DNA of 64,000 bases from Gammaproteobacteria bacterium (GCA_965277405.1 OZ255726.1:2110578-2174577); one strand, 5' to 3'; positions 1 to 64,000 are shown, numbered from the stretch's first letter. Program-made: numbers and translations. Notes: generated from the sequence alone by a model not told the origin.

Positions 1-115
1 TCCTACCAAAATAGGTTGCATTGAAGCTATCATAGCAAACGTTCCAGCAGACAATCCAGCACTAATTGAAAGATAGAAGAAACAAAAATATACAAATTGT
101 ATTAACAAGCCGATT

Positions 116-1139
116 GGCTATGTTCTGATAGTTTGTTGAAATGCTGTATACAGCATATCCCTCATGAAGCTGGCAGGGGATATATCTCCCCGTTTATTAA
201 GCTCAAACCAACGAAACCATCCACAATATTTATGAAGATTTTTAGTTGCAACACCATGAAAAGGGGCTAGCCATTGCTTGAGCCTCATGTGGTAAGCGTT
301 CACCGTTTGAATATGAAAAACTTTGTCTTTGACCCGCTCACCAAGGCTTTGATTTAACACGACATGATTGATATTTTTCTGCTTGGCTAGATGCTCATAA
401 TTGATATGACCGTCGGTACAGAGAACCAGATCGTCGGCGAGTTTAGGTACAAAGGTTGCCTGTAATTGATCCAGCGTAAAGTGCTCTACAACCTGATCGA
501 CAATGTTGCCACTTCGATCGATGCCAATAACAGCTTTCACTGTAGATGCTTTGCTATTACCGCGTTTTCGCGGCTTGCCAGTGGTTAAATAGCGACTGCC
601 TTTTTCAGAATATTTAAACCAAGTTTCATCTATTTCGACAATGCCTTCAAGCTGCTTGCTCATAAGTAAATCAGCCAATTTAAGAAATTTATGACGCCAT
701 GTGAATGCCGTGGTGAGGTTGATGCCGCATTCCTTTGCAGCAATGCGCAGCGATTTTGAATCAACCATCGTTTGGCAGTATTGTTCCCACAGTTCAGGCT
801 TATGCAGACCATTCAATTCTGAACCCGTTAGTGCATTATAGGTTTTTAAGCATGATCGACAACGATACCGCTGACGTCCTTTTGACGTGCCCCACTTATA
901 GGTACTGTCATGTTGGCAATGAGGGCATCCATGTACCGCTTGTTCAAGTAATTTCAGCACTTGAGGTTGCGATTCTGGATTGATTAAATGCTGTTCTAAG
1001 TCAGCCTTTTGCTTTAGAGAAAGCCCATTAACTGCTTGTTTTAACTGATTAAATTCAGAGGTCTTCATGATTTAGAGCATTGTGGATGTGATTGATACTT
1101 GTAGCATATCATATTTCAACAATTTATTCAAATAGAGCC
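116..1139 (-). mobile_element. Complete IS1595-family insertion sequence (1024 bp)
   Basis: Imperfect 26-bp terminal inverted repeats GGCTATGTTCTGATAGTTTGTTGAAA (116-141) and TTTCAACAATTTATTCAAATAGAGCC (1114-1139). Perfect 8-bp direct repeat AGCCGATT at 108-115 and 1140-1147. Intact transposase inside. Confidence 0.93.
118..1068 (-). CDS. IS1595-family DDE transposase
   Basis: CPHC...RYRCRSC zinc ribbon, TAFTWRHKFL HTH region, VEIDETW, LCTDG and HIQTVNAYH...GVATKNL motifs. Confidence 0.93.
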   Translation of the reverse strand: MKTSEFNQLKQAVNGLSLKQKADLEQHLINPESQPQVLKLLEQAVHGCPHCQHDSTYKWGTSKGRQRYRCRSCLKTYNALTGSELNGLHKPELWEQYCQTMVDSKSLRIAAKECGINLTTAFTWRHKFLKLADLLMSKQLEGIVEIDETWFKYSEKGSRYLTTGKPRKRGNSKASTVKAVIGIDRSGNIVDQVVEHFTLDQLQATFVPKLADDLVLCTDGHINYEHLAKQKNINHVVLNQSLGERVKDKVFHIQTVNAYHMRLKQWLAPFHGVATKNLHKYCGWFRWFELNKRGDISPASFMRDMLYTAFQQTIRT

Positions 1140-1411
1140 AGCCGATTATAGAAATATTTAACCAAGAATACACATTTTTTGGCCATTTTAGTTTTAAAAG
1201 AAAAATTATTGGTAGGGTAAGTATTATTACAAAAAAATAACGCATGGCAAGAAATGTTAATGGTTCTATATATTCGAGTCAAATTTTTACAAATGAAAAT
1301 CCTGACGCACATAGCAGTATAAAAATTATTGGAAGAAACAAAGAAAACACAAGATTACTATTTTTCATACAACAACCTTTTTATAACTTTAACTTATCAA
1401 CGGTTCGTGAA

Positions 1412-1458
1412 GGCAGCTCCGATTAACTCGCTCCATCAGCGACTTAATCAGAGCTTCC
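1412..1458. repeat. 47-bp palindromic IS5-end-like mini-element, full copy
   Basis: GGCAGCTCCGATTAA-CTCGCT-CCATC-AGCGAC-TTAATCAGAGCTTCC followed by CTAA. Confidence 0.85.
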
Positions 1459-1641
1459 CTAACTGCTTCCATGGAATAACAGCTGCTAATTTCTCAAGCA
1501 ATATTTCACTACAGGTTTTGCGTTGTTTATGTGCGTATTCCAATTCTGCAAACGTCATTTGCTTCATATCAATGCTCAACAACAATAGTTAGAGCATTAT
1601 GACATATTAGCAATTATTTTGGGGGTTTTATCAGAGCTGCC
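1459..1641 (-). mobile_element. IS5-family left-end remnant (terminal IR plus transposase N-terminus)
   Basis: Minus strand begins GGCAGCTCTGATAAAA next to CTAG (1642-1645). ATG 1567 gives MKQMTFAELEYAHKQRKTCSEILLEKLAAVIPWKQL, matching IS5-group transposase N-termini. It is truncated at the mini-element. Confidence 0.8.
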
Positions 1642-2164
1642 CTAGGTGGAATTTCCTCCCAAAGCATCACTACAACAAAGCTTTTGAGCTGTTGATACCC
1701 GCATGCGATGATTTTTTGAGTAATGAGGAATAAAGATATTTTCTATGCAAACATATGTTAATGCAGTGGTCTTAAGATGGGCACAAATACTACAGATCCT
1801 CTATAACCAAGAGGCGTTATATGATATCTTTCAAGAGAGCAGGCTTGCTACAATCAGCGTCCAAATGACAATTTTTATTAACATATCTTAATATTGCGCT
1901 TTAAGCACTCAAATGATCACAAGACTTAATATTTTTGTGTAGTATGCTCCAACTTTAGCATAGTAATTGCTGAACATACTGCGTAGGTTGCCAATATCAT
2001 TGACTGCTCAATGTGTGTGATTTGCTTGCCAAAGGTCTAATAGTTCATGGTTTCTTAGTTGTATATATAATAGTTGTATATGTATAGTTGTATTATAGTT
2101 GTGTTGTATAGTTGCTGATCCGCAATGGTTAGTATTTATTTAACGCTTTGTTGTTATTTTTAGG

Positions 2165-3685
2165 ATGAGACATATGGATGCTGTTATCTCTTGGGTAGGA
2201 GGAGTAGTTTGGAGTCCTGCATTAGTTTACTTGCTGCTGATTGTGAGTTTAGTTTATTCAGTATATACGCGCTTTGTACAAGTACGCTTGTTTAAGCATA
2301 TGTTTAGCTTATTGCGTTTAAAGAAAGATACTGCAAAAGGCATATCGTCGTTCCAAGCGCTTGCAGTTACGCTTTCTGGACGTGTTGGTACTGGTAATAT
2401 TGCTGGTGTTGCCGCTGCCATTGGCTTTGGTGGACCTGGTGCGGTGTTTTGGATGTGGGTGGTGGCTTTTTTAGGCGCTGCTACTTCATATATTGAATGT
2501 ACCTTAGGACAAATTTATAAGGAAAATGATAGGGATAATATAGAGTATCGTGGCGGTCCTGCTTACTATATTGAAAAAGCTCTTAACTGGAAGTGGTTCG
2601 CTATATTGTTTTCAGTGGTAACCTTAGCTTCTGTAGGTATTTTCTTACCTGGCGTGCAGGCTAACGGCATTGCTAACGCTTTTCAAAATGCTTTTGGGGG
2701 TACTCACATGATGAGTATTTTTGGAGATTCCGTTACCGATACGCAACTTTGGGCAATTATATTTATTGTGGTGGTGTTAGCCATCATTATTATAGGGGGG
2801 ATTAAGCGTATTGCTAAGTTTGCACAAATTGTAGTGCCTTTTATGGCATTGGCTTATATTTTGCTTTCCCTCACTATCATCATTAGCAATATTACTGAAC
2901 TGCCACGTGTCATTGGCTTGATTGTGGGCGACGCATTTGCACCGATGGCAGGTTTAGGTGCTGTAATTGGTTGGGGTGTTAAACGTGGGGTTTACTCTAA
3001 CGAAGCTGGGCAAGGTACCGCACCACACGCCTCAGCTGCTGCTAATGTAGAGCATCCTGCACAACAAGGCTTAGTACAAGCGCTCTCCGTTTACATTGAT
3101 ACTTTATTGGTTTGTAGCTCCACAGCATTTATGATCTTAATTACTGGCTCTTACAATGTAAAAGGTGTCGATGGTGGCTTTGTAGTACAAAATTTAGCAG
3201 CCGATATCAGCGCCAATGGCCCAGCTTTTACCCAAACCGCAATCGAAACTGTGTTACCAGGAACCGGTGCAGTGTTAGTTGCTTTTGCATTGCTGTTTTT
3301 TGCTTTCACAACCATTTTAGCCTACTACTATATGGCAGAAACTAATCTCAGCTACCTGATGCGTAATAGTAGTTATGACGGTAAAGCTTGGCTTTTTATC
3401 TTAAAAATAATCCTTATTGTATCGGTATTTTACGGCGGTGTTAAATCAGCAGAGCTTGCTTGGGAATTAGGTGATATAGGGGTTGGTTTGATGGCATGGG
3501 TAAACATTATTGCTCTCATTATTATTACCTTTAAAGCCAAACCTGCTCTTAGAGCATTAAAGGACTATGAAGCGCAAAGGGCGCAAAAAGTATCTTCATA
3601 CAGTTTTGACCCTAAATCCTTGGGGATTGAAGGGGCAACATTTTGGGAAGATAAATTAGAACAGAAAAAAATTAGTAAATCTTAA
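2165..3685 (+). CDS. Alanine/glycine:cation symporter (AGCS family)
   Basis: GISSFQAL..LSGRVGTGNIAGVA, GGPGAVFWMW, YRGGPAYY and KRGVYSNEAGQG signatures. Confidence 0.95.
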   Translation: MRHMDAVISWVGGVVWSPALVYLLLIVSLVYSVYTRFVQVRLFKHMFSLLRLKKDTAKGISSFQALAVTLSGRVGTGNIAGVAAAIGFGGPGAVFWMWVVAFLGAATSYIECTLGQIYKENDRDNIEYRGGPAYYIEKALNWKWFAILFSVVTLASVGIFLPGVQANGIANAFQNAFGGTHMMSIFGDSVTDTQLWAIIFIVVVLAIIIIGGIKRIAKFAQIVVPFMALAYILLSLTIIISNITELPRVIGLIVGDAFAPMAGLGAVIGWGVKRGVYSNEAGQGTAPHASAAANVEHPAQQGLVQALSVYIDTLLVCSSTAFMILITGSYNVKGVDGGFVVQNLAADISANGPAFTQTAIETVLPGTGAVLVAFALLFFAFTTILAYYYMAETNLSYLMRNSSYDGKAWLFILKIILIVSVFYGGVKSAELAWELGDIGVGLMAWVNIIALIIITFKAKPALRALKDYEAQRAQKVSSYSFDPKSLGIEGATFWEDKLEQKKISKS

Positions 3686-3699
3686 TTGGTTGAATCAAC

Positions 3700-3735
3700 T
3701 GCAAACAAAGCGGCTGCTAGCCCCTTTGTTTTGCA
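3700..3735 (+). terminator. Probable intrinsic terminator hairpin after the AGCS gene
   Basis: Imperfect stem TGCAAACAAAGCGGCT-GCT-AGCCCCTTTGTTTTGCA with a T-rich 3' arm, 14 bp after the stop. Confidence 0.55.
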
Positions 3736-3924
3736 AGACTATGTTGATACGCCAGCTGATTATTTAACAAACAGTTGCTATTCCTAAAGAGTAGACAAGG
3801 CATTGGTATAAATCTTGCAAGAAGAGGCGTCATTATAGTCAGCGGCTGGTTTGATATTTTGCTGTAATAACCTTTATCTGCGTATATGGCATTTGTTACT
3901 GGAAGCGACTACTTTGTCCGCCAA

Positions 3925-5286
3925 TTATTTCAGAAATTTTAAACGCTTAAATTCGTGTAGTAACAGCATCATTGTATAGACAATAATCACTCCATCTATT
4001 AATGCAGATCCCCAGTATATAGATTGTGTCCCAAATAAAGCTGGTAAAATAAGCATCATGGGGACAAAAAAGATTAATTGCCTCGCTATCCCTACAATCG
4101 CAGCAGGTTTTCCTTTATCAATAGCAGGAAAAAAGCTCATTGCCATAAAAATAATTGGCATTATAGGGAGAACAGAAATAATAATTCTAAAATTCCATAT
4201 GCTTTCTTTTGTTAAATTACTGTTTACTAACATAGTCCCTAATGCTATATCTGGCATCATCATTATCATAATCCATATGGGCAGTATTATTAATACTCCT
4301 GTGATTGTAAAAACCCAAAAACTCTGTATAACTCTACGGTACTGTCTCGCACCATAATTAATCCCTGCTACAGGTTGTAGTGCACGCATAAGCCCGTAAA
4401 GTGGCGTCATTAAGAGGTTTATTATTCTGAAAGTAGCTCCATAAAATGCAATTTCAAAAATAGATCCGTAATTAGATAACGCATTAAATATTACAATTGC
4501 TTGTACAATAGTCATAACCGTCATTATCAATGCAGGAGCTCCCATTGACAAAATAGATTTGATTATTTCTTTATCCCAATGTAATGTTTTTGGAAAAGAA
4601 GGAAAGGATGTTTTACCTCCTCTAAAATAAAGATATCCTAGTAAAGAGTATACAAGCATACCAATATTTGATGCCCATGAGGCTCCTGCCACTCCATAAT
4701 CCAACAGTACAACAAAAATATAATTAAACAATGTATTTGCAACCAAGCCAATTCCCATCATCCAAGCAGCCATTTTCATCTTTCCTTCTGCTCGAACCAC
4801 CATATTTGCAGACAATCCATATATCCAGAAAAATGCACCAAGCACACTAATTCTGAAATACGTAACTCCAAAATCTAATGGAATACCTGTACCACCCATC
4901 ATTTTTACTAACGGTTCTGCAAAAATCAATGCCAAAACCGTATACATAACCGAACATATAATATTCAAGGAATTAAAGTTTCCTAAAAGGCGTTTTTGTT
5001 TTTTTATATCATTAGATCCTAAGGCAATACTTAATAGAGATCCTGCTCCAACTCCTATCAAAGAGCCTATTCCCATAGTAAAAGACGCTAAAGGATATAC
5101 GATCGAAACTCCCGCTAAAGCATTTTCGCCAACAAAAATTCCTACAAAAACTGCATCTAACAATACATTGCATCCATATAAGACCATTGCTATAATAGCT
5201 GGGCATGAGAGTTTCCACATAACCGACCACATATTTTTGGTAAGTATGAATTGTTTTTGTGTTTGTGTTTGTGTTTGATTGTTCAT
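3925..5286 (-). CDS. MATE-family efflux transporter (MepA-like)
   Basis: KLSCPAIIAM, ALAGVSIVYP, VRAEGK, NTLFNYIFVVLLDYGVAGASWAS and QPVAGINYGA motifs; about 12 TM segments. Start is uncertain (5286 or 5298). Confidence 0.9.
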   Translation of the reverse strand: MNNQTQTQTQKQFILTKNMWSVMWKLSCPAIIAMVLYGCNVLLDAVFVGIFVGENALAGVSIVYPLASFTMGIGSLIGVGAGSLLSIALGSNDIKKQKRLLGNFNSLNIICSVMYTVLALIFAEPLVKMMGGTGIPLDFGVTYFRISVLGAFFWIYGLSANMVVRAEGKMKMAAWMMGIGLVANTLFNYIFVVLLDYGVAGASWASNIGMLVYSLLGYLYFRGGKTSFPSFPKTLHWDKEIIKSILSMGAPALIMTVMTIVQAIVIFNALSNYGSIFEIAFYGATFRIINLLMTPLYGLMRALQPVAGINYGARQYRRVIQSFWVFTITGVLIILPIWIMIMMMPDIALGTMLVNSNLTKESIWNFRIIISVLPIMPIIFMAMSFFPAIDKGKPAAIVGIARQLIFFVPMMLILPALFGTQSIYWGSALIDGVIIVYTMMLLLHEFKRLKFLK

Positions 5287-5430
5287 TGTTTTCAACATTT
5301 ATTTGATTGTATTGTCAAATTTCAATTTAACAACTATCTATATTGTTACTTAGCGATATTTATAGTGCTTTACGCTTGGGTAAGCTACGATAAATATAAA
5401 ATTACTAAAAAAAAATGGCGGCACGCATCG

Positions 5431-5464
5431 GGAATCTCTGATTAACTCGCTGATGGAGCGAGTT
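5431..5464. repeat. Mini-element copy (left arm plus inner hairpin)
   Basis: GGAATCTCTGATTAA-CTCGCT-GATGG-AGCGAG-TT. Confidence 0.8.
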
Positions 5465-5755
5465 TGGCTGCAATATTCTAAGATATAAGCGCATAATAGC
5501 CTGATTACATATTGTATGTCTGGCTGTTATTTTGTAGTCTGGCTGTTATTCATTAGTGATGTATTTATCTTGTCCATATCGTCTGCTGATAAGACAAACC
5601 AACCACTCTTTGCTTGATTCGCGTTTCCTGGGACAATAAAAATTGTTTTTATTGAAATCAAACTCATTGAAAAAGGCTTTACAATTTTATAATAGTTTTT
5701 CATTATTTTATATTCATCGAATACAATCTATTTACTAAAATCTTTGTTATTTACC

Positions 5756-5770
5756 TTAATCAGAGGTTCC
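5756..5770. repeat. Mini-element/IS5 right arm
   Basis: TTAATCAGAGGTTCC followed by TTAG. Confidence 0.75.
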
Positions 5771-5789
5771 TTAGAGATTACTCAAACAG

Positions 5790-6575
5790 CTATTGCGAAA
5801 TGCAGCGCGTGCTGTTGTCGATAAAGCGCAGGGCAGAAAGCACAGTTAACGCCGATGTTTTAGGGTTACCAGGCAGCTGGTTGCTGGCAATAGTAAAATG
5901 CATGTTGCCAAAATCTCCATGCGCGTCGATGGTATGGACATTTTGACGAATGTTAGGGTCAGCGTATAGCCTGACAACGGTGGCATCAAGCCCTATTCCT
6001 GCTAGCGCAACGCTGGCGGTGACATTGGCATTTTTTGGAAAGGCTAACGCAGCATTGCGTGCTGTGTCATGAAACAACAATGTTTTTTCATTGAGTTTAG
6101 CTAAATCAAACTGCTGCTGTGCTTGAGTTCCTGACCAACTCATCGGTGGTTTACACGCGCTATAGCTGACAGATTGTAATTTGCCAAAACTGGCAGAGCG
6201 CAGCGCATCAATGGCTCCAATAGCGCCAGCAAGCAAGTGGAGCTTGGCGTTGCTGGGAATAGCAGCTAATATTGTTGGATCTGCCAGCGCGCCGATTGAT
6301 AACATGCCGCATTCATACCCATGTTGCAGCGCTGGGACGAGGTGTATTTTGACAGCAGCATGTTCGGCACACTCGATGATGAGGGCATCTTGCGGCAAGG
6401 TTTGATGGTCGATTGATGCGCTGAAAACTGTGTCGCCTGTGGCAGTAGCTTGCAGTTTGGCTACGCGTGCTGGAGTTTCTATGATACGGATTATCGACGC
6501 AGCATTGGTTGTTTGGATGGCTGCGTGAATGGCTGAGCCGATGGCTCCAAAGCCAATTAAAACAATAGGGCGCAT
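5790..6575 (-). CDS. nadX: L-aspartate dehydrogenase
   Basis: LIGFGAIG Rossmann motif, SIGALAD, GAIGAIDAL, KPP.SW, FPKNANVTA, NVHTI and NPKTSAL. Confidence 0.9.
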   Translation of the reverse strand: MRPIVLIGFGAIGSAIHAAIQTTNAASIIRIIETPARVAKLQATATGDTVFSASIDHQTLPQDALIIECAEHAAVKIHLVPALQHGYECGMLSIGALADPTILAAIPSNAKLHLLAGAIGAIDALRSASFGKLQSVSYSACKPPMSWSGTQAQQQFDLAKLNEKTLLFHDTARNAALAFPKNANVTASVALAGIGLDATVVRLYADPNIRQNVHTIDAHGDFGNMHFTIASNQLPGNPKTSALTVLSALRFIDNSTRCISQ

Positions 6576-6627
6576 GTGTTTTCTTGTAACATGTGTATAA
6601 AATGTGGATAAAATGTGGATATGAAGG

Positions 6628-8109
6628 CTAGCAACTGAATAGGTTCATGAACTCGTGTACAGCCATTTTCTCGAGGGTTGATTGGTCAAGCGCGACTTGC
6701 ATGATTGCTTCAACCCGGCTTTCAGCAAATCTTGTGCGCAGGTTGTTCGCGAATTTTTGTTCGAGGACAGGGATGCCTGCTGCGCGGCGGCGGCGGTGGC
6801 CAATTGGGTATTCAACTTCAATTTTTTCGCTGTTGCTACCGTCGCTGTAAAATAGCTGGACGGCGTTGGCAATGGCGCGTTTGTCAGCTAGATGATATTC
6901 TGCGCTGTAGCGTGTATCTTCGATAATCACCATTTTTTCACGCAGGATATCTATTGTTGGATTGTCAGCATGGAAGCTGTTTTCGTAGTGCTCTGCGGTG
7001 ACATCACCAAATAATAACGCTACAGCTACCATATATTGCAGGCAATGGTCGCGGTCGGCAGGGTTGGCAAGTGGACCAACTTTGGAAATGATACGAATTG
7101 CTGATTGATGCGTAGTAATGACAATTTTGTCAATCTTGTCAAGATTGGCAACTAGCTGCGGGTGCAGGGTAACGCCTGCTTCACACGCGGTCTGGGCGTG
7201 AAACTCGGCTGGAAACGATATTTTAAACAAAATATTCTCCATTACATAACTGCGATACGGCTGGTTGCGTGAAAAAACGCAATCTTGTTGATCTTTGATG
7301 CTATTGTCAGAATTTCGTTTGCTGAAAAGTACGTCATAAAAACCCCATTGTCGCGCAGTGAGGACGCTTGGAATCCCCATTTCACCACGCAACGTCATCA
7401 TTGCAAGATACACGGCGCGGGATGTTGCATCTCCAGCTGCCCAAGACTTGCGCGAACCTGCGTTTGGTGCGTGGCGATAGGTTCGCAATGCTTGTCCATC
7501 AACCCATGCCTGCGACACCGCGTCGATGATTTGCTCGCGGTTGCCACCAAGCAATTGGGTGACAACTGCTGTTGACGCTACTTTGACTAACACTACATGG
7601 TCTAGACCAACACGGTTGAAGCTATTTTCTAATGCGAGAACCCCTTGGATTTCGTGGGCTTTAATCATCGCTTCGAGCACTTGGCGCATCGATAACGGTG
7701 CTGTCGCTGCGGCGATATTGCAACGGCTAATGTAGTCGGCTACGGCTAAAATTCCACCAAGGTTGTCGGATGGATGCCCCCATTCTGCTGCAAGCCACGT
7801 GTCATTAAAATCTAACCAGCGGATGATGCAACCAATATCCCAAGCGGCTTTTACTGGGTCCATGACATATGTCGTGCCTGGAACCCGCGCGCCATTTGGC
7901 ACAACAGTGCCTGGAACGTGTGGTCCGAGTAATTTGGTACATTCGGGAAAGCGTAGCGCTAATATGCCACAGCCGAGGGTGTCTATCAGGCAGTTGCGTG
8001 CTGTCGTCCATGCTGCTGTTGATTGGATGTTGTATTGAACGACATAGTCAGCAATGTCAACCAATACTTGGTCTGGAGTTGGGCGTTGGTTGAGGTCTAC
8101 GTTATGCAT
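6628..8109 (-). CDS. prpD: 2-methylcitrate dehydratase
   Basis: [49 protein letters not shown] and YPIGHRRRR. Confidence 0.97.
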
Positions 8110-8284
8110 AATTGATATGGGAAAATGGAATTTGCTGAAGTGGTTGTTGGCGAGGTTTGCAGCAAATCAGTTGCTTGCAAATAATCGCATTACGCATCGC
8201 GCGGGTCGTTTGTTGGCACAAATGGTGCGATATACACTGCGAGATACACGTTGTTATAGCTGTGAAATTTTGATTACGTATTCC

Positions 8285-9421
8285 TTAGCGTTGATCCAGC
8301 GGTAGCCACGGCAGATGGTCGGCGCCAATATAGTTGGCGCTTGGTCGGATAATTTTACCGTCTTGGCGCTGTTCAATGCAGTGCGCTCCCCATCCTGTTA
8401 TGCGCGCAATGACAAACAACGGGGTGAACATCGTCATCGGTACACGCAGTTGATGGTATGAAACCGCTGAATACCAGTCGAGATTCGGGAACATGTTTTT
8501 TTCGCTCCACATGACTTGTTCGATGCGTTGGGCAATTTCATACATTGCCGTGCTTGAGTTTTGTTGTGAAAGCGACAAGGCTACCCGCTTAATAATTTCA
8601 TTACGCGGGTCGGCAATTGTGTAGACAGGGTGGCCAAAGCCAATCACTATTTCTTTGTTGCGGATACGCTCGCGAATATCTGCTTCTGCTGCATCTGGCG
8701 AGTTGTAGCGTTGTTGGATTGCAAATGACACTTCGTTCGCCCCACCATGTTTTGGCCCACGCAAAGTACCAATAGCAGCGGTAATCGCAGAATATATGTC
8801 AGAATTGGTACTGGCAACGACACGTGCACTAAAGGTTGAGGCATTGAATTCGTGCTCGGCATATAAAATCAGCGAGGTATGCATTGCCCGAACAGCGCTC
8901 GGCGATGGAGTGGTGCCATGGAGTAATTCGAGAAAATGACCGCCGATTGAGTCTTGTTCTGAGGTAACTTGGATGCGAATACCACGGGTTGAATACGCGT
9001 GCCAGTAGAGCAATATTGAGGTAAAACTTGCGAGCATGCGGTCGATGATATCGCGGGTTTCTGCCACTGGCATACACGTTTGTTCTGGGAAACAAGCCCC
9101 AAGTACCGAGCAACCAGTGCGGAGCACATCCATTGGATGGGTGGCTGGTGGCAGGGCTTCTATTGCTTGTTTTACCGGCTGGGGAATGCCGCGCAGCGAC
9201 TGCAGCTTTTGTTTATAATTAGCAAGCTCACTGGCAGTTGGTAGTGTGCCATGGATGAGCAGGTAGGCAATTTCTTCAAACTCTGCGCATTCGGCAAAAT
9301 CATGGATATCGTAGCCGCGGTAATGCAGGTCATTGCCGCTATGTCCAACGGTGCAAATTGCGGTGTTGCCTGCGGTAATACCTGATAATGCCACAGATTT
9401 TTTTTGCTTTTTTTTATCCAT
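8285..9421 (-). CDS. prpC: 2-methylcitrate synthase
   Basis: [55 protein letters not shown] and FPNLDWYSA; lies between prpB and prpD. Confidence 0.96.
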
Positions 9422-9423
9422 AC

Positions 9424-10308
9424 TTAGTCACTCCGTTGTTGTTGATTAAATATATCATCGAGGCGCTTTTCAACTGCGTGATACCCTAAATATTGATATA
9501 GTTCCTCTCTGGTTTGCATTGTCTTTAGCACATTAGCCTGAGTACCGTCTTGCAAAATATGTGCATACACTTGTTGCGCGGCTTTGCTCATGGCACGGAA
9601 GGCACTGAGTGGATACAGTATCAGTTGAATCCCAACATTGGCAAGTTCGGTCCGCGTAAACAATGGTGTTGCTCCAAATTCTGTAATATTGGCGAGTATC
9701 GGCACATCCACAGCGCGACAGATGGTTTTGTATTCTGCTAAAGTGTGGATTGCTTCTGGGAATGCCATGTCTGCCCCAGCTTCGATGCACGCCGCAAGGC
9801 GATCTATCGCAGCCTGCATCCCTTCAACTGCAAAGGCATCAGTACGCGCCATTATAACGAATGAAGCGTCGTGTCTGGCATCCACACAGGCCTTGATGCG
9901 GTCGACCATGTCATCTTTACTGATAATTGCTTTGTTGGGGCGGTGGCCACAACGTTTTTGCATAACCTGGTCTTCAATATGCAGTGCTGCGGCACCAGCT
10001 TGGGAAATTTCACGAACTGCGCGGGCGATGTTTAAAGCTCCTCCCCAGCCGGTATCAATATCCACCAGCAACGGCAGTTTGCTGACCGCAGTAATGCGTT
10101 TGGCATCTTCAACAACATCATGCAGGGTTGAGATGCCAAGGTCAGGAGCTCCAAGCGATGAAGCTGCGACCCCTCCGCCTGATAAGTACAGCGCCGTATG
10201 ACCAGTTTGTTCTGCCATAATCGCAGCGTAGGCGGTAATCGCCCCGACGATTTGTAACGGCGCGTGGTTGGCAACAGCTTGACGCAAGCGAAATCCTGGG
10301 GTGTTCAT
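9424..10308 (-). CDS. prpB: Methylisocitrate lyase
   Basis: [30 protein letters not shown] and ANITEFG.TP. Confidence 0.97.
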
Positions 10309-10495
10309 AACTTTCCTCGAGCAAAACGATATTTGGGGAGCATAGTTGCGATGATTTGCAGACGGTATAATGTTGCTGATAGCATATCAATTTCCAGTTA
10401 TATGGTGCATTAGCAGCGCCGAGCAATGGTTATAAATGATGAGATTGGGGGTCTGTAGATAAGTTTCTTCCATGTAAATATTGTGGTAATGAGTA

Positions 10496-10780
10496 TTATT
10501 CTGCTGTATCTACGACGATTCGCTGCAGCCGCAGCGGTCGTACGATATCAATTGCTTGTTGATATGTTGCGTGTTGTTTGAATCGAGTTAAAGCATTTTT
10601 ATTAGCAAAAGTACAATGAAGGACTACATCAAACTCGGTTGATTGTGCGTCAAGTTTTAGGTTTGCTCCTACCATAAAGTTTTCAACGTTTGGAATTGTA
10701 GATAGTAATCGCAGACCATCGATTATTTGCGTTGTGTTGTCTGCAGACTTGCTGCTGAATAAAACTGTATGGTGTATCAT
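10496..10780 (-). CDS. Dabb (stress-responsive A/B barrel) protein
   Basis: 94 aa; MIHHTVLF start, FDVVLHCTF, F.QH..Y and RIVVD C-terminus. Confidence 0.8.
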   Translation of the reverse strand: MIHHTVLFSSKSADNTTQIIDGLRLLSTIPNVENFMVGANLKLDAQSTEFDVVLHCTFANKNALTRFKQHATYQQAIDIVRPLRLQRIVVDTAE

Positions 10781-10815
10781 GAAGAATAGGCGGCGGAAGT
10801 GATATGTACAGATAT

Positions 10816-10850
10816 AAAAAAGGCAGGGAGATTAGCTCTTCCTGCCTTTT
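10816..10850 (-). terminator. Intrinsic terminator after the methyltransferase gene (potentially bidirectional)
   Basis: AAAAAAGGCAGGGAG-ATTAG-CTCTTCCTGCCTTTT hairpin with A/T tails. Confidence 0.75.
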
Positions 10851-10870
10851 GTATGAAGTGAGTGTTGATA

Positions 10871-11932
10871 TTAGGCCTTATCACCGTATTCGCTTACATG
10901 TTTGGCAATGCGCTCGTTACTACCATAGATAAAGTGGTTATCCATATTCTCGTAATAGCGTATTCCTGCAGGGTTTTTCCCCATTACTTTAGCAACTTCA
11001 CGGATGTGCATGGGCGATGCTCCACAACAGACTCCCAAATATTTAATGTCGTGTTGCCAACAGGTTGAAGCAAAATCCTTAATTTCATAGCGGTTGACGT
11101 ATAGCGGGTCAAGCGCTGTTGGAAATGTACGACCGTGTGGCGCAGGGCAACTGCATCCATGGCTATCAGATAAATTAAAGAACGTGGGTTCTTGCTCTGT
11201 GGTGCGGTATGGTATTGGTAGGGCAGCTACATGGCATTTGAGTTGTTTGCGTACTGCTAATATGTACGGAAGCATCGTGTTTGGACCGCGAAAGCAGTTC
11301 ATGCCAACAACCTTGGCGCCTCGAGCTTCAAGTTCTTTACACGTGTCGATAATATCCCAATCATCACGCATTTTATTCTCACCCATTGGTGCAATGGTGA
11401 GTACAGCTTCGATCCCAGCTTTTTGCATCACATCAAGCGCGCAGAATGCTTCTTCTGCATAGTAAAAGGTTTCGCCAATCGCAAAATCTGCACCTTCTTC
11501 GATTGCCCAGCCGATCATTTCTTCAAACATTGCTCGGACTTGTTGTTGTGCCTTTGTATCTGTTGGGTGCCAAATGTTTGTGTTCGAAATGTTCCCAGCG
11601 AGTAAATTTGGCTCTGCACCTTTTGGCACATCATTGGCAACTTCTCGTGCAATTTGTAAAGCAGCACGGTTGAGTGGTTCAAGCAGGTCTTCTTTGTTAA
11701 TCACTCGCATTTTCTCGCGGTGGCCATTGTAGGTAAACGCCTCTACAACATCTGAACCTGCAAATTGAAAATCTTTGTGTAAATTGCGTAACGCTTCTGG
11801 GTGTTCTAATGCCAGCTCAGGGACAAATTCCCCAGAGGTTAAATATCCTCGGCGCTCCATTTCAAACAAAAACCCTTCGGCACAAACAACACCGTCCTGG
11901 TCGAGCCGAGTTAGTAAATCACGTTTTTCCAT
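10871..11932 (-). CDS. Homocysteine S-methyltransferase family protein, betaine-homocysteine methyltransferase (BHMT)-like
   Basis: GFLFEMERRGY, AGSDVVEAFTY, Zn-ligand cysteines in GMNCF and GVCCG, and RTFPTALDP resembling BHMT. Confidence 0.85.
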   Translation of the reverse strand: MEKRDLLTRLDQDGVVCAEGFLFEMERRGYLTSGEFVPELALEHPEALRNLHKDFQFAGSDVVEAFTYNGHREKMRVINKEDLLEPLNRAALQIAREVANDVPKGAEPNLLAGNISNTNIWHPTDTKAQQQVRAMFEEMIGWAIEEGADFAIGETFYYAEEAFCALDVMQKAGIEAVLTIAPMGENKMRDDWDIIDTCKELEARGAKVVGMNCFRGPNTMLPYILAVRKQLKCHVAALPIPYRTTEQEPTFFNLSDSHGCSCPAPHGRTFPTALDPLYVNRYEIKDFASTCWQHDIKYLGVCCGASPMHIREVAKVMGKNPAGIRYYENMDNHFIYGSNERIAKHVSEYGDKA

Positions 11933-12136
11933 GGTTGTATCTTGATTATCTTACAGTAAAAATTTAGCTCCTGAACACGCAACACCGATGACACCTAAAC
12001 AGCATCTTCTTGCAGCTTCCAAGGCTAAGCAGGGCAAATTGTAACCAAAGGTGTAGAATTGCATACCCCAAGTTGAAAAAATGGCGTACAAATCTTGTCG
12101 TCTAGCTTTGCAGAATACAACTGTTTTACCGCGATA

Positions 12137-13150
12137 TTACTTAAGCCATGATGAGAGTTTCTTTGATGATTGGGGACGGTATTTTTTTATGATTTTCATA
12201 AAATCAGCAATGAGTGCATCTTGCTTTTCACTAGGTAAAGCCAGGTTCATGATAGTGCTGATGTACAAATGCTGCATTGCTGCGGTCAATGGTGATGCTA
12301 ATGCTTGCGGCAGTGCTGCTGCGGAGGTTGTCGCGCGGCGTTGTTGCTTGTGTTGTTGCGCAGCAAGTGTTGCCCCGGCAAATGCAGAAAATACTGAGCC
12401 TGGGATGCTGCGGAGTACTTCGCTGTCTTGCGGATGGAGTCGCTGGATGAAGGTGTTGTTTGCTAGTATTGCGTAGGTTTGTCGAGGAAAATACTCAGCG
12501 CTATAGCTGCTATATTGCTGATTAAACCCGTCCAGTTGTGCTGACGAATAGTCCAAAAATAATGTGTTCATATCAGCAGTACCGAACAGCGTTAATAATT
12601 CTTTGCTTGCCACAAGTGTGCTGGTAAACCCGCTATTTGCCAATCCCAGTGCAACCGATTGATTGCTGGTGATCAGCTGCACGTCTTTTGTTGTGAATAT
12701 TGGTTGTTTGGAATATAGCAACATGGGCTCACCTGCAACCAATGCCAATACTGTGGTGTTGCCATATGCTGTCGTCAGCTTAAAGTAGCGCTGATATATC
12801 GACCACAGTGCATATGAAACACTGGCAGCATCGGCAGCTACGCTAGCAATGAGGGTCATCGTCGTGGTGCGAAAACGTTCTGGATAGTCACTATGGCGGA
12901 TCACCGCTATATCGGCTGCGTCGGCAGCAAATAATTGCCAAATATCATTGATGGTTGGTGGCAACAGCTGATAATCACCAATATATCCTGCGCTGATACG
13001 GTTAATGTTGCCGAAATACTGGGGCATTACAGCAGTGAGCAAGATATGTTGTTGGGGCAGGGTGGATGCAACACGAATGGGTGCTGCCAAACTGAGGCTG
13101 GCAACAGCAAACAGGGTGAATGAGATGAGCGTGTAAGACAGGGTTTTCAT
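12137..13150 (-). CDS. Highly diverged periplasmic protein, weakly resembling TRAP DctP substrate-binding proteins
   Basis: Signal peptide, IRVASTLPQQH, ADIAVI..SDYPERF, LLYSKQPIFTTKDV and AILANNTFIQRL resemble the DctP fold, but only weakly. Confidence 0.5.
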   Translation of the reverse strand: MKTLSYTLISFTLFAVASLSLAAPIRVASTLPQQHILLTAVMPQYFGNINRISAGYIGDYQLLPPTINDIWQLFAADAADIAVIRHSDYPERFRTTTMTLIASVAADAASVSYALWSIYQRYFKLTTAYGNTTVLALVAGEPMLLYSKQPIFTTKDVQLITSNQSVALGLANSGFTSTLVASKELLTLFGTADMNTLFLDYSSAQLDGFNQQYSSYSAEYFPRQTYAILANNTFIQRLHPQDSEVLRSIPGSVFSAFAGATLAAQQHKQQRRATTSAAALPQALASPLTAAMQHLYISTIMNLALPSEKQDALIADFMKIIKKYRPQSSKKLSSWLK

Positions 13151-13376
13151 TTTATTATTTGTTATATTTACTTGTTGTAGTTGCATTTAATTGATGCAGT
13201 TGTGGCTTGTTATAATTCGGTTAATACAAGCCAGTTTACCCGCAAATAACGTGGGATACTGTTATAGCATAGGGTATTTACCGCACTCTGTGTTAAAATT
13301 GACAAAGATGCTGGCATTGTCTAAATCTAAAATAACATTGCCAGCAGCTCTTGGCATGGCTTGGCAAGTGTGTTGA

Positions 13377-13424
13377 GGCAATTTCTGCTTAACTCGCTCC
13401 ATCATGGACTTAATCAGCGCTTGT
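13377..13424. repeat. Mini-element, degenerate full copy abutting the ABC ATPase stop codon
   Basis: GGCAATTTCTGCTTAA-CTCGCT-CCATC-ATGGAC-TTAATCAGCGCTTGT followed by TTAG (13425-13428), which contains the ATPase stop. Confidence 0.75.
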
Positions 13425-14039
13425 TTAGAGCAAAATTGTTCGCTCTGATTGGTCGGCTGCATCGTGGGTTACCACAATGCAGGGAATTTGACGGTGGCGT
13501 ATATGTGCATATACAAAGTTGCGTATTTCTTGGCGCAAGTGACTGTCGAGTGCATTAAATGGTTCGTCTAGTAACGCAACAGTAGGGTTGGACAATAGCA
13601 TGCGCATCAGAGAAATGCGTGACTTTTGACCGCCAGAAAGCTGCTGAGTTGCTCGATTTGCGTAATGGTCAAGCTGGATAGTAGCCAACGCTTCCATAGC
13701 CATAGCCTGCCGTTGTGCGCCGCGTACGGACGCAGGTATTGCAAACAATAGATTGTCTATTACGCTCATGTGCGGAAACAATAAATCGTCTTGAAACAAC
13801 ATGCCAACGTTGCGTTTATACGGTGGTAGTTGTTGTAAATCAGTGCCATTTAAACAAATAGTGCCGGTTGCATGCACTGCTGGGAGCAGCGTTCCGGCAA
13901 TCCACTGGAGTAATGTCGACTTACCGCAGCCGCTTTTTCCCATTAATGTCACAATTTCCCCTGATGCAACTGTTAAAGAAAAACCATCGAAAAGCTGATG
14001 GCTGCCTGCACGAATTGCGACGTCGTTGAGTTGTAACAT
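13425..14039 (-). CDS. ABC transporter ATP-binding protein (YnjD-like)
   Basis: GKSGCGKST Walker A, MLFQDDLLFPH, LSGGQ, LLDEPF and VTHD; ATG 14039 overlaps the permease stop. Confidence 0.9.
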   Translation of the reverse strand: MLQLNDVAIRAGSHQLFDGFSLTVASGEIVTLMGKSGCGKSTLLQWIAGTLLPAVHATGTICLNGTDLQQLPPYKRNVGMLFQDDLLFPHMSVIDNLLFAIPASVRGAQRQAMAMEALATIQLDHYANRATQQLSGGQKSRISLMRMLLSNPTVALLDEPFNALDSHLRQEIRNFVYAHIRHRQIPCIVVTHDAADQSERTILL

Positions 14040-15766
14040 TATTGTTGTTTTGTTTGCATAAGCGGGAAGAAATGGGTACTGCAATACTGTGCGAGTATGC
14101 TTAGGATAAATGGGACGACCGCCAGCCACACAACAAGACCGCCAATAATTCTTCGGTCAAGCGAGCTCCCTTGCGCTACTAACGATGTCATCAAGGTTTG
14201 TATGCGCCCATCACCAATAAAAAATGTCGGTAAGAATAAATGAAAACTCACAGTTACCCCCAGCACAAATGCAAACAGTAATGGTTTGAGTAATAGTGGT
14301 AATGTTACCGAATACCACACAATACATGGATGCTTGCCAAGTAATTGCGCTGTTTGTGCATAGCGGCTGTCAAATTTTTTATATGCTTGCTGCAACAATA
14401 AATACTGAAACGGCATTGTGAAAAAAAAGTGTGACCATATCAGTCCTATATAGCTGCCGCTGGTTTGGGTATGCAGGGTTAATGAATACAGCCCAGGTAC
14501 CAAGATTATCTGTGGCAGGATTAATGGAATATACGCAATGATAGTATGCAGTGGTTTATTGCTGCGTTGTAACTCAAACGTTGCAGTGACCACCACTAGA
14601 CTAAGGAATGCGCTGACGCTGCCAATCAACAATGATTGACTCAATAACTGTAGACATTGCTCATGCAAAAGATATGCATAGCTGTACTGGAGTGGAATAA
14701 TGTTTGGATAGCGCCACTCCCAAACGAACGACCAGACAACCATAATCAACGCAAGAAAGTAGGCTGCTAATATTAGCAATACCAGCAACGATAGCCCGCC
14801 GCGATATATTCCTGTTTCGCCAAAACGGCGTCCTTGACGAATCCAACAATAAAACAAGGAGCGCCAGCATCGTTGCAGCAATAAGAACCCGGCGATTGTC
14901 AGCGCAACCAAGCCAAGCAATAGGATTCCACCAGCAGCGCTCATATGTTCAAATTGTGCGCTGATAAGTGGGTCAAATGATGCATTGGTGGACCATTCCC
15001 AAAGCAGTACCCCAATGAGAGGCTGGCGGTTTTGGGTGCTTAATGTTGCAACTTCTACATTGCTGAGGACAAATATAAAAACAATAAGCAGCGGTAGCTT
15101 GATACGCGTATAGATATCCGGCATCAATAAATACAACATTGATTGCCAGCGGTTATATCCTAAAGAGCTTCCTAGCATCAGCATTTTATGCACTGGTAGG
15201 GTGGTGCAAAAAATACTTGCAAGTACCAGCAAGTATAATGTCTCTTTGCCCACCATCACCAATAAATAGCCAATACCATTTGCAAGCGGCCAAGCTGCAA
15301 TATCAGCATGAATACCAACGCTATGCAATACTCGCGCCAGTAGTCCTTGTGAGCCAAATACAAATCCTAGGCCAAATGTGAGGTGCACATGGGCTATAAT
15401 GAGTATGCCTATTAAACTGATCAAACAAACACGCTGTGTCGCGCTGTTAGTTGTTGCCCAATAACCAAATACACAAGTGACAATACTACAAACAAGTAAC
15501 AAAGAAATGCCAGTTGCAGCAACAGTCAACAACCATGATTGCAATATACTTGCCCACCACGTAGAATTAGTTAAAACGGCATAAAAAGAGTCACTAGACC
15601 ACCGCGAAATAACTATGCCCATTTCGATTTTTTCAATTGACTGAAAAGCAGGAGCAAGGCACAACCACAATGCAAATCCACATGGTAATGTGACAACACA
15701 ATGAAAAATATAATTGTCTTTTTCCCTAAAAAACTGCAAAATTTCTGCAAAAAATTTGCCAATCAT
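14039..15766 (-). CDS. ABC transporter permease with duplicated domain (YnjC/ThiP-like)
   Basis: Two EAA-like loops (MLMLGSSLGY, AQTAQLLG), WSFVWEWRYP and PTFFIGDGRIQT; adjacent to the YnjD-like ATPase. Confidence 0.8.
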   Translation of the reverse strand: MIGKFFAEILQFFREKDNYIFHCVVTLPCGFALWLCLAPAFQSIEKIEMGIVISRWSSDSFYAVLTNSTWWASILQSWLLTVAATGISLLLVCSIVTCVFGYWATTNSATQRVCLISLIGILIIAHVHLTFGLGFVFGSQGLLARVLHSVGIHADIAAWPLANGIGYLLVMVGKETLYLLVLASIFCTTLPVHKMLMLGSSLGYNRWQSMLYLLMPDIYTRIKLPLLIVFIFVLSNVEVATLSTQNRQPLIGVLLWEWSTNASFDPLISAQFEHMSAAGGILLLGLVALTIAGFLLLQRCWRSLFYCWIRQGRRFGETGIYRGGLSLLVLLILAAYFLALIMVVWSFVWEWRYPNIIPLQYSYAYLLHEQCLQLLSQSLLIGSVSAFLSLVVVTATFELQRSNKPLHTIIAYIPLILPQIILVPGLYSLTLHTQTSGSYIGLIWSHFFFTMPFQYLLLQQAYKKFDSRYAQTAQLLGKHPCIVWYSVTLPLLLKPLLFAFVLGVTVSFHLFLPTFFIGDGRIQTLMTSLVAQGSSLDRRIIGGLVVWLAVVPFILSILAQYCSTHFFPLMQTKQQ

Positions 15767-15781
15767 TATTGAGATCTTCCT

Positions 15782-16441
15782 ATGTTATTATTCATTCAAG
15801 CTATCAACCAAAAGTTACTTTCCCTTCTTATCGGGAAAAACACCTTACTGCAAGCGCTTTTCTGCTTTGGATTGTTATTAGCTACGACAAGTATTCAAGC
15901 AGCCGGGGCTGTTGGTATTAGCTTTGGTTTAGGTGATGCAAAGTCTAATACTGATAACAAACGCTTTACTGGTTTTGTGCCGATTACTTTCTATTATGCT
16001 ATAACCTCGACAGATAACTGGCCTCTTGAGTTTGGAATAAGTCAATTTGGTGATATTAGCTTCACAGAAAATGATGTGAAAGAACAAGCAAGCTATGCTG
16101 GGATATATGTTGCGATGCGGCGGTTGTTTCAAATTGATGATGCATATTTCTCATACTTGAAGTTTGGTGCTGGATATTGGAATGGTAGCCTAGAGCGGCT
16201 TAATGTTAAATCAAGCACTGTTAATCCGTCTACCATCAACAAAGTATCAGGGAATGGGTTGTCTCCAATTTTTGGCGCAGGTGTAGATATTGTGTACGCG
16301 GAAGATATTGGGTTGCGCATCGAAGTCGAACACATCCCAAATATTGGAGCAGGGTTGTTTCAAAAAAGTGGCGCGGAAAATTTTACTTCTGACGGATATG
16401 ATTTTACCAGAGTTAATATTGGGGTGATTGTCGCTCTTTAA
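15782..16441 (+). CDS. Outer-membrane beta-barrel protein (OmpA-TM-like)
   Basis: Signal-like N-terminus, YLKFGAGYW, SPIFGAGVD, IGLRIEVE and an alternating C-terminal strand. Confidence 0.7.
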   Translation: MLLFIQAINQKLLSLLIGKNTLLQALFCFGLLLATTSIQAAGAVGISFGLGDAKSNTDNKRFTGFVPITFYYAITSTDNWPLEFGISQFGDISFTENDVKEQASYAGIYVAMRRLFQIDDAYFSYLKFGAGYWNGSLERLNVKSSTVNPSTINKVSGNGLSPIFGAGVDIVYAEDIGLRIEVEHIPNIGAGLFQKSGAENFTSDGYDFTRVNIGVIVAL

Positions 16442-17093
16442 TGCGCATATTGTGATACAACAAGCCACAGTTACCCCAACGACAAATCCGTGGTTATTCG
16501 GCGTAATTGTGTGTACTGCAGTCATTCACTTGGTTGGCATGTTGTTGCCAATCAATACGGCGACACAACTCAACCCACTTGAGTGGTATGGAGCAGCTTG
16601 GCTGCCTGCAATTGTCAATGATCATGAATGGTATCGGTTATTAACAGCTATCTTCCTGCACGCTGATTTTGCTCATTTAGCGTTTAACATGGTGGCGTTG
16701 TTATTATTTGGCTCGACGATAGAAAGGGTGTTTGGGGGCCGATGCTTTGTTGCTATATATCTAGGGTGTGGAGTTGCTGCAAACGGCGCAACGATGGCGT
16801 ATACATATTTTCTCAACCCAAGCAGTACCATGTTTTTGCTTGGTGCATCTGGGGCGATTATGGCGATGCTTGGCTGTACCTTAGCACTCGTATATGCCCA
16901 TCGAAAAAACCCAAATGCAAGGCTGGTGTTGCAGCGTATTGGGATGATTGTTGCCTTGCAAGTTGTTTTCGATATGGTATTCCCACATAACAGTATGGTC
17001 ACTCATATCAGTGGATTTTTGTTTGGCAGTTTGTGTGGATTGGTATTACCACGGTTACTGCATCGGCACAAAACAGCGCATGGCACATTGTAG
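16428..17093 (+). CDS. Rhomboid intramembrane serine protease
   Basis: WYRLLTAIFLH...HLAFNM, GASGA catalytic Ser and HISG catalytic His. Confidence 0.92.
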   Translation: MSLFNAHIVIQQATVTPTTNPWLFGVIVCTAVIHLVGMLLPINTATQLNPLEWYGAAWLPAIVNDHEWYRLLTAIFLHADFAHLAFNMVALLLFGSTIERVFGGRCFVAIYLGCGVAANGATMAYTYFLNPSSTMFLLGASGAIMAMLGCTLALVYAHRKNPNARLVLQRIGMIVALQVVFDMVFPHNSMVTHISGFLFGSLCGLVLPRLLHRHKTAHGTL

Positions 17094-18240
17094 CGTTATA
17101 GGCGCGGGAATAGCAGGAGCACTTACTGCAGGTTTACTGCAACGCCAAGGGATAACTGTTGCAATATATGAACAGCAAACACGCGCGGTGCTTAGCCAAT
17201 ACGATGCCAATTCGTTCTCGCCTCAAGTGATTGCGATAGGAGTAAAAAACTGGCAACGTCTCAAGGACTGGGGAGTGGTTGCTTATCTCGATGAATCACG
17301 CTGCACATCATTTAGCGAGATGCAGGTCTTTGATAATGAATCAGGGGCGACCACAAATATATGTTGTAACCGCTGCGGCGTGCCAATGCTTGCTGTCGTC
17401 TGTGAAACCGCACACATATTGCACGCATTATACCGCTGGTTGGATGACTTGAACGTTGCTATGTGTTTTGAGCACGTAGTCAGTGATATCAGTAACCCAC
17501 AGGAATTTACGGTGACTCATAATGGTGAAAACAAAACAGTGCGCAGCGACTGCACCGTGTTGGCACAAAATAATACTCAATTGTTGCAGTCGGCGGGATT
17601 TCGCTACCAGCCGAACTGTTTTCATCGCGATCAAAGAGCAGTCGTCTGTGTTGTAGACGCTGGCAGCCATGCAGATATTGCCCATCAATGGATGGGCAGC
17701 AATGGCATTCTTGCCTGGCTACCACTGGCTGATGGCAATACCCGTCAGGCAGCAATTGTTTGGTCAATGAATAGCGCACAGGCGCATACAATGCAGCAAT
17801 TAAACGACGCGCAGTTTGCATCACAACTTGGTTATGCGAGTAATAATACGTTTGGATTACCGACAATTATCAGTCCACGTAAACAATTTATTGTGCGTCA
17901 ACAGCACTTGCAGCGATATGTTATTGATAACACTATTGCGATGGGTGATGCGGCGCATCAATTGTTACCACTTGCCGGGCAAGGGGCGAATATCGCAATA
18001 ACAGACGCGGCAATACTCAGCGAGGAATTCGATATAGATTGCATTACTGACAGTTTTACTCGTTGGCAAGCGCTTCGCCATCGCAGCAATACTTTACATC
18101 TTGGGCTGATGCGTGGCATTGACGAAACCTTTCATCAAACACGCTCACGGCTACCACAACAACTACGCACAACAGCGCTACGAGCTTTTGATACTTTGCC
18201 CATCTTCCAATCAGCAGCGCACCACTGGATGAATCAGTAA
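17080..18240 (+). CDS. UbiH/UbiI/UbiF-family FAD-dependent monooxygenase (ubiquinone biosynthesis)
   Basis: VIGAGIAG, AHQW..NGILAWLPL, AIVWS and MGDAAHQLLPLAGQGAN; likely start ATG 17080. Confidence 0.85.
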   Translation: MAHCSVIGAGIAGALTAGLLQRQGITVAIYEQQTRAVLSQYDANSFSPQVIAIGVKNWQRLKDWGVVAYLDESRCTSFSEMQVFDNESGATTNICCNRCGVPMLAVVCETAHILHALYRWLDDLNVAMCFEHVVSDISNPQEFTVTHNGENKTVRSDCTVLAQNNTQLLQSAGFRYQPNCFHRDQRAVVCVVDAGSHADIAHQWMGSNGILAWLPLADGNTRQAAIVWSMNSAQAHTMQQLNDAQFASQLGYASNNTFGLPTIISPRKQFIVRQQHLQRYVIDNTIAMGDAAHQLLPLAGQGANIAITDAAILSEEFDIDCITDSFTRWQALRHRSNTLHLGLMRGIDETFHQTRSRLPQQLRTTALRAFDTLPIFQSAAHHWMNQ

Positions 18241-18333
18241 TCAGTATTGCAAGGCGTATGCTGAAGATAACAAGCGCTCACAGCCTGTTGCGGTCATGGT
18301 CAGGTCCAAATGAATGTATGCTTTTGTTATTTT

Positions 18334-18358
18334 CATCAGCAACTTAATCAGAGCTTCC
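18334..18358. repeat. Mini-element half copy forming the pilW 3' end
   Basis: CATCAGCAAC-TTAATCAGAGCTTCC; on the minus strand it reads GGA AGC TCT GAT TAA (GSSD*). Confidence 0.8.
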
Positions 18359-18913
18359 ATAAGGCAAAATGGCAATAGTGATTGATTCACTGGCGACTGG
18401 TGTATCAACAAACAGTCGGATATGTTGCGGGTTTTGTATTGTTGCCACCCAATGATGTCCGTCAAAACCTTCAGCATTGAATGCTGCTACAAAGTCCACC
18501 AAGTTAGCGCTGGTACCATTGGATCTGCAATTGAATTGTTGTGTAGTCGCATCGACAACCGCAAATGCATTGACAATTAAGGCTTGGTCGTTGAGCATGC
18601 TCCGATTGCCCAAACAATTTGCATCTCCAAGATAGTCACCTAAACGAAAGGTATGGAAAGTCACTAAAGGATAGCTACTACCAACATGCAAATTAGTAAC
18701 GCCTGAGCTGTTGACGCTCTGGCTATATTGCAATATCAACCCAAACACTGCACGGACAGTGGACTGATGAGCAATCAACTCATGGATGCGCTTGGCGGTA
18801 CGGTTGAATTGAATGACCGCCTCTGAGGCAAACACCATAATCAATGCGGCAATACTCAGCGCTATCAACATTTCACATAACGTAAAGCCGTGTTGTGTTT
18901 TCGTAATAGCCAC
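18344..18913 (-). CDS. Type IV minor pilin, PilW-like
   Basis: Prepilin motif QHG/FTLCEMLIALSI; Cys pair in DANCLG and FNCRS; follows a pilV-like gene; GTG start at 18913 is likely. Confidence 0.7.
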   Translation of the reverse strand: MAITKTQHGFTLCEMLIALSIAALIMVFASEAVIQFNRTAKRIHELIAHQSTVRAVFGLILQYSQSVNSSGVTNLHVGSSYPLVTFHTFRLGDYLGDANCLGNRSMLNDQALIVNAFAVVDATTQQFNCRSNGTSANLVDFVAAFNAEGFDGHHWVATIQNPQHIRLFVDTPVASESITIAILPYGSSD

Positions 18914-18914
18914 A

Positions 18915-19283
18915 TTACCAATAGTACATGACAAAGCGGAGTTGCTGCTGTTGGATTTCAACACATGCTGTTGCTTGACACGTGGAAAATCTTTGCAACA
19001 GTAATTTACTGCTATTGCCTTGGCTGCCATCGATGCGCCATTGATTTATTGCCGAGTAGGCATGGATAGCAGCCTGTTGTTGAAATCTTGCTTGTTGTAA
19101 TTGGTTATTGGCGAGATGAAAAAACGCATATGAAACGGCAACATATATAGAAAATATACTCAGCGCAACCAATGCTTCAATGATGGTTGTGCCTTGCTGA
19201 CGCTGTGGATATTGGTGTTGGGTAATCTGCTGGTGTCGCCGTGTTTTTCGCAATTGAGCGTAATGAAGCGCAGCAATAACCAT
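18915..19283 (-). CDS. Type IV minor pilin, PilV-like
   Basis: QQG/TTIIEALVALSIFSI prepilin motif followed by QQARFQQQAA. Confidence 0.7.
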   Translation of the reverse strand: MVIAALHYAQLRKTRRHQQITQHQYPQRQQGTTIIEALVALSIFSIYVAVSYAFFHLANNQLQQARFQQQAAIHAYSAINQWRIDGSQGNSSKLLLQRFSTCQATACVEIQQQQLRFVMYYW

Positions 19284-19390
19284 GCAGAAACTCTGTTTAA
19301 TTTGGATTACCCCAAGCTACCTAAGTGTATCCAAGATTGCCAGTAAACGGCAAGCTGGCTGAGAATTACGGCGAAGTGCTAGCTGAAGTG

Positions 19391-20686
19391 CTACCAAGTG
19401 TTAAAAACATGTTGCGCAGCATCAATTGTCATGGCGATGTCTGCTTGTTGATGGCTGAGGCTGATAAACCCTGCTTCAAATGGTGATGGTGCAAAGTAAA
19501 TACCTTGAGCTAACATCCCTTGAAAAAACTTGACGAATGATGGAATGGATGAGTCATTTACCGCAGCAAATGTTTGCGGTAATGCCTCACAAAAAAACAA
19601 GCCAAACATCCCGCCAATTGCTTGATAGCACATGGGGATGCCAGCTGTGGCTGCTGCGGCGACAATGCCTTGGCAGAGTGTATTCGCAGCAGCATCTAAC
19701 TGTTTGTAACTGCTGTTATCGAGCTGTTGTAGTGCTTGTAGACCTGCGGCCATGGCTAATGGATTGCCTGAGAGTGTGCCTGCTTGATAGACATCACCAA
19801 CAGGTGCCAAGTGCTGCATGATTTCGCGTTTGCCTCCAAATGCACCAACAGGTAGGCCGCCGCCTATAATTTTACCAAAACACACCATGTCTGGAACGAC
19901 TCCACAAGCAGTTTGGATGCGCTGAGCCGCACCACCTGCAGCAACACGAAATCCAGACATTACCTCATCAAAAATTAATACGCTGCCGTGGATATCACAT
20001 AATGCGCGTAAGCGGACGATAAAATTAGTATCTGCAGCAATCATGTTCATGTTGCCGGCAATAGGTTCTAGAATGACAGCGCCAATATTCCCAGCGTAAT
20101 TTGTAAAAGCCTCTTCAATTGATGCAATGTCGTTGTATTGGCATAAGATAGTGTCGGCGACTGCATTTTTCGGTACACCTGCTGAGTTTGGTTTGCCAAG
20201 TGTCAGCAGTCCAGAACCAGCTGCCACCAACATACAATCGCTGTGTCCATGATAGCAACCGCTGCATTTGATGATTTTGTCTTTGCCACTAAAGCCCCGC
20301 GCCAAGCGGACGGCACTCATTGTCGCTTCAGTGCCTGAGTTGACCATGCGAATTTGCTCAATTGCAGCAATTCGTTGACAAATTGTGTGAGCAAGCTGTA
20401 CTTCTAAAACATGTGGAGCACCAAAACCTACTCCTTTTGCAGCTTGTTGTTGAATGGCTGCAACAATGCTAGGGTTAGCATGGCCGGTGATCATCGCCCC
20501 CCATGAGCACACATAATCAATATAGCGTATTCCCTCTACGGAAAACACATATGCGTCTTTGCCATGGTCGAAGAATACAGGCGTTCCGCCAACCGCAGCA
20601 AAGCCACGAACAGGAGAGTTCACCCCGCCTGGAATATATGCTAGCGCTTGGTTAAACCATTGCGTAGAGCTGTTGTTGCTAGGCAA
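19391..20686 (-). CDS. hemL: Glutamate-1-semialdehyde 2,1-aminomutase
   Basis: IPGGVNSPVR, RMVNSGTEATMSA, CYHGHSD, FGKIIGGGLPVGA and YQAGTLSGNP; start is TTG at 20686 or 20713. Confidence 0.96.
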   Translation of the reverse strand: MPSNNSSTQWFNQALAYIPGGVNSPVRGFAAVGGTPVFFDHGKDAYVFSVEGIRYIDYVCSWGAMITGHANPSIVAAIQQQAAKGVGFGAPHVLEVQLAHTICQRIAAIEQIRMVNSGTEATMSAVRLARGFSGKDKIIKCSGCYHGHSDCMLVAAGSGLLTLGKPNSAGVPKNAVADTILCQYNDIASIEEAFTNYAGNIGAVILEPIAGNMNMIAADTNFIVRLRALCDIHGSVLIFDEVMSGFRVAAGGAAQRIQTACGVVPDMVCFGKIIGGGLPVGAFGGKREIMQHLAPVGDVYQAGTLSGNPLAMAAGLQALQQLDNSSYKQLDAAANTLCQGIVAAAATAGIPMCYQAIGGMFGLFFCEALPQTFAAVNDSSIPSFVKFFQGMLAQGIYFAPSPFEAGFISLSHQQADIAMTIDAAQHVFNTW

Positions 20687-20688
20687 GG

Positions 20689-21747
20689 TTATGCGGCAAG
20701 AATGCGGGTCCAAGCGCGTTCAACAGCAGATGATATTTCTTCTCCTTGATAAATCGGAAAAAACAGCTTGTCGATGATTTCTGCTGATGGGTAGCGTGCT
20801 GGATTATTATTAAATTCATCATCTTGTAGCTTTCTAGCCGCAGCGTTTGGGGTTGCATAACCTACAAAGTCTGCTAAGTCAGCACCAATGCGATCTCCAA
20901 GCATAAAGTTGATGAATGTATGAGCATTTTCAAGGTTAGGCGCACCTTTGGCAATTGACATATTATCAACCCAGCGGAATGCCCCATCAAGCGGTGCTGC
21001 ATAGCTTAAATCATCATCTTCCTCCATGACCGTAAGAATGTCTCCACTCCATTCAACCGCAATGTCGACTTCTCCAGAAAGCAGCAAGTCTTGACCATTG
21101 TCTTTTGCGATAACTTTTATGTGTTTCTTTTGTAGCTTCAAAAGCTTTTCGGCTTCATCAATCATTTGTTGTGTCTTTTCCTCAGGATTACCGCCGAGGT
21201 ATTTTACAGCACAATCTATCATTGTCGAAGCTTCAGATATCCAAGCAATACGACCAGAATATTTGTCTGAGTCGAGGATGACTTTAAACGAGTCAACCAT
21301 ATCAATCCGCTTGTTGTTATAACCCATTCCCAAGGTTCCCCACAAGTATGGTATGGAATATTGATTGTTTGGGTCAAATGATAAGTTGAGCCATTCTTTG
21401 GCAATATTGCTAATGTTCGGGATTTTGGTCAGGTCAATTGGTTGGAGGATATTTGCTGCAATCATACGAGGGACATAGTCGTTGCTCGGAACAATCACAT
21501 CATACCCTTGATTGCCTGATCTGAGCTTGGCAAATAACTCGCTGTTATCAGCAAACAAATCCATAGTAGTATCAATACCTGTTGCTGTTTTAAACTGATC
21601 AAGGGTATTTTCGCCAATATAGGTGTCCCAATTATAGAATACTAATTTATTAGAAGCCCCTAAGCTGATGCGTGGAAATAGCGCTGTTGCACTCGCAGCG
21701 AGCGTAGCATTTGCGAGAAAGTTGCGGCGGGTGATTTTTTTGTTCAT
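20689..21747 (-). CDS. Polyamine ABC transporter substrate-binding protein (PotD/PotF) with Tat signal
   Basis: TRRNFL Tat motif, FYNWDTYI, YDVIVPS, YSIPYLWGT, WVDNM.I and AHTFINF. Confidence 0.9.
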   Translation of the reverse strand: MNKKITRRNFLANATLAASATALFPRISLGASNKLVFYNWDTYIGENTLDQFKTATGIDTTMDLFADNSELFAKLRSGNQGYDVIVPSNDYVPRMIAANILQPIDLTKIPNISNIAKEWLNLSFDPNNQYSIPYLWGTLGMGYNNKRIDMVDSFKVILDSDKYSGRIAWISEASTMIDCAVKYLGGNPEEKTQQMIDEAEKLLKLQKKHIKVIAKDNGQDLLLSGEVDIAVEWSGDILTVMEEDDDLSYAAPLDGAFRWVDNMSIAKGAPNLENAHTFINFMLGDRIGADLADFVGYATPNAAARKLQDDEFNNNPARYPSAEIIDKLFFPIYQGEEISSAVERAWTRILAA

Positions 21748-21784
21748 ACAGTACTCCATTGATACCCAAATAAAAGAAGTTGCG

Positions 21785-22210
21785 TCAGCCTGAGTCAGCC
21801 GGTGGTTGTTTTTGAGAAAACAAAGATTGCCATGTTTCGATATTCTTATTCATAACGTCCGTCCACGCATCCATTGGATTATTGATGGGTCGATCATGAA
21901 CAGAGTATAAATAATCTAGGGCTTGTTCCATATACACAGCCGTTGCCGATTGGATAGGGTTATTATAGGTGCGAATTAACTGTTGCAACATGCGTCTGGT
22001 AAACAGTTTGTGTGACTTGCCAAACTTGCTTTCTTGTTCACTGATGATTTGTAACAAAATAGGGGCGGTTAAGTCAGATTCAGTTTTTGCATCAATGATG
22101 CGAAATTCTTCAAATTTTATGACAAACTCGCGTATGTCTGCAAGGGTTATGTAAATACTGTCTTGAGTATCGTAAATTCTTCTGTTTGCATATTTTTTTA
22201 GTAGGCGCAT
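21785..22210 (-). CDS. phaR: Polyhydroxyalkanoate synthesis repressor
   Basis: KKYANRRIYDT..S.YITL and IDAKT..DLT..ILLQIISEQE. Confidence 0.93.
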   Translation of the reverse strand: MRLLKKYANRRIYDTQDSIYITLADIREFVIKFEEFRIIDAKTESDLTAPILLQIISEQESKFGKSHKLFTRRMLQQLIRTYNNPIQSATAVYMEQALDYLYSVHDRPINNPMDAWTDVMNKNIETWQSLFSQKQPPADSG

Positions 22211-22303
22211 ATTATAAATAATATTGTGTTACCCGCCATTATACGCAATACACGATTTTGGTGTGGGTTAAATTAACAAAAAATTATGCGTATCAAGTCA
22301 AAT

Positions 22304-22339
22304 GGTAGTGATTAACTCGCTATCATGGACTTAATCAGC
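22304..22339. repeat. Mini-element, degenerate copy
   Basis: GGTAG-TGATTAA-CTCGCT-ATC-ATGGAC-TTAATCAGC; shares the ATGGAC variant with the copy at 13377. Confidence 0.75.
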
Positions 22340-22419
22340 AGATAAAACATCAAAAAAATTGTGGTGGAATTATTTGTCTGTATAAGGTGATTTGTATGGA
22401 GGAAGTGTATGGACAAGGA

Positions 22420-23028
22420 ATGCCGAAAGCCATTACAGCATATGTTAGCTTGGTTGATGCGATAAATCAGAAGGTTGGGCAGTTTGCCATGTATCTGGTG
22501 ATTGCCATGATTATCGTGCTTTTTTATGCCACGGTGGTAAAAAATTTCTTGCTGCCTTCTCTGTGGACGCTGGAAGTTTCACAATTTATTATGGTTAGCT
22601 ATTATCTGCTAGGTGGCGGCTATACGCTGCAAAATGGCAGTCATGTACGCATGGATTTGCTATATGGCAGATGGTCGCCAACAACCAAGGCTGCGGTGGA
22701 TTGTTGCACAATTTTGTTCATGATTTTTTATTTAGTTATCTTGTTGCGCGGGGGCTTGTCTAGCACTTCGTATGCGCTTGAATATGGCGAGCGCGGGCGT
22801 TCTATCTGGCAACCTTATATAGCGCCGATCAAAATTATTGCCTGTGTCGGGATTGCGTTGATGTTGGCGCAGGCCGTGGCTGAATTATGCAAGGATATCG
22901 CCAGGGTTAAAGGCATTGAAATTGGTGTCCGACCTGCAGATGATGCTGTCAGAGCCTTGCAAGGCGAGGAACGTTCCAAGCAACCTCTGCTTAAGTCCAT
23001 GATGGGCGAAACGGAGCAAAAACAGTGA
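22420..23028 (+). CDS. dctQ: TRAP transporter small permease
   Basis: YYLLGGGYTL...HVRMDLLY and PIKIIACVG; 4 TM segments. Start is ATG 22420, or up to 22387. Confidence 0.9.
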   Translation: MPKAITAYVSLVDAINQKVGQFAMYLVIAMIIVLFYATVVKNFLLPSLWTLEVSQFIMVSYYLLGGGYTLQNGSHVRMDLLYGRWSPTTKAAVDCCTILFMIFYLVILLRGGLSSTSYALEYGERGRSIWQPYIAPIKIIACVGIALMLAQAVAELCKDIARVKGIEIGVRPADDAVRALQGEERSKQPLLKSMMGETEQKQ

Positions 23029-24350
23029 GTTATACGCTTATTGCGCTGTTAATGTTCGCATCGATGATGGCTATGCTGGTTTCTGGTCAACGTGTGTTTG
23101 GAGCGATTGGTGCTGTGGCGGTGATTGCTGCTGTTGCTCTGTGGGGCGATGGCGGCTTTGAACTTGCGTTTACCGCTTCCATGAAGCTGATGAAATGGTA
23201 TCCAATGTTAACACTGCCTTTGTTTATTTATATGGGCTACATGCTTGCAGAATCTGGCATTGCCGACGATCTTTACCGCATGTTTCACGTCTGGTTTGGT
23301 AATCTAAGCGGTGGGCTGGCGATAGGAACTGTGCTGTTGATGGTGGTGATTTCCGCTATCAATGGTCTTAGTGTTGCGGGTATGGCGATTGGTGTCAGTA
23401 TTGCCCTGCCAGCATTATTACGGCGTGGCTATAACAAGATTATGGTCACTGGGGTAATACAGGCGGGGTCGTCGCTTGGAATTTTAGTGCCGCCATCGGT
23501 GGTGCTAGTGCTTTACGGCATGATTGCGCGTCAACCAGTTTCACAATTATGGATGGCTGGTATTTTTCCAGGGCTGTTGATGGCGTCGCTGTTCATCATT
23601 TACATCGTTATCCGCTGTAAAATTCAGCCTGAACTTGGGCCCCCATTGTCTCGTAAGGAACTTGATGAGATTAGTTTTGCAGCAAAGCTGAAATTACTGC
23701 GTGCAGGTATCCTGCCACTGATCATCTTTTTTCTGATGACAGGCTTGTTCTTGATGGGAAAGACTTCGCTAGTGGAAAGCGCTGCAGTTGGTGCTGTCTC
23801 TGTGACCATTGCTGCAATTATTCAGGGGTATTTTAGTAAAAAGGTTTTTGACGACACTTTGCGTAAAACGCTGAATATCTCCTGCATGTTTATGTGGATT
23901 ATTCTCGCCGCTCTTTGTTTTGGTGCGGTGTTTGATGGGCTTGGCGCGGTGAATGCAATCAAGCTGTTTTTCCTTGAGCAAATGGGTCTTGAGCCATGGG
24001 AAGTGCTTATCTTGATGCAACTTTCATTCTTATTGATGGGCACGTTTCTGGATGACACCGCCATGCTGGTTATTGTTGCGCCGCTGTATATTCCCTTGGT
24101 TAAGGTGCTTGGTTTTGATCTAATCTGGTACGGAATACTGTATACAATTACCAGCCAGATTGCGTATATGACGCCACCATTTGGTTATAATTTATTTCTA
24201 ATGCGGGCGATGGCTCCGCCAGAGGTTTCGCTGAGTGACATTTATCGTTCCATTGTACCGTTTGTGGCAATCATGATATTTGCACTTGTAGTTGTGATGG
24301 TATTGCCACAAACTGCCTTGTGGCTACCTAATTACTACTATGGAAATTAG
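23025..24350 (+). CDS. dctM: TRAP transporter large permease
   Basis: LPLFIYMG..L.ESG, LGILVPPS, GTFLD and TPPFGYNLF. Confidence 0.94.
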   Translation: MSYTLIALLMFASMMAMLVSGQRVFGAIGAVAVIAAVALWGDGGFELAFTASMKLMKWYPMLTLPLFIYMGYMLAESGIADDLYRMFHVWFGNLSGGLAIGTVLLMVVISAINGLSVAGMAIGVSIALPALLRRGYNKIMVTGVIQAGSSLGILVPPSVVLVLYGMIARQPVSQLWMAGIFPGLLMASLFIIYIVIRCKIQPELGPPLSRKELDEISFAAKLKLLRAGILPLIIFFLMTGLFLMGKTSLVESAAVGAVSVTIAAIIQGYFSKKVFDDTLRKTLNISCMFMWIILAALCFGAVFDGLGAVNAIKLFFLEQMGLEPWEVLILMQLSFLLMGTFLDDTAMLVIVAPLYIPLVKVLGFDLIWYGILYTITSQIAYMTPPFGYNLFLMRAMAPPEVSLSDIYRSIVPFVAIMIFALVVVMVLPQTALWLPNYYYGN

Positions 24351-24418
24351 GTATGGAAATTAGGCAGTAAACCCTAGCGCTGCAGCCATAAGCAGCACCA
24401 TAACATAAGGAGAACGCT

Positions 24419-25477
24419 ATGACTAACAGAAGGAATTTTATAAAAAATACTGGTCTTGCCAGTGTTGCAGCAGGGGCGATACTTGCAGCCCCGGCAATTC
24501 GAGCGCAACCTGCTAAAATCACTTGGCGCTTGCAGACCTATGCCGGTCCTGCATTGGCTGAACATGTCATCAAACCTATGATTGACTCATTCAACAAAGT
24601 TGCCGCTGGTCAGATGGAAATCCAGCTTTTCACAGCTGACCAGCTCGTGCCGACTGGTGAATTGTTTCGCGCCATGCAAAATGGGGTGATTGATGCAGTA
24701 CAATCAGACGAAGATTCTATAGCAGCTCCTGTAGACGTATCGGTTTTTGGCGGATATTTCCCGTTTGCAACCCGTTACAGCCTCGATGTGCCAGTGCTTT
24801 TCAATCAATATGGTTTGAAAGAAATCTGGGAAGAAGCTTATAGCGAAGTAAAAAATGTGACATGGCTTTCAGCAGGTTCTTGGGATCCTTGCCATTTCAA
24901 TACAAATAAGCCAATTCGTTCGCTTGCAGATTTGCAAGGTTTGCGCGTGTATACCTTCCCAACTGCTGGACGCTTTCTCTCACAGTTTGGTGTTGTGCCA
25001 GTTGAAATTCCGTATGAAGATGCTGAAGTTGCGGTGCAAACTGGCGAACTTGACGGCATGGCATGGTCTGGCATTACCGAAGATTATACCGTTGGCTGGG
25101 CTGACGTTACCAAATATTTTCTCACCAATAATATCGCTGGTGCATGGATTGGTTCGTTCTTTGCAAATACGGATAAATGGAACGAAGTACCGCCACATCT
25201 TCAGGAATTATTCCGCCTTTGCATGGATTCATCGCATTACTACCGTCAGCATTGGTATTGGGGCGGCGAAGCAAAACTGCGTACTCTTGCAGCCGATCAA
25301 GGACGTAAACTTGAGCTAACCTCCATTCCTGATGAAGAATGGGCACAAGTTGAAACCAAAGCGCGTCAGTTCTGGGATGACATTGCCAAAGGCAGCGAGC
25401 GCAGTGCCCGTGTTGTGAAAATCCTTAAAGAATATTCAGCCGTTATGGGCAAAGCAGGCAAACCGTACCGTAGCTAA
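24419..25477 (+). CDS. dctP: TRAP substrate-binding protein with Tat signal (TakP/FcbT1-like group)
   Basis: NRRNFIK Tat motif, ITWRLQT, KPIRSLADLQGLR and VQTGELDG; AAGGAG RBS upstream. Confidence 0.93.
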   Translation: MTNRRNFIKNTGLASVAAGAILAAPAIRAQPAKITWRLQTYAGPALAEHVIKPMIDSFNKVAAGQMEIQLFTADQLVPTGELFRAMQNGVIDAVQSDEDSIAAPVDVSVFGGYFPFATRYSLDVPVLFNQYGLKEIWEEAYSEVKNVTWLSAGSWDPCHFNTNKPIRSLADLQGLRVYTFPTAGRFLSQFGVVPVEIPYEDAEVAVQTGELDGMAWSGITEDYTVGWADVTKYFLTNNIAGAWIGSFFANTDKWNEVPPHLQELFRLCMDSSHYYRQHWYWGGEAKLRTLAADQGRKLELTSIPDEEWAQVETKARQFWDDIAKGSERSARVVKILKEYSAVMGKAGKPYRS

Positions 25478-25488
25478 ATTGCTCTACA

Positions 25489-25519
25489 GACTTAAACAGA
25501 GCTTCCTTCTGGAAGCTCT
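25489..25519 (+). repeat. Mini-element arm plus inverted arm forming a hairpin after dctP (possible terminator)
   Basis: GACTTAAACAGAGCTTCC-TTCT-GGAAGCTCT. Confidence 0.65.
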
Positions 25520-25724
25520 ATTCTATGCGAGTCTAAGCAGATGAAAGAGCGGATAGAATAATTGCTATTCTAAAAAAAACGCAAAATAAGTACGTCATCG
25601 CCTCCAATATTTTTATCAAAGTACTGATTGATGAAAAACATCACTCCTTGTTTTCTTATGAGATTTTCTACATAGCACAGAAAAAAGGTCATAGCATTGG
25701 AGCTGTACGTGAACATCGACATAA

Positions 25725-25747
25725 GGAAGCTCTGATTAAGTCGCTCC
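25725..25747. repeat. Mini-element left half upstream of sdhC
   Basis: GGAAGCTCTGATTAA-GTCGCT-CC, enclosed in the inverted repeat ATCGACATAAGG...CCTTATGTCGAT. Confidence 0.8.
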
Positions 25748-25816
25748 CTTATGTCGATTGGTTTGTTTTTTTTGTTTGGCTGTGTAGTATCTTCACCATT
25801 GTTTTAGGAGTGTTTT

Positions 25817-26191
25817 TTGAGCGATCAGCGACCTGTAAATTTAGACTTAACTACAATTCATTTTCCCATACACGCTCTGGTGTCGATAACCCATCGCGCC
25901 ACTGGTGTGGTGCTATTTATTGGAGCACCAGTCGTGATATGGTGTTTTGCGCTGTCGCTTGAATCTGCGGTTGGATTCGGGCAGGTCCGGGCATATCTCA
26001 GTTACCCATTTGGAGTTATTTTTGCTATGGGATATGCGCTTGCATTGAGCTTTCATCTTGCTGCAGGCATCAAACATTTGTTTATGGACTGTGGTATCGG
26101 CGACACTAGTGCTGGTGCGCGAAATTGGTCTATAGCAACCATTATTGCTACATTTGTTTTTTTCTTGATATTACTCTCTGTCATCTTATGA
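25817..26191 (+). CDS. sdhC: Succinate dehydrogenase cytochrome b556 subunit
   Basis: RPVNLDL, SITHRATG and FHLAAGIKHLFMD. Confidence 0.95.
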   Translation: MSDQRPVNLDLTTIHFPIHALVSITHRATGVVLFIGAPVVIWCFALSLESAVGFGQVRAYLSYPFGVIFAMGYALALSFHLAAGIKHLFMDCGIGDTSAGARNWSIATIIATFVFFLILLSVIL

Positions 26192-26544
26192 CGCAAAGCG
26201 CTACAAGCCTAGGGCAAAGTGGTCTCAGTGATTGGCTGCTGCAACGGTTCAGTGCCATTATTTTATTCATATATTTTGTATTGCTTGTTTCAATAATATT
26301 GTTAGAGATTACCCTGAGACAGCAAATAAATTATATATTCTGGAGCGCATTGTTTCGTTCTACTGCTATGCAAGTTGTAACCGTTATTGCAGCTGTTGCT
26401 TTCTTTGTGCATGCGTGGATAGGGCTATGGACAATTGCTACTGACTACATCAAAAACAAAAGCTTGCGCCTCGCCTTTCATGCGTTTTATATTTTGGCTA
26501 TTACTGCGATGGTATTTACTATTATTGCAACGTTTTGGGGTTGA
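26188..26544 (+). CDS. sdhD: Succinate dehydrogenase membrane anchor
   Basis: [13 protein letters not shown] and [15 protein letters not shown]. Confidence 0.95.
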
Positions 26545-26545
26545 T

Positions 26546-28318
26546 GTGGATTTTCAACGGCAACTAAATTTTGATGCGGTCATCGTTGGGGGTGGTGGTT
26601 CTGGGCTGCGGACATCATTACAACTCGCTGAGTCTGGGTTAAAAACAGCTGTTGTTAGTAAAGTTTTCCCCACGCGTTCGCATACTGTATCGGCGCAAGG
26701 TGGTATCACCTGCGCGATTGCCAGTGCTGATCCAAACGATGATTGGCGCTGGCATATGTATGATACCGTCAAAGGGTCAGACTATATCGGTGACCAAGCT
26801 GCTATCGAATATATGTGCAGTCAAGGACCGCAAGCGGTGTTTGAACTTGAACATATGGGGCTGCCTTTTTCCCGATTTGATAACGGTAGAATTTACCAAC
26901 GCCCATTTGGCGGGCAATCAAAAAATTTTGGCAAAGGCGGGCAGGCGGCACGCACATGTGCCGCGGCTGATCGGACCGGGCATGCGTTGCTACACACGTT
27001 GTATCAAAATAATCTGCGCGCCGGAACGACTTTCTTGAATGAATGGTTTGGCGTTGACTTAGTCACCAACCATCAAGGTGACGTTGTCGGGCTAGTTGCA
27101 ATTGCAATTGAAAGTGGTGAAGAAGTATTAATTAATGCGTGTGCGGTTGTATTGGCAACTGGTGGTGCTGGGCGTATTTATCAATCGACGACGAATGCCC
27201 ACATCAATACCGGTGATGGCGTCGCGATGGCTTTGCGTGCTGGCGTACCAGTGCAAGATATTGAAATGTGGCAGTTCCACCCAACAGGAATTTATGGTGC
27301 GGGGACATTAGTTACCGAAGGGTGTCGTGGTGAAGGTGGCTATCTCATCAATAAAGATGGGGAACGTTTTATGGAGCGTTATGCTCCAAACGCTAAAGAC
27401 CTAGCTGGCCGCGATGTTGTTGCGCGCTCGATGACGCTGGAAATACTCGAAGGTCGTGGCGCTGGTGAAAACGCTGACCATGTATTGCTAAAGCTTGACC
27501 ATCTTGGTGAAGAAATACTCCATTCGCGCCTACCTGGGATTGTCGAGTTATCAAAAACTTTTGCGCACGTTGACCCCGTTAAAGACCCTGTGCCAGTCGT
27601 GCCAACATGCCATTATATGATGGGTGGAATGCCAACCAATATTCATGGACAAGTCATCACCATACAAAACAAAAAAGAGTCAATTGTACCTGGATTGTAC
27701 GCAGTCGGTGAAACCGCATGCGTATCGGTGCATGGAGCCAACAGACTTGGCGGCAATTCGCTATTGGATTTGGTGGTGTTCGGCAGAGCAACAGGATTGT
27801 TTTTAGAGCAGTTTTTAACCAAAGAAGGTGAAGAATCTCCTGCGGCAACTGCGAGTGATTTAGAGCGAATTTCATCCCGCTTGCGTGCGCTTGATGATTC
27901 AACTAGTGGTGAAAAAGCAACTGTTGTCAAAAACGATATGCAAGCAATAATGCAAAGTGATTTTGGCGTGTTCCGCACTCAAGATTTAATGCTGAAGGGG
28001 ATTAAACAGCTCAAAGCTGTTGGTGAACGTTGTCAAGCGCTGCATCTTGAGGATAAGAGCAAGATATTCAATACTGCAAGGATTGAGGCACTCGAAGTAC
28101 AAAACTTATTTGAAGTGGCACAGGCCACCGCAATCACTGCAGAATATCGCAAAGAAAGCCGCGGTGCACATGCCCGTGATGATTATCCAACCCGCAACGA
28201 TAAGACTTGGCTGAAACATTCGATTTATTTTTCGGCAACGCAACAAGTCAGTAAGCGTGATGTCAACGTTTCTCCGAAAACCGTTGCCAGATTCGAACCA
28301 CAAGAACGCAAGTACTAA
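26546..28318 (+). CDS. sdhA: Succinate dehydrogenase flavoprotein
   Basis: [31 protein letters not shown] and [11 protein letters not shown]; GTG start 26546. Confidence 0.98.
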
Positions 28319-28343
28319 CAGGGGCTTAACAGCAGAAGATATT

Positions 28344-29051
28344 GTGCTCACCGCAAAGATTTATCGCTATAATCCAGAAACAGACAAAAAGCCATATATG
28401 GATAGCGTGTCGATAACGCTGCCAGCAAACAAAGATATAATGGTGCTTGATGTCATGCACATGGTTAAAGATAAAATTCCTGAATATGCCTTTAGACGTT
28501 CATGCCGTGAAGGAGTTTGCGGCTCAGACGGCGTCAATATGAACGGTAAAAATGGTCTGGCCTGCATCACACCAGTTTCATCGGTTGCCAAAAATAACAA
28601 CTTGATTCTCCGCCCACTCCCGGGGCTACCAGTGATTCGTGACCTTGTTGTCGATATGACATTGTTTTATAAACAATATGAAAAAATAAAGCCATATTTG
28701 ATGAACGATAAGCCAGTAAGCGGTATTGAACGGCTGCAGTCACCACAAGACCGAAAAAAACTTGACGGTTTATACGAGTGCATTTTATGCGCTTGTTGCA
28801 GTACGTCGTGTCCTTCGTTTTGGTGGAATCCAGATAAGTTTGTTGGTCCAGCAGGGTTATTACAAGCAAATCGCTTCTTGGTTGATAGTCGTGATACCGC
28901 AACAGCACAGCGGTTAGCGGAGCTTGATGACCCATTTTCAGTATTTCGTTGTAGAACTATTATGAATTGTGTAGACGCCTGTCCTAAAGGCTTGAATCCA
29001 ACAAAAGCAATTGCAAACATCCGCTCAATGCTTGTTTCGCAAAGGGGTTAG
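28344..29051 (+). CDS. sdhB: Succinate dehydrogenase iron-sulfur subunit
   Basis: SCREGVCGSD, CILCACCSTSCP and CRTIMNCVDACP. Confidence 0.98.
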   Translation: MLTAKIYRYNPETDKKPYMDSVSITLPANKDIMVLDVMHMVKDKIPEYAFRRSCREGVCGSDGVNMNGKNGLACITPVSSVAKNNNLILRPLPGLPVIRDLVVDMTLFYKQYEKIKPYLMNDKPVSGIERLQSPQDRKKLDGLYECILCACCSTSCPSFWWNPDKFVGPAGLLQANRFLVDSRDTATAQRLAELDDPFSVFRCRTIMNCVDACPKGLNPTKAIANIRSMLVSQRG

Positions 29052-29053
29052 CA

Positions 29054-29422
29054 ATGAAATATTTATTGATTTATGTCAGTATTATCATTGCAAGTTGTGC
29101 ATCAGTTCCTGAAGTATATAAATCAGGAGAGGTGTTTTCTTTAGATAATGCTATAAAAATATCTCGTGGCATGAGTACAGTAGCAGTGCTGAAACTCATG
29201 CAGCAATCTCCATTACACCAATATAAATCAGAAAATTACCTAACATGGGTTTGGGTTGACTCATCAGCTGATTTATCTGGGAAGGATTCCGTAGCATCGG
29301 TGACTTTTGTGAATGATGTCGTAGACTCTGTTGCTGTTGATTCAAATGGTGTTTCTATCTATTCTCAGAGTCCGCAACTTCGTAAATCGGCAAACGTCCA
29401 TGAGAAACCTACCGAACAATGA
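29054..29422 (+). CDS. Small lipoprotein, SmpA/OmlA (BamE-like) domain
   Basis: Lipobox-like IIASC after a short hydrophobic signal; ISRGMS...V..LM..P, W.W and VTF.ND.V pattern. Confidence 0.6.
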   Translation: MKYLLIYVSIIIASCASVPEVYKSGEVFSLDNAIKISRGMSTVAVLKLMQQSPLHQYKSENYLTWVWVDSSADLSGKDSVASVTFVNDVVDSVAVDSNGVSIYSQSPQLRKSANVHEKPTEQ

Positions 29423-32276
29423 GATGGAGCAGCAATGGCTGCAATCTCACTTATCAGCTGATAGCCAAGCATATCTCGACAATCTATACGAGGCATATTT
29501 AGCAAATCCACAGGCGCTGCCAGAGTATTGGATTGAGTATTTTTCCAAGCTGCCTAAGGAAACTTTGACCGACTCTGACACAGCAGCCGATGTAGATAGC
29601 CCCCATGCATCTGTGCGTGAGCAATTCGCAGAATTTGCATGGAGCAGTAAGAAATTGCATGCCGCGGCAACGAGTAGTTCTCTCCACGGTAATTTGCACG
29701 ATCACAAACAAGCTCAAGTGTCAATATTTATTGAAGCATATCGCAATCTGGGACACTTAAAAGCCAAGATTGACCCGCTTGGGCTTATTGTACGGACGTC
29801 ACCGAATGATTTGAATACCAACCACTATCAGTTTACTGATGAAGACATGGATGAAACCTATAGCGTTGTGTTCACTGATTTCCCCCATCAGTCGATGACA
29901 CTACGTGATATTGTAGCCGCATTGAAAACAACGTATAGCGACTCAATTGGTGCTGAGTACATGCACATTCCTGAGCTTGAAAAACGCAACTGGTTTCAGC
30001 ACCAACTAGAAAGTGTCTACGCGCATCCAAACTTTAACACCGAAGAAAGACTGCGGATTTATAAACGGCTCGTCGCTGCATCTGGGCTGGAAAAATATTT
30101 AGCTTCGCGTTATCCAGGTACCAAACGTTTTGGGCTTGAAGGTGCTGAAAGCATGATTCCAATGGTCGATGAAATGATCCAGCGTCTTGGGAGTCAAGGA
30201 GTGAAAGAAATCGTCATGGGGATGGCTCACCGTGGTCGTTTGAACGTCTTAGTCAACATTTTTGGTAAAAACCCTGCTGATTTATTCGATGAGTTTGAAG
30301 GAAAAGCCAGCAACGGCTCAGCAGGTGATGTGAAGTATCACCAAGGTTTTTCCTCAAACGTTATGACACCAGGTGGCGAAGTTCATTTGGCATTAGCTTT
30401 TAACCCATCACACCTTGAAATTGTAGACCCTGTGGTTGCAGGTTCTGTGCGCGCCCGCCAGGATCGACGTGGTGATGTAATCGGCGCAACAGTAGTGCCA
30501 ATTATTTTTCATGGCGATGCGTCGTTTTCAGGCCAAGGTGTGGTGATGGAAACGTTTCAAATGTCAAACCTGCGTGGCTATCAGACTGGCGGAACCATTC
30601 ATATTGTTATTAACAATCAAATTGGGTTTACCACAAGCGACAAGCAAGATGCGCGCTCAACCCGCTATTGCACTGATGTTGCGAAAATCGTCAATGCACC
30701 AGTGATACACGTCAACGGCAATGATCCAGAAGCTGTTGTGTTCGTTGCCCAGCTCGCCGTTAATTATAGAAATATATTTCATGCTGACATTGTTATCGAC
30801 ATGTATTGCTACCGCCGCCGTGGTCACAATGAAGCAGATGAACCGATGGCAACCCAGCCGAAAATGTATCAGACAATCAGAAATCTTGAAACAACAACCG
30901 CACTGTATGGCAAATCGCTGATTACTCAAGGTATTTTAGACAATGTACAAGATACTAAAATTGCTGCTGAATACTGGGAAAAACTTGAAAATAGTGAACA
31001 TGTTACAGATTCACTGGTGTCGGCCCCAGATAGTCAAATGTTTGTCGATTGGCGTCCATATTTAAACCAACCGTGGAGTGATGACTCCACGAAAACATTA
31101 GTGGACGAGGAAAAACTCAGGCAACTCGGAGAAAAGATTTTTTCCGTTCCAGCATCAATGCAATTGCAAAAACAAGTGCAAAAAATCATGGATGATCGCA
31201 ACGCGATGATCGCCAGTCAAATCCCACTCAACTGGGGTGCGACAGAGCTATTAGCGTATGCCAGCATTCTAGATGGTGGTCAGAGTATTCGTTTTACAGG
31301 ACAAGACTGCCGCCGTGGTACTTTTGCGCATCGCCATGCGGTATTGTTTGACCAGCAAGATTATGCTGAGCACGTGTTGTTAGAGCAAGCTGAAAGCGCA
31401 ACTGGCAAACTGCAAATGTATGATTCGTTTCTTTCTGAGGAGGCAGTGTTGGCTTTTGAATATGGCTATGCCACAACTGACCCAACTACGCTGGTGATTT
31501 GGGAAGCGCAATTTGGCGATTTTGTCAATGGCGCCCAAGTCGTTATTGATCAATTTATTGCCGCAGGCGAAAGCAAATGGATGCGCCTTTGCGGTTTAGT
31601 GTTGTTGTTGCCGCATGGATACGAAGGACAAGGTGCTGAACACTCATCTGCACGTCCGGAGCGCTTTGCCCAACTATGTGCGGAAAACAACATGCAGTTA
31701 TGCGTACCAACAACTGCCGCACAGATTTTCCACTTATTGCGTAGGCAGATCACCAGATCAATTCGCAAACCGTTAGTGATAATGTCTCCAAAAAGTTTAT
31801 TGCGACTTAAAGCTGCAAGCTCACCATTGCCAGCTTTGTCAACAGATGGATTTCTTACAGTTATCGCCAACATTCCATCTAAAGTGCAGCCCCAAGATAT
31901 CAAAACTGTGATGATTTGCAGTGGTAAGGTTTATTATGATTTACTCGAGTATCGCCGCACCAAAGGCGTTAAAGACGTTGCCTTAGTGCGGATAGAGCAG
32001 GTATACCCTTTTCCAATGCAGCGATTAGAGGAAATAATTCGCCAATATCAAGCTGCTGCAACCTATATTTGGGTGCAAGAAGAACCGCGCAACCAAGGGT
32101 TATGGAATAATGCTCAGCATTGGGTAAAAACAGCAATGCACACCGTTATCGGCCATGACAAACTCTATTTTGCAGGTAGACCAAACTTAGCATGTCCTGC
32201 AGTCGGTATGATTAAAGTGCATACCGAAGAGCAAAAGCAGTTGATCGAAGATGCATTCAGCATCTCGTCCAAATAA
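29400..32276 (+). CDS. sucA: 2-oxoglutarate dehydrogenase E1
   Basis: [28 protein letters not shown] and WEAQFGDF. Confidence 0.98.
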
Positions 32277-32302
32277 CTTTTTTACTTATCTACCGTAGTA
32301 TT

Positions 32303-33472
32303 ATGAATCAACCGATTAACGCGCCTAGTTTTCCTGAATCAGTCACTGAAGGTACCATCGCTGCATGGCATAAACGGGAGAATGAGCCTTGCCTACGCGA
32401 TGAATTGATTGTCGATATTGAAACAGAAAAAATAGTGCTAGAGGTCTGTGCGCCAGCAGATGGATATATTGCTGCAATCTATAAAAAAGAGGGTGACACA
32501 GTTGCAAGTGCAGAAAAAATAGGCGATTTTACTGCAAAGGCTGCCAGCGGTGCTGCGCAGCAAACAACAATACATGAAGCAACAACAGCCGGAGTCAGCA
32601 CGCCGCCTGCACCCGAGCAGAATATTGCAGCGCAACCAGCAAAAGCAGGGCCTGCTGCGCGCAAAGCAATGGCTGCAAATAATATTGACCCGAGTAAAGT
32701 GACCGCAAGCGGAAAAAGTGGTGCTATTACAAAAACTGACGTGAATCATTTTCTGCAAACCAGCGCTGTAAGAATCGAAAAGCGGGTGCCGATGACGAGA
32801 ATGCGCGCCAGCATCGCCAAAAGACTTGTTGCAGCACAACATAATGCGGCGATGCTAACCACGTTCAACGAAGTTGATATGTTGACGTTGATGCGCTTGC
32901 GTAAAACCTACAAAGAACTATATATGCAGCGTTTTAAAGGGGCAAAACTCAGCTATATGGCGTTTTTTGTCAAAGCAACAACCGAGGCTCTCAAGCGGTT
33001 TTCTAGTGTGAACGCCTCGCTTGATGGCAATGACATTGTCTATCATGGCTACCAAGACATAGGAGTTGCAGTATCAACAGAAAAAGGACTGGTTGTCCCT
33101 ATACTCCGCGACGCGAATTCGCTACATTTGTCAGAAATAGAAATTCAAATTGCAGATTACGCACAACGCGCGCGCGATAATAAGTTGACAATGGAAGAAA
33201 TGCAGGGCGGAACCTTTACCATTACCAATGGTGGGGTATTCGGCTCATTGCTTTCTACACCTATTTTGAACCCCCCGCAAACTGCAATTCTCGGGATGCA
33301 CGCGATTAAAGAGCGTCCAGTCGTTGTAGATGGTGAAATTGTTATCAGACCAATAATGAATCTTGCGTTAAGCTACGACCATCGTTTAATCGATGGCCGC
33401 GAAGCGGTGCAGTTTTTGGTCGCTATAAAAGATATGATCGAAGACCCGGCACGCATTCTTCTTGATATTTAA
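32303..33472 (+). CDS. sucB: Dihydrolipoamide succinyltransferase E2
   Basis: PESVTEG, IETEK lipoyl lysine, GAITKTDV binding domain and SYDHRLIDG. Confidence 0.97.
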
Positions 33473-33483
33473 CCTGTACTTAG

Positions 33484-34935
<1,452 letters not shown>

Positions 34936-34947
34936 GCTGAATTAACT

Positions 34948-36108
34948 ATGAATTTACACGAATATCAAGCAAAAGAACTATTCCGCAGCTACGGTCTACC
35001 AGTCTCGACTGGTGTTGTGATTTCAAGCCCCAACCAAGCAGCTGCTGCTATCGAAAAAATTGGCGGCAGCAAGTGGGTAGTAAAAGCACAAGTACACGCA
35101 GGAGGGCGCGGCAAATCAGGTGGTGTTCAACTTGTTACCAGCGTTGTCGCTGCAGAGGAATTTGCAAAAAAGTGGCTTGGCAAGCGCTTGGTTACCTATC
35201 AAACAAGTGCTGATGGGCAACCTGTCAATCAAGTGTTGATTGAGACCTGTACTGATATTGCCAATGAGCTATATTTAGGAGCAGTTATTGACCGCAGCTC
35301 GCGTCGTGTGGTGTTTATGGCGTCGACTGAAGGTGGCGTTGAGATTGAAAAAGTTGCGGATGCGACTCCAGAAAAAATCTTTAAGCAAGCAATTCATCCA
35401 ACCAGTGGCCCGCTTGACTATCAAGGTCGCCAAATGGCATTTGAACTCGGTCTGCAAGGGGTGCAGATCAAGCAGTTCAATGATATTTTCATGAAGTTAG
35501 CTCGATTATTTCTTGAGAAAGACCTTGCTTTGCTGGAAATCAACCCGCTCGTTATTACCAGCGCCGGCAATTTACACTGTCTTGATGCGAAAGTAGCGCT
35601 CGATGCCAACGCTGGCTACCGCCAACAAGCTATAGCAGCACAATATGACGATTGTCAAGACGACCCTCGCGAAAGCAATGCTGCTAAGTGGGAACTGAAT
35701 TATGTTGCGCTTGATGGCAATATTGGCTGTATGGTCAACGGTGCTGGGCTGGCTATGGCAACAATGGATACCATCAAGTTGCAAGGAGGGCATCCTGCTA
35801 ATTTTTTGGATGTTGGTGGTGGAGCAACCAGCGAACGCGTTGCTGAAGCATTTAAAATAATTCTCTCAGACGGCAATGTCCGCGCTGTGTTGATTAACAT
35901 TTTTGGGGGTATTGTCCGCTGTGATTTGATTGCAGATGGCATCGTCGCAGCTATGAAACAAATTGAAATACAGGTACCAGTTATTGTCCGTCTTGAAGGG
36001 AATAATGCCGCCAAAGGCATGAAAATCCTTGATGCGTCTGGCTTTAATGTTGCAGTAGCAGATAGTTTATCCGCAGCATCAGCAAAAGCTGTTGCAGCAA
36101 TCGCATAA
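34948..36108 (+). CDS. sucC: Succinyl-CoA ligase beta subunit
   Basis: [20 protein letters not shown] and NGAGLAMAT. Confidence 0.98.
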
Positions 36109-36117
36109 GGAAACAAC

Positions 36118-36984
36118 ATGAGCATTTTAATCGATAGTGCAACCCGCGTTGTTGTGCAAGGGTTTACTGGGGCACAAGGCAGCCTCCATGCAACGCAGGC
36201 AATAGCGTATGGCACCAATATTGTCGGTGGTGTCACGCCAGGTAAAGGCGGTCAAACACACCTTGATAAACCAGTATTCAATACTGTGGCGCAGGCCGTT
36301 GCAGCAACCCGGGCGAATGCATCGGTTATATTTGTCCCAGCTCCTTTTTGCAAAGATTCAATCCTTGAAGCTGCATTCAATGGCATTGGGTTAATTATTT
36401 GCATTACCGAAGGTATCCCAACGCTGGACATGCTTGCAGCTAAACATATTTGTGACGAGCTAGGAGTCAAGCTGATCGGTCCGAATTGTCCGGGAGTTAT
36501 TACCCCTGGCCAATGCAAAATTGGGATTATGCCTGGTGAAATTCACTTGCCTGGGATTGTTGGCGTCGTCTCGCGTTCTGGAACTTTGACGTATGAAGCT
36601 GTCAAACAGACTACAGATGTTGGCATTGGTCAAAGTACCTGTGTGGGTATTGGTGGCGACCCTATCCCAGGTTCTAGTTTCATTGATATTTTAAAATTAT
36701 TTGAAAACGACGCACAGACCAAGGGGATTATTCTTGTCGGTGAAATCGGCGGGAGTGCAGAAGAAGAAGCCGCAGAATATATCCAAGCTCATATCACGAA
36801 ACCAGTTGTTGCCTACATTGCTGGAACAACAGCTCCTGCAGGCAAACGCATGGGGCATGCTGGAGCAATTATTGCTGGAGGGAAAGGAACGGCTGAAGAA
36901 AAACTAGCTGCTCTTGCAGCAGCTGAGGTTACCACAGTCACAGACCCAAGCAATTTAGGTATAGCAATGAAAGCGTTATTGTAA
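36118..36984 (+). CDS. sucD: Succinyl-CoA ligase alpha subunit
   Basis: [20 protein letters not shown] and MGHAGA. Confidence 0.98.
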
Positions 36985-37106
36985 CAATATAAGGACTGGT
37001 CTATTGTTACTCGATGAACACGCAACTGTGCTACAACGAATAATTGAGAAGTGACGTCAACGATGCTGGGTGTTGTATATTTTTTGTTTACTGATGTTTC
37101 CACTAA

Positions 37107-37130
37107 GGAATCTCTGATTAAGTCGCTCCA
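37107..37130. repeat. Mini-element left half between sucD and tal
   Basis: CTAA then GGAATCTCTGATTAA-GTCGCT-CCA. Confidence 0.82.
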
Positions 37131-37233
37131 AGGTTTTGGTGGATTTACCCGTACAAATACAATTTTTGAGCAACGCAGTAGTATCGTGGTTATTGCGTCA
37201 ACCTAGTACTTCATTTTAACAACAAAATACAGC

Positions 37234-38157
37234 ATGAAAACTCCTGCGCTAACACAACTAAAACAGCATTCAATCATTGTCGCCGACACTGGTGATTACC
37301 ATGAGATAGCTGCTTACAAACCACAAGATGCAACCACTAATCCCAGCCTTATTTTAACAGCGATAACCAGCAATCAATACCCAGATATACTTACGCAAGC
37401 CAAGAATATATCTAGCGTGCAGGATATTCAGCGTCTTCGTGACCAAGTCGCTGTCCTGATTGGCGTACAAGTCAGCCGCGTTGTCCCCGGGTTCGTCTCA
37501 ACAGAAATTGATGCAACATTGTCATTTAATACCCAAGCAACGGTTGCAGCAGGGCAGCGCTTGATTGAGATGTACAACGACCAGAATGTTGCCAGCGCTA
37601 GAATTTTATTAAAAATAGCTGCAACTTGGGAAGGCATAGCAGCTGCGCGCATCCTTGAATCGCAAGGACTACATTGCAACCTGACATTACTGTTCTCGTT
37701 TGCCCAAGCACAGGCATGTGCAGATGCTGGCGTGACGCTCATATCACCATTTGTCGGGCGTATTGACGATTGGTATCATGCAAATGCAGATATAGCACCA
37801 ACGGGCGCGAGTAGCCCAGGTGTAGATGCTGTTAAACGGATTTATGCGTATTATAAGCATCACGAGTATCCTACCCAGGTTATGGCTGCAAGTTTCCGTA
37901 ACATCGAACAAATTATTTCCCTTGCTGGTTGCGACAAGCTCACTATTGCACCAACACTATTAGCTAAATTGGAGCAATCTACGGCAACGGTAATCAACAC
38001 ATTGCAGAATAACAGCGAGGATGCGAAACAAGCAATTGTAGAGTCATATTTTCGTCTGCAACATAACGCAGATGCCATGGCGACCGAAAAACTAGCAGCA
38101 GGGATTCGGGGGTTTGCAGCAGATCAACAAAAACTCGATACGCTGTTGTATGGATAA
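37234..38157 (+). CDS. tal: Transaldolase
   Basis: VADTGD, DATTNPSLI, LKIAATWEG, CNLTLLF and ISPFVGRI. Confidence 0.96.
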   Translation: MKTPALTQLKQHSIIVADTGDYHEIAAYKPQDATTNPSLILTAITSNQYPDILTQAKNISSVQDIQRLRDQVAVLIGVQVSRVVPGFVSTEIDATLSFNTQATVAAGQRLIEMYNDQNVASARILLKIAATWEGIAAARILESQGLHCNLTLLFSFAQAQACADAGVTLISPFVGRIDDWYHANADIAPTGASSPGVDAVKRIYAYYKHHEYPTQVMAASFRNIEQIISLAGCDKLTIAPTLLAKLEQSTATVINTLQNNSEDAKQAIVESYFRLQHNADAMATEKLAAGIRGFAADQQKLDTLLYG

Positions 38158-39107
38158 CACAATAGTACGCACCATTGTCATTGGTTGTGGATATATGGGT
38201 GCGAGGCATGTTGAAAAAATTGCGGCTAATGTAAATACCAGACTTGTTGCAATTATTGATAGCAACCCACAAGTTGCAACAACAATCGCCAACAACCATC
38301 AGGTACCATTATTTGCCACGCTCGATGACTGCGATATAGCGTATGAGGCAGCAGTTGTTGTAGTCCCAACGAATAAGCATTTTACAATTGTGCAGCAGCT
38401 GCTACGGCGTGGTATTCACACGCTGGTAGAAAAACCAATTTGTGTTGAGGTTAGCGATGCCAAGGCATTGATTGATTGTGCGCAGGCACACAATGCAATC
38501 CTGCATGTTGGTCATTCACAACGCTACCACCCGTTGTATCAATACCTTATGCAACACAGTCAACAACCCCAGTTTATAAGTTGTGAGCGGCTTTCACCGT
38601 TCAAAGCGCGGGGCTGCGAGGTCAATGTTGTCCACGATCTGATGATTCATGATATCGATTTGTGCCATACATTATTACAAAAACATAAACCTGCTGCAAT
38701 TATCAACATCCAAGCAACGGGGGTTGCGGTATTGACAGATACAATTGATATCGTCAATGCCCGCATCCAATATGCAAGCGGTGCCAGCGTCAACTTAAGC
38801 GCTAGCAGACTCACCCCAAGAGCTGTGCGTGCTATACGCATTTTTGCACACAACACCTATTTTTCTGCAGATTTTGGCAAAAGATCAGCCGAACATTATA
38901 TAGTTGATGGTAATAAAAAAATAATCCACGATACCTTTTCTGCCGCACCATCTGATGAACTCCAGCAACAAGCAAATATGTTTATCGATGCTATTCGCCA
39001 TAGCAAACCAGCCGACATTAGTGGTGAGGATGGGTTAACTGCATTAGAGATTGCCAATAAAATCTCAGATGCGGCACGCTTATCATTTCAGACGTATTCT
39101 CGATTCT

Positions 39108-39118
<11 letters not shown>
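38150..39118 (+). CDS. Gfo/Idh/MocA oxidoreductase, GnnA-like
   Basis: [43 protein letters not shown] and NLSASR. Confidence 0.8.
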
Positions 39119-42292
<3,174 letters not shown>

Positions 42293-42296
<4 letters not shown>

Positions 42297-42850
42297 AGAA
42301 AAACATCCAGATTATAGTCATTATTGCGATGAGCTTGCTGCCTATTTTTGTTGGCTGGTTTTTTTACTATAATCCGCAGTATGTCCCGCAAGGCAATACC
42401 AACATAGGGACTTTATTTGAGCAGCATGTCGATCAACAAGCCCTCGGAATTGCACATTCACGCCAGTGGAAATTGCTCGTGTTTATCAATAATAGCTGCC
42501 AGCTGCAATGTATACAACGGTTAAGCGTGATGCAAAAATTACAACTCGCACTTGGAAAAAACGCACATCGACTAACACGCGATGCCGTGCTTATCAACAC
42601 AGTGCTCCCTGAGAAAACAGCACAACTTATTGCAATGAACGATGCTAGTTTGCGCGTTTACTCATTATCAGCCCAAGCGCAACAGACGCTAAATGCGCGG
42701 CTTGCTAGCGTGTACACAGCAATGCAAGATCTTGGGGTCGTTCTCATAGATCCGCATGGTAACTGGGTACTGTGGTATGACAAAACGTATACAGGAAATC
42801 AAATACTAATTGATTTACGAAAGTTACTAAAAGCATCGCAAATAGGATGA
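42293..42850 (+). CDS. Cytochrome oxidase assembly-associated protein (SCO/thioredoxin-like, conserved next to SURF1)
   Basis: TNIGTL, W.LL....C...C, LGK...R, LIDPHGN and DLRKLLKASQIG. Confidence 0.75.
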
Positions 42851-43815
42851 TTGCAGCATTTGTAGCAATGGGCATTGCCTGGGTATCTTTAAGTTGTAAC
42901 GTGTTTTTAACAAGCTATTTTATTCTTAAAAAATCAGTATCAAGTTGTAGCGCAACAACATGTTACTTCCCGCTCGTATTTAAAAATATAGATGTGCATT
43001 TTTTTCCAATTCAAGACAATGATTTAGCACAAAAAGTGTGGATATATGCTTGGGTTATTGGGGCTTTTTCAATATTTATGAGTGCCATATTATATTGGAT
43101 TAAACCTATAGATACTGTGAACCAATCGTCCTTTCGACAAGAAGTACTACTGCTTTTTTTTGGGGTAACATTATATGTAATTATTATGATTTTTTCGATA
43201 ATAATATTTGACCAATCAACTGTATTTTGGACGTATTTGTTAATTAGCTCTGGAATTATTTTCCTTTGGTCATATCTTGGCAACTGTCTGATGCTGCTAA
43301 CCAGAAAATCAATGGCACGGCTACATGTATTTGAATATGCCACGTTGCAATTTCACTATACACATATTTGGTGTGTTGTCGTTGGTAGCTGTTGTACCAT
43401 TTTTTTGTTGCTGTTGTTAATGACGTATGGTGTAACCGACACATGCCAGTCACTCTGGCAATGTTGGCAGCAGTTTAGCAATAATCCTGAATTTAATGTT
43501 ATCAAGGGCATTCAACTTTCTTTAATCCTATTACCGCTATCAATATTTATGCTACTGTGTTTTCAGCTACAAACTATCTATACAATTTGGCGCGATAGTG
43601 ATGCGTGGCATACACTTATCTTGTCATTGTTATGGTTTTTTTGCATTGGGATTGGGATGGTTGCTATTATAATTTTGAGCTTTATTTCTAATAATGAAAC
43701 AGTATTAAGTACGGTTTTTACAAGCGGAGCAATGACAGTGGTATTATCCGTTACAATGTTACGATACATGAAAAAATCTAATGCAAGAGATGCTTTATTA
43801 TTACCAAAATCATGA
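42847..43815 (+). CDS. Multi-pass membrane protein; probable highly degenerate COX15/CtaA heme A synthase homolog
   Basis: About 8 TM segments, two Cys pairs in CtaA-like positions (SSCSATTCY, TCQSLWQCW) and syntenic position after SURF1 and the associated gene; conserved His/Glu motifs are not seen. Confidence 0.5.
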   Translation: MIAAFVAMGIAWVSLSCNVFLTSYFILKKSVSSCSATTCYFPLVFKNIDVHFFPIQDNDLAQKVWIYAWVIGAFSIFMSAILYWIKPIDTVNQSSFRQEVLLLFFGVTLYVIIMIFSIIIFDQSTVFWTYLLISSGIIFLWSYLGNCLMLLTRKSMARLHVFEYATLQFHYTHIWCVVVGSCCTIFLLLLLMTYGVTDTCQSLWQCWQQFSNNPEFNVIKGIQLSLILLPLSIFMLLCFQLQTIYTIWRDSDAWHTLILSLLWFFCIGIGMVAIIILSFISNNETVLSTVFTSGAMTVVLSVTMLRYMKKSNARDALLLPKS

Positions 43816-43951
43816 ATCTAGAGCATTTACAATATAATTTTATTCGATATAGTTGTTGATCTTAGATATTATTCGTTAACATAATATGAGCAAACTAAGG
43901 TAACTCATATGAGATAACTAAGGTAACTCAAAAGCTAAATATGGAAACCAC

Positions 43952-44287
43952 ATGGAACACTTAGACAAAATAAATGCACTCCTAAGCCAGAATGCGCGGA
44001 TTCAAGCCGAAATCAGACAGCACATGGGTAATGCGCTTGAAGAATCATACCAAAGCCTCGTAAAGATTGCAGATCAGCACCCAGATGGTATTCACGGGAT
44101 TATGGAGCATTTACAAAAAATGGTCGTAAAATCACACGGACCGAACGCAAGGTTGCGCAAACCTGTCGCCCCTAAATACCGCAACCCTCATGATGCGTCA
44201 CAAACCTGGACAGGGCGTGGCCGTAAGCCAAAATGGGTTACCAGCTACCTTACAATACACTCTAATTTAGATGACGTTACGATTTGA
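43952..44287 (+). CDS. hns: H-NS-family nucleoid protein
   Basis: C-terminal PKYRNP...TWTGRGRKPKW DNA-binding motif. Confidence 0.9.
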   Translation: MEHLDKINALLSQNARIQAEIRQHMGNALEESYQSLVKIADQHPDGIHGIMEHLQKMVVKSHGPNARLRKPVAPKYRNPHDASQTWTGRGRKPKWVTSYLTIHSNLDDVTI

Positions 44288-44293
44288 ATTCAA

Positions 44294-44317
44294 GGTAGCT
44301 TTGATTAAGTCGCTGTT
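44294..44317. repeat. Mini-element left half just after hns
   Basis: GGTAGCTTTGATTAA-GTCGCT-GTT. Confidence 0.72.
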
Positions 44318-44423
44318 GCTTTTGATGTATAGCTTGCAGCAACTTGGATAAACACCGCATCAACCGCTATTTGATACAAATACTGTTATTCTCTGCAAAT
44401 GCTATCCATTCACCAGAGGGTAA

Positions 44424-44867
44424 ATGAACAGAACTGCATTTGTAACACGAGGAACACGAGGAATTGGTAAAGCAATCGCCCAAAAGCTGGCGAGCACAGG
44501 GTATAATGTGATATGCACGATTCCGCCGCCCAAGCATTCGGCAACGAAACGGGAATACCAATATATAAATGGGATGTTAGCCACGCCTCGCAATGCCAAG
44601 TGAATATCCACCAAATTATCGAGACACGCGGCGCAATTAGTATACTCGTCAATAATGCAGGTACTACCCGCAATGCGATAATGCATGCAATGACCCCTTA
44701 AGCAATGGATACAGGTCATTGATACCAAAATCCCAGCACCAGTCTTAGAAAACATTATTACTAAAATCCCTGTTGGGCGTTTGGGAAATGTTGCAGAAGT
44801 CGGCGATGCTGTTGTGTTTCTAGCAGGGTCAATATTGCATATCAATGGTGGTCAAGCAATGGTATAG
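44424..44867 (+). pseudogene. phaB: Acetoacetyl-CoA reductase (PhaB-type SDR) pseudogene
   Basis: MNRTAFVTRGTRGIGKAIA, then a frameshift to AAQAFGNETGIPIYKWDV...LVNNAGTTR, a stop codon, and KIPVGRLG..EVGDAVVFLA..INGGQ. The middle region with YxxxK is deleted. Confidence 0.82.
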
Positions 44868-44973
44868 AAGTTGTTTAGTCTTTTAGCAGGTAATATCTGT
44901 GCTAGGGCAGGCAACTGCTACGTTTTACGGTATTGCTTCATCGTGCGTTCTTTGCGGTATAGGCACCTTTACA

Positions 44974-45870
44974 ATGATCAAATATTTGCCAATTGGTTTT
45001 CGCTATATGCTGCTCAGCGCACTCGGTTTTTCATGCATGGCGGCCTGCGTTAAGGCGGTGAGCAGCTATCAAATACCGCTGCTTGAAATTGTGCTGGTCC
45101 GTGCGCTGGTGTCACTCCTCATTAGCTATATCGATGTAAAACGCAAAGGTATACCAATGTTTGGCAATCGCAAACTGCTGTTGCTGGCTCGTGCGATAAT
45201 TGGAGCGTTTGCGCTGATTTGTATTTACTACACCTTAACGACAATCCCACTCGCTGAAGCGACGTTCTTGCAATATTTATACCCTGTATTTACCGCATTC
45301 TTAGCAGTATTATTCCTTAAAGAACGCTTGCAACGTTCCACATATATATGCCTTATCTGTAGCATTGCCGGTTTAGTGTTGATGCTCAAACAAGGATTAC
45401 AGCCAAACCTTTTTCTGTCACTGCCCACATTAAGTATTGTGACAGCGTTGCTGGGTTCGTTTGGGAGTGCGTGTGCGTATATTCTGGTGCGCAAACTCAG
45501 CGCCAGCGAAGAAAACTCGGTGATTATTTTGTATTTCCCATTAGTAACCGTGCCAATTGCGGCTATCCTGTTAGGCAGCAATGTGGTAATTCCGCCACCA
45601 ACCGCTGCAATACTGCTAATTTTAGTTGGCATATTCACCCAAATTGGTCAGGTAGGCCTTACCAAAGCCATGCGGGTCACCGCTGCCAACAAAGCCACGG
45701 CATATTCATACGTTCAGATTATTTTTTCACTGGTAATCGGCTGGTTATATTTTGGTGAAATCCCATCTTTCTGGACGTATATTGGTGGTGGGCTTATTAT
45801 CATAGGTGCGCTTATTAATATATACGGTAGCAGTGCTGTTAAAAAATTGATGCGCTGGCAAAGTGTTTGA
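44974..45870 (+). CDS. EamA/DMT-family transporter
   Basis: YMLLSALGF, IPLAEATFLQY..PVF...FLKER, YVQIIF and FGEIP; about 10 TM segments. Confidence 0.9.
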   Translation: MIKYLPIGFRYMLLSALGFSCMAACVKAVSSYQIPLLEIVLVRALVSLLISYIDVKRKGIPMFGNRKLLLLARAIIGAFALICIYYTLTTIPLAEATFLQYLYPVFTAFLAVLFLKERLQRSTYICLICSIAGLVLMLKQGLQPNLFLSLPTLSIVTALLGSFGSACAYILVRKLSASEENSVIILYFPLVTVPIAAILLGSNVVIPPPTAAILLILVGIFTQIGQVGLTKAMRVTAANKATAYSYVQIIFSLVIGWLYFGEIPSFWTYIGGGLIIIGALINIYGSSAVKKLMRWQSV

Positions 45871-45909
45871 ACGGAACGTATTGCACCATGACTTGTGATA
45901 ATAAGCTAA

Positions 45910-46641
45910 GGAATCTCTGAATAATTCACCAAATTTGATTTTCTCGACGCAGCAATGCTCAAAAACGATAAACTCAAAAGCTGAAAAGCTGAAAAGCTAT
46001 TTTGTTAATTTTTTATTGTTTTTCATGGGTTTTTGCTGAATTTCCTATGTTTTGGACGCACTAACCCTATGTTTGCGGCAAATACTTGTAACTGCGCACA
46101 AGATTTGTAAGTCCAGCAAGCATGTATAGTCGGTTGGTATTCTTTGCTAAGCTTGTATATATTAAGCTTGTATATATCTTGTATATATCTTGTATATATC
46201 TTGTATATATAATGTAGCGTACTTTGCTATATCCAAACATTCGTTGCATATACAAGAATACATGCTCAACTTTGGCGCGAACACTGGCTTTCAATTTCTC
46301 AAGCTGCTGCTGGACCACTCCCTGCTTTCAATTGGCGCTGCTTGCCGATACGTTGACTTATTAACCAGGATGTTGCCCGTTGCTGATGTTCTGGGCGTTG
46401 CTGCACGCCTACATAACCCGCATCGCCAACAACACGCCGTTCATCGCCATGCAAGAGCTTATCAGGGTCACATCGTTGCCATTACCCGCCGTGGTTTCCC
46501 AAGCTATGAATCATTCCAGAGCTTTCATCAACACCAACATCAACTTTCATGCCAAAGTACCACTGCTGGCTTTCCTTGTTTGCTGCATTTGCGGATCACG
46601 GGCTTGCTGTTTATTCTTAGGTTGTTGGTCGCGTCGATGAT
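45910..46641 (-). mobile_element. IS5-family remnant (right end and frameshifted transposase C-terminal half)
   Basis: Terminal GGAATCTCTGAATAA after CTAA (45906-45909); fragments RDPQMQQTRK, WYFGMK..VGVD, GDAGY, KASVRAKVEHVF...FGYSKVRY and LAKN in different frames. Confidence 0.85.
46152..46210. repeat. 11-bp tandem repeat CTTGTATATAT x5 inside the IS5 remnant
   Basis: Copies start at 46152, 46167, 46178, 46189 and 46200. Confidence 0.9.
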
Positions 46642-46644
46642 GGC

Positions 46645-47176
46645 GTATACAGCATATCCCTCATGAAGCTGGCAGGTGATATATCTCCCCGTTTATTAAG
46701 CTCAAACCAACGCAACCATCCACAATATTTATGAAGATTTTTAGTTGCAACACTATGAAAAGGGGCTAGCCACTGCGATCGATGCCAATCACAGCCTTCA
46801 CTGTAGATGCCTTGCTATTACCGCGTTTTCGCGGCTTGCCCGTGGTTAAATAGCGACTGCCTTTTTCAGAATATTTAAACCAAGTTTCATCCATTGCGAC
46901 AATGCCTGCAAGCTGCTTGCTCATCAGCAAATCAGCCAATTTAAGAAATTTATGCTGGCATGTGAATGCCGTGGTGAGGTTGATGCCGCATTCCTTTGCA
47001 GTAATCCTTTGCAGCAACACGCAGCGATTTCGCATCAACCATCGTTTGTCCAGTATTGTTCCCACAGTTCAGGCTTATGCAGAGCCTTCAATGCTGAACC
47101 CGTTATGCATTATAGGTTTTTAAGCATGACCGACAACGATACCGCTGGACGTTCTGGCGACGTGCCCCACTTATAG
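46645..47176 (-). mobile_element. Degraded copy of the IS1595 element at 116-1139
   Basis: Highly similar to positions about 146-273 and 508-901, with the internal segment deleted at GCCA microhomology; frameshifted and lacking intact termini. Confidence 0.9.
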
Positions 47177-47187
47177 CTAAGGAAGTT

Positions 47188-48240
47188 CTAGTTAAATGAT
47201 GTATGCCGCAATTCATCTACACTCCAACGCGGCATAGCCTGAATTGTTGTTGATTGCTTGGCAATTCCATGCTCAAGGCGTAATGCAGCTGTAAATGCTA
47301 TCATCGCCGCGTTGTCATTGCAGAACGCCTGATCTGGAAAAACAACATCTAGTTGTTTTTCTGCGCTGAGCCGTTGGCGTAGCCGTAGATTTGCACTGAC
47401 ACCACCGCCGACGACTAATCGGTGAATATTATGTTTAGCGCAGATAAAGCGCGCCTTAAGGGTAAGGATATCGACAATGGCAGCTTCAATGCTTGCTGCA
47501 ATATCAACACGTAGCTGGGCTAGCTGTACGTCTGATAATGCCTGTATTGCATAGCGCGCTGCGGTTTTTAGTCCGCTAAAACTCATGTCGCCATTGTTGC
47601 TATGACGCATTGGTCGAGGGAAATTAAAAGCTGTTGGGTTGCCAGTTGCCGCAAGCTTTGCTAATGCGGCACCGCCTGGATATCCCAACCCCAGCATTGT
47701 TGCGGTTTTATCAAACGCTTCACCCGCCGCGTCGTCTAAGGTATCACCAATAATTGTGTAATCACCGAGTGATTTGACCAATATAAATTGAGTGTGTCCA
47801 CCTGATACCAGCAACGATATAAACGGGAAAACTGGTGGACTAGCATGGATAAAGGCTGCGAGCACATGGGCTTCTAGGTGATGGGTTGGAATGGCTGGAA
47901 TGGCTAATGACCATGCGAGTGATGTTGCAAATGCGCTGCCAGTAAGCAATGCTACAATCAAACCTGGGCCTGCGGTATAGCTAATGTGGCTTATTTGTGC
48001 CAAGCTACAATTGCATTTTTGCAATGTTTCATCAATCATTGCTGGCAGGCGTTGGGCATGGTCACGTGCTGCAAGTTCTGGCACAACTCCGTGATACGGA
48101 GCATGCAGAGTATATTGGGAAAAAACCTCGTTTGCTGTTAATCTGCCATGCCAAACTTCATGGGTATAGCTATATACTGCAATGGCAGTTTCGTCACAAG
48201 ATGTTTCGATTGCTAAAATTTTTTTTTGAGAATGAATCAT
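47188..48240 (-). CDS. tsaD: tRNA N6-threonylcarbamoyladenosine biosynthesis protein
   Basis: ILAIETSCDET, GVVPELAARDH, HHLEAH, VSGGHT, DDAAGEAFDK and DNAAMIA; likely start ATG 48240 (the longer ORF overlaps proA). Confidence 0.96.
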   Translation of the reverse strand: MIHSQKKILAIETSCDETAIAVYSYTHEVWHGRLTANEVFSQYTLHAPYHGVVPELAARDHAQRLPAMIDETLQKCNCSLAQISHISYTAGPGLIVALLTGSAFATSLAWSLAIPAIPTHHLEAHVLAAFIHASPPVFPFISLLVSGGHTQFILVKSLGDYTIIGDTLDDAAGEAFDKTATMLGLGYPGGAALAKLAATGNPTAFNFPRPMRHSNNGDMSFSGLKTAARYAIQALSDVQLAQLRVDIAASIEAAIVDILTLKARFICAKHNIHRLVVGGGVSANLRLRQRLSAEKQLDVVFPDQAFCNDNAAMIAFTAALRLEHGIAKQSTTIQAMPRWSVDELRHTSFN

Positions 48241-49504
48241 GAAGTCGCAAACTACTGTAGTTGAATTGTTAAGCCAAGCACAATTGAGCAAAAATGCGAT
48301 TGCCACAGCAACGACTGCACAAAAAAATGCCGCTCTCAACGATATTGCCCAGTTATTGTATGCACAGCAAGCTGATATTATTGCTGAGAATGTTAAAGAC
48401 TTAGCCGCGGCACAGGCGCTTGGGCTAACAGCAGCGCAAATTGATAGATTATTGCTCGATGCGCAAGCTATTGCGGGTATTTGCACCAACGTTGAACAAA
48501 TAATATCGTTAACAGACCCTGTGCGGGCAATGACCGATTTTGTCCGGCAGCCATCGGGGATTAGCGTTGGCAAAATGCGGGTGCCAATAGGCGTTATTGT
48601 TATGATTTATGAAGCGCGTCCAAACGTGACCATCGATGCGGCTGCATTGTGCCTAAAATCTGGCAATGCAGTTATTCTTCGTGGCGGCAAAGAAGCGTGG
48701 CACAGTAATCAAATTTTAGCAAAAATTATCCGCCAAGCCTTAGCCAATAACAACCTGCCCGTCGATTGCGTGCAGATGGTGACATCGACTGACCGCAACA
48801 TAGTCAGCGAACTAATTGCCAATGAAGACGCTGTTGATTTGGTCATTCCACGCGGCAGCAAAAGCTTGATTGCACGCATTGTGCGCGATGCTCGTGTCCC
48901 TGTACTCAAACATTTAGATGGAAATTGCCATGTTTACATCGATGGCGATGCTGATATCAATATGGCCATCAACATTGCGATCAACTCTAAAACACGGCGG
49001 TATGGTGTCTGCAATGCTTGTGAATCATTGGTGGTTGCAGCACCAATATCCGCAGCCATCCTCCCTGTTCTTGGAGACGCCTTATATCAACACCAAGTAA
49101 CGGTGTATGCAGATAGTGCCTCACTTAAATTACTCCCAGCCAGTCCATTGCTGCATGCAGCAACGCAGTCACATTATTCTCAAGAGTTTCTTGGTCCTGA
49201 GATTTCTATTAAAATTGTCCCAGGCATTGCAGAGGCAATAGCGCATATCAATACGTATGGATCACACCATAGCGATACCATAGTCAGTAACAATTACACG
49301 ACAATCAACGCTTTTACCTGCGGCGTAGACTCAAGTTCCGTGCTCGTGAACGCTGCAACAGGATTTGCTGATGGTTTTGAATACGGCTTGGGCGCAGAGA
49401 TTGGGATTTCCACAGCAAAATTACACGTGCGCGGTCCTGTTGGTTTGGAAGGATTAACGATACAAAAATACGTTGTCTTCGGTTCTGGTCAGATCCGCAC
49501 GTAA
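48239..49504 (+). CDS. proA: Gamma-glutamyl phosphate reductase
   Basis: IYEARPNVT, KSGNAVILRGG, VCNACE, GSHHSD and EIGISTAKLHVRGP. Confidence 0.97.
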   Translation: MKSQTTVVELLSQAQLSKNAIATATTAQKNAALNDIAQLLYAQQADIIAENVKDLAAAQALGLTAAQIDRLLLDAQAIAGICTNVEQIISLTDPVRAMTDFVRQPSGISVGKMRVPIGVIVMIYEARPNVTIDAAALCLKSGNAVILRGGKEAWHSNQILAKIIRQALANNNLPVDCVQMVTSTDRNIVSELIANEDAVDLVIPRGSKSLIARIVRDARVPVLKHLDGNCHVYIDGDADINMAINIAINSKTRRYGVCNACESLVVAAPISAAILPVLGDALYQHQVTVYADSASLKLLPASPLLHAATQSHYSQEFLGPEISIKIVPGIAEAIAHINTYGSHHSDTIVSNNYTTINAFTCGVDSSSVLVNAATGFADGFEYGLGAEIGISTAKLHVRGPVGLEGLTIQKYVVFGSGQIRT

Positions 49505-49516
49505 CAACTAGTAAGT

Positions 49517-50140
49517 ATGACGGTGCAAATTTGGTTTGGTGGAAGTTTTGACCCAGTTCACCAAGGGCATTTGCAAATTGCCGCAGCAGTTTCGCTGGTA
49601 TTGCAGCCAGATAAACTCTGGTTTTTACCAACGTATAACAATCAAAACAAACAGCCAAGCTCCGGTTGCCATCGTATAGCAATGCTGCGCTGCGCACTAC
49701 AAGAAACTGGAAACTCGGTATTTGACATCGATTTACGCGAAGTCAACAGCCAGCAAACAAGCTATACGTTTCATACGTTACAAACATTACAGTCAACACG
49801 TCCTGTGCTATTCATGCTCGGAGCAGATGCTTGGACTTCCATTCATAGTTGGTTGTATGTCGAGAAACTCCATACCTTGTGTAATTTATTGGTGGTATGC
49901 CGTGCGCAATACGCGCCACAAAATCAGGATTTACATAATTTTCAACGCGTGCAACAACCAACAGCGTTATTGAATGGCAAAATTGGACAGATATTATTTT
50001 TTAATGCGGGGCATTACGCCAGTAATTCATCTACAATACGCAGCATGTCTAATAATGGACAATGGCAACAGTTAGATAACCTCCATTGGCTACACCCAAC
50101 TGTTCTACACTATATTCAACACAATCGCGTATATGGCTGA
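49517..50140 (+). CDS. nadD: Nicotinate-nucleotide adenylyltransferase
   Basis: GGSFDPVHQGH, SYTFHTL, LGAD and SSTIR. Confidence 0.92.
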   Translation: MTVQIWFGGSFDPVHQGHLQIAAAVSLVLQPDKLWFLPTYNNQNKQPSSGCHRIAMLRCALQETGNSVFDIDLREVNSQQTSYTFHTLQTLQSTRPVLFMLGADAWTSIHSWLYVEKLHTLCNLLVVCRAQYAPQNQDLHNFQRVQQPTALLNGKIGQILFFNAGHYASNSSTIRSMSNNGQWQQLDNLHWLHPTVLHYIQHNRVYG

Positions 50141-50474
50141 GTCACTCTTACAATCTATTAACACAGCAATTCAAGATATCAAAGGCAAAGACTTTACTTT
50201 CATTGACACCCATGAGCAGACGCCATTCTTTGACTGGATAATCATTGTTAGCGGCACTAGCTCAAGGCATGTCCGCGCCATTGCAGATGCCGTTGTAGTT
50301 GCTGGCAAGCAGCATTGCAGCGTTATGCCAAAACTTGAAGGTCAAAGAGATGGAGAATGGCTGCTCGTAGATTTTGTTGCTGGGGTTGTCCACATCATGA
50401 GTAACGAGGCTCGGGAATATTACCAATTAGAACGGCTCTGGCAGCCAATTCGCATGTCAAAAGAAACACAATAG
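50133..50474 (+). CDS. rsfS: Ribosome silencing factor
   Basis: DIKG, SGTSSRHV, EWLLVD..VVHIM and REYYQLERLW. Confidence 0.94.
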   Translation: MAESLLQSINTAIQDIKGKDFTFIDTHEQTPFFDWIIIVSGTSSRHVRAIADAVVVAGKQHCSVMPKLEGQRDGEWLLVDFVAGVVHIMSNEAREYYQLERLWQPIRMSKETQ

Positions 50475-50489
50475 CAAATTAATTGCCGC

Positions 50490-52343
50490 ATGTTTCTGCG
50501 ACTACAAAACTCCACCCCAAGTTCAATTAGTGTCGATCAGTCAATCCAGCTGTGTTTGCGAGAGCGTACCTTGCTGTTATCTATCATCATGCTTACCATT
50601 TTGTTGGCATTGCTGTGCCGAATTGCATATTTGCAACTCGCCAATTTTGATAAATACGCAACACAGGCAGAGCAAAATAGTATTGACACACGGGTATTGC
50701 GGGCGAGTCGAGGTAATATCTATGATAGCAATGGCGTGGTACTCGCCACTAATATTTCCATCGGGACATTGGTGTTTAAACCAACGTTGCAACGCGAAAA
50801 AGACATTGCAATTTTGCAAATATTGACAGATATCCTTGGTGCGGATCAGCAAGCGCTACGCAAGTATCAAGCAATGCTTGCAGCATACCATCCCTCGCAA
50901 GGGACAATAGAAATCAAGAAAAACATAAGCAAAGAAGAAACTGCGATTATTGCGGCAAATTCGTATCGTTTGCCGCATGTGCGAATCGCTCATAAACAAG
51001 TGAGATTCTATCCATACAATCAGATAACCAGCCATGTGTTAGGTTATATCTCAATTGATGCTGCAGAGAAACAACAGCGCGGAGCAAAACATCAAGTTGG
51101 CGTTCTTGGCATAGAACAACAATATGACAGTGTATTGCAAAGCAAAAATGGCTGGCGCGAAGTAGAAATCAACGCGCGCGGTCAAGTGCAACGCACGTTG
51201 TTGCAACAACCTGGTGAGAATGGTGACAATATATACCTATCACTCGATATTAAATTGCAACTGGCAGCATATAACGCCCTTGGTAAAAAAAAGGGGGCTG
51301 TAGTCGTAATAGATATTGCAACAGGCAATATTTTGGCATTAGCAAATAAACCAGGTTATGCTAGCAATAAATTGATGGTTGGCGTCAACCATACAGAATA
51401 TAGGAAACTGTTTGAAAACGAGCACAAGCCTTTTCTCAACCGTGCTGTCAGTGGGATGTATCCCCCAGGCTCAGTTATAAAAGTTTTTTATGCTATGCAA
51501 ATGCTCAAAACGAACACAGTGAGTCCAAACACAACAATTTATGACAATGGCTGGTATTCGCTGCTCCAAGAAGATGGCAGCAAGAAGATTTTCCGCAATT
51601 GGCACCGTACTGCCAGTGGTGTGGTAGACCTTAAGCGCGCAATAATTACTTCTAATGACACTTATTTCTATACTATTGCTGAAAAAGTACGAAATTCATT
51701 TTTCCAAGATAGTCTGCGCTCATTCGCTTTTGATAAAAAAACAGGTGTTGATTTACCATTTGAACCAACACCAGTTATTCCTGACAGCGAATGGAAGTTT
51801 AAAAAATTTGGTGCGCCGTGGTTTCGAGGTGATAACCTCAATTTTTCGATAGGGCAGGGCTTTTTGCAGGTTAGCACGTTGCAGCTGGCACAGGCAACAG
51901 CAGTACTTGCCCGCCAAGGTATTTGGCTGCCAACACATTTGCTCCTTGCTATCAATACCAATAAAGTGAAATGGAAAAATCAAAAACCACAAGTCTTGAT
52001 CGAAGCTCCGCAATGGCAATGGCAATTAGTGCATACTGCTATGTATAATGTATTACACGGTAAAGAAGGTACCGCGAGAAGGGCAGGGTATAGCTTGCAA
52101 GGGAAAGGGGCAGGGAAGACAGGTACATCTCAAGTCATAGCGCTTGGGAAAAAAAAATATAACGCCGCCTCACTTCCAGAAAAATTTCGTGACCATGCAG
52201 TGTTTATTGGTTTTTATCCATTTGACAAGCCCAAAATAGCACTGGCTGTGTTACTAGAGCATGGTGGCTCTGGTGGAAAAGATGCTGGACCTGTCGCCGT
52301 TGCAGTGTTTAATGCATATCACAACCTCACACAGCTGCTGTAA
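50490..52343 (+). CDS. mrdA: Penicillin-binding protein 2
   Basis: RGNIYDSNG, YPPGSVIK (SxxK), SND and KTGT; upstream of rodA. Confidence 0.95.
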   Translation: MFLRLQNSTPSSISVDQSIQLCLRERTLLLSIIMLTILLALLCRIAYLQLANFDKYATQAEQNSIDTRVLRASRGNIYDSNGVVLATNISIGTLVFKPTLQREKDIAILQILTDILGADQQALRKYQAMLAAYHPSQGTIEIKKNISKEETAIIAANSYRLPHVRIAHKQVRFYPYNQITSHVLGYISIDAAEKQQRGAKHQVGVLGIEQQYDSVLQSKNGWREVEINARGQVQRTLLQQPGENGDNIYLSLDIKLQLAAYNALGKKKGAVVVIDIATGNILALANKPGYASNKLMVGVNHTEYRKLFENEHKPFLNRAVSGMYPPGSVIKVFYAMQMLKTNTVSPNTTIYDNGWYSLLQEDGSKKIFRNWHRTASGVVDLKRAIITSNDTYFYTIAEKVRNSFFQDSLRSFAFDKKTGVDLPFEPTPVIPDSEWKFKKFGAPWFRGDNLNFSIGQGFLQVSTLQLAQATAVLARQGIWLPTHLLLAINTNKVKWKNQKPQVLIEAPQWQWQLVHTAMYNVLHGKEGTARRAGYSLQGKGAGKTGTSQVIALGKKKYNAASLPEKFRDHAVFIGFYPFDKPKIALAVLLEHGGSGGKDAGPVAVAVFNAYHNLTQLL

Positions 52344-52355
52344 GGACACAATGTC

Positions 52356-53501
52356 ATGCTGGTATTAACAAATTTTTTTAAACGTGTTGGCTTAATTGAT
52401 GTTCGTGTCAAAACGGTTCCATCGATGCTATACCGCATCAATATTGACCCATTGATGGCATTGTTGCTGGTCTTATTAGCCGCCTACAGCATTGTCATTG
52501 TCAATAGTGCCGTTTCATTAAATCCATCATTTATTCAAGCGCACGTTGTTAGAATTGCAATGGCTTTCTTACTGATGTTCCTAATCGCTCAAGTCAATAT
52601 TAATTTTATTCGAATACTTACTCCATGGATATTTCTTGCAGCCATCATTTTACTGATTGTACTTATTCCATTGGGCAGCATCAAAAATGGCGCAAGAAGA
52701 TGGCTAGAACTTGGCGTTTTTAGCATCCAACCGTCTGAGATTATTAAAATCATCTTGCCAATGTTTCTAGCGTGGTATTTGAGCAAAAGGCAATTACCTA
52801 TTGGCTATTTTGATATCCTCGTTTGCTCGATATCCATCGCCATACCATTTTATTTAGTTGTGCGTCAGCCAGATTTAGGCACGGCAATGATGTTGGGCAT
52901 GATTGGCGTTACGGTGATGTTTTTAGCTGGTCTGCCAAGATTGATTATTGGCCTCGGTTTTACAGCAACAGCGGCTGCTGTCCCAATTATATGGAAATAT
53001 TTTTTACTGGATTATCACAAATCAAGAATTATCACATTTCTAGACCCTGCCAGCGACCCACTTGGTGCTGGCTGGAATATTACTCAATCTATTATTGCCA
53101 TTGGATCTGGCGGCTTTTCTGGCAAAGGATATTTGAATGGCACCCAAGCGCAATTAGAGTTTTTACCAGAAAGTCACACAGACTTTATATTTCCTGTTAT
53201 TGCAGAAGAATTTGGATTCCTAGGCGTATTATTGTTATTTATGTTGTATGCAGCAATCATTATTCGCGGTATAAAAATGGCAACTATGACAAGAAATATA
53301 TACAATCGTTTGGTGATAACTTCATATATATTTACTTTATTCCTCTATATTTTTGTGAATGTCGGTATGGTGTCTGCCATGCTACCGATTGTTGGAGTTC
53401 CACTACCATTTATTAGTTTTGGCGGCACCTCAATGGTAACGTTGATGGTCGGCATGGGTGTATTAATGTCTGCCAATTCACAAAAATACCTACTCGAATA
53501 A
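52356..53501 (+). CDS. rodA: Peptidoglycan polymerase RodA
   Basis: GARRW, QPSE, QPDLGT, LPESHTDFIF and GVPLPFISFGG. Confidence 0.96.
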   Translation: MLVLTNFFKRVGLIDVRVKTVPSMLYRINIDPLMALLLVLLAAYSIVIVNSAVSLNPSFIQAHVVRIAMAFLLMFLIAQVNINFIRILTPWIFLAAIILLIVLIPLGSIKNGARRWLELGVFSIQPSEIIKIILPMFLAWYLSKRQLPIGYFDILVCSISIAIPFYLVVRQPDLGTAMMLGMIGVTVMFLAGLPRLIIGLGFTATAAAVPIIWKYFLLDYHKSRIITFLDPASDPLGAGWNITQSIIAIGSGGFSGKGYLNGTQAQLEFLPESHTDFIFPVIAEEFGFLGVLLLFMLYAAIIIRGIKMATMTRNIYNRLVITSYIFTLFLYIFVNVGMVSAMLPIVGVPLPFISFGGTSMVTLMVGMGVLMSANSQKYLLE

Positions 53502-53502
53502 T

Positions 53503-54498
53503 ATGCTATTACGATTGTACTCAGCCCTTGTTGCTGCTATTAGTATTGGAATTTGCAGCAGTAGTCTTGCCAAAGAATATGATTTTTTACAACATCAGCA
53601 CGTCCATGACTTTATTCATTCATTTGCCCAGCGTTCCGCCTATTCGCAAAATCAACTCGAAGATATTTTTGCAAAAATAACCCATCAACAACGTGTGATT
53701 GACCTCATCAATACACCAGCAGAAAAACAGTACACTTGGCAACGGTATCGACAAATCTTCATTCAACCAACACGTATTGCTGCCGGCAAGAAGTTTCTGC
53801 AACAGCATGCAACAATACTCACAACTTTAGAACGTAAATATGGTGTACCTCGTGAATATCTGGTTGCAATCCTTGGTGTTGAAACAAAATACGGAGCAAA
53901 TACTGGAGGATTTAAAGTTCTAGAAGCACTCGCAACACTGGCATTTGACTACCCACGCCGAGGCGTTTTTTTTACCAACGAGCTTAAGCACTACCTACGC
54001 TTAACAAAAAAAAACAACTTTGACTCATTCCACCTTGTCGGCTCATATGCTGGTGCCATGGGTATTCCTCAATTCATGCCAAGCAGTTATAGCCGCTATG
54101 CCCTTGGCTATAATGGCGCGAAACGATCCGACATATGGACGAACAACTCCGATGCGCTCGCTTCTGTCGCCAACTACTTAGCAAAAAAAGGCTGGCAGAG
54201 AAATCGCACTGTGTTAATCCAAATAGGCAAACCAACAAATCAAGCGCAACGTAACCAAGCCATTGCTGCTGCCAATTCCACGTTAAAACCAAATAATACG
54301 TGGTCAAAAATTTGTAATCTTGGGCTGATTGCCACAACAGGGGTATATGAGGATTCTTCATATGCGTTGTTTCATGTCAAACTCAATGGAGTAGATCAGT
54401 TTTTTGTTGGTAGTTATAATTTTTATGTGCTATCACGCTACAACCCAAACCTGTTTTATGCGCTAGCTGTGCACCAACTTGCAGAACAATTATCATGA
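53503..54498 (+). CDS. mltB: Lytic murein transglycosylase B
   Basis: ILGVETKYG, LAFDYPRR, GSYAGAMG.PQFMPSS, SVANY and RYN...YA.AV. Confidence 0.93.
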   Translation: MLLRLYSALVAAISIGICSSSLAKEYDFLQHQHVHDFIHSFAQRSAYSQNQLEDIFAKITHQQRVIDLINTPAEKQYTWQRYRQIFIQPTRIAAGKKFLQQHATILTTLERKYGVPREYLVAILGVETKYGANTGGFKVLEALATLAFDYPRRGVFFTNELKHYLRLTKKNNFDSFHLVGSYAGAMGIPQFMPSSYSRYALGYNGAKRSDIWTNNSDALASVANYLAKKGWQRNRTVLIQIGKPTNQAQRNQAIAAANSTLKPNNTWSKICNLGLIATTGVYEDSSYALFHVKLNGVDQFFVGSYNFYVLSRYNPNLFYALAVHQLAEQLS

Positions 54499-55700
54499 AC
54501 AACTACTATTCACATATTTTTTCACATATTTTTCGCCATTTGTTTGCTTTCAGTCTTGTTGTCTGCAGCTCAATGGTTTTTTCAGCCACGCCCATTCTTG
54601 GGGTTCCTCCAATCTCAATCAAAGCAAGGTCATATATTCTGTATGATTATTATTCAGGAAAAATCATTGTTGGAAACAACTATAATGCGGAAATTCCACC
54701 AGCCAGCTTAACAAAACTGATGACTAGTTTTATTGTTGCTGAACAAGTTAACGCTGGTAATTTAAAACTTACTGATACGGCAACTGTCAGCAAGAAAGCC
54801 TATAAAGCTCCTGGCTCACGGATGTTTTTAGAGTTCAATAGCAAAGTCAGCATTGATGAACTTCTAAATGGCTTGGTTATTCAATCAGGCAATGATGCTG
54901 GAACAACTCTTGCTGAGCATATTGCAGGTAGTGAACTTTCTTTTGCAAGAATAATGAATACAGAAGCAGAAGCCATTGGCATGACACACTCAAGTTTTAT
55001 GAATGCAACAGGCTTGCCAGAAGAAGAACATTATTCAACGGCGTATGATATGGCATTACTTACGAAAGAAATTATTAGTAGGCATCCACGCCACTATCAT
55101 CGATATGCCAAAAAGTCTTTTACTTATAACAATATTAGACAGCTTAATCGCAATAAATTACTATGGAGAGATGACAGGGTAGATGGTTTAAAAACTGGTC
55201 ATACCCAGGAAGCAGGGTATTCGTTGGTAGCATCAGCAGTTGATAAATCACTGCGTTTAATTGCTGTGGTAATGGGGGCAAAATCTGCTTTAGGACGTAC
55301 CAATGAAGTGCAACGATTGCTACAATTTGGTTTTAATTACTATGAAATGCGCGATATTTTTCCTGCTGGACAAAATCTTGCCACGGCTACCATCTGGTTT
55401 GGAGAGAAAGATCAAATAAATGTCATCAGCGCTACGCCAATAAAAGTGCTTGTTCCAAAAGGACACACGTCGCCACTTAACGCAGTAATGAACATTGACA
55501 CAATTATCAAAGCACCTATTTTAGCAGGTGAGACAGTTGGCTCTGTTGATATCACCTATGAAGGAGAGGTACTGGAAACATTTGAGCTTATTGCTGAAAC
55601 AACTATTGTAGAAGCCACAACTTTTAAAAAGATGTGGCACGGAATTGTGCTCTATTTCAATGATCTTATGAGTAAATTTAACACGATTTTTTTGTCTTAG
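54495..55700 (+). CDS. dacA: D-alanyl-D-alanine carboxypeptidase (PBP5/6)
   Basis: PASLTK, SGND and LKTGHT motifs. Confidence 0.93.
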   Translation: MNNYYSHIFSHIFRHLFAFSLVVCSSMVFSATPILGVPPISIKARSYILYDYYSGKIIVGNNYNAEIPPASLTKLMTSFIVAEQVNAGNLKLTDTATVSKKAYKAPGSRMFLEFNSKVSIDELLNGLVIQSGNDAGTTLAEHIAGSELSFARIMNTEAEAIGMTHSSFMNATGLPEEEHYSTAYDMALLTKEIISRHPRHYHRYAKKSFTYNNIRQLNRNKLLWRDDRVDGLKTGHTQEAGYSLVASAVDKSLRLIAVVMGAKSALGRTNEVQRLLQFGFNYYEMRDIFPAGQNLATATIWFGEKDQINVISATPIKVLVPKGHTSPLNAVMNIDTIIKAPILAGETVGSVDITYEGEVLETFELIAETTIVEATTFKKMWHGIVLYFNDLMSKFNTIFLS

Positions 55701-55737
55701 GGTAGCTTTGATGAAGTTGCTGACGCAGCGAATTATT
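55701..55737. repeat. Mini-element, degenerate copy directly after the dacA stop
   Basis: TTAG then GGTAGCTTTGATGAA-GTTGCT-GACGC-AGCGAA-TTATT. Confidence 0.7.
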
Positions 55738-55789
55738 TGCAATTGCTGATGAAAACAAGGCACAAACAGCAAAAAGATTGTTGCGAAAG

Positions 55790-56147
55790 TTTTATTCGTG
55801 ATTATCTTAATAATCACGAATAAAATAAAACACAAATCTACAAAATACAAATCTGCTAGCTCCCCGCTAATCACGAATAAAACAAAAATAATCACTAATA
55901 AAATAAAACACAAATCTACAAAATACAAATCTGCTAGCTCCCCGCTAATCACGAATAAAATAAAACCCAAATCTACAAAATACAAATCTGCTAGCTCCCC
56001 GCTAATCACGAATAAAATAAAACCCAAATCTACAAAATACAAATCTGCTAGCTCCCCGCTAATCACGAATAAAACAAAACTCGAATCTACAAAATACAAA
56101 TCTGCTTGTTCCTCCGCTAATCACGAATAAAATAAAACTCAAATCTA
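55790..56147. repeat. 57-bp tandem array (5 full and 2 partial units) capped by an inverted copy
   Basis: Unit TAATCACGAATAAAATAAAACCCAAATCTACAAAATACAAATCTGCTAGCTCCCCGC at 55811, 55889, 55946, 56003 and 56060; partial units at 55868 and 56118; inverted TTTTATTCGTGATTA at 55790-55804. Confidence 0.95.
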
Positions 56148-57068
56148 TTCCGTATCATCCGTATTTACACATCCGTTTACACATTCAAAATACAAATCTG
56201 CTAGCTCTGGTTGACATTGGCAAAGTTGCAATACAACTTCATGCAACAGTTTCTCCGCATTATTAAGGATTGGAAGATACTGCATACGTTGTTGTTGATA
56301 TACCAACCGCGCCAAAGTTCCACAAACGCGAGTATGCCGGCGTAGCCTCTCAAATAAAAACAAACTGTGTGTTGCTGAGTTCAACAATACACTAGCCTGC
56401 CACTCACGATACAAGTTGTTGTGGATTGGCGTTGCGGCCTGGCGTGGGTCTTCAAATAAACTGATTCCATCATACAGATTGCTGCCAACGGCACAATCTT
56501 GAAAATCTATTACGTATAGCTTGTTATTGGAGACAATTACATTGTCACCATGAAAATCAAGATGGACAAAATAGCGCATACATGCGGCAAAATCATTATG
56601 CTGCATCCATGCACCCCACCCAGCAACAAAACTGTTTCTCCAAGCGTCATTTTGTAAAACTGCTTGGGGAAAATAACCAGTAAAGCGCAGCAGTTCTGCT
56701 TTGATGTACGGCCAAGCAACAACTGGCATGGATGCGGGTGTTGGAATACTCGCAAAATCTTGTAAAGTTAATATTGCCAAGCAGTAGTCGCTGTCATTTG
56801 AACTTGACAATGCTTTTCCGCTAACATATTCCATCAACAACATATCGCCACGTTTTGCATACACTCGTGGAGTAGTAATTCCAGCTTGCATCAACAATTG
56901 TGATGTTACAAAATACTGCGCTGCATCCGCACCTTGTAGCACCAGATATTCCTGCCCATGCACATCACGAATATAGCGAAACACTTTTTTCGCCGAAGCA
57001 TCAGCAGCAAAATCCCGTGATTCTGCAACTGCAATATGCATAAAATCTAACCATTGGGCAACGTTCAT
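56145..57068 (-). CDS. APH/ChoK-like phosphotransferase, AmgK (MurNAc/GlcNAc kinase)-like
   Basis: ADAS, VHLDFHGDN, VIDFQD...G...YD..SL.ED and RHTRVCGTLARL. Confidence 0.75.
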   Translation of the reverse strand: MNVAQWLDFMHIAVAESRDFAADASAKKVFRYIRDVHGQEYLVLQGADAAQYFVTSQLLMQAGITTPRVYAKRGDMLLMEYVSGKALSSSNDSDYCLAILTLQDFASIPTPASMPVVAWPYIKAELLRFTGYFPQAVLQNDAWRNSFVAGWGAWMQHNDFAACMRYFVHLDFHGDNVIVSNNKLYVIDFQDCAVGSNLYDGISLFEDPRQAATPIHNNLYREWQASVLLNSATHSLFLFERLRRHTRVCGTLARLVYQQQRMQYLPILNNAEKLLHEVVLQLCQCQPELADLYFECVNGCVNTDDTE

Positions 57069-58042
57069 TGACGCAACTCAAGCAATGCTCTGCGTGGGGC
57101 TGGATACCCTTCTACCGTCTTATGCTCATCAAAGGGATGCAAAAAACTATCGAGAGAATTACCAGTAATCCAAGGCGTTTTGCGTTGTTCGTTAGTTGTC
57201 GTCTGTGTCACGTCTAAAACGCGTGAAGTACTAAAACCAACTTTAAGAATCCAATTTTGCAATGCGGCAATACTCGGAATATGCCATACGTTACGCATTG
57301 CTGCATATCTATCATTTGGTGTTAATACTGTTTGATTATCGCCATCAATGACCAATGTTTCGAGGTAGGCGACGCCTGCTGTAGCCAAGCAACTGCGAAT
57401 ATCTTGCAAATGGGTGAATACGTCTCTGCGATGGGATAATACTCCTAAAGACAGCACAATATCAAAAGCATTCAACATGCAGGTTTGTAATACAAAAGGC
57501 TGTGGAATGTGACAATATGGCAGTTGCGTAAATTGATTTGCTGATATTGCCTGCCAAAAAAACAAAGCTGATGGGTCTACAACAACCACCTGCCCTGCTC
57601 CTGCGGCAATTAGCCGATGCGCATAATAGCCATTGCCACCACCAATATCTAACACAACAGCATCATCCAGCTTGGATAAATGTGGTTGCAAGCGTGCATA
57701 CTTGTGTTGACTCTGCCATTCGCTGTCAATGTAGACACCAAAATAATTCCACGGCCCTTTTCGCCACGGCATCAATGCCGATAAGTGACTATGCAGCTGT
57801 TGCAGGTTAGTCGCAGCGACAGAGGCACTGGCACGGATATCGATGGTGGCACTAGACGCATCAAGCGTGGACGAATGGGCTTGCTTGAGGTTTTTCAACC
57901 ATTGATACGCCATAATCCATTGCGCTTGACTGTTACGCTGTAGCTCAACAGTATCAATGTGCCATGTAGAAAATGTTGCTCGTGTTTGCGTCAAGCAACA
58001 AAGCAAATCGTTATGCCATGTTTGATAATCAAAAGCATTCAT
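57065..58042 (-). CDS. cmoB: tRNA 5-carboxymethoxyuridine (cmo5U34) carboxymethyltransferase
   Basis: LMPWRKGP, IDSEW.S, LDIGGGNGY, RYAAMRNVW.IPS and TVEGYPAP.RA. Confidence 0.94.
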   Translation of the reverse strand: MNAFDYQTWHNDLLCCLTQTRATFSTWHIDTVELQRNSQAQWIMAYQWLKNLKQAHSSTLDASSATIDIRASASVAATNLQQLHSHLSALMPWRKGPWNYFGVYIDSEWQSQHKYARLQPHLSKLDDAVVLDIGGGNGYYAHRLIAAGAGQVVVVDPSALFFWQAISANQFTQLPYCHIPQPFVLQTCMLNAFDIVLSLGVLSHRRDVFTHLQDIRSCLATAGVAYLETLVIDGDNQTVLTPNDRYAAMRNVWHIPSIAALQNWILKVGFSTSRVLDVTQTTTNEQRKTPWITGNSLDSFLHPFDEHKTVEGYPAPRRALLELRQ

Positions 58043-58073
58043 TGCTACTGGAAATTGGAGAAAATATCAGCGG

Positions 58074-58799
58074 CTATGTAGGCTGTGCATGCCAAAGCAC
58101 AAACTGAAGCATTTGTAGCATAATATATTGCTGACTAAATCCAGCTTGTTGCAACCTGTGTTGGTGTTCTTGCTTTGACTCAGGATACAGTACATTCGCT
58201 AATGCTTGGTGCTTTTGCGCAATCTCCAGGGTGCTATAACCATTGAGTTGCTTAAATTTTTCATACAAAGCTTGCACCTTAGCACTCGACTTGGTTTTTT
58301 CTGCCAGCAATAGATGACCATTTTTGCTACGCAACGCGCGATAAATTGCCTGTATTAACGCATCCCGTTGGTCAATAGGCAAAAATTGCAAGGTATAGCC
58401 AAGAATAATACAATCAGCATCCTTAAAATCCAACGATTGCATGTCAGCATGTATCAACTCAATGTGTTGTGCATACTGATACTGATGACCGCGCAAGCGC
58501 TGTTCCAAGCGTTGCAGCATCGCCGCAGCAGCATCAACGCTATGTATCTGCACACCGCGCTCCCCTGCTGCTGCGAGCACCTGCAAAGTTGCGCTACCAA
58601 GTGAACACCCTAAATCGTAGACAATCGCGTTATCAGGAAGCTGCGAGGCTACCATATGAACACACTTGAGGAACTCAGCATAACTAGGCACAGAGCGTTG
58701 CATCATATCGTCAAACACCGCAACAACGTGCTCATCAAAGCAAAACGCATCGACCAGGTCCATTGGAGCTGCGTATATCGTGTCCTTAGTTTTACTCAT
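58074..58799 (-). CDS. cmoA: Carboxy-S-adenosyl-L-methionine synthase
   Basis: F.FDE.V..VFDDM.QRSVP.Y, YDLGCSLG, TLQFL and NGYS.LEIAQK..AL.NV. Confidence 0.94.
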   Translation of the reverse strand: MSKTKDTIYAAPMDLVDAFCFDEHVVAVFDDMMQRSVPSYAEFLKCVHMVASQLPDNAIVYDLGCSLGSATLQVLAAAGERGVQIHSVDAAAAMLQRLEQRLRGHQYQYAQHIELIHADMQSLDFKDADCIILGYTLQFLPIDQRDALIQAIYRALRSKNGHLLLAEKTKSSAKVQALYEKFKQLNGYSTLEIAQKHQALANVLYPESKQEHQHRLQQAGFSQQYIMLQMLQFVLWHAQPT

Positions 58800-59629
58800 T
58801 TATTTTCATTACCCAGCTGTATTGATCTTTGTGTCGCCTTCGCCAGTGCTGTGTGGATTATAGCAAAGGCATCATCTTGCTTAAGCTGCTTGATGCCAGC
58901 TTCAGTAGTGCCGTTTGGCGAAACGACCTGCTGTAACAATGCTTGGCAGGTCAGTTCATTATCGAACAAGGTAGTTCCAGCACCTTTAAATGTCATGGCA
59001 ATCATTTGCTGTGCTTGTGCAGCGTTAAATCCATGCGCTAGCGCAAAATCTATAAATGGTTGCATCAGCGCATAGCAAAATCCAGCGCCACTGCCACACA
59101 ATGCGGTCAATGCATGGAGCTGCTGCTCATCAGCAACAGCTAACACGACACCAAGTTGCTGAAACATATTAGTAATGACTTGATGGCTTTCTCGCTGTGT
59201 TGCGATAGCATTGCTAACCATGCCAATGACTCCTTGGTGAATTGCTACAGTCATGTTTGGCATTAACCGATAGACAGCACATGGTCTGGCTATTGCTTTC
59301 TCAAGTTGGGCGATGCTGATTCCTGCAGCAATACTAACGACGATGTGTTCATCGCTGAGTACTGGTCGTAATGATGTAATTACAGGAATAACCATATGCG
59401 GCTTCACTCCAATGCATATCAGCTTACATTGGCGTACAGCAGCATGATTATCTGATGATACATGCACACCGCGGCGCTGTAAATCTGCCAACTCTGCAAC
59501 ATTACGCCGCGTCGCAATAATAGATTCTGCGGCTATACCTGCTTTTATCCAGCCGAGAATCATGGCGCGCAGCATATTGCCTGTGCCAATACAGCCTATA
59601 TTGAATGGGTTGCTAATTTTTATACACAT
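58796..59629 (-). CDS. proC: Pyrroline-5-carboxylate reductase
   Basis: IGTGNM, VKP, SIAAG, RLMPN, TALCGSG and VVSPNGTT. Confidence 0.95.
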   Translation of the reverse strand: MCIKISNPFNIGCIGTGNMLRAMILGWIKAGIAAESIIATRRNVAELADLQRRGVHVSSDNHAAVRQCKLICIGVKPHMVIPVITSLRPVLSDEHIVVSIAAGISIAQLEKAIARPCAVYRLMPNMTVAIHQGVIGMVSNAIATQRESHQVITNMFQQLGVVLAVADEQQLHALTALCGSGAGFCYALMQPFIDFALAHGFNAAQAQQMIAMTFKGAGTTLFDNELTCQALLQQVVSPNGTTEAGIKQLKQDDAFAIIHTALAKATQRSIQLGNENK

Positions 59630-59641
59630 TCTCAGTATTGG

Positions 59642-60301
59642 CTAGCAGTATTTGGGAGTACGTGGACTAAATACTGCCGTCCCTAGGCGCACCATCGTTG
59701 CCCCATGTTGCAGTGCAAGTTGAAAATCACTACTCATCCCCATTGATAATGTATCGCATTGTGGATATTGCTGCTGTAAATCTGCAAACAATTGCTGGGT
59801 GGCAGGGAAGGCAAACTGTTGATTATCTTGTTGTGGAATCACCATTATCCCACGCAGTTTAATGTTACTCCATTGATGCGCCGCTGCAAAAATAAGCTGT
59901 GCTTGCTGCACCGTGCAACCGCTTTTATGCGGATCATTGTCGATGTTCACCTGCAACAATACCTGCAATAACTGCCGCCCTTGCCGTGCTCCATTAAGCA
60001 TCCGCAAATGTTTTTCACTGGCGGCACTTTGTACCCAATCACAATGCTGCGCAAGTTGTTTACATTTATTGCTTTGTACTGTTCCAATAAAATGCCATGT
60101 GATTGGCAACTTGGTAAGTTGCCGTTGTTTATCAAGTAATTCGGACAAATAATTTTCACCAAAATCTACCACACCCTGCCCTTGCAATGCAGCAATTGCA
60201 GCAACGGATTGCTGTTTACTGGCTGCAACCACTGTGACTTCTGGCGGGACTGCGTTGACAATTTTATGGCAACTGTCAAGATTGATATTATGATGGTTCA
60301 T
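59642..60301 (-). CDS. yggS: Pyridoxal phosphate homeostasis protein
   Basis: VAASK, FGENY, WHFIG..QSNK, K.G, LSMGMS.D and GATMVRLGT. Confidence 0.95.
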   Translation of the reverse strand: MNHHNINLDSCHKIVNAVPPEVTVVAASKQQSVAAIAALQGQGVVDFGENYLSELLDKQRQLTKLPITWHFIGTVQSNKCKQLAQHCDWVQSAASEKHLRMLNGARQGRQLLQVLLQVNIDNDPHKSGCTVQQAQLIFAAAHQWSNIKLRGIMVIPQQDNQQFAFPATQQLFADLQQQYPQCDTLSMGMSSDFQLALQHGATMVRLGTAVFSPRTPKYC

Positions 60302-60370
60302 ACACATACTTATTCTCCCAAGACCCTAGTTGATAGCATATTGCGAGGAGATATACAACACAGTTTTCCC

Positions 60371-61168
60371 GTGCAACAATCACTGCGCATTATTATCGAT
60401 GCAGGTAAGATTGTGCATGCATTGTTTCAGCGTCGTGAGCAATTGGAAATATCGTATAAAAGTGATGAAACATTGCTAACCCAAGCCGACATTGCCTCGC
60501 ATAATGCCATCTGCGCTAACTTACGGAAACTCTGCCCGCAGCTGCCAATCATCTCAGAAGAATCACCACTGCCGTCACCTCGCGAATCACTGTTATGGAT
60601 GCTTGATCCGCTCGATGGCACCAAGCATTTTGTCTCAGGAAATGGAGATTATTCCATCAATCTTGCTTTAATTGTCAACGACCAACCCGTATTTGCTATC
60701 GTCCATGGACCTGAACAAGGGTTGACCTATATCGCAATACAAGGTCATGGCAGTTATCGTGTGGACAATGCAGGTATATATCACCGGCTATATTGCAACA
60801 CTGCAGCTATTACCCAGCCGCGGATATTAATTTCTCATGGCATACTAGGTCATAGGTTGCTCAACTTCGTACAGCATTTTCCTGATTATAGCTTCCAGCG
60901 TCTTGGTGGTGGTCTTAAAATGTGCTTTATTGCAGATAATCGTGGCGATATATATCCGCGTTTTGGCAAAACCTGTGAATGGGATACCGCTGCGCCACAA
61001 CTGATTTTAACCGAATCAGGTGGCAATATTCACACGCATGCCAACACACCGCTTACATATAATAAAATTGAAATGACAAACCCAGAATTTATCGCGTATT
61101 CGCCATCGATTATTCTTCCGCAACCTTGGTACATGCATGAAGGCAATACTGCTACTCCTGCCACATAG
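60371..61168 (+). CDS. cysQ: 3'(2'),5'-bisphosphate nucleotidase
   Basis: KSD...TQAD, IISEE, LDPLDGTK, YPRFG.T.EWDTAA; start is uncertain (GTG 60371 or ATG 60290). Confidence 0.9.
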   Translation: MQQSLRIIIDAGKIVHALFQRREQLEISYKSDETLLTQADIASHNAICANLRKLCPQLPIISEESPLPSPRESLLWMLDPLDGTKHFVSGNGDYSINLALIVNDQPVFAIVHGPEQGLTYIAIQGHGSYRVDNAGIYHRLYCNTAAITQPRILISHGILGHRLLNFVQHFPDYSFQRLGGGLKMCFIADNRGDIYPRFGKTCEWDTAAPQLILTESGGNIHTHANTPLTYNKIEMTNPEFIAYSPSIILPQPWYMHEGNTATPAT

Positions 61169-62678
61169 CCTGCGTTTGCTGCATATTGCGGCAAAATATC
61201 GCCTCGACAACAACCTGCGCAACTTACGATTGCCGCTGCTCGTCCGCTGCATGATATTTAGTGGCGTGTGGCGCCTATTATTTGCACCGATTGGTCAACT
61301 CCTGCAGCGTAACAACTCTCAAGCAAAAAACCTGCGTTTAGCATTAGAGACAAGTGGACCTGTGTTTGTTAAATTTGGGCAATTGCTTTCAACTCGGCCT
61401 GATTTATTTAGCGATGCAACCATCAAAGAGTTGAGTATTTTACAAGATGCAGCAACACCAGTACGCTATGAGCAGATGTTTGAGATTATCAAACAACAAC
61501 TACCTGATGCAGATACAATTTTTACAGAAATAGATAAAGATCCATTGGGCAGTGCTTCAGTTGCCCAAGTCCACGCGGCAAAACTAATGAATGGCGATGC
61601 AGTAATCATCAAGGTGATTCGCCCAGGTATTCGCAAAAAAATTAGCAAGGACATCAACTTGCTCAGCGCTATTGCTAAGTTGATTCAGACTTTTTTTGAT
61701 GTAGAGAATAAATTACGCTTGCAAGAAATCGTCGCTGACTACACAAAAATACTCAACAACGAAACCAACATGTTGGTAGAAGCGAGTAACTGCGCACAGA
61801 TTCAGCGCAATTTTGCTAATTCTAAAATGCTGTATACACCCAATGTATATTGGGCTTATACAACACCAAGCGTGCTTACCCAAGAGCGAATTTTTGGCGT
61901 AAAACCTACAGACCTTGATGAACTAGAGGCCCGCGGAGTCAATCGTGAAGTGCTGGCAAAGCGCGGCGTTGAGATATTTTTACACCAAGTATTTGATCAC
62001 GCCTTTTTTCATGCTGATGTGCATCCTGGCAACATTATGATTATATGCGAAGATCCAGAGAACCCAGTATACGCTAGTGTAGATTTTGGCATTGTTGGTA
62101 TGTTGGATGATAAAGACCGCTTTTACCTTGCTCATATTTTTTTAGCATTCTTCAAACATGATTTTCGCAAAATTGCGCAAATTCATCTTGACTTAGGTTG
62201 GGTAGAGCCCGTCTCGCAAGCAGAACTTGCGCATGCTTTTCAAGCTAATTGCGAAATGTTTTTTCATCTTCCTAGTAGCGAGCTTTCGTTTGCCAATGTA
62301 TTACAAAATCTACTCAACACAGCACGTCAATATAAAATGACGCTACAACCACAACTGGTGTTACTCAAAAAAACAATCTTCTATGTTGAAGGTTTAGGAC
62401 GCACGTTGTATCCACAACTTGACTTATGGCAGACAATGATGCCGTTTTTACAACGTTGGACACGACAACAGTTGTACCCAACCCAGATGCTGCAACGCGC
62501 ACAATATCGGTTACCAACCGTCTTGAATGCAATACAGAATAGTCTTGAAAACAACATGAAACCAGACAGCAATTTTGAACTACGGTTGCAAAACATAGAG
62601 CGCAGCAATAACGGCTTACAAATAATTCTCGCAGTGCTCACCACAGCAGCAGTTGTCATTGCATGGTATACCGTATGA
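61137..62678 (+). CDS. ubiB: Ubiquinone biosynthesis regulatory kinase
   Basis: GPVFVKFGQLLSTRPD, SASVAQVH, KVIRP, FFHADVHPGN, DFGIVG and QPQLVLL.KT. Confidence 0.94.
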   Translation: MKAILLLLPHSLRLLHIAAKYRLDNNLRNLRLPLLVRCMIFSGVWRLLFAPIGQLLQRNNSQAKNLRLALETSGPVFVKFGQLLSTRPDLFSDATIKELSILQDAATPVRYEQMFEIIKQQLPDADTIFTEIDKDPLGSASVAQVHAAKLMNGDAVIIKVIRPGIRKKISKDINLLSAIAKLIQTFFDVENKLRLQEIVADYTKILNNETNMLVEASNCAQIQRNFANSKMLYTPNVYWAYTTPSVLTQERIFGVKPTDLDELEARGVNREVLAKRGVEIFLHQVFDHAFFHADVHPGNIMIICEDPENPVYASVDFGIVGMLDDKDRFYLAHIFLAFFKHDFRKIAQIHLDLGWVEPVSQAELAHAFQANCEMFFHLPSSELSFANVLQNLLNTARQYKMTLQPQLVLLKKTIFYVEGLGRTLYPQLDLWQTMMPFLQRWTRQQLYPTQMLQRAQYRLPTVLNAIQNSLENNMKPDSNFELRLQNIERSNNGLQIILAVLTTAAVVIAWYTV

Positions 62679-63700
62679 AAACGAAAGTAGCGGTACTTGG
62701 TAGCGGAAATTTTGGCATTGTCCTTGCAGATATTCTTGCCAGTAATGGCAATGAAGTTGCATTGTGGGGGCGCAATCACGAGTTATTACAAACTATTGCG
62801 GCAACCCGCAACCACCCTGCCTACCCAGCAACATTTGTTATTAATGAAAATATTTACACCTGCGCGACAATAAATGCGGCAATCAGCAACGCCTCAATCA
62901 TAGTATTAGCAATCCCAAGCGGTGCAGTGAATGAGGTGCTCGCGCAACTCCACGATGCGCTAACTCCACAGCAACAACTTGTAAGTACCACCAAAGGATT
63001 GCTTAATAATCAAGTGTTGTTACCAAGCGAAGTTATCCGCCAATTTCTTATTCGGCAGAACCTGCCTGCTGATAACTATGCAGTGTTAGCTGGACCAAAT
63101 ATTGCCAGAGAAATCGCAGATAAAACAATATCTGCTGCAGTGATTGCCACACGCAATAAAAAACTGTATGCCAGCGTATCTCAAGCCTTTACCACTAGGT
63201 ATTTTCGTATTTATTCAAACCCGGATGTATTTGGTGTTGAGCTGGCAGGTGTTTCGAAGAATATATACGCGATTGCCGCAGGCTTAGCTGATGCCCGCGG
63301 GATGGGCTTAAATACCAAAGCCATGCTGATTACCAGAAGTATTGCAGAAATGGGTCGATTTTCGCATCACCTTGGAGCAAACCCTATGACGATGATGGGG
63401 CTTGCCGGCATTGGGGATTTGACCGTGACGTGTACGTCACCACATAGCAGAAATTATTCGTTTGGATACGCGCTGGGCAGTGGTGTCGATAGTATTGCAG
63501 CACAAGACAATGCCAATGGCGTGGTTGAAGGAGTGAAAACGGTGAAAATTATTTATGACCACGCCAACGAATCAGCTATTGACATGCCGATTCTCAGCAG
63601 CCTACATGATATTTTGTATAAACAAACAAACCTTGTGCGCACTTTCCGGCAATTAATGAACAAGCTCGGCGGCACAGATGTGGATTTTTCGTTGTCGTAG
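62675..63700 (+). CDS. gpsA: NAD(P)H-dependent glycerol-3-phosphate dehydrogenase
   Basis: LGSGNFG, TKG, GPNIA.E, GVE..G..KN and GLAGIGDL..TC.S..SRN. Confidence 0.96.
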   Translation: MKTKVAVLGSGNFGIVLADILASNGNEVALWGRNHELLQTIAATRNHPAYPATFVINENIYTCATINAAISNASIIVLAIPSGAVNEVLAQLHDALTPQQQLVSTTKGLLNNQVLLPSEVIRQFLIRQNLPADNYAVLAGPNIAREIADKTISAAVIATRNKKLYASVSQAFTTRYFRIYSNPDVFGVELAGVSKNIYAIAAGLADARGMGLNTKAMLITRSIAEMGRFSHHLGANPMTMMGLAGIGDLTVTCTSPHSRNYSFGYALGSGVDSIAAQDNANGVVEGVKTVKIIYDHANESAIDMPILSSLHDILYKQTNLVRTFRQLMNKLGGTDVDFSLS

Positions 63701-63745
63701 TTTAATTATGGTTTTTTTGCATGTAAAATAGCCCCCCCTAATCAG

Positions 63746-64000
63746 CTAATCTTGATGATAGCTAATTGCTAATATAAATTTCGTCAAGGTGTCATCATGA
63801 CTGTCTGCATAGTCAGTATTGTCATCTGCTATAAAATCACCTGCTGCAAACAAATCCTTCACTGTTATTCTCCAATGACCTTGTATGCTTTCACCAAGAA
63901 ATGCATGCACAGCTATGCGGAGTTGATAACCTAGGTTAGCTTGAGTGTGTCCATTTCCTGCAGGATACGCCGGATACGATGTTCCTGCAGGCGATGTTAA
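63746..64000 (-). CDS. C-terminal fragment with a proprotein-convertase P-domain (probable S8 protease); the gene starts beyond the window
   Basis: Manual translation gives LTSPAGT...HAFLGESIQGHWRITVKD...LTKFILAISYHQD*, matching the P-domain pattern L.SP.GT...F.GE...G.W.L.V.D. Confidence 0.72.
   Translation of the reverse strand, partial: LTSPAGTSYPAYPAGNGHTQANLGYQLRIAVHAFLGESIQGHWRITVKDLFAAGDFIADDNTDYADSHDDTLTKFILAISYHQD

Follow-up and report, generated by a model that had tools for sequence, protein, structure and literature searches.

The closest described system to the repeat reported here is MITEPsy1 of Pseudomonas syringae pv. phaseolicola, which according to its published description is 100 nt long, carries IS5-type ends, and has been captured in vivo in the course of transposition (Bardaji et al. 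2011, PMC3189936). It duplicates 4 nt at CTAG or YTAA, is thought to be derived from and moved by the IS5-family element ISPsy2, and has been found within other transposons and at gene 3' ends (PMC3189936). The window that we analyzed, a stretch of 64,000 nt of gammaproteobacterial DNA, contains a 47-bp palindrome (the 47-mer) that is likewise noncoding and likewise has IS5-type inverted ends, its arm agreeing with the published MITEPsy1 left end at 14 of 18 bases in our count. The two differ in content (100 nt with internal sequence versus 47 nt with a 5-nt spacer), in copy number (about 6 per genome as described for MITEPsy1 versus 12 loci in 64 kb), and in how transposition is known, experimentally for MITEPsy1 and by deduction for the 47-mer, a family that looks extinct. 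For the 1.4 million bacterial MITEs of a published census, the reported minimum was 49 bp and the reported median 104 bp (PMC11602168), which agrees with the original prediction that the 47-mer is much shorter than typical bacterial MITEs. Because IS5-derived MITEs are already described and, as MITEPsy1 illustrates, experimentally mobile, the kind of element is not new; the 47-mer is a new, unusually small family within this known class.

Other small repeats invite comparison as well. The REP/BIME and Neisseria Correia elements are small, abundant, intergenic, and hairpin forming, as the 47-mer is, and they influence neighboring genes. REPs lack DDE-type ends and are associated with Y1 (RAYT) transposases, and Correia elements are 100 to 155 bp long with a TA target. 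Tourist-type MITEs form large nonautonomous families moved by PIF/Harbinger transposases, a superfamily related to IS5; they differ from the 47-mer in being eukaryotic and hundreds of bp long and in making a 3-bp duplication, at a TAA/TTA-type target.

The reading that we favor, with a probability of roughly two in three (0.68), is that an IS5-group insertion sequence gave rise to the 47-mer as a minimal nonautonomous MITE family. The unit, which has no coding capacity, consists of a 21-nt arm, the spacer CCATC, and a second 21-nt arm, and the family combines terminal inverted repeats that match an IS, a small noncoding body, and dispersed copies with a common internal sequence, features by which MITEs are recognized. 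Its copies (E1 to E12) and the two IS5-group remnants in the window are as follows.

1412..1458, plus strand: E1, positions 1 to 47 with 2 mismatches (arm-CCATC-arm), inserted in an IS5 transposase ORF at TTAG
1459..1641, minus strand: IS5-group remnant consisting of left end GGCAGCTCTGATAAA (flank CTAG) and transposase codons 1 to 36, cut off by E1
5431..5464, minus strand: E2a, 34 nt that span one arm and the loop and run 8 nt into the second arm
5755..5770, plus strand: E2b, a 16-nt outer arm with flank TTAG (profile E = 0.046)
13377..13424, plus strand: E3, full length, degenerate, of the ATGGAC (right-end-type) sublineage
18334..18358, plus strand: E4, one arm and 4 loop bases
22304..22345, plus strand: E5, a full copy, degenerate, with internal deletions, ATGGAC type with a GGTAG start
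22980..23009, minus strand: E6, an arm, the loop, and about 5 nt, ATGGAC type (profile E = 1.4 × 10−6)
25475..25506, plus strand: E7, about 35 nt with indels, beginning at the dctP stop codon
25725..25747, plus strand: E8, a perfect 21-nt arm plus CC
37107..37130, plus strand: E9, an arm plus CCA with flank CTAA, between sucD and a transaldolase gene
44294..44318, minus strand: E10, an arm and loop remnant, GGTAGCTTTGAT variant, 6 nt past the H-NS stop codon
45910..46640, minus strand: IS5-group remnant with right end GGAATCTCTGAATAA, flank CTAA, and frameshifted C-terminal transposase pieces (NF033581)
47181..47195, plus strand: E11, a weak end relic with 3 mismatches in 15 and flank CTAA
55701..55735, minus strand: E12, about 35 nt, GGTAGCTTTGAT variant

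The searches confirmed that the scattered 47-base palindromic repeat is real. The 15-mer end GGAAGCTCTGATTAA, allowing up to 2 mismatches, matched the window 11 times, whereas 100 dinucleotide shuffles averaged 0.11 matches and in no case reached 11. Two of the 11 matches in the window were the ends of the IS5 remnants (1627 to 1641 and 45910 to 45924). The 21-nt arm, allowing up to 5 mismatches, matched 13 times (mean of 0.35 and maximum of 2 in 20 mononucleotide shuffles). The profile search proposed with the original prediction, run with nhmmer on the 64-kb window, gave 12 loci at E values of <0.05 and no further locus below an E value of 1; the profile was made from the copies themselves and is circular for those copies. 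Every position at which a copy had been predicted held one, with the start of the copy placed at 25489 shifting to 25475, and one copy that had been missed was found in the 3' end of dctQ (22980 to 23009). Copies occupy 10 of the 23 intergenic gaps in the window, with one more in the dctQ tail, at a density of about 1 locus per 5 kb, and gene 3' ends are a frequent location. The copy in dctQ (E6) is read through as the C-terminal tail of DctQ, and a pilin-like ORF (18344 to 19030, minus strand) terminates as ..GSSD* within the arm of E4.

Next, we looked at how the arms relate to IS5-group elements. Comparison with fetched elements (Marinobacter IS5, ISPre1, and E. coli IS5) supports the identification of the arms as IS5-group terminal repeats, as had been predicted: the arm matches their ends, with 2 of 16 bases differing from the Marinobacter left end, and the fetched copies have the same terminal repeat pattern and TTAG/CTAA flanks as the 47-mer. 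Unlike these elements, the 47-mer has no transposase, and its inner hexamers GTCGCT and GTCCAT, which extend the ends to 21 nt, are absent from the fetched IS5 elements and from the remnants in the window. An autonomous IS5-group insertion sequence was ruled out, with 5 nt between the arms and no DDE transposase, and the predicted description of a nonautonomous element made of hardly more than IS5 ends held. The window has no IS5 coding sequence other than the two remnants, which fall in the same NCBIfam model as E. coli InsH (NF033581). The piece at 1459..1641 is 57.9% identical over 38 amino acids to the Marinobacter IS5 transposase (tblastn), and an 11-bp tandem repeat interrupts the transposase pieces of the one at 45910..46640. 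Each remnant end matched the arm at 13 of the 15 outer bases, in keeping with the near-equality noted originally, and at just 2 of 6 and 3 of 6 inner bases. Since the agreement is limited to the outer 15 bases, these remnants may not be the parent of the 47-mer.

The copies also resemble each other beyond their ends. The center TCGCTCCATCA(G/T)(C/G)GAC was found at 4 loci (0.99 expected), the half-copies retain parts of the loop, ATGGAC is common to E3, E5, and E6, and GGTAG is common to E5, E10, and E12. Dispersed copies with the same center and the same variant bases indicate that the 47-bp unit was copied as a whole.

The same 21-mer was present at at least 37 loci in other genomes (L001 to L037). 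Among the matches listed, these genomes belong to the Beta- and Gammaproteobacteria and the Acidobacteriaceae, YTAR flanks the end at 24 of the 37 loci, and a second end lies within 35 to 300 bp at 24 of the 37, giving at least 11 sequence families; identical 4-bp flanks were seen at 11 of the 24 two-ended loci, 9 of them YTAR. An IS5 transposase within 2 kb was found at none of the 37 loci among the matches listed. The left 21-nt end of these families is identical to that of the 47-mer, and in 4 of the 11 (among the matches listed) the inner hexamer of the right end is ATGGAC or AAGGAC, as in E3, E5, and E6. These families show YTAR 4-bp duplications. In contrast to the 47-mer, they have unrelated interiors of 35 to 300 bp; among the matches listed, only the single loci L024 (35 bp) and L037 (53 bp) are comparably short, and the CCATC center occurs in none of the families. 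The original prediction had taken ATGGAC, shared by the copies at 13377 and 22304, as a replacement of AGCGAC. The sharing stands and extends to the copy at 22980; ATGGAC is probably not a derived mutation, and it equals the conserved right-end type of this wider MITE group. Its sublineage is thereby composed of a left end plus a right end (IRL plus IRR) and is probably the older one.

We then examined the flanks. YTAR was the outer flank in 6 of 14 cases (P value of about 6 × 10−8; background of 1.1% in the window and 1.7% in intergenic sequence; E5, whose ends are decayed, omitted), and the remaining 8 were not YTAR. The expected YTAR enrichment is thus strong at the outer ends, but a 4-bp duplication was not seen in the full copies, the flanks being TGAA/CTAA for E1 and TTGA/TTAG for E3, with the ends of E5 decayed. 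E1 interrupts the IS5 ORF after ..WKQL at CAG TTA G|, where the homologue P0122 continues ..WKQLDEV, and its right flank CTAA corresponds to TTAG in the codons of the interrupted ORF. Because YTAR contains TAA or TAG, many insertions would have fallen on or beside stop codons, where they would do little harm: the TTAG flank of E3 contains the stop codon of an ABC ATPase gene (13425 to 14129, minus strand), and that of E12 contains the dacA stop codon. No relative above 48% identity, in which empty insertion sites might be sought, was present in the protein database.

That most copies are partial and that target duplication was seen in none of the three full copies would also fit an origin by deletion, in which each site first received a longer parent, either a complete IS5-type element or a MITE of greater length bearing 21-bp inverted ends, and no 47-bp unit moved. 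Host slippage between short repeats joined by the inverted ends would have removed the interior and left the same 47-bp remnant each time, with half-copies as further scars. The nearly precise excision of Tn10, which is transposase independent and leaves a palindromic remnant of roughly 50 bp, is a precedent, and the two IS5 remnants, together with an IS graveyard, show that such decay occurs here. E2, whose two ends lie 340 bp from each other, could represent such a longer form, yet E2a includes the loop and the beginning of the second arm, and E2 therefore looks like a 47-mer split by an insertion rather than a parent; E2b may be the other piece of E2a, with the two separated by about 290 bp. 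Moreover, no parent with these inner bases was found in the window, where both IS5 remnants diverge past base 15, a full-length element was found at none of the 37 loci in other genomes (among the matches listed), and three sets of variants shared by dispersed loci are more easily explained by the copying of variant 47-mers. We therefore consider an origin by deletion scars unlikely.

Decay within the minimal MITE family took a particular form. Most of one arm was missing at 8 of the 12 loci, and the retained arms had 0 to 2 mismatches while the partner arm was wholly absent. Break points lay in the loop in E4, E8, E9, and E10 and at positions ~31 to 35 in E2a, E6, E7, and E12. Only E1 (DNA hairpin of −10.8 kcal/mol, z of −5.1) and the 8-bp stem of E2a folded better than shuffles; E3 (−4.2 kcal/mol) and E12 (−3.2 kcal/mol) folded no better. 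E1 was the only near-intact copy, and none of the 12 loci was a perfect palindrome. No intact IS5 transposase was found, the window having only two broken copies. In indirect searches with the two remnant pieces as queries, which are weak evidence, the hits were only split ORFs on other contigs; the window's own 2.17-Mb contig yielded none. The family seems to be extinct and in decay rather than active, and the element is probably a fossil. It is doubtful that an intact IS5-group element in another part of the 2.17-Mb genome still keeps the family mobile, with the window showing no more than old copies. Two arms are perfect 21-mers and several others have 1 mismatch, and the window covers just 3% of the genome, with the transposase searches indirect; against this are the lack of perfect palindromes at the 12 loci, the wrecked state of both IS5 copies in the window, and the lack of a full-length ORF from its contig in the searches with the two remnant pieces.

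The location, density, and folding of the copies bear on whether the 47-mer is a palindrome tolerated by the host in the manner of REPs, either moved as a hairpin by a Y1 (RAYT) transposase or kept as a terminator, mRNA stabilizer, or protein-binding site. In favor are its palindromic structure, its intergenic location, its density (10 of 23 gaps), and its frequent position at gene 3' ends. E1 folds well, and E7 and E8 each make a terminator-like hairpin together with flanking sequence: after E7 come TTCT and an inverted 9-mer (25511 to 25519), with which it jointly forms a 9-bp hairpin, and E8 lies within the loop of a 10- to 12-bp inverted repeat that its flanks form (P = 0.0013), with a T-run next to it on the far side. 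However, the arms are IS5-group ends with YTAR flanks, most copies no longer fold (E3 and E12 do no better than shuffles), no T-run follows E1, no compensatory changes were seen in the stem, and Rfam returned no match. None of the 66 ORFs of the window scanned against Pfam had a Y1 (IS200/IS605-like) transposase domain, as a REP element with its RAYT would require, and the copies in the window have not been kept in foldable form. A REP-like origin or function is therefore highly improbable.

Under the minimal MITE reading, a unit in which 5 nt separate a 21-nt left-end repeat from a 21-nt right-end repeat would have been recognized at both ends by an IS5-group DDE transposase supplied in trans, which would have inserted it at YTAR tetranucleotides. 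Later, a nearly perfect palindrome carrying two left-type ends would have spread most. The transposase would since have been lost or broken, and the copies would be decaying, chiefly through discrete deletions in which one arm is lost from the loop onward or from a point within the second arm, a truncation pattern that would be expected if the hairpin-forming palindrome is unstable.

The size of the unit also counts against this reading. The persistence length of duplex DNA is given as ~147 bp (PMC3687335), and a 47-bp duplex of this stiffness, whose ends are only 5 bp apart, should not be able to loop to join them in a conventional synaptic complex, a problem for any account of how such a unit is mobilized. 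A tentative and rather improbable solution is that the 47-bp unit was a working DDE transposase substrate at the physical size limit, through an extruded hairpin or cruciform or through ends paired between two copies. In a hairpin or cruciform, each stem would recreate one complete end and the two cut sites would meet at the base. The near-perfect palindrome with two left ends would then have outcompeted the left-plus-right form by better extrusion, and the same hairpin would account for copies breaking in the loop. An IS5-type enzyme would in that case have achieved a REP-like colonization; extrapolation from 12 loci per 64 kb gives ~400 loci in the 2.17-Mb genome.

The weakest copy, E11, was not significant alone, being missing from both the 15-mer matches and the profile loci. 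Its position coincides exactly with the point at which the homology of a degraded IS1595 copy ends, and the tsaD ORF terminates within E11.

The original prediction held that a palindromic 47-mer (two 21-nt arms around the 5-nt loop CCATC) is repeated along the window, and this was confirmed far above shuffle expectation. The motif GGAAGCTCTGATTAA occurred with up to 2 mismatches at 11 sites, where 100 dinucleotide shuffles gave 0.11 on average, and the 21-nt arm GGAAGCTCTGATTAA(C/G)TCGCT occurred with up to 5 mismatches at 13 sites, compared with a mean of 0.35 and a maximum of 2 in 20 mononucleotide shuffles. We aligned each site to the 47-mer to establish its extent, which gave the following copies, E6 being an addition to the earlier list.

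Copies of the 47-mer in the window
1412-1458: E1, the sole near-intact copy
13377-13424: E3, degenerate, full-length
22304-22345: E5, degenerate, full-length
Nine partial pieces: E2a (5431-5464), E2b (5755-5770), E4, E6 (22980-23009), E7, E8, E9, E10 and E12
47181: E11, a weak relic

A profile derived from the copies recovered the same 12 loci (E < 0.05), with no additional site in the window below E = 1, and a search of the window with the centre motif found no further copies. When intergenic gaps of at least 30 bp were taken from the window's ORF list, 10 of 23 contained a copy.

The ends of the unit are of the IS5 group, two remnants of which lie in the window.

IS5 remnants
1459-1641, minus strand: left end and first 36 transposase codons, flank CTAG
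45910-46640: right end and frameshifted C-terminal pieces, flank CTAA

The remnant pieces match NCBIfam NF033581, a model common to E. coli InsH, Marinobacter IS5 and ISPre1, and the ends of retrieved E. coli, Marinobacter and ISPre1 elements, read directly, showed an arm-like pattern; the Marinobacter left end differed from the arm at 2 of 16 bases, and its duplications were TTAG. The near identity claimed between remnant termini and the outer 15 bases of the arm was found (13 of 15 match); of the inner bases, only 2 of 6 and 3 of 6 match. Because the inner bases of both remnants deviate, the 47-mer is not merely the end of these two IS5 copies. Derivation of the arms from the IS1595 element beside E1 was rejected, since that element has different ends and an 8-bp duplication. 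An exact-excerpt literature search with 15-mers of the arm found no paper containing the arm sequence. Among PLSDB plasmids, the IS5 remnant plus E1 had no match, and the 47-mer at E ≤ 10 had 6 matches of 21 to 27 nt inside unrelated genes, which we took as chance; as an exact 21-nt arm would outscore these, no PLSDB plasmid has one.

YTAR, the 4-bp target of IS5-group elements, was found at 6 of 14 outer flanks (E5, with its decayed ends, was left out of the count), compared with a background of 1.1% in the window or 1.7% in intergenic DNA (P about 6 × 10−8), which bears out the predicted association. Furthermore, E1 breaks the IS5 transposase frame just after ..IPWKQL, at CAG TTA G (junction after the final G), and a 77%-identical homologue reads on as ..WKQLDEV; the E1 unit thus entered a TTAG within another mobile element. 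A rival explanation is that the copies are scars, each left by deletion within a longer parent, a process for which nearly precise excision is a precedent (a literature search for this phrase found it in none of the papers listed). Yet the junction arm-CCATC-arm, or parts of it, is common to copies at separate loci, as are variant bases: the inner hexamer ATGGAC (in place of AGCGAC in the second arm) in E3, E5 and E6, GGTAG in E5, E10 and E12, and GGTAGCTTTGAT in E10 and E12. Shared junctions and variants are not expected from independent deletion of larger elements.

The proposal that the 47-mer is an IS5-derived non-autonomous element therefore stands as regards its ends, its YTAR bias and its copying as a unit, but a target duplication was seen at none of the three full copies (E1, E3 and E5). 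Only 5 bp separate the ends, and a duplex of 47 bp is about one third of a persistence length (PMC3687335), so the usual synaptic complex could not form by looping. When two IS5 remnant pieces were used as queries, the only ORFs matched were split ones, on an 11-kb and a 236-kb contig, with none on the window's contig; the cognate transposase may have been lost. The earlier interpretation is largely right, with mobility putative, and the family is a small, probably extinct member of an already known kind.

We scanned species-representative genomes for the 21-mer, with position 5 free and position 16 either C or G, and found at least 37 loci with this end, spanning Beta- and Gammaproteobacteria, an Acidobacteriaceae MAG, Microbulbifer and Thiomicrorhabdus. 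Among the matches listed, the left flank was YTAR in 24 of 37 loci (background, 0.7%) and a second end lay 35 to 300 bp off, again in 24 of 37; identical 4-bp flanks were present in 11 of these 24 two-ended loci, 9 of them YTAR. The possibility that these loci are ends of full-length elements was rejected, since none of the 37 listed had an IS5 transposase within 2 kb, and within that distance no autonomous partner of the widespread end was found at any of them. The two-ended elements form at least 11 unrelated sequence families of 35 to 300 bp, including a 164-bp family with at least nine loci in several betaproteobacterial MAGs. Two single instances were short: a 35-bp unit in a Thiomicrorhabdus MAG (L024), in which the arms overlap around a 3-nt centre, and a 53-bp unit with the same ends in UBA5109 (L037). 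One end serving many MITE families (small non-autonomous transposable elements) across phyla is perhaps more useful to annotation than the window family itself.

The right ends of these elements are asymmetric to the left: among the matches listed, 4 of the 11 families had ATGGAC or AAGGAC as the inner hexamer, and not one had AGCGAC. The presence of ATGGAC at right ends elsewhere indicates that the window's ATGGAC copies combine a left-type and a right-type end. ATGGAC copies carry 4 to 7 mismatches per arm versus 0 to 4 in AGCGAC copies; the ATGGAC form may be the older, and the palindromic AGCGAC form, in which both ends are left-type, may have arisen from it later and fared better.

Every window copy departs from a perfect palindrome. 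Partial copies retain one arm with 0 to 2 mismatches and wholly lack its partner, which points to loss through discrete deletion. The break falls in the loop in E4, E8, E9 and E10 and at about position 31 to 35, in the second arm, in E2a, E6, E7 and E12, and the remaining stem is 8 bp at most, a pattern consistent with the instability of a hairpin-forming palindrome. E2a and E2b read as the two pieces of one unit, interrupted after position 34 by a unique spacer of about 290 bp; that this spacer is another repeat was rejected, as nothing else in the window matches it. We also rejected the idea that half-copies are as a rule bracketed by their flanking sequence in inverted orientation (fold-back or template switching), since only E8 was significant (P = 0.0013; P = 0.14 for E4 and E9, others higher). 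The partial copies form a natural series of palindrome-breakage products.

Any YTAR site includes TAA or TAG. Several copies are in contact with a stop codon, and the family shows a transposon target steering insertions onto such codons.

Copies at genes
E3: flank contains the stop codon of an ABC ATPase gene
E12: flank contains the dacA stop codon
E4: pilin-like ORF 18344-19030 stops inside the arm, ending ..GSSD and stop
E11: stop codon of the tsaD ORF (47188-48573) lies within the relic
E7: dctP stops at its first bases
E6: DctQ ORF 22387-23028 reads through, with the tail ..QPLLKSMMGE..
E8: upstream of sdhC, in the loop of a 10- to 12-bp inverted flank repeat (25715-25775) that precedes a T-run

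In three ORFs (pilin-like, dctQ and tsaD), the last codons or stop codon are element-derived. The E8 site looks like a terminator hairpin with a half-element in its loop.

The closest described element is MITEPsy1, which has 100 nt, IS5-type ends and a 4-nt duplication at CTAG or YTAA; its transposition was captured by trapping (PMC3189936). IS5-derived MITEs are thus known, one having been caught moving, and the class is not new; nothing relevant on IS5-family MITEs that target CTAG or TTAG came up in a literature search. Across the 1.4 million bacterial MITEs of one census, the minimum was 49 bp and the median 104 bp (PMC11602168), and 47 bp is about the shortest length that detection tools report; passages of a 2024 MITE review (PMC10969869) give no size limit. 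The 47-mer is an extreme case, pared to two transposase-binding ends yet occupying nearly half of the window's intergenic gaps, and offers a natural lower bound for testing minimal DDE-transposon length.

This extreme MITE occurs in a small genome (2.17 Mb) of a lineage without a close sequenced relative. The best non-self match of PBP5 (54495-55700) among 5.8 billion proteins was 48% identical, with Oceanospirillaceae, Marinobacterium and Marinobacter among the names matched, and the source contig has 2,174,577 bp; together, these indicate a gammaproteobacterial host of unsampled lineage whose genome is small. IS debris is abundant in it. The window itself is ordinary DNA of the chromosome (sdhCDAB, sucABCD, a TRAP transporter, mrdAB-dacA, enolase, tyrS and other genes) with a GC content of 39 to 47%; it gave no Rfam match at gathering thresholds and no tRNA in a tRNA scan.

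Other mobile DNA includes a complete 1,024-bp IS1595-family element (116-1139). It encodes an intact transposase of 316 aa (118-1068, minus strand), its terminal repeats are imperfect and start with GGCT, and the sequence AGCCGATT is duplicated on either side of it as an 8-bp repeat (108-115 and 1140-1147); the element had no match among PLSDB plasmids. In an IS graveyard at 45910-47195, the IS5 C-terminal remnant meets a degraded second IS1595 copy at about 46640. This copy, internally deleted, comprises 46645-46776 (97% identity to the intact element) and 46769-47179 (90%), and its end coincides exactly with CTAA, the E11 relic and the stop codon of tsaD. The stretch 55790-56147, immediately downstream of dacA and E12, holds a perfect 16-bp inverted repeat (55790-55825) and, after it, a tandem array of 57-bp units (4.5 copies, 95% matches) that overlaps an array of 78-bp period. 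Short AT-rich tandem repeats built on TGTATATA occur at 46148-46216, where CTTGTATATAT is repeated four times within the IS5 remnant, and at 2056-2097, where a 15-bp unit is repeated 2.9 times upstream of an alanine symporter gene. Finally, a 23-bp unit present twice (43884-43930, 91% matches) overlaps a palindrome just upstream of an H-NS-like gene (43952-44287).
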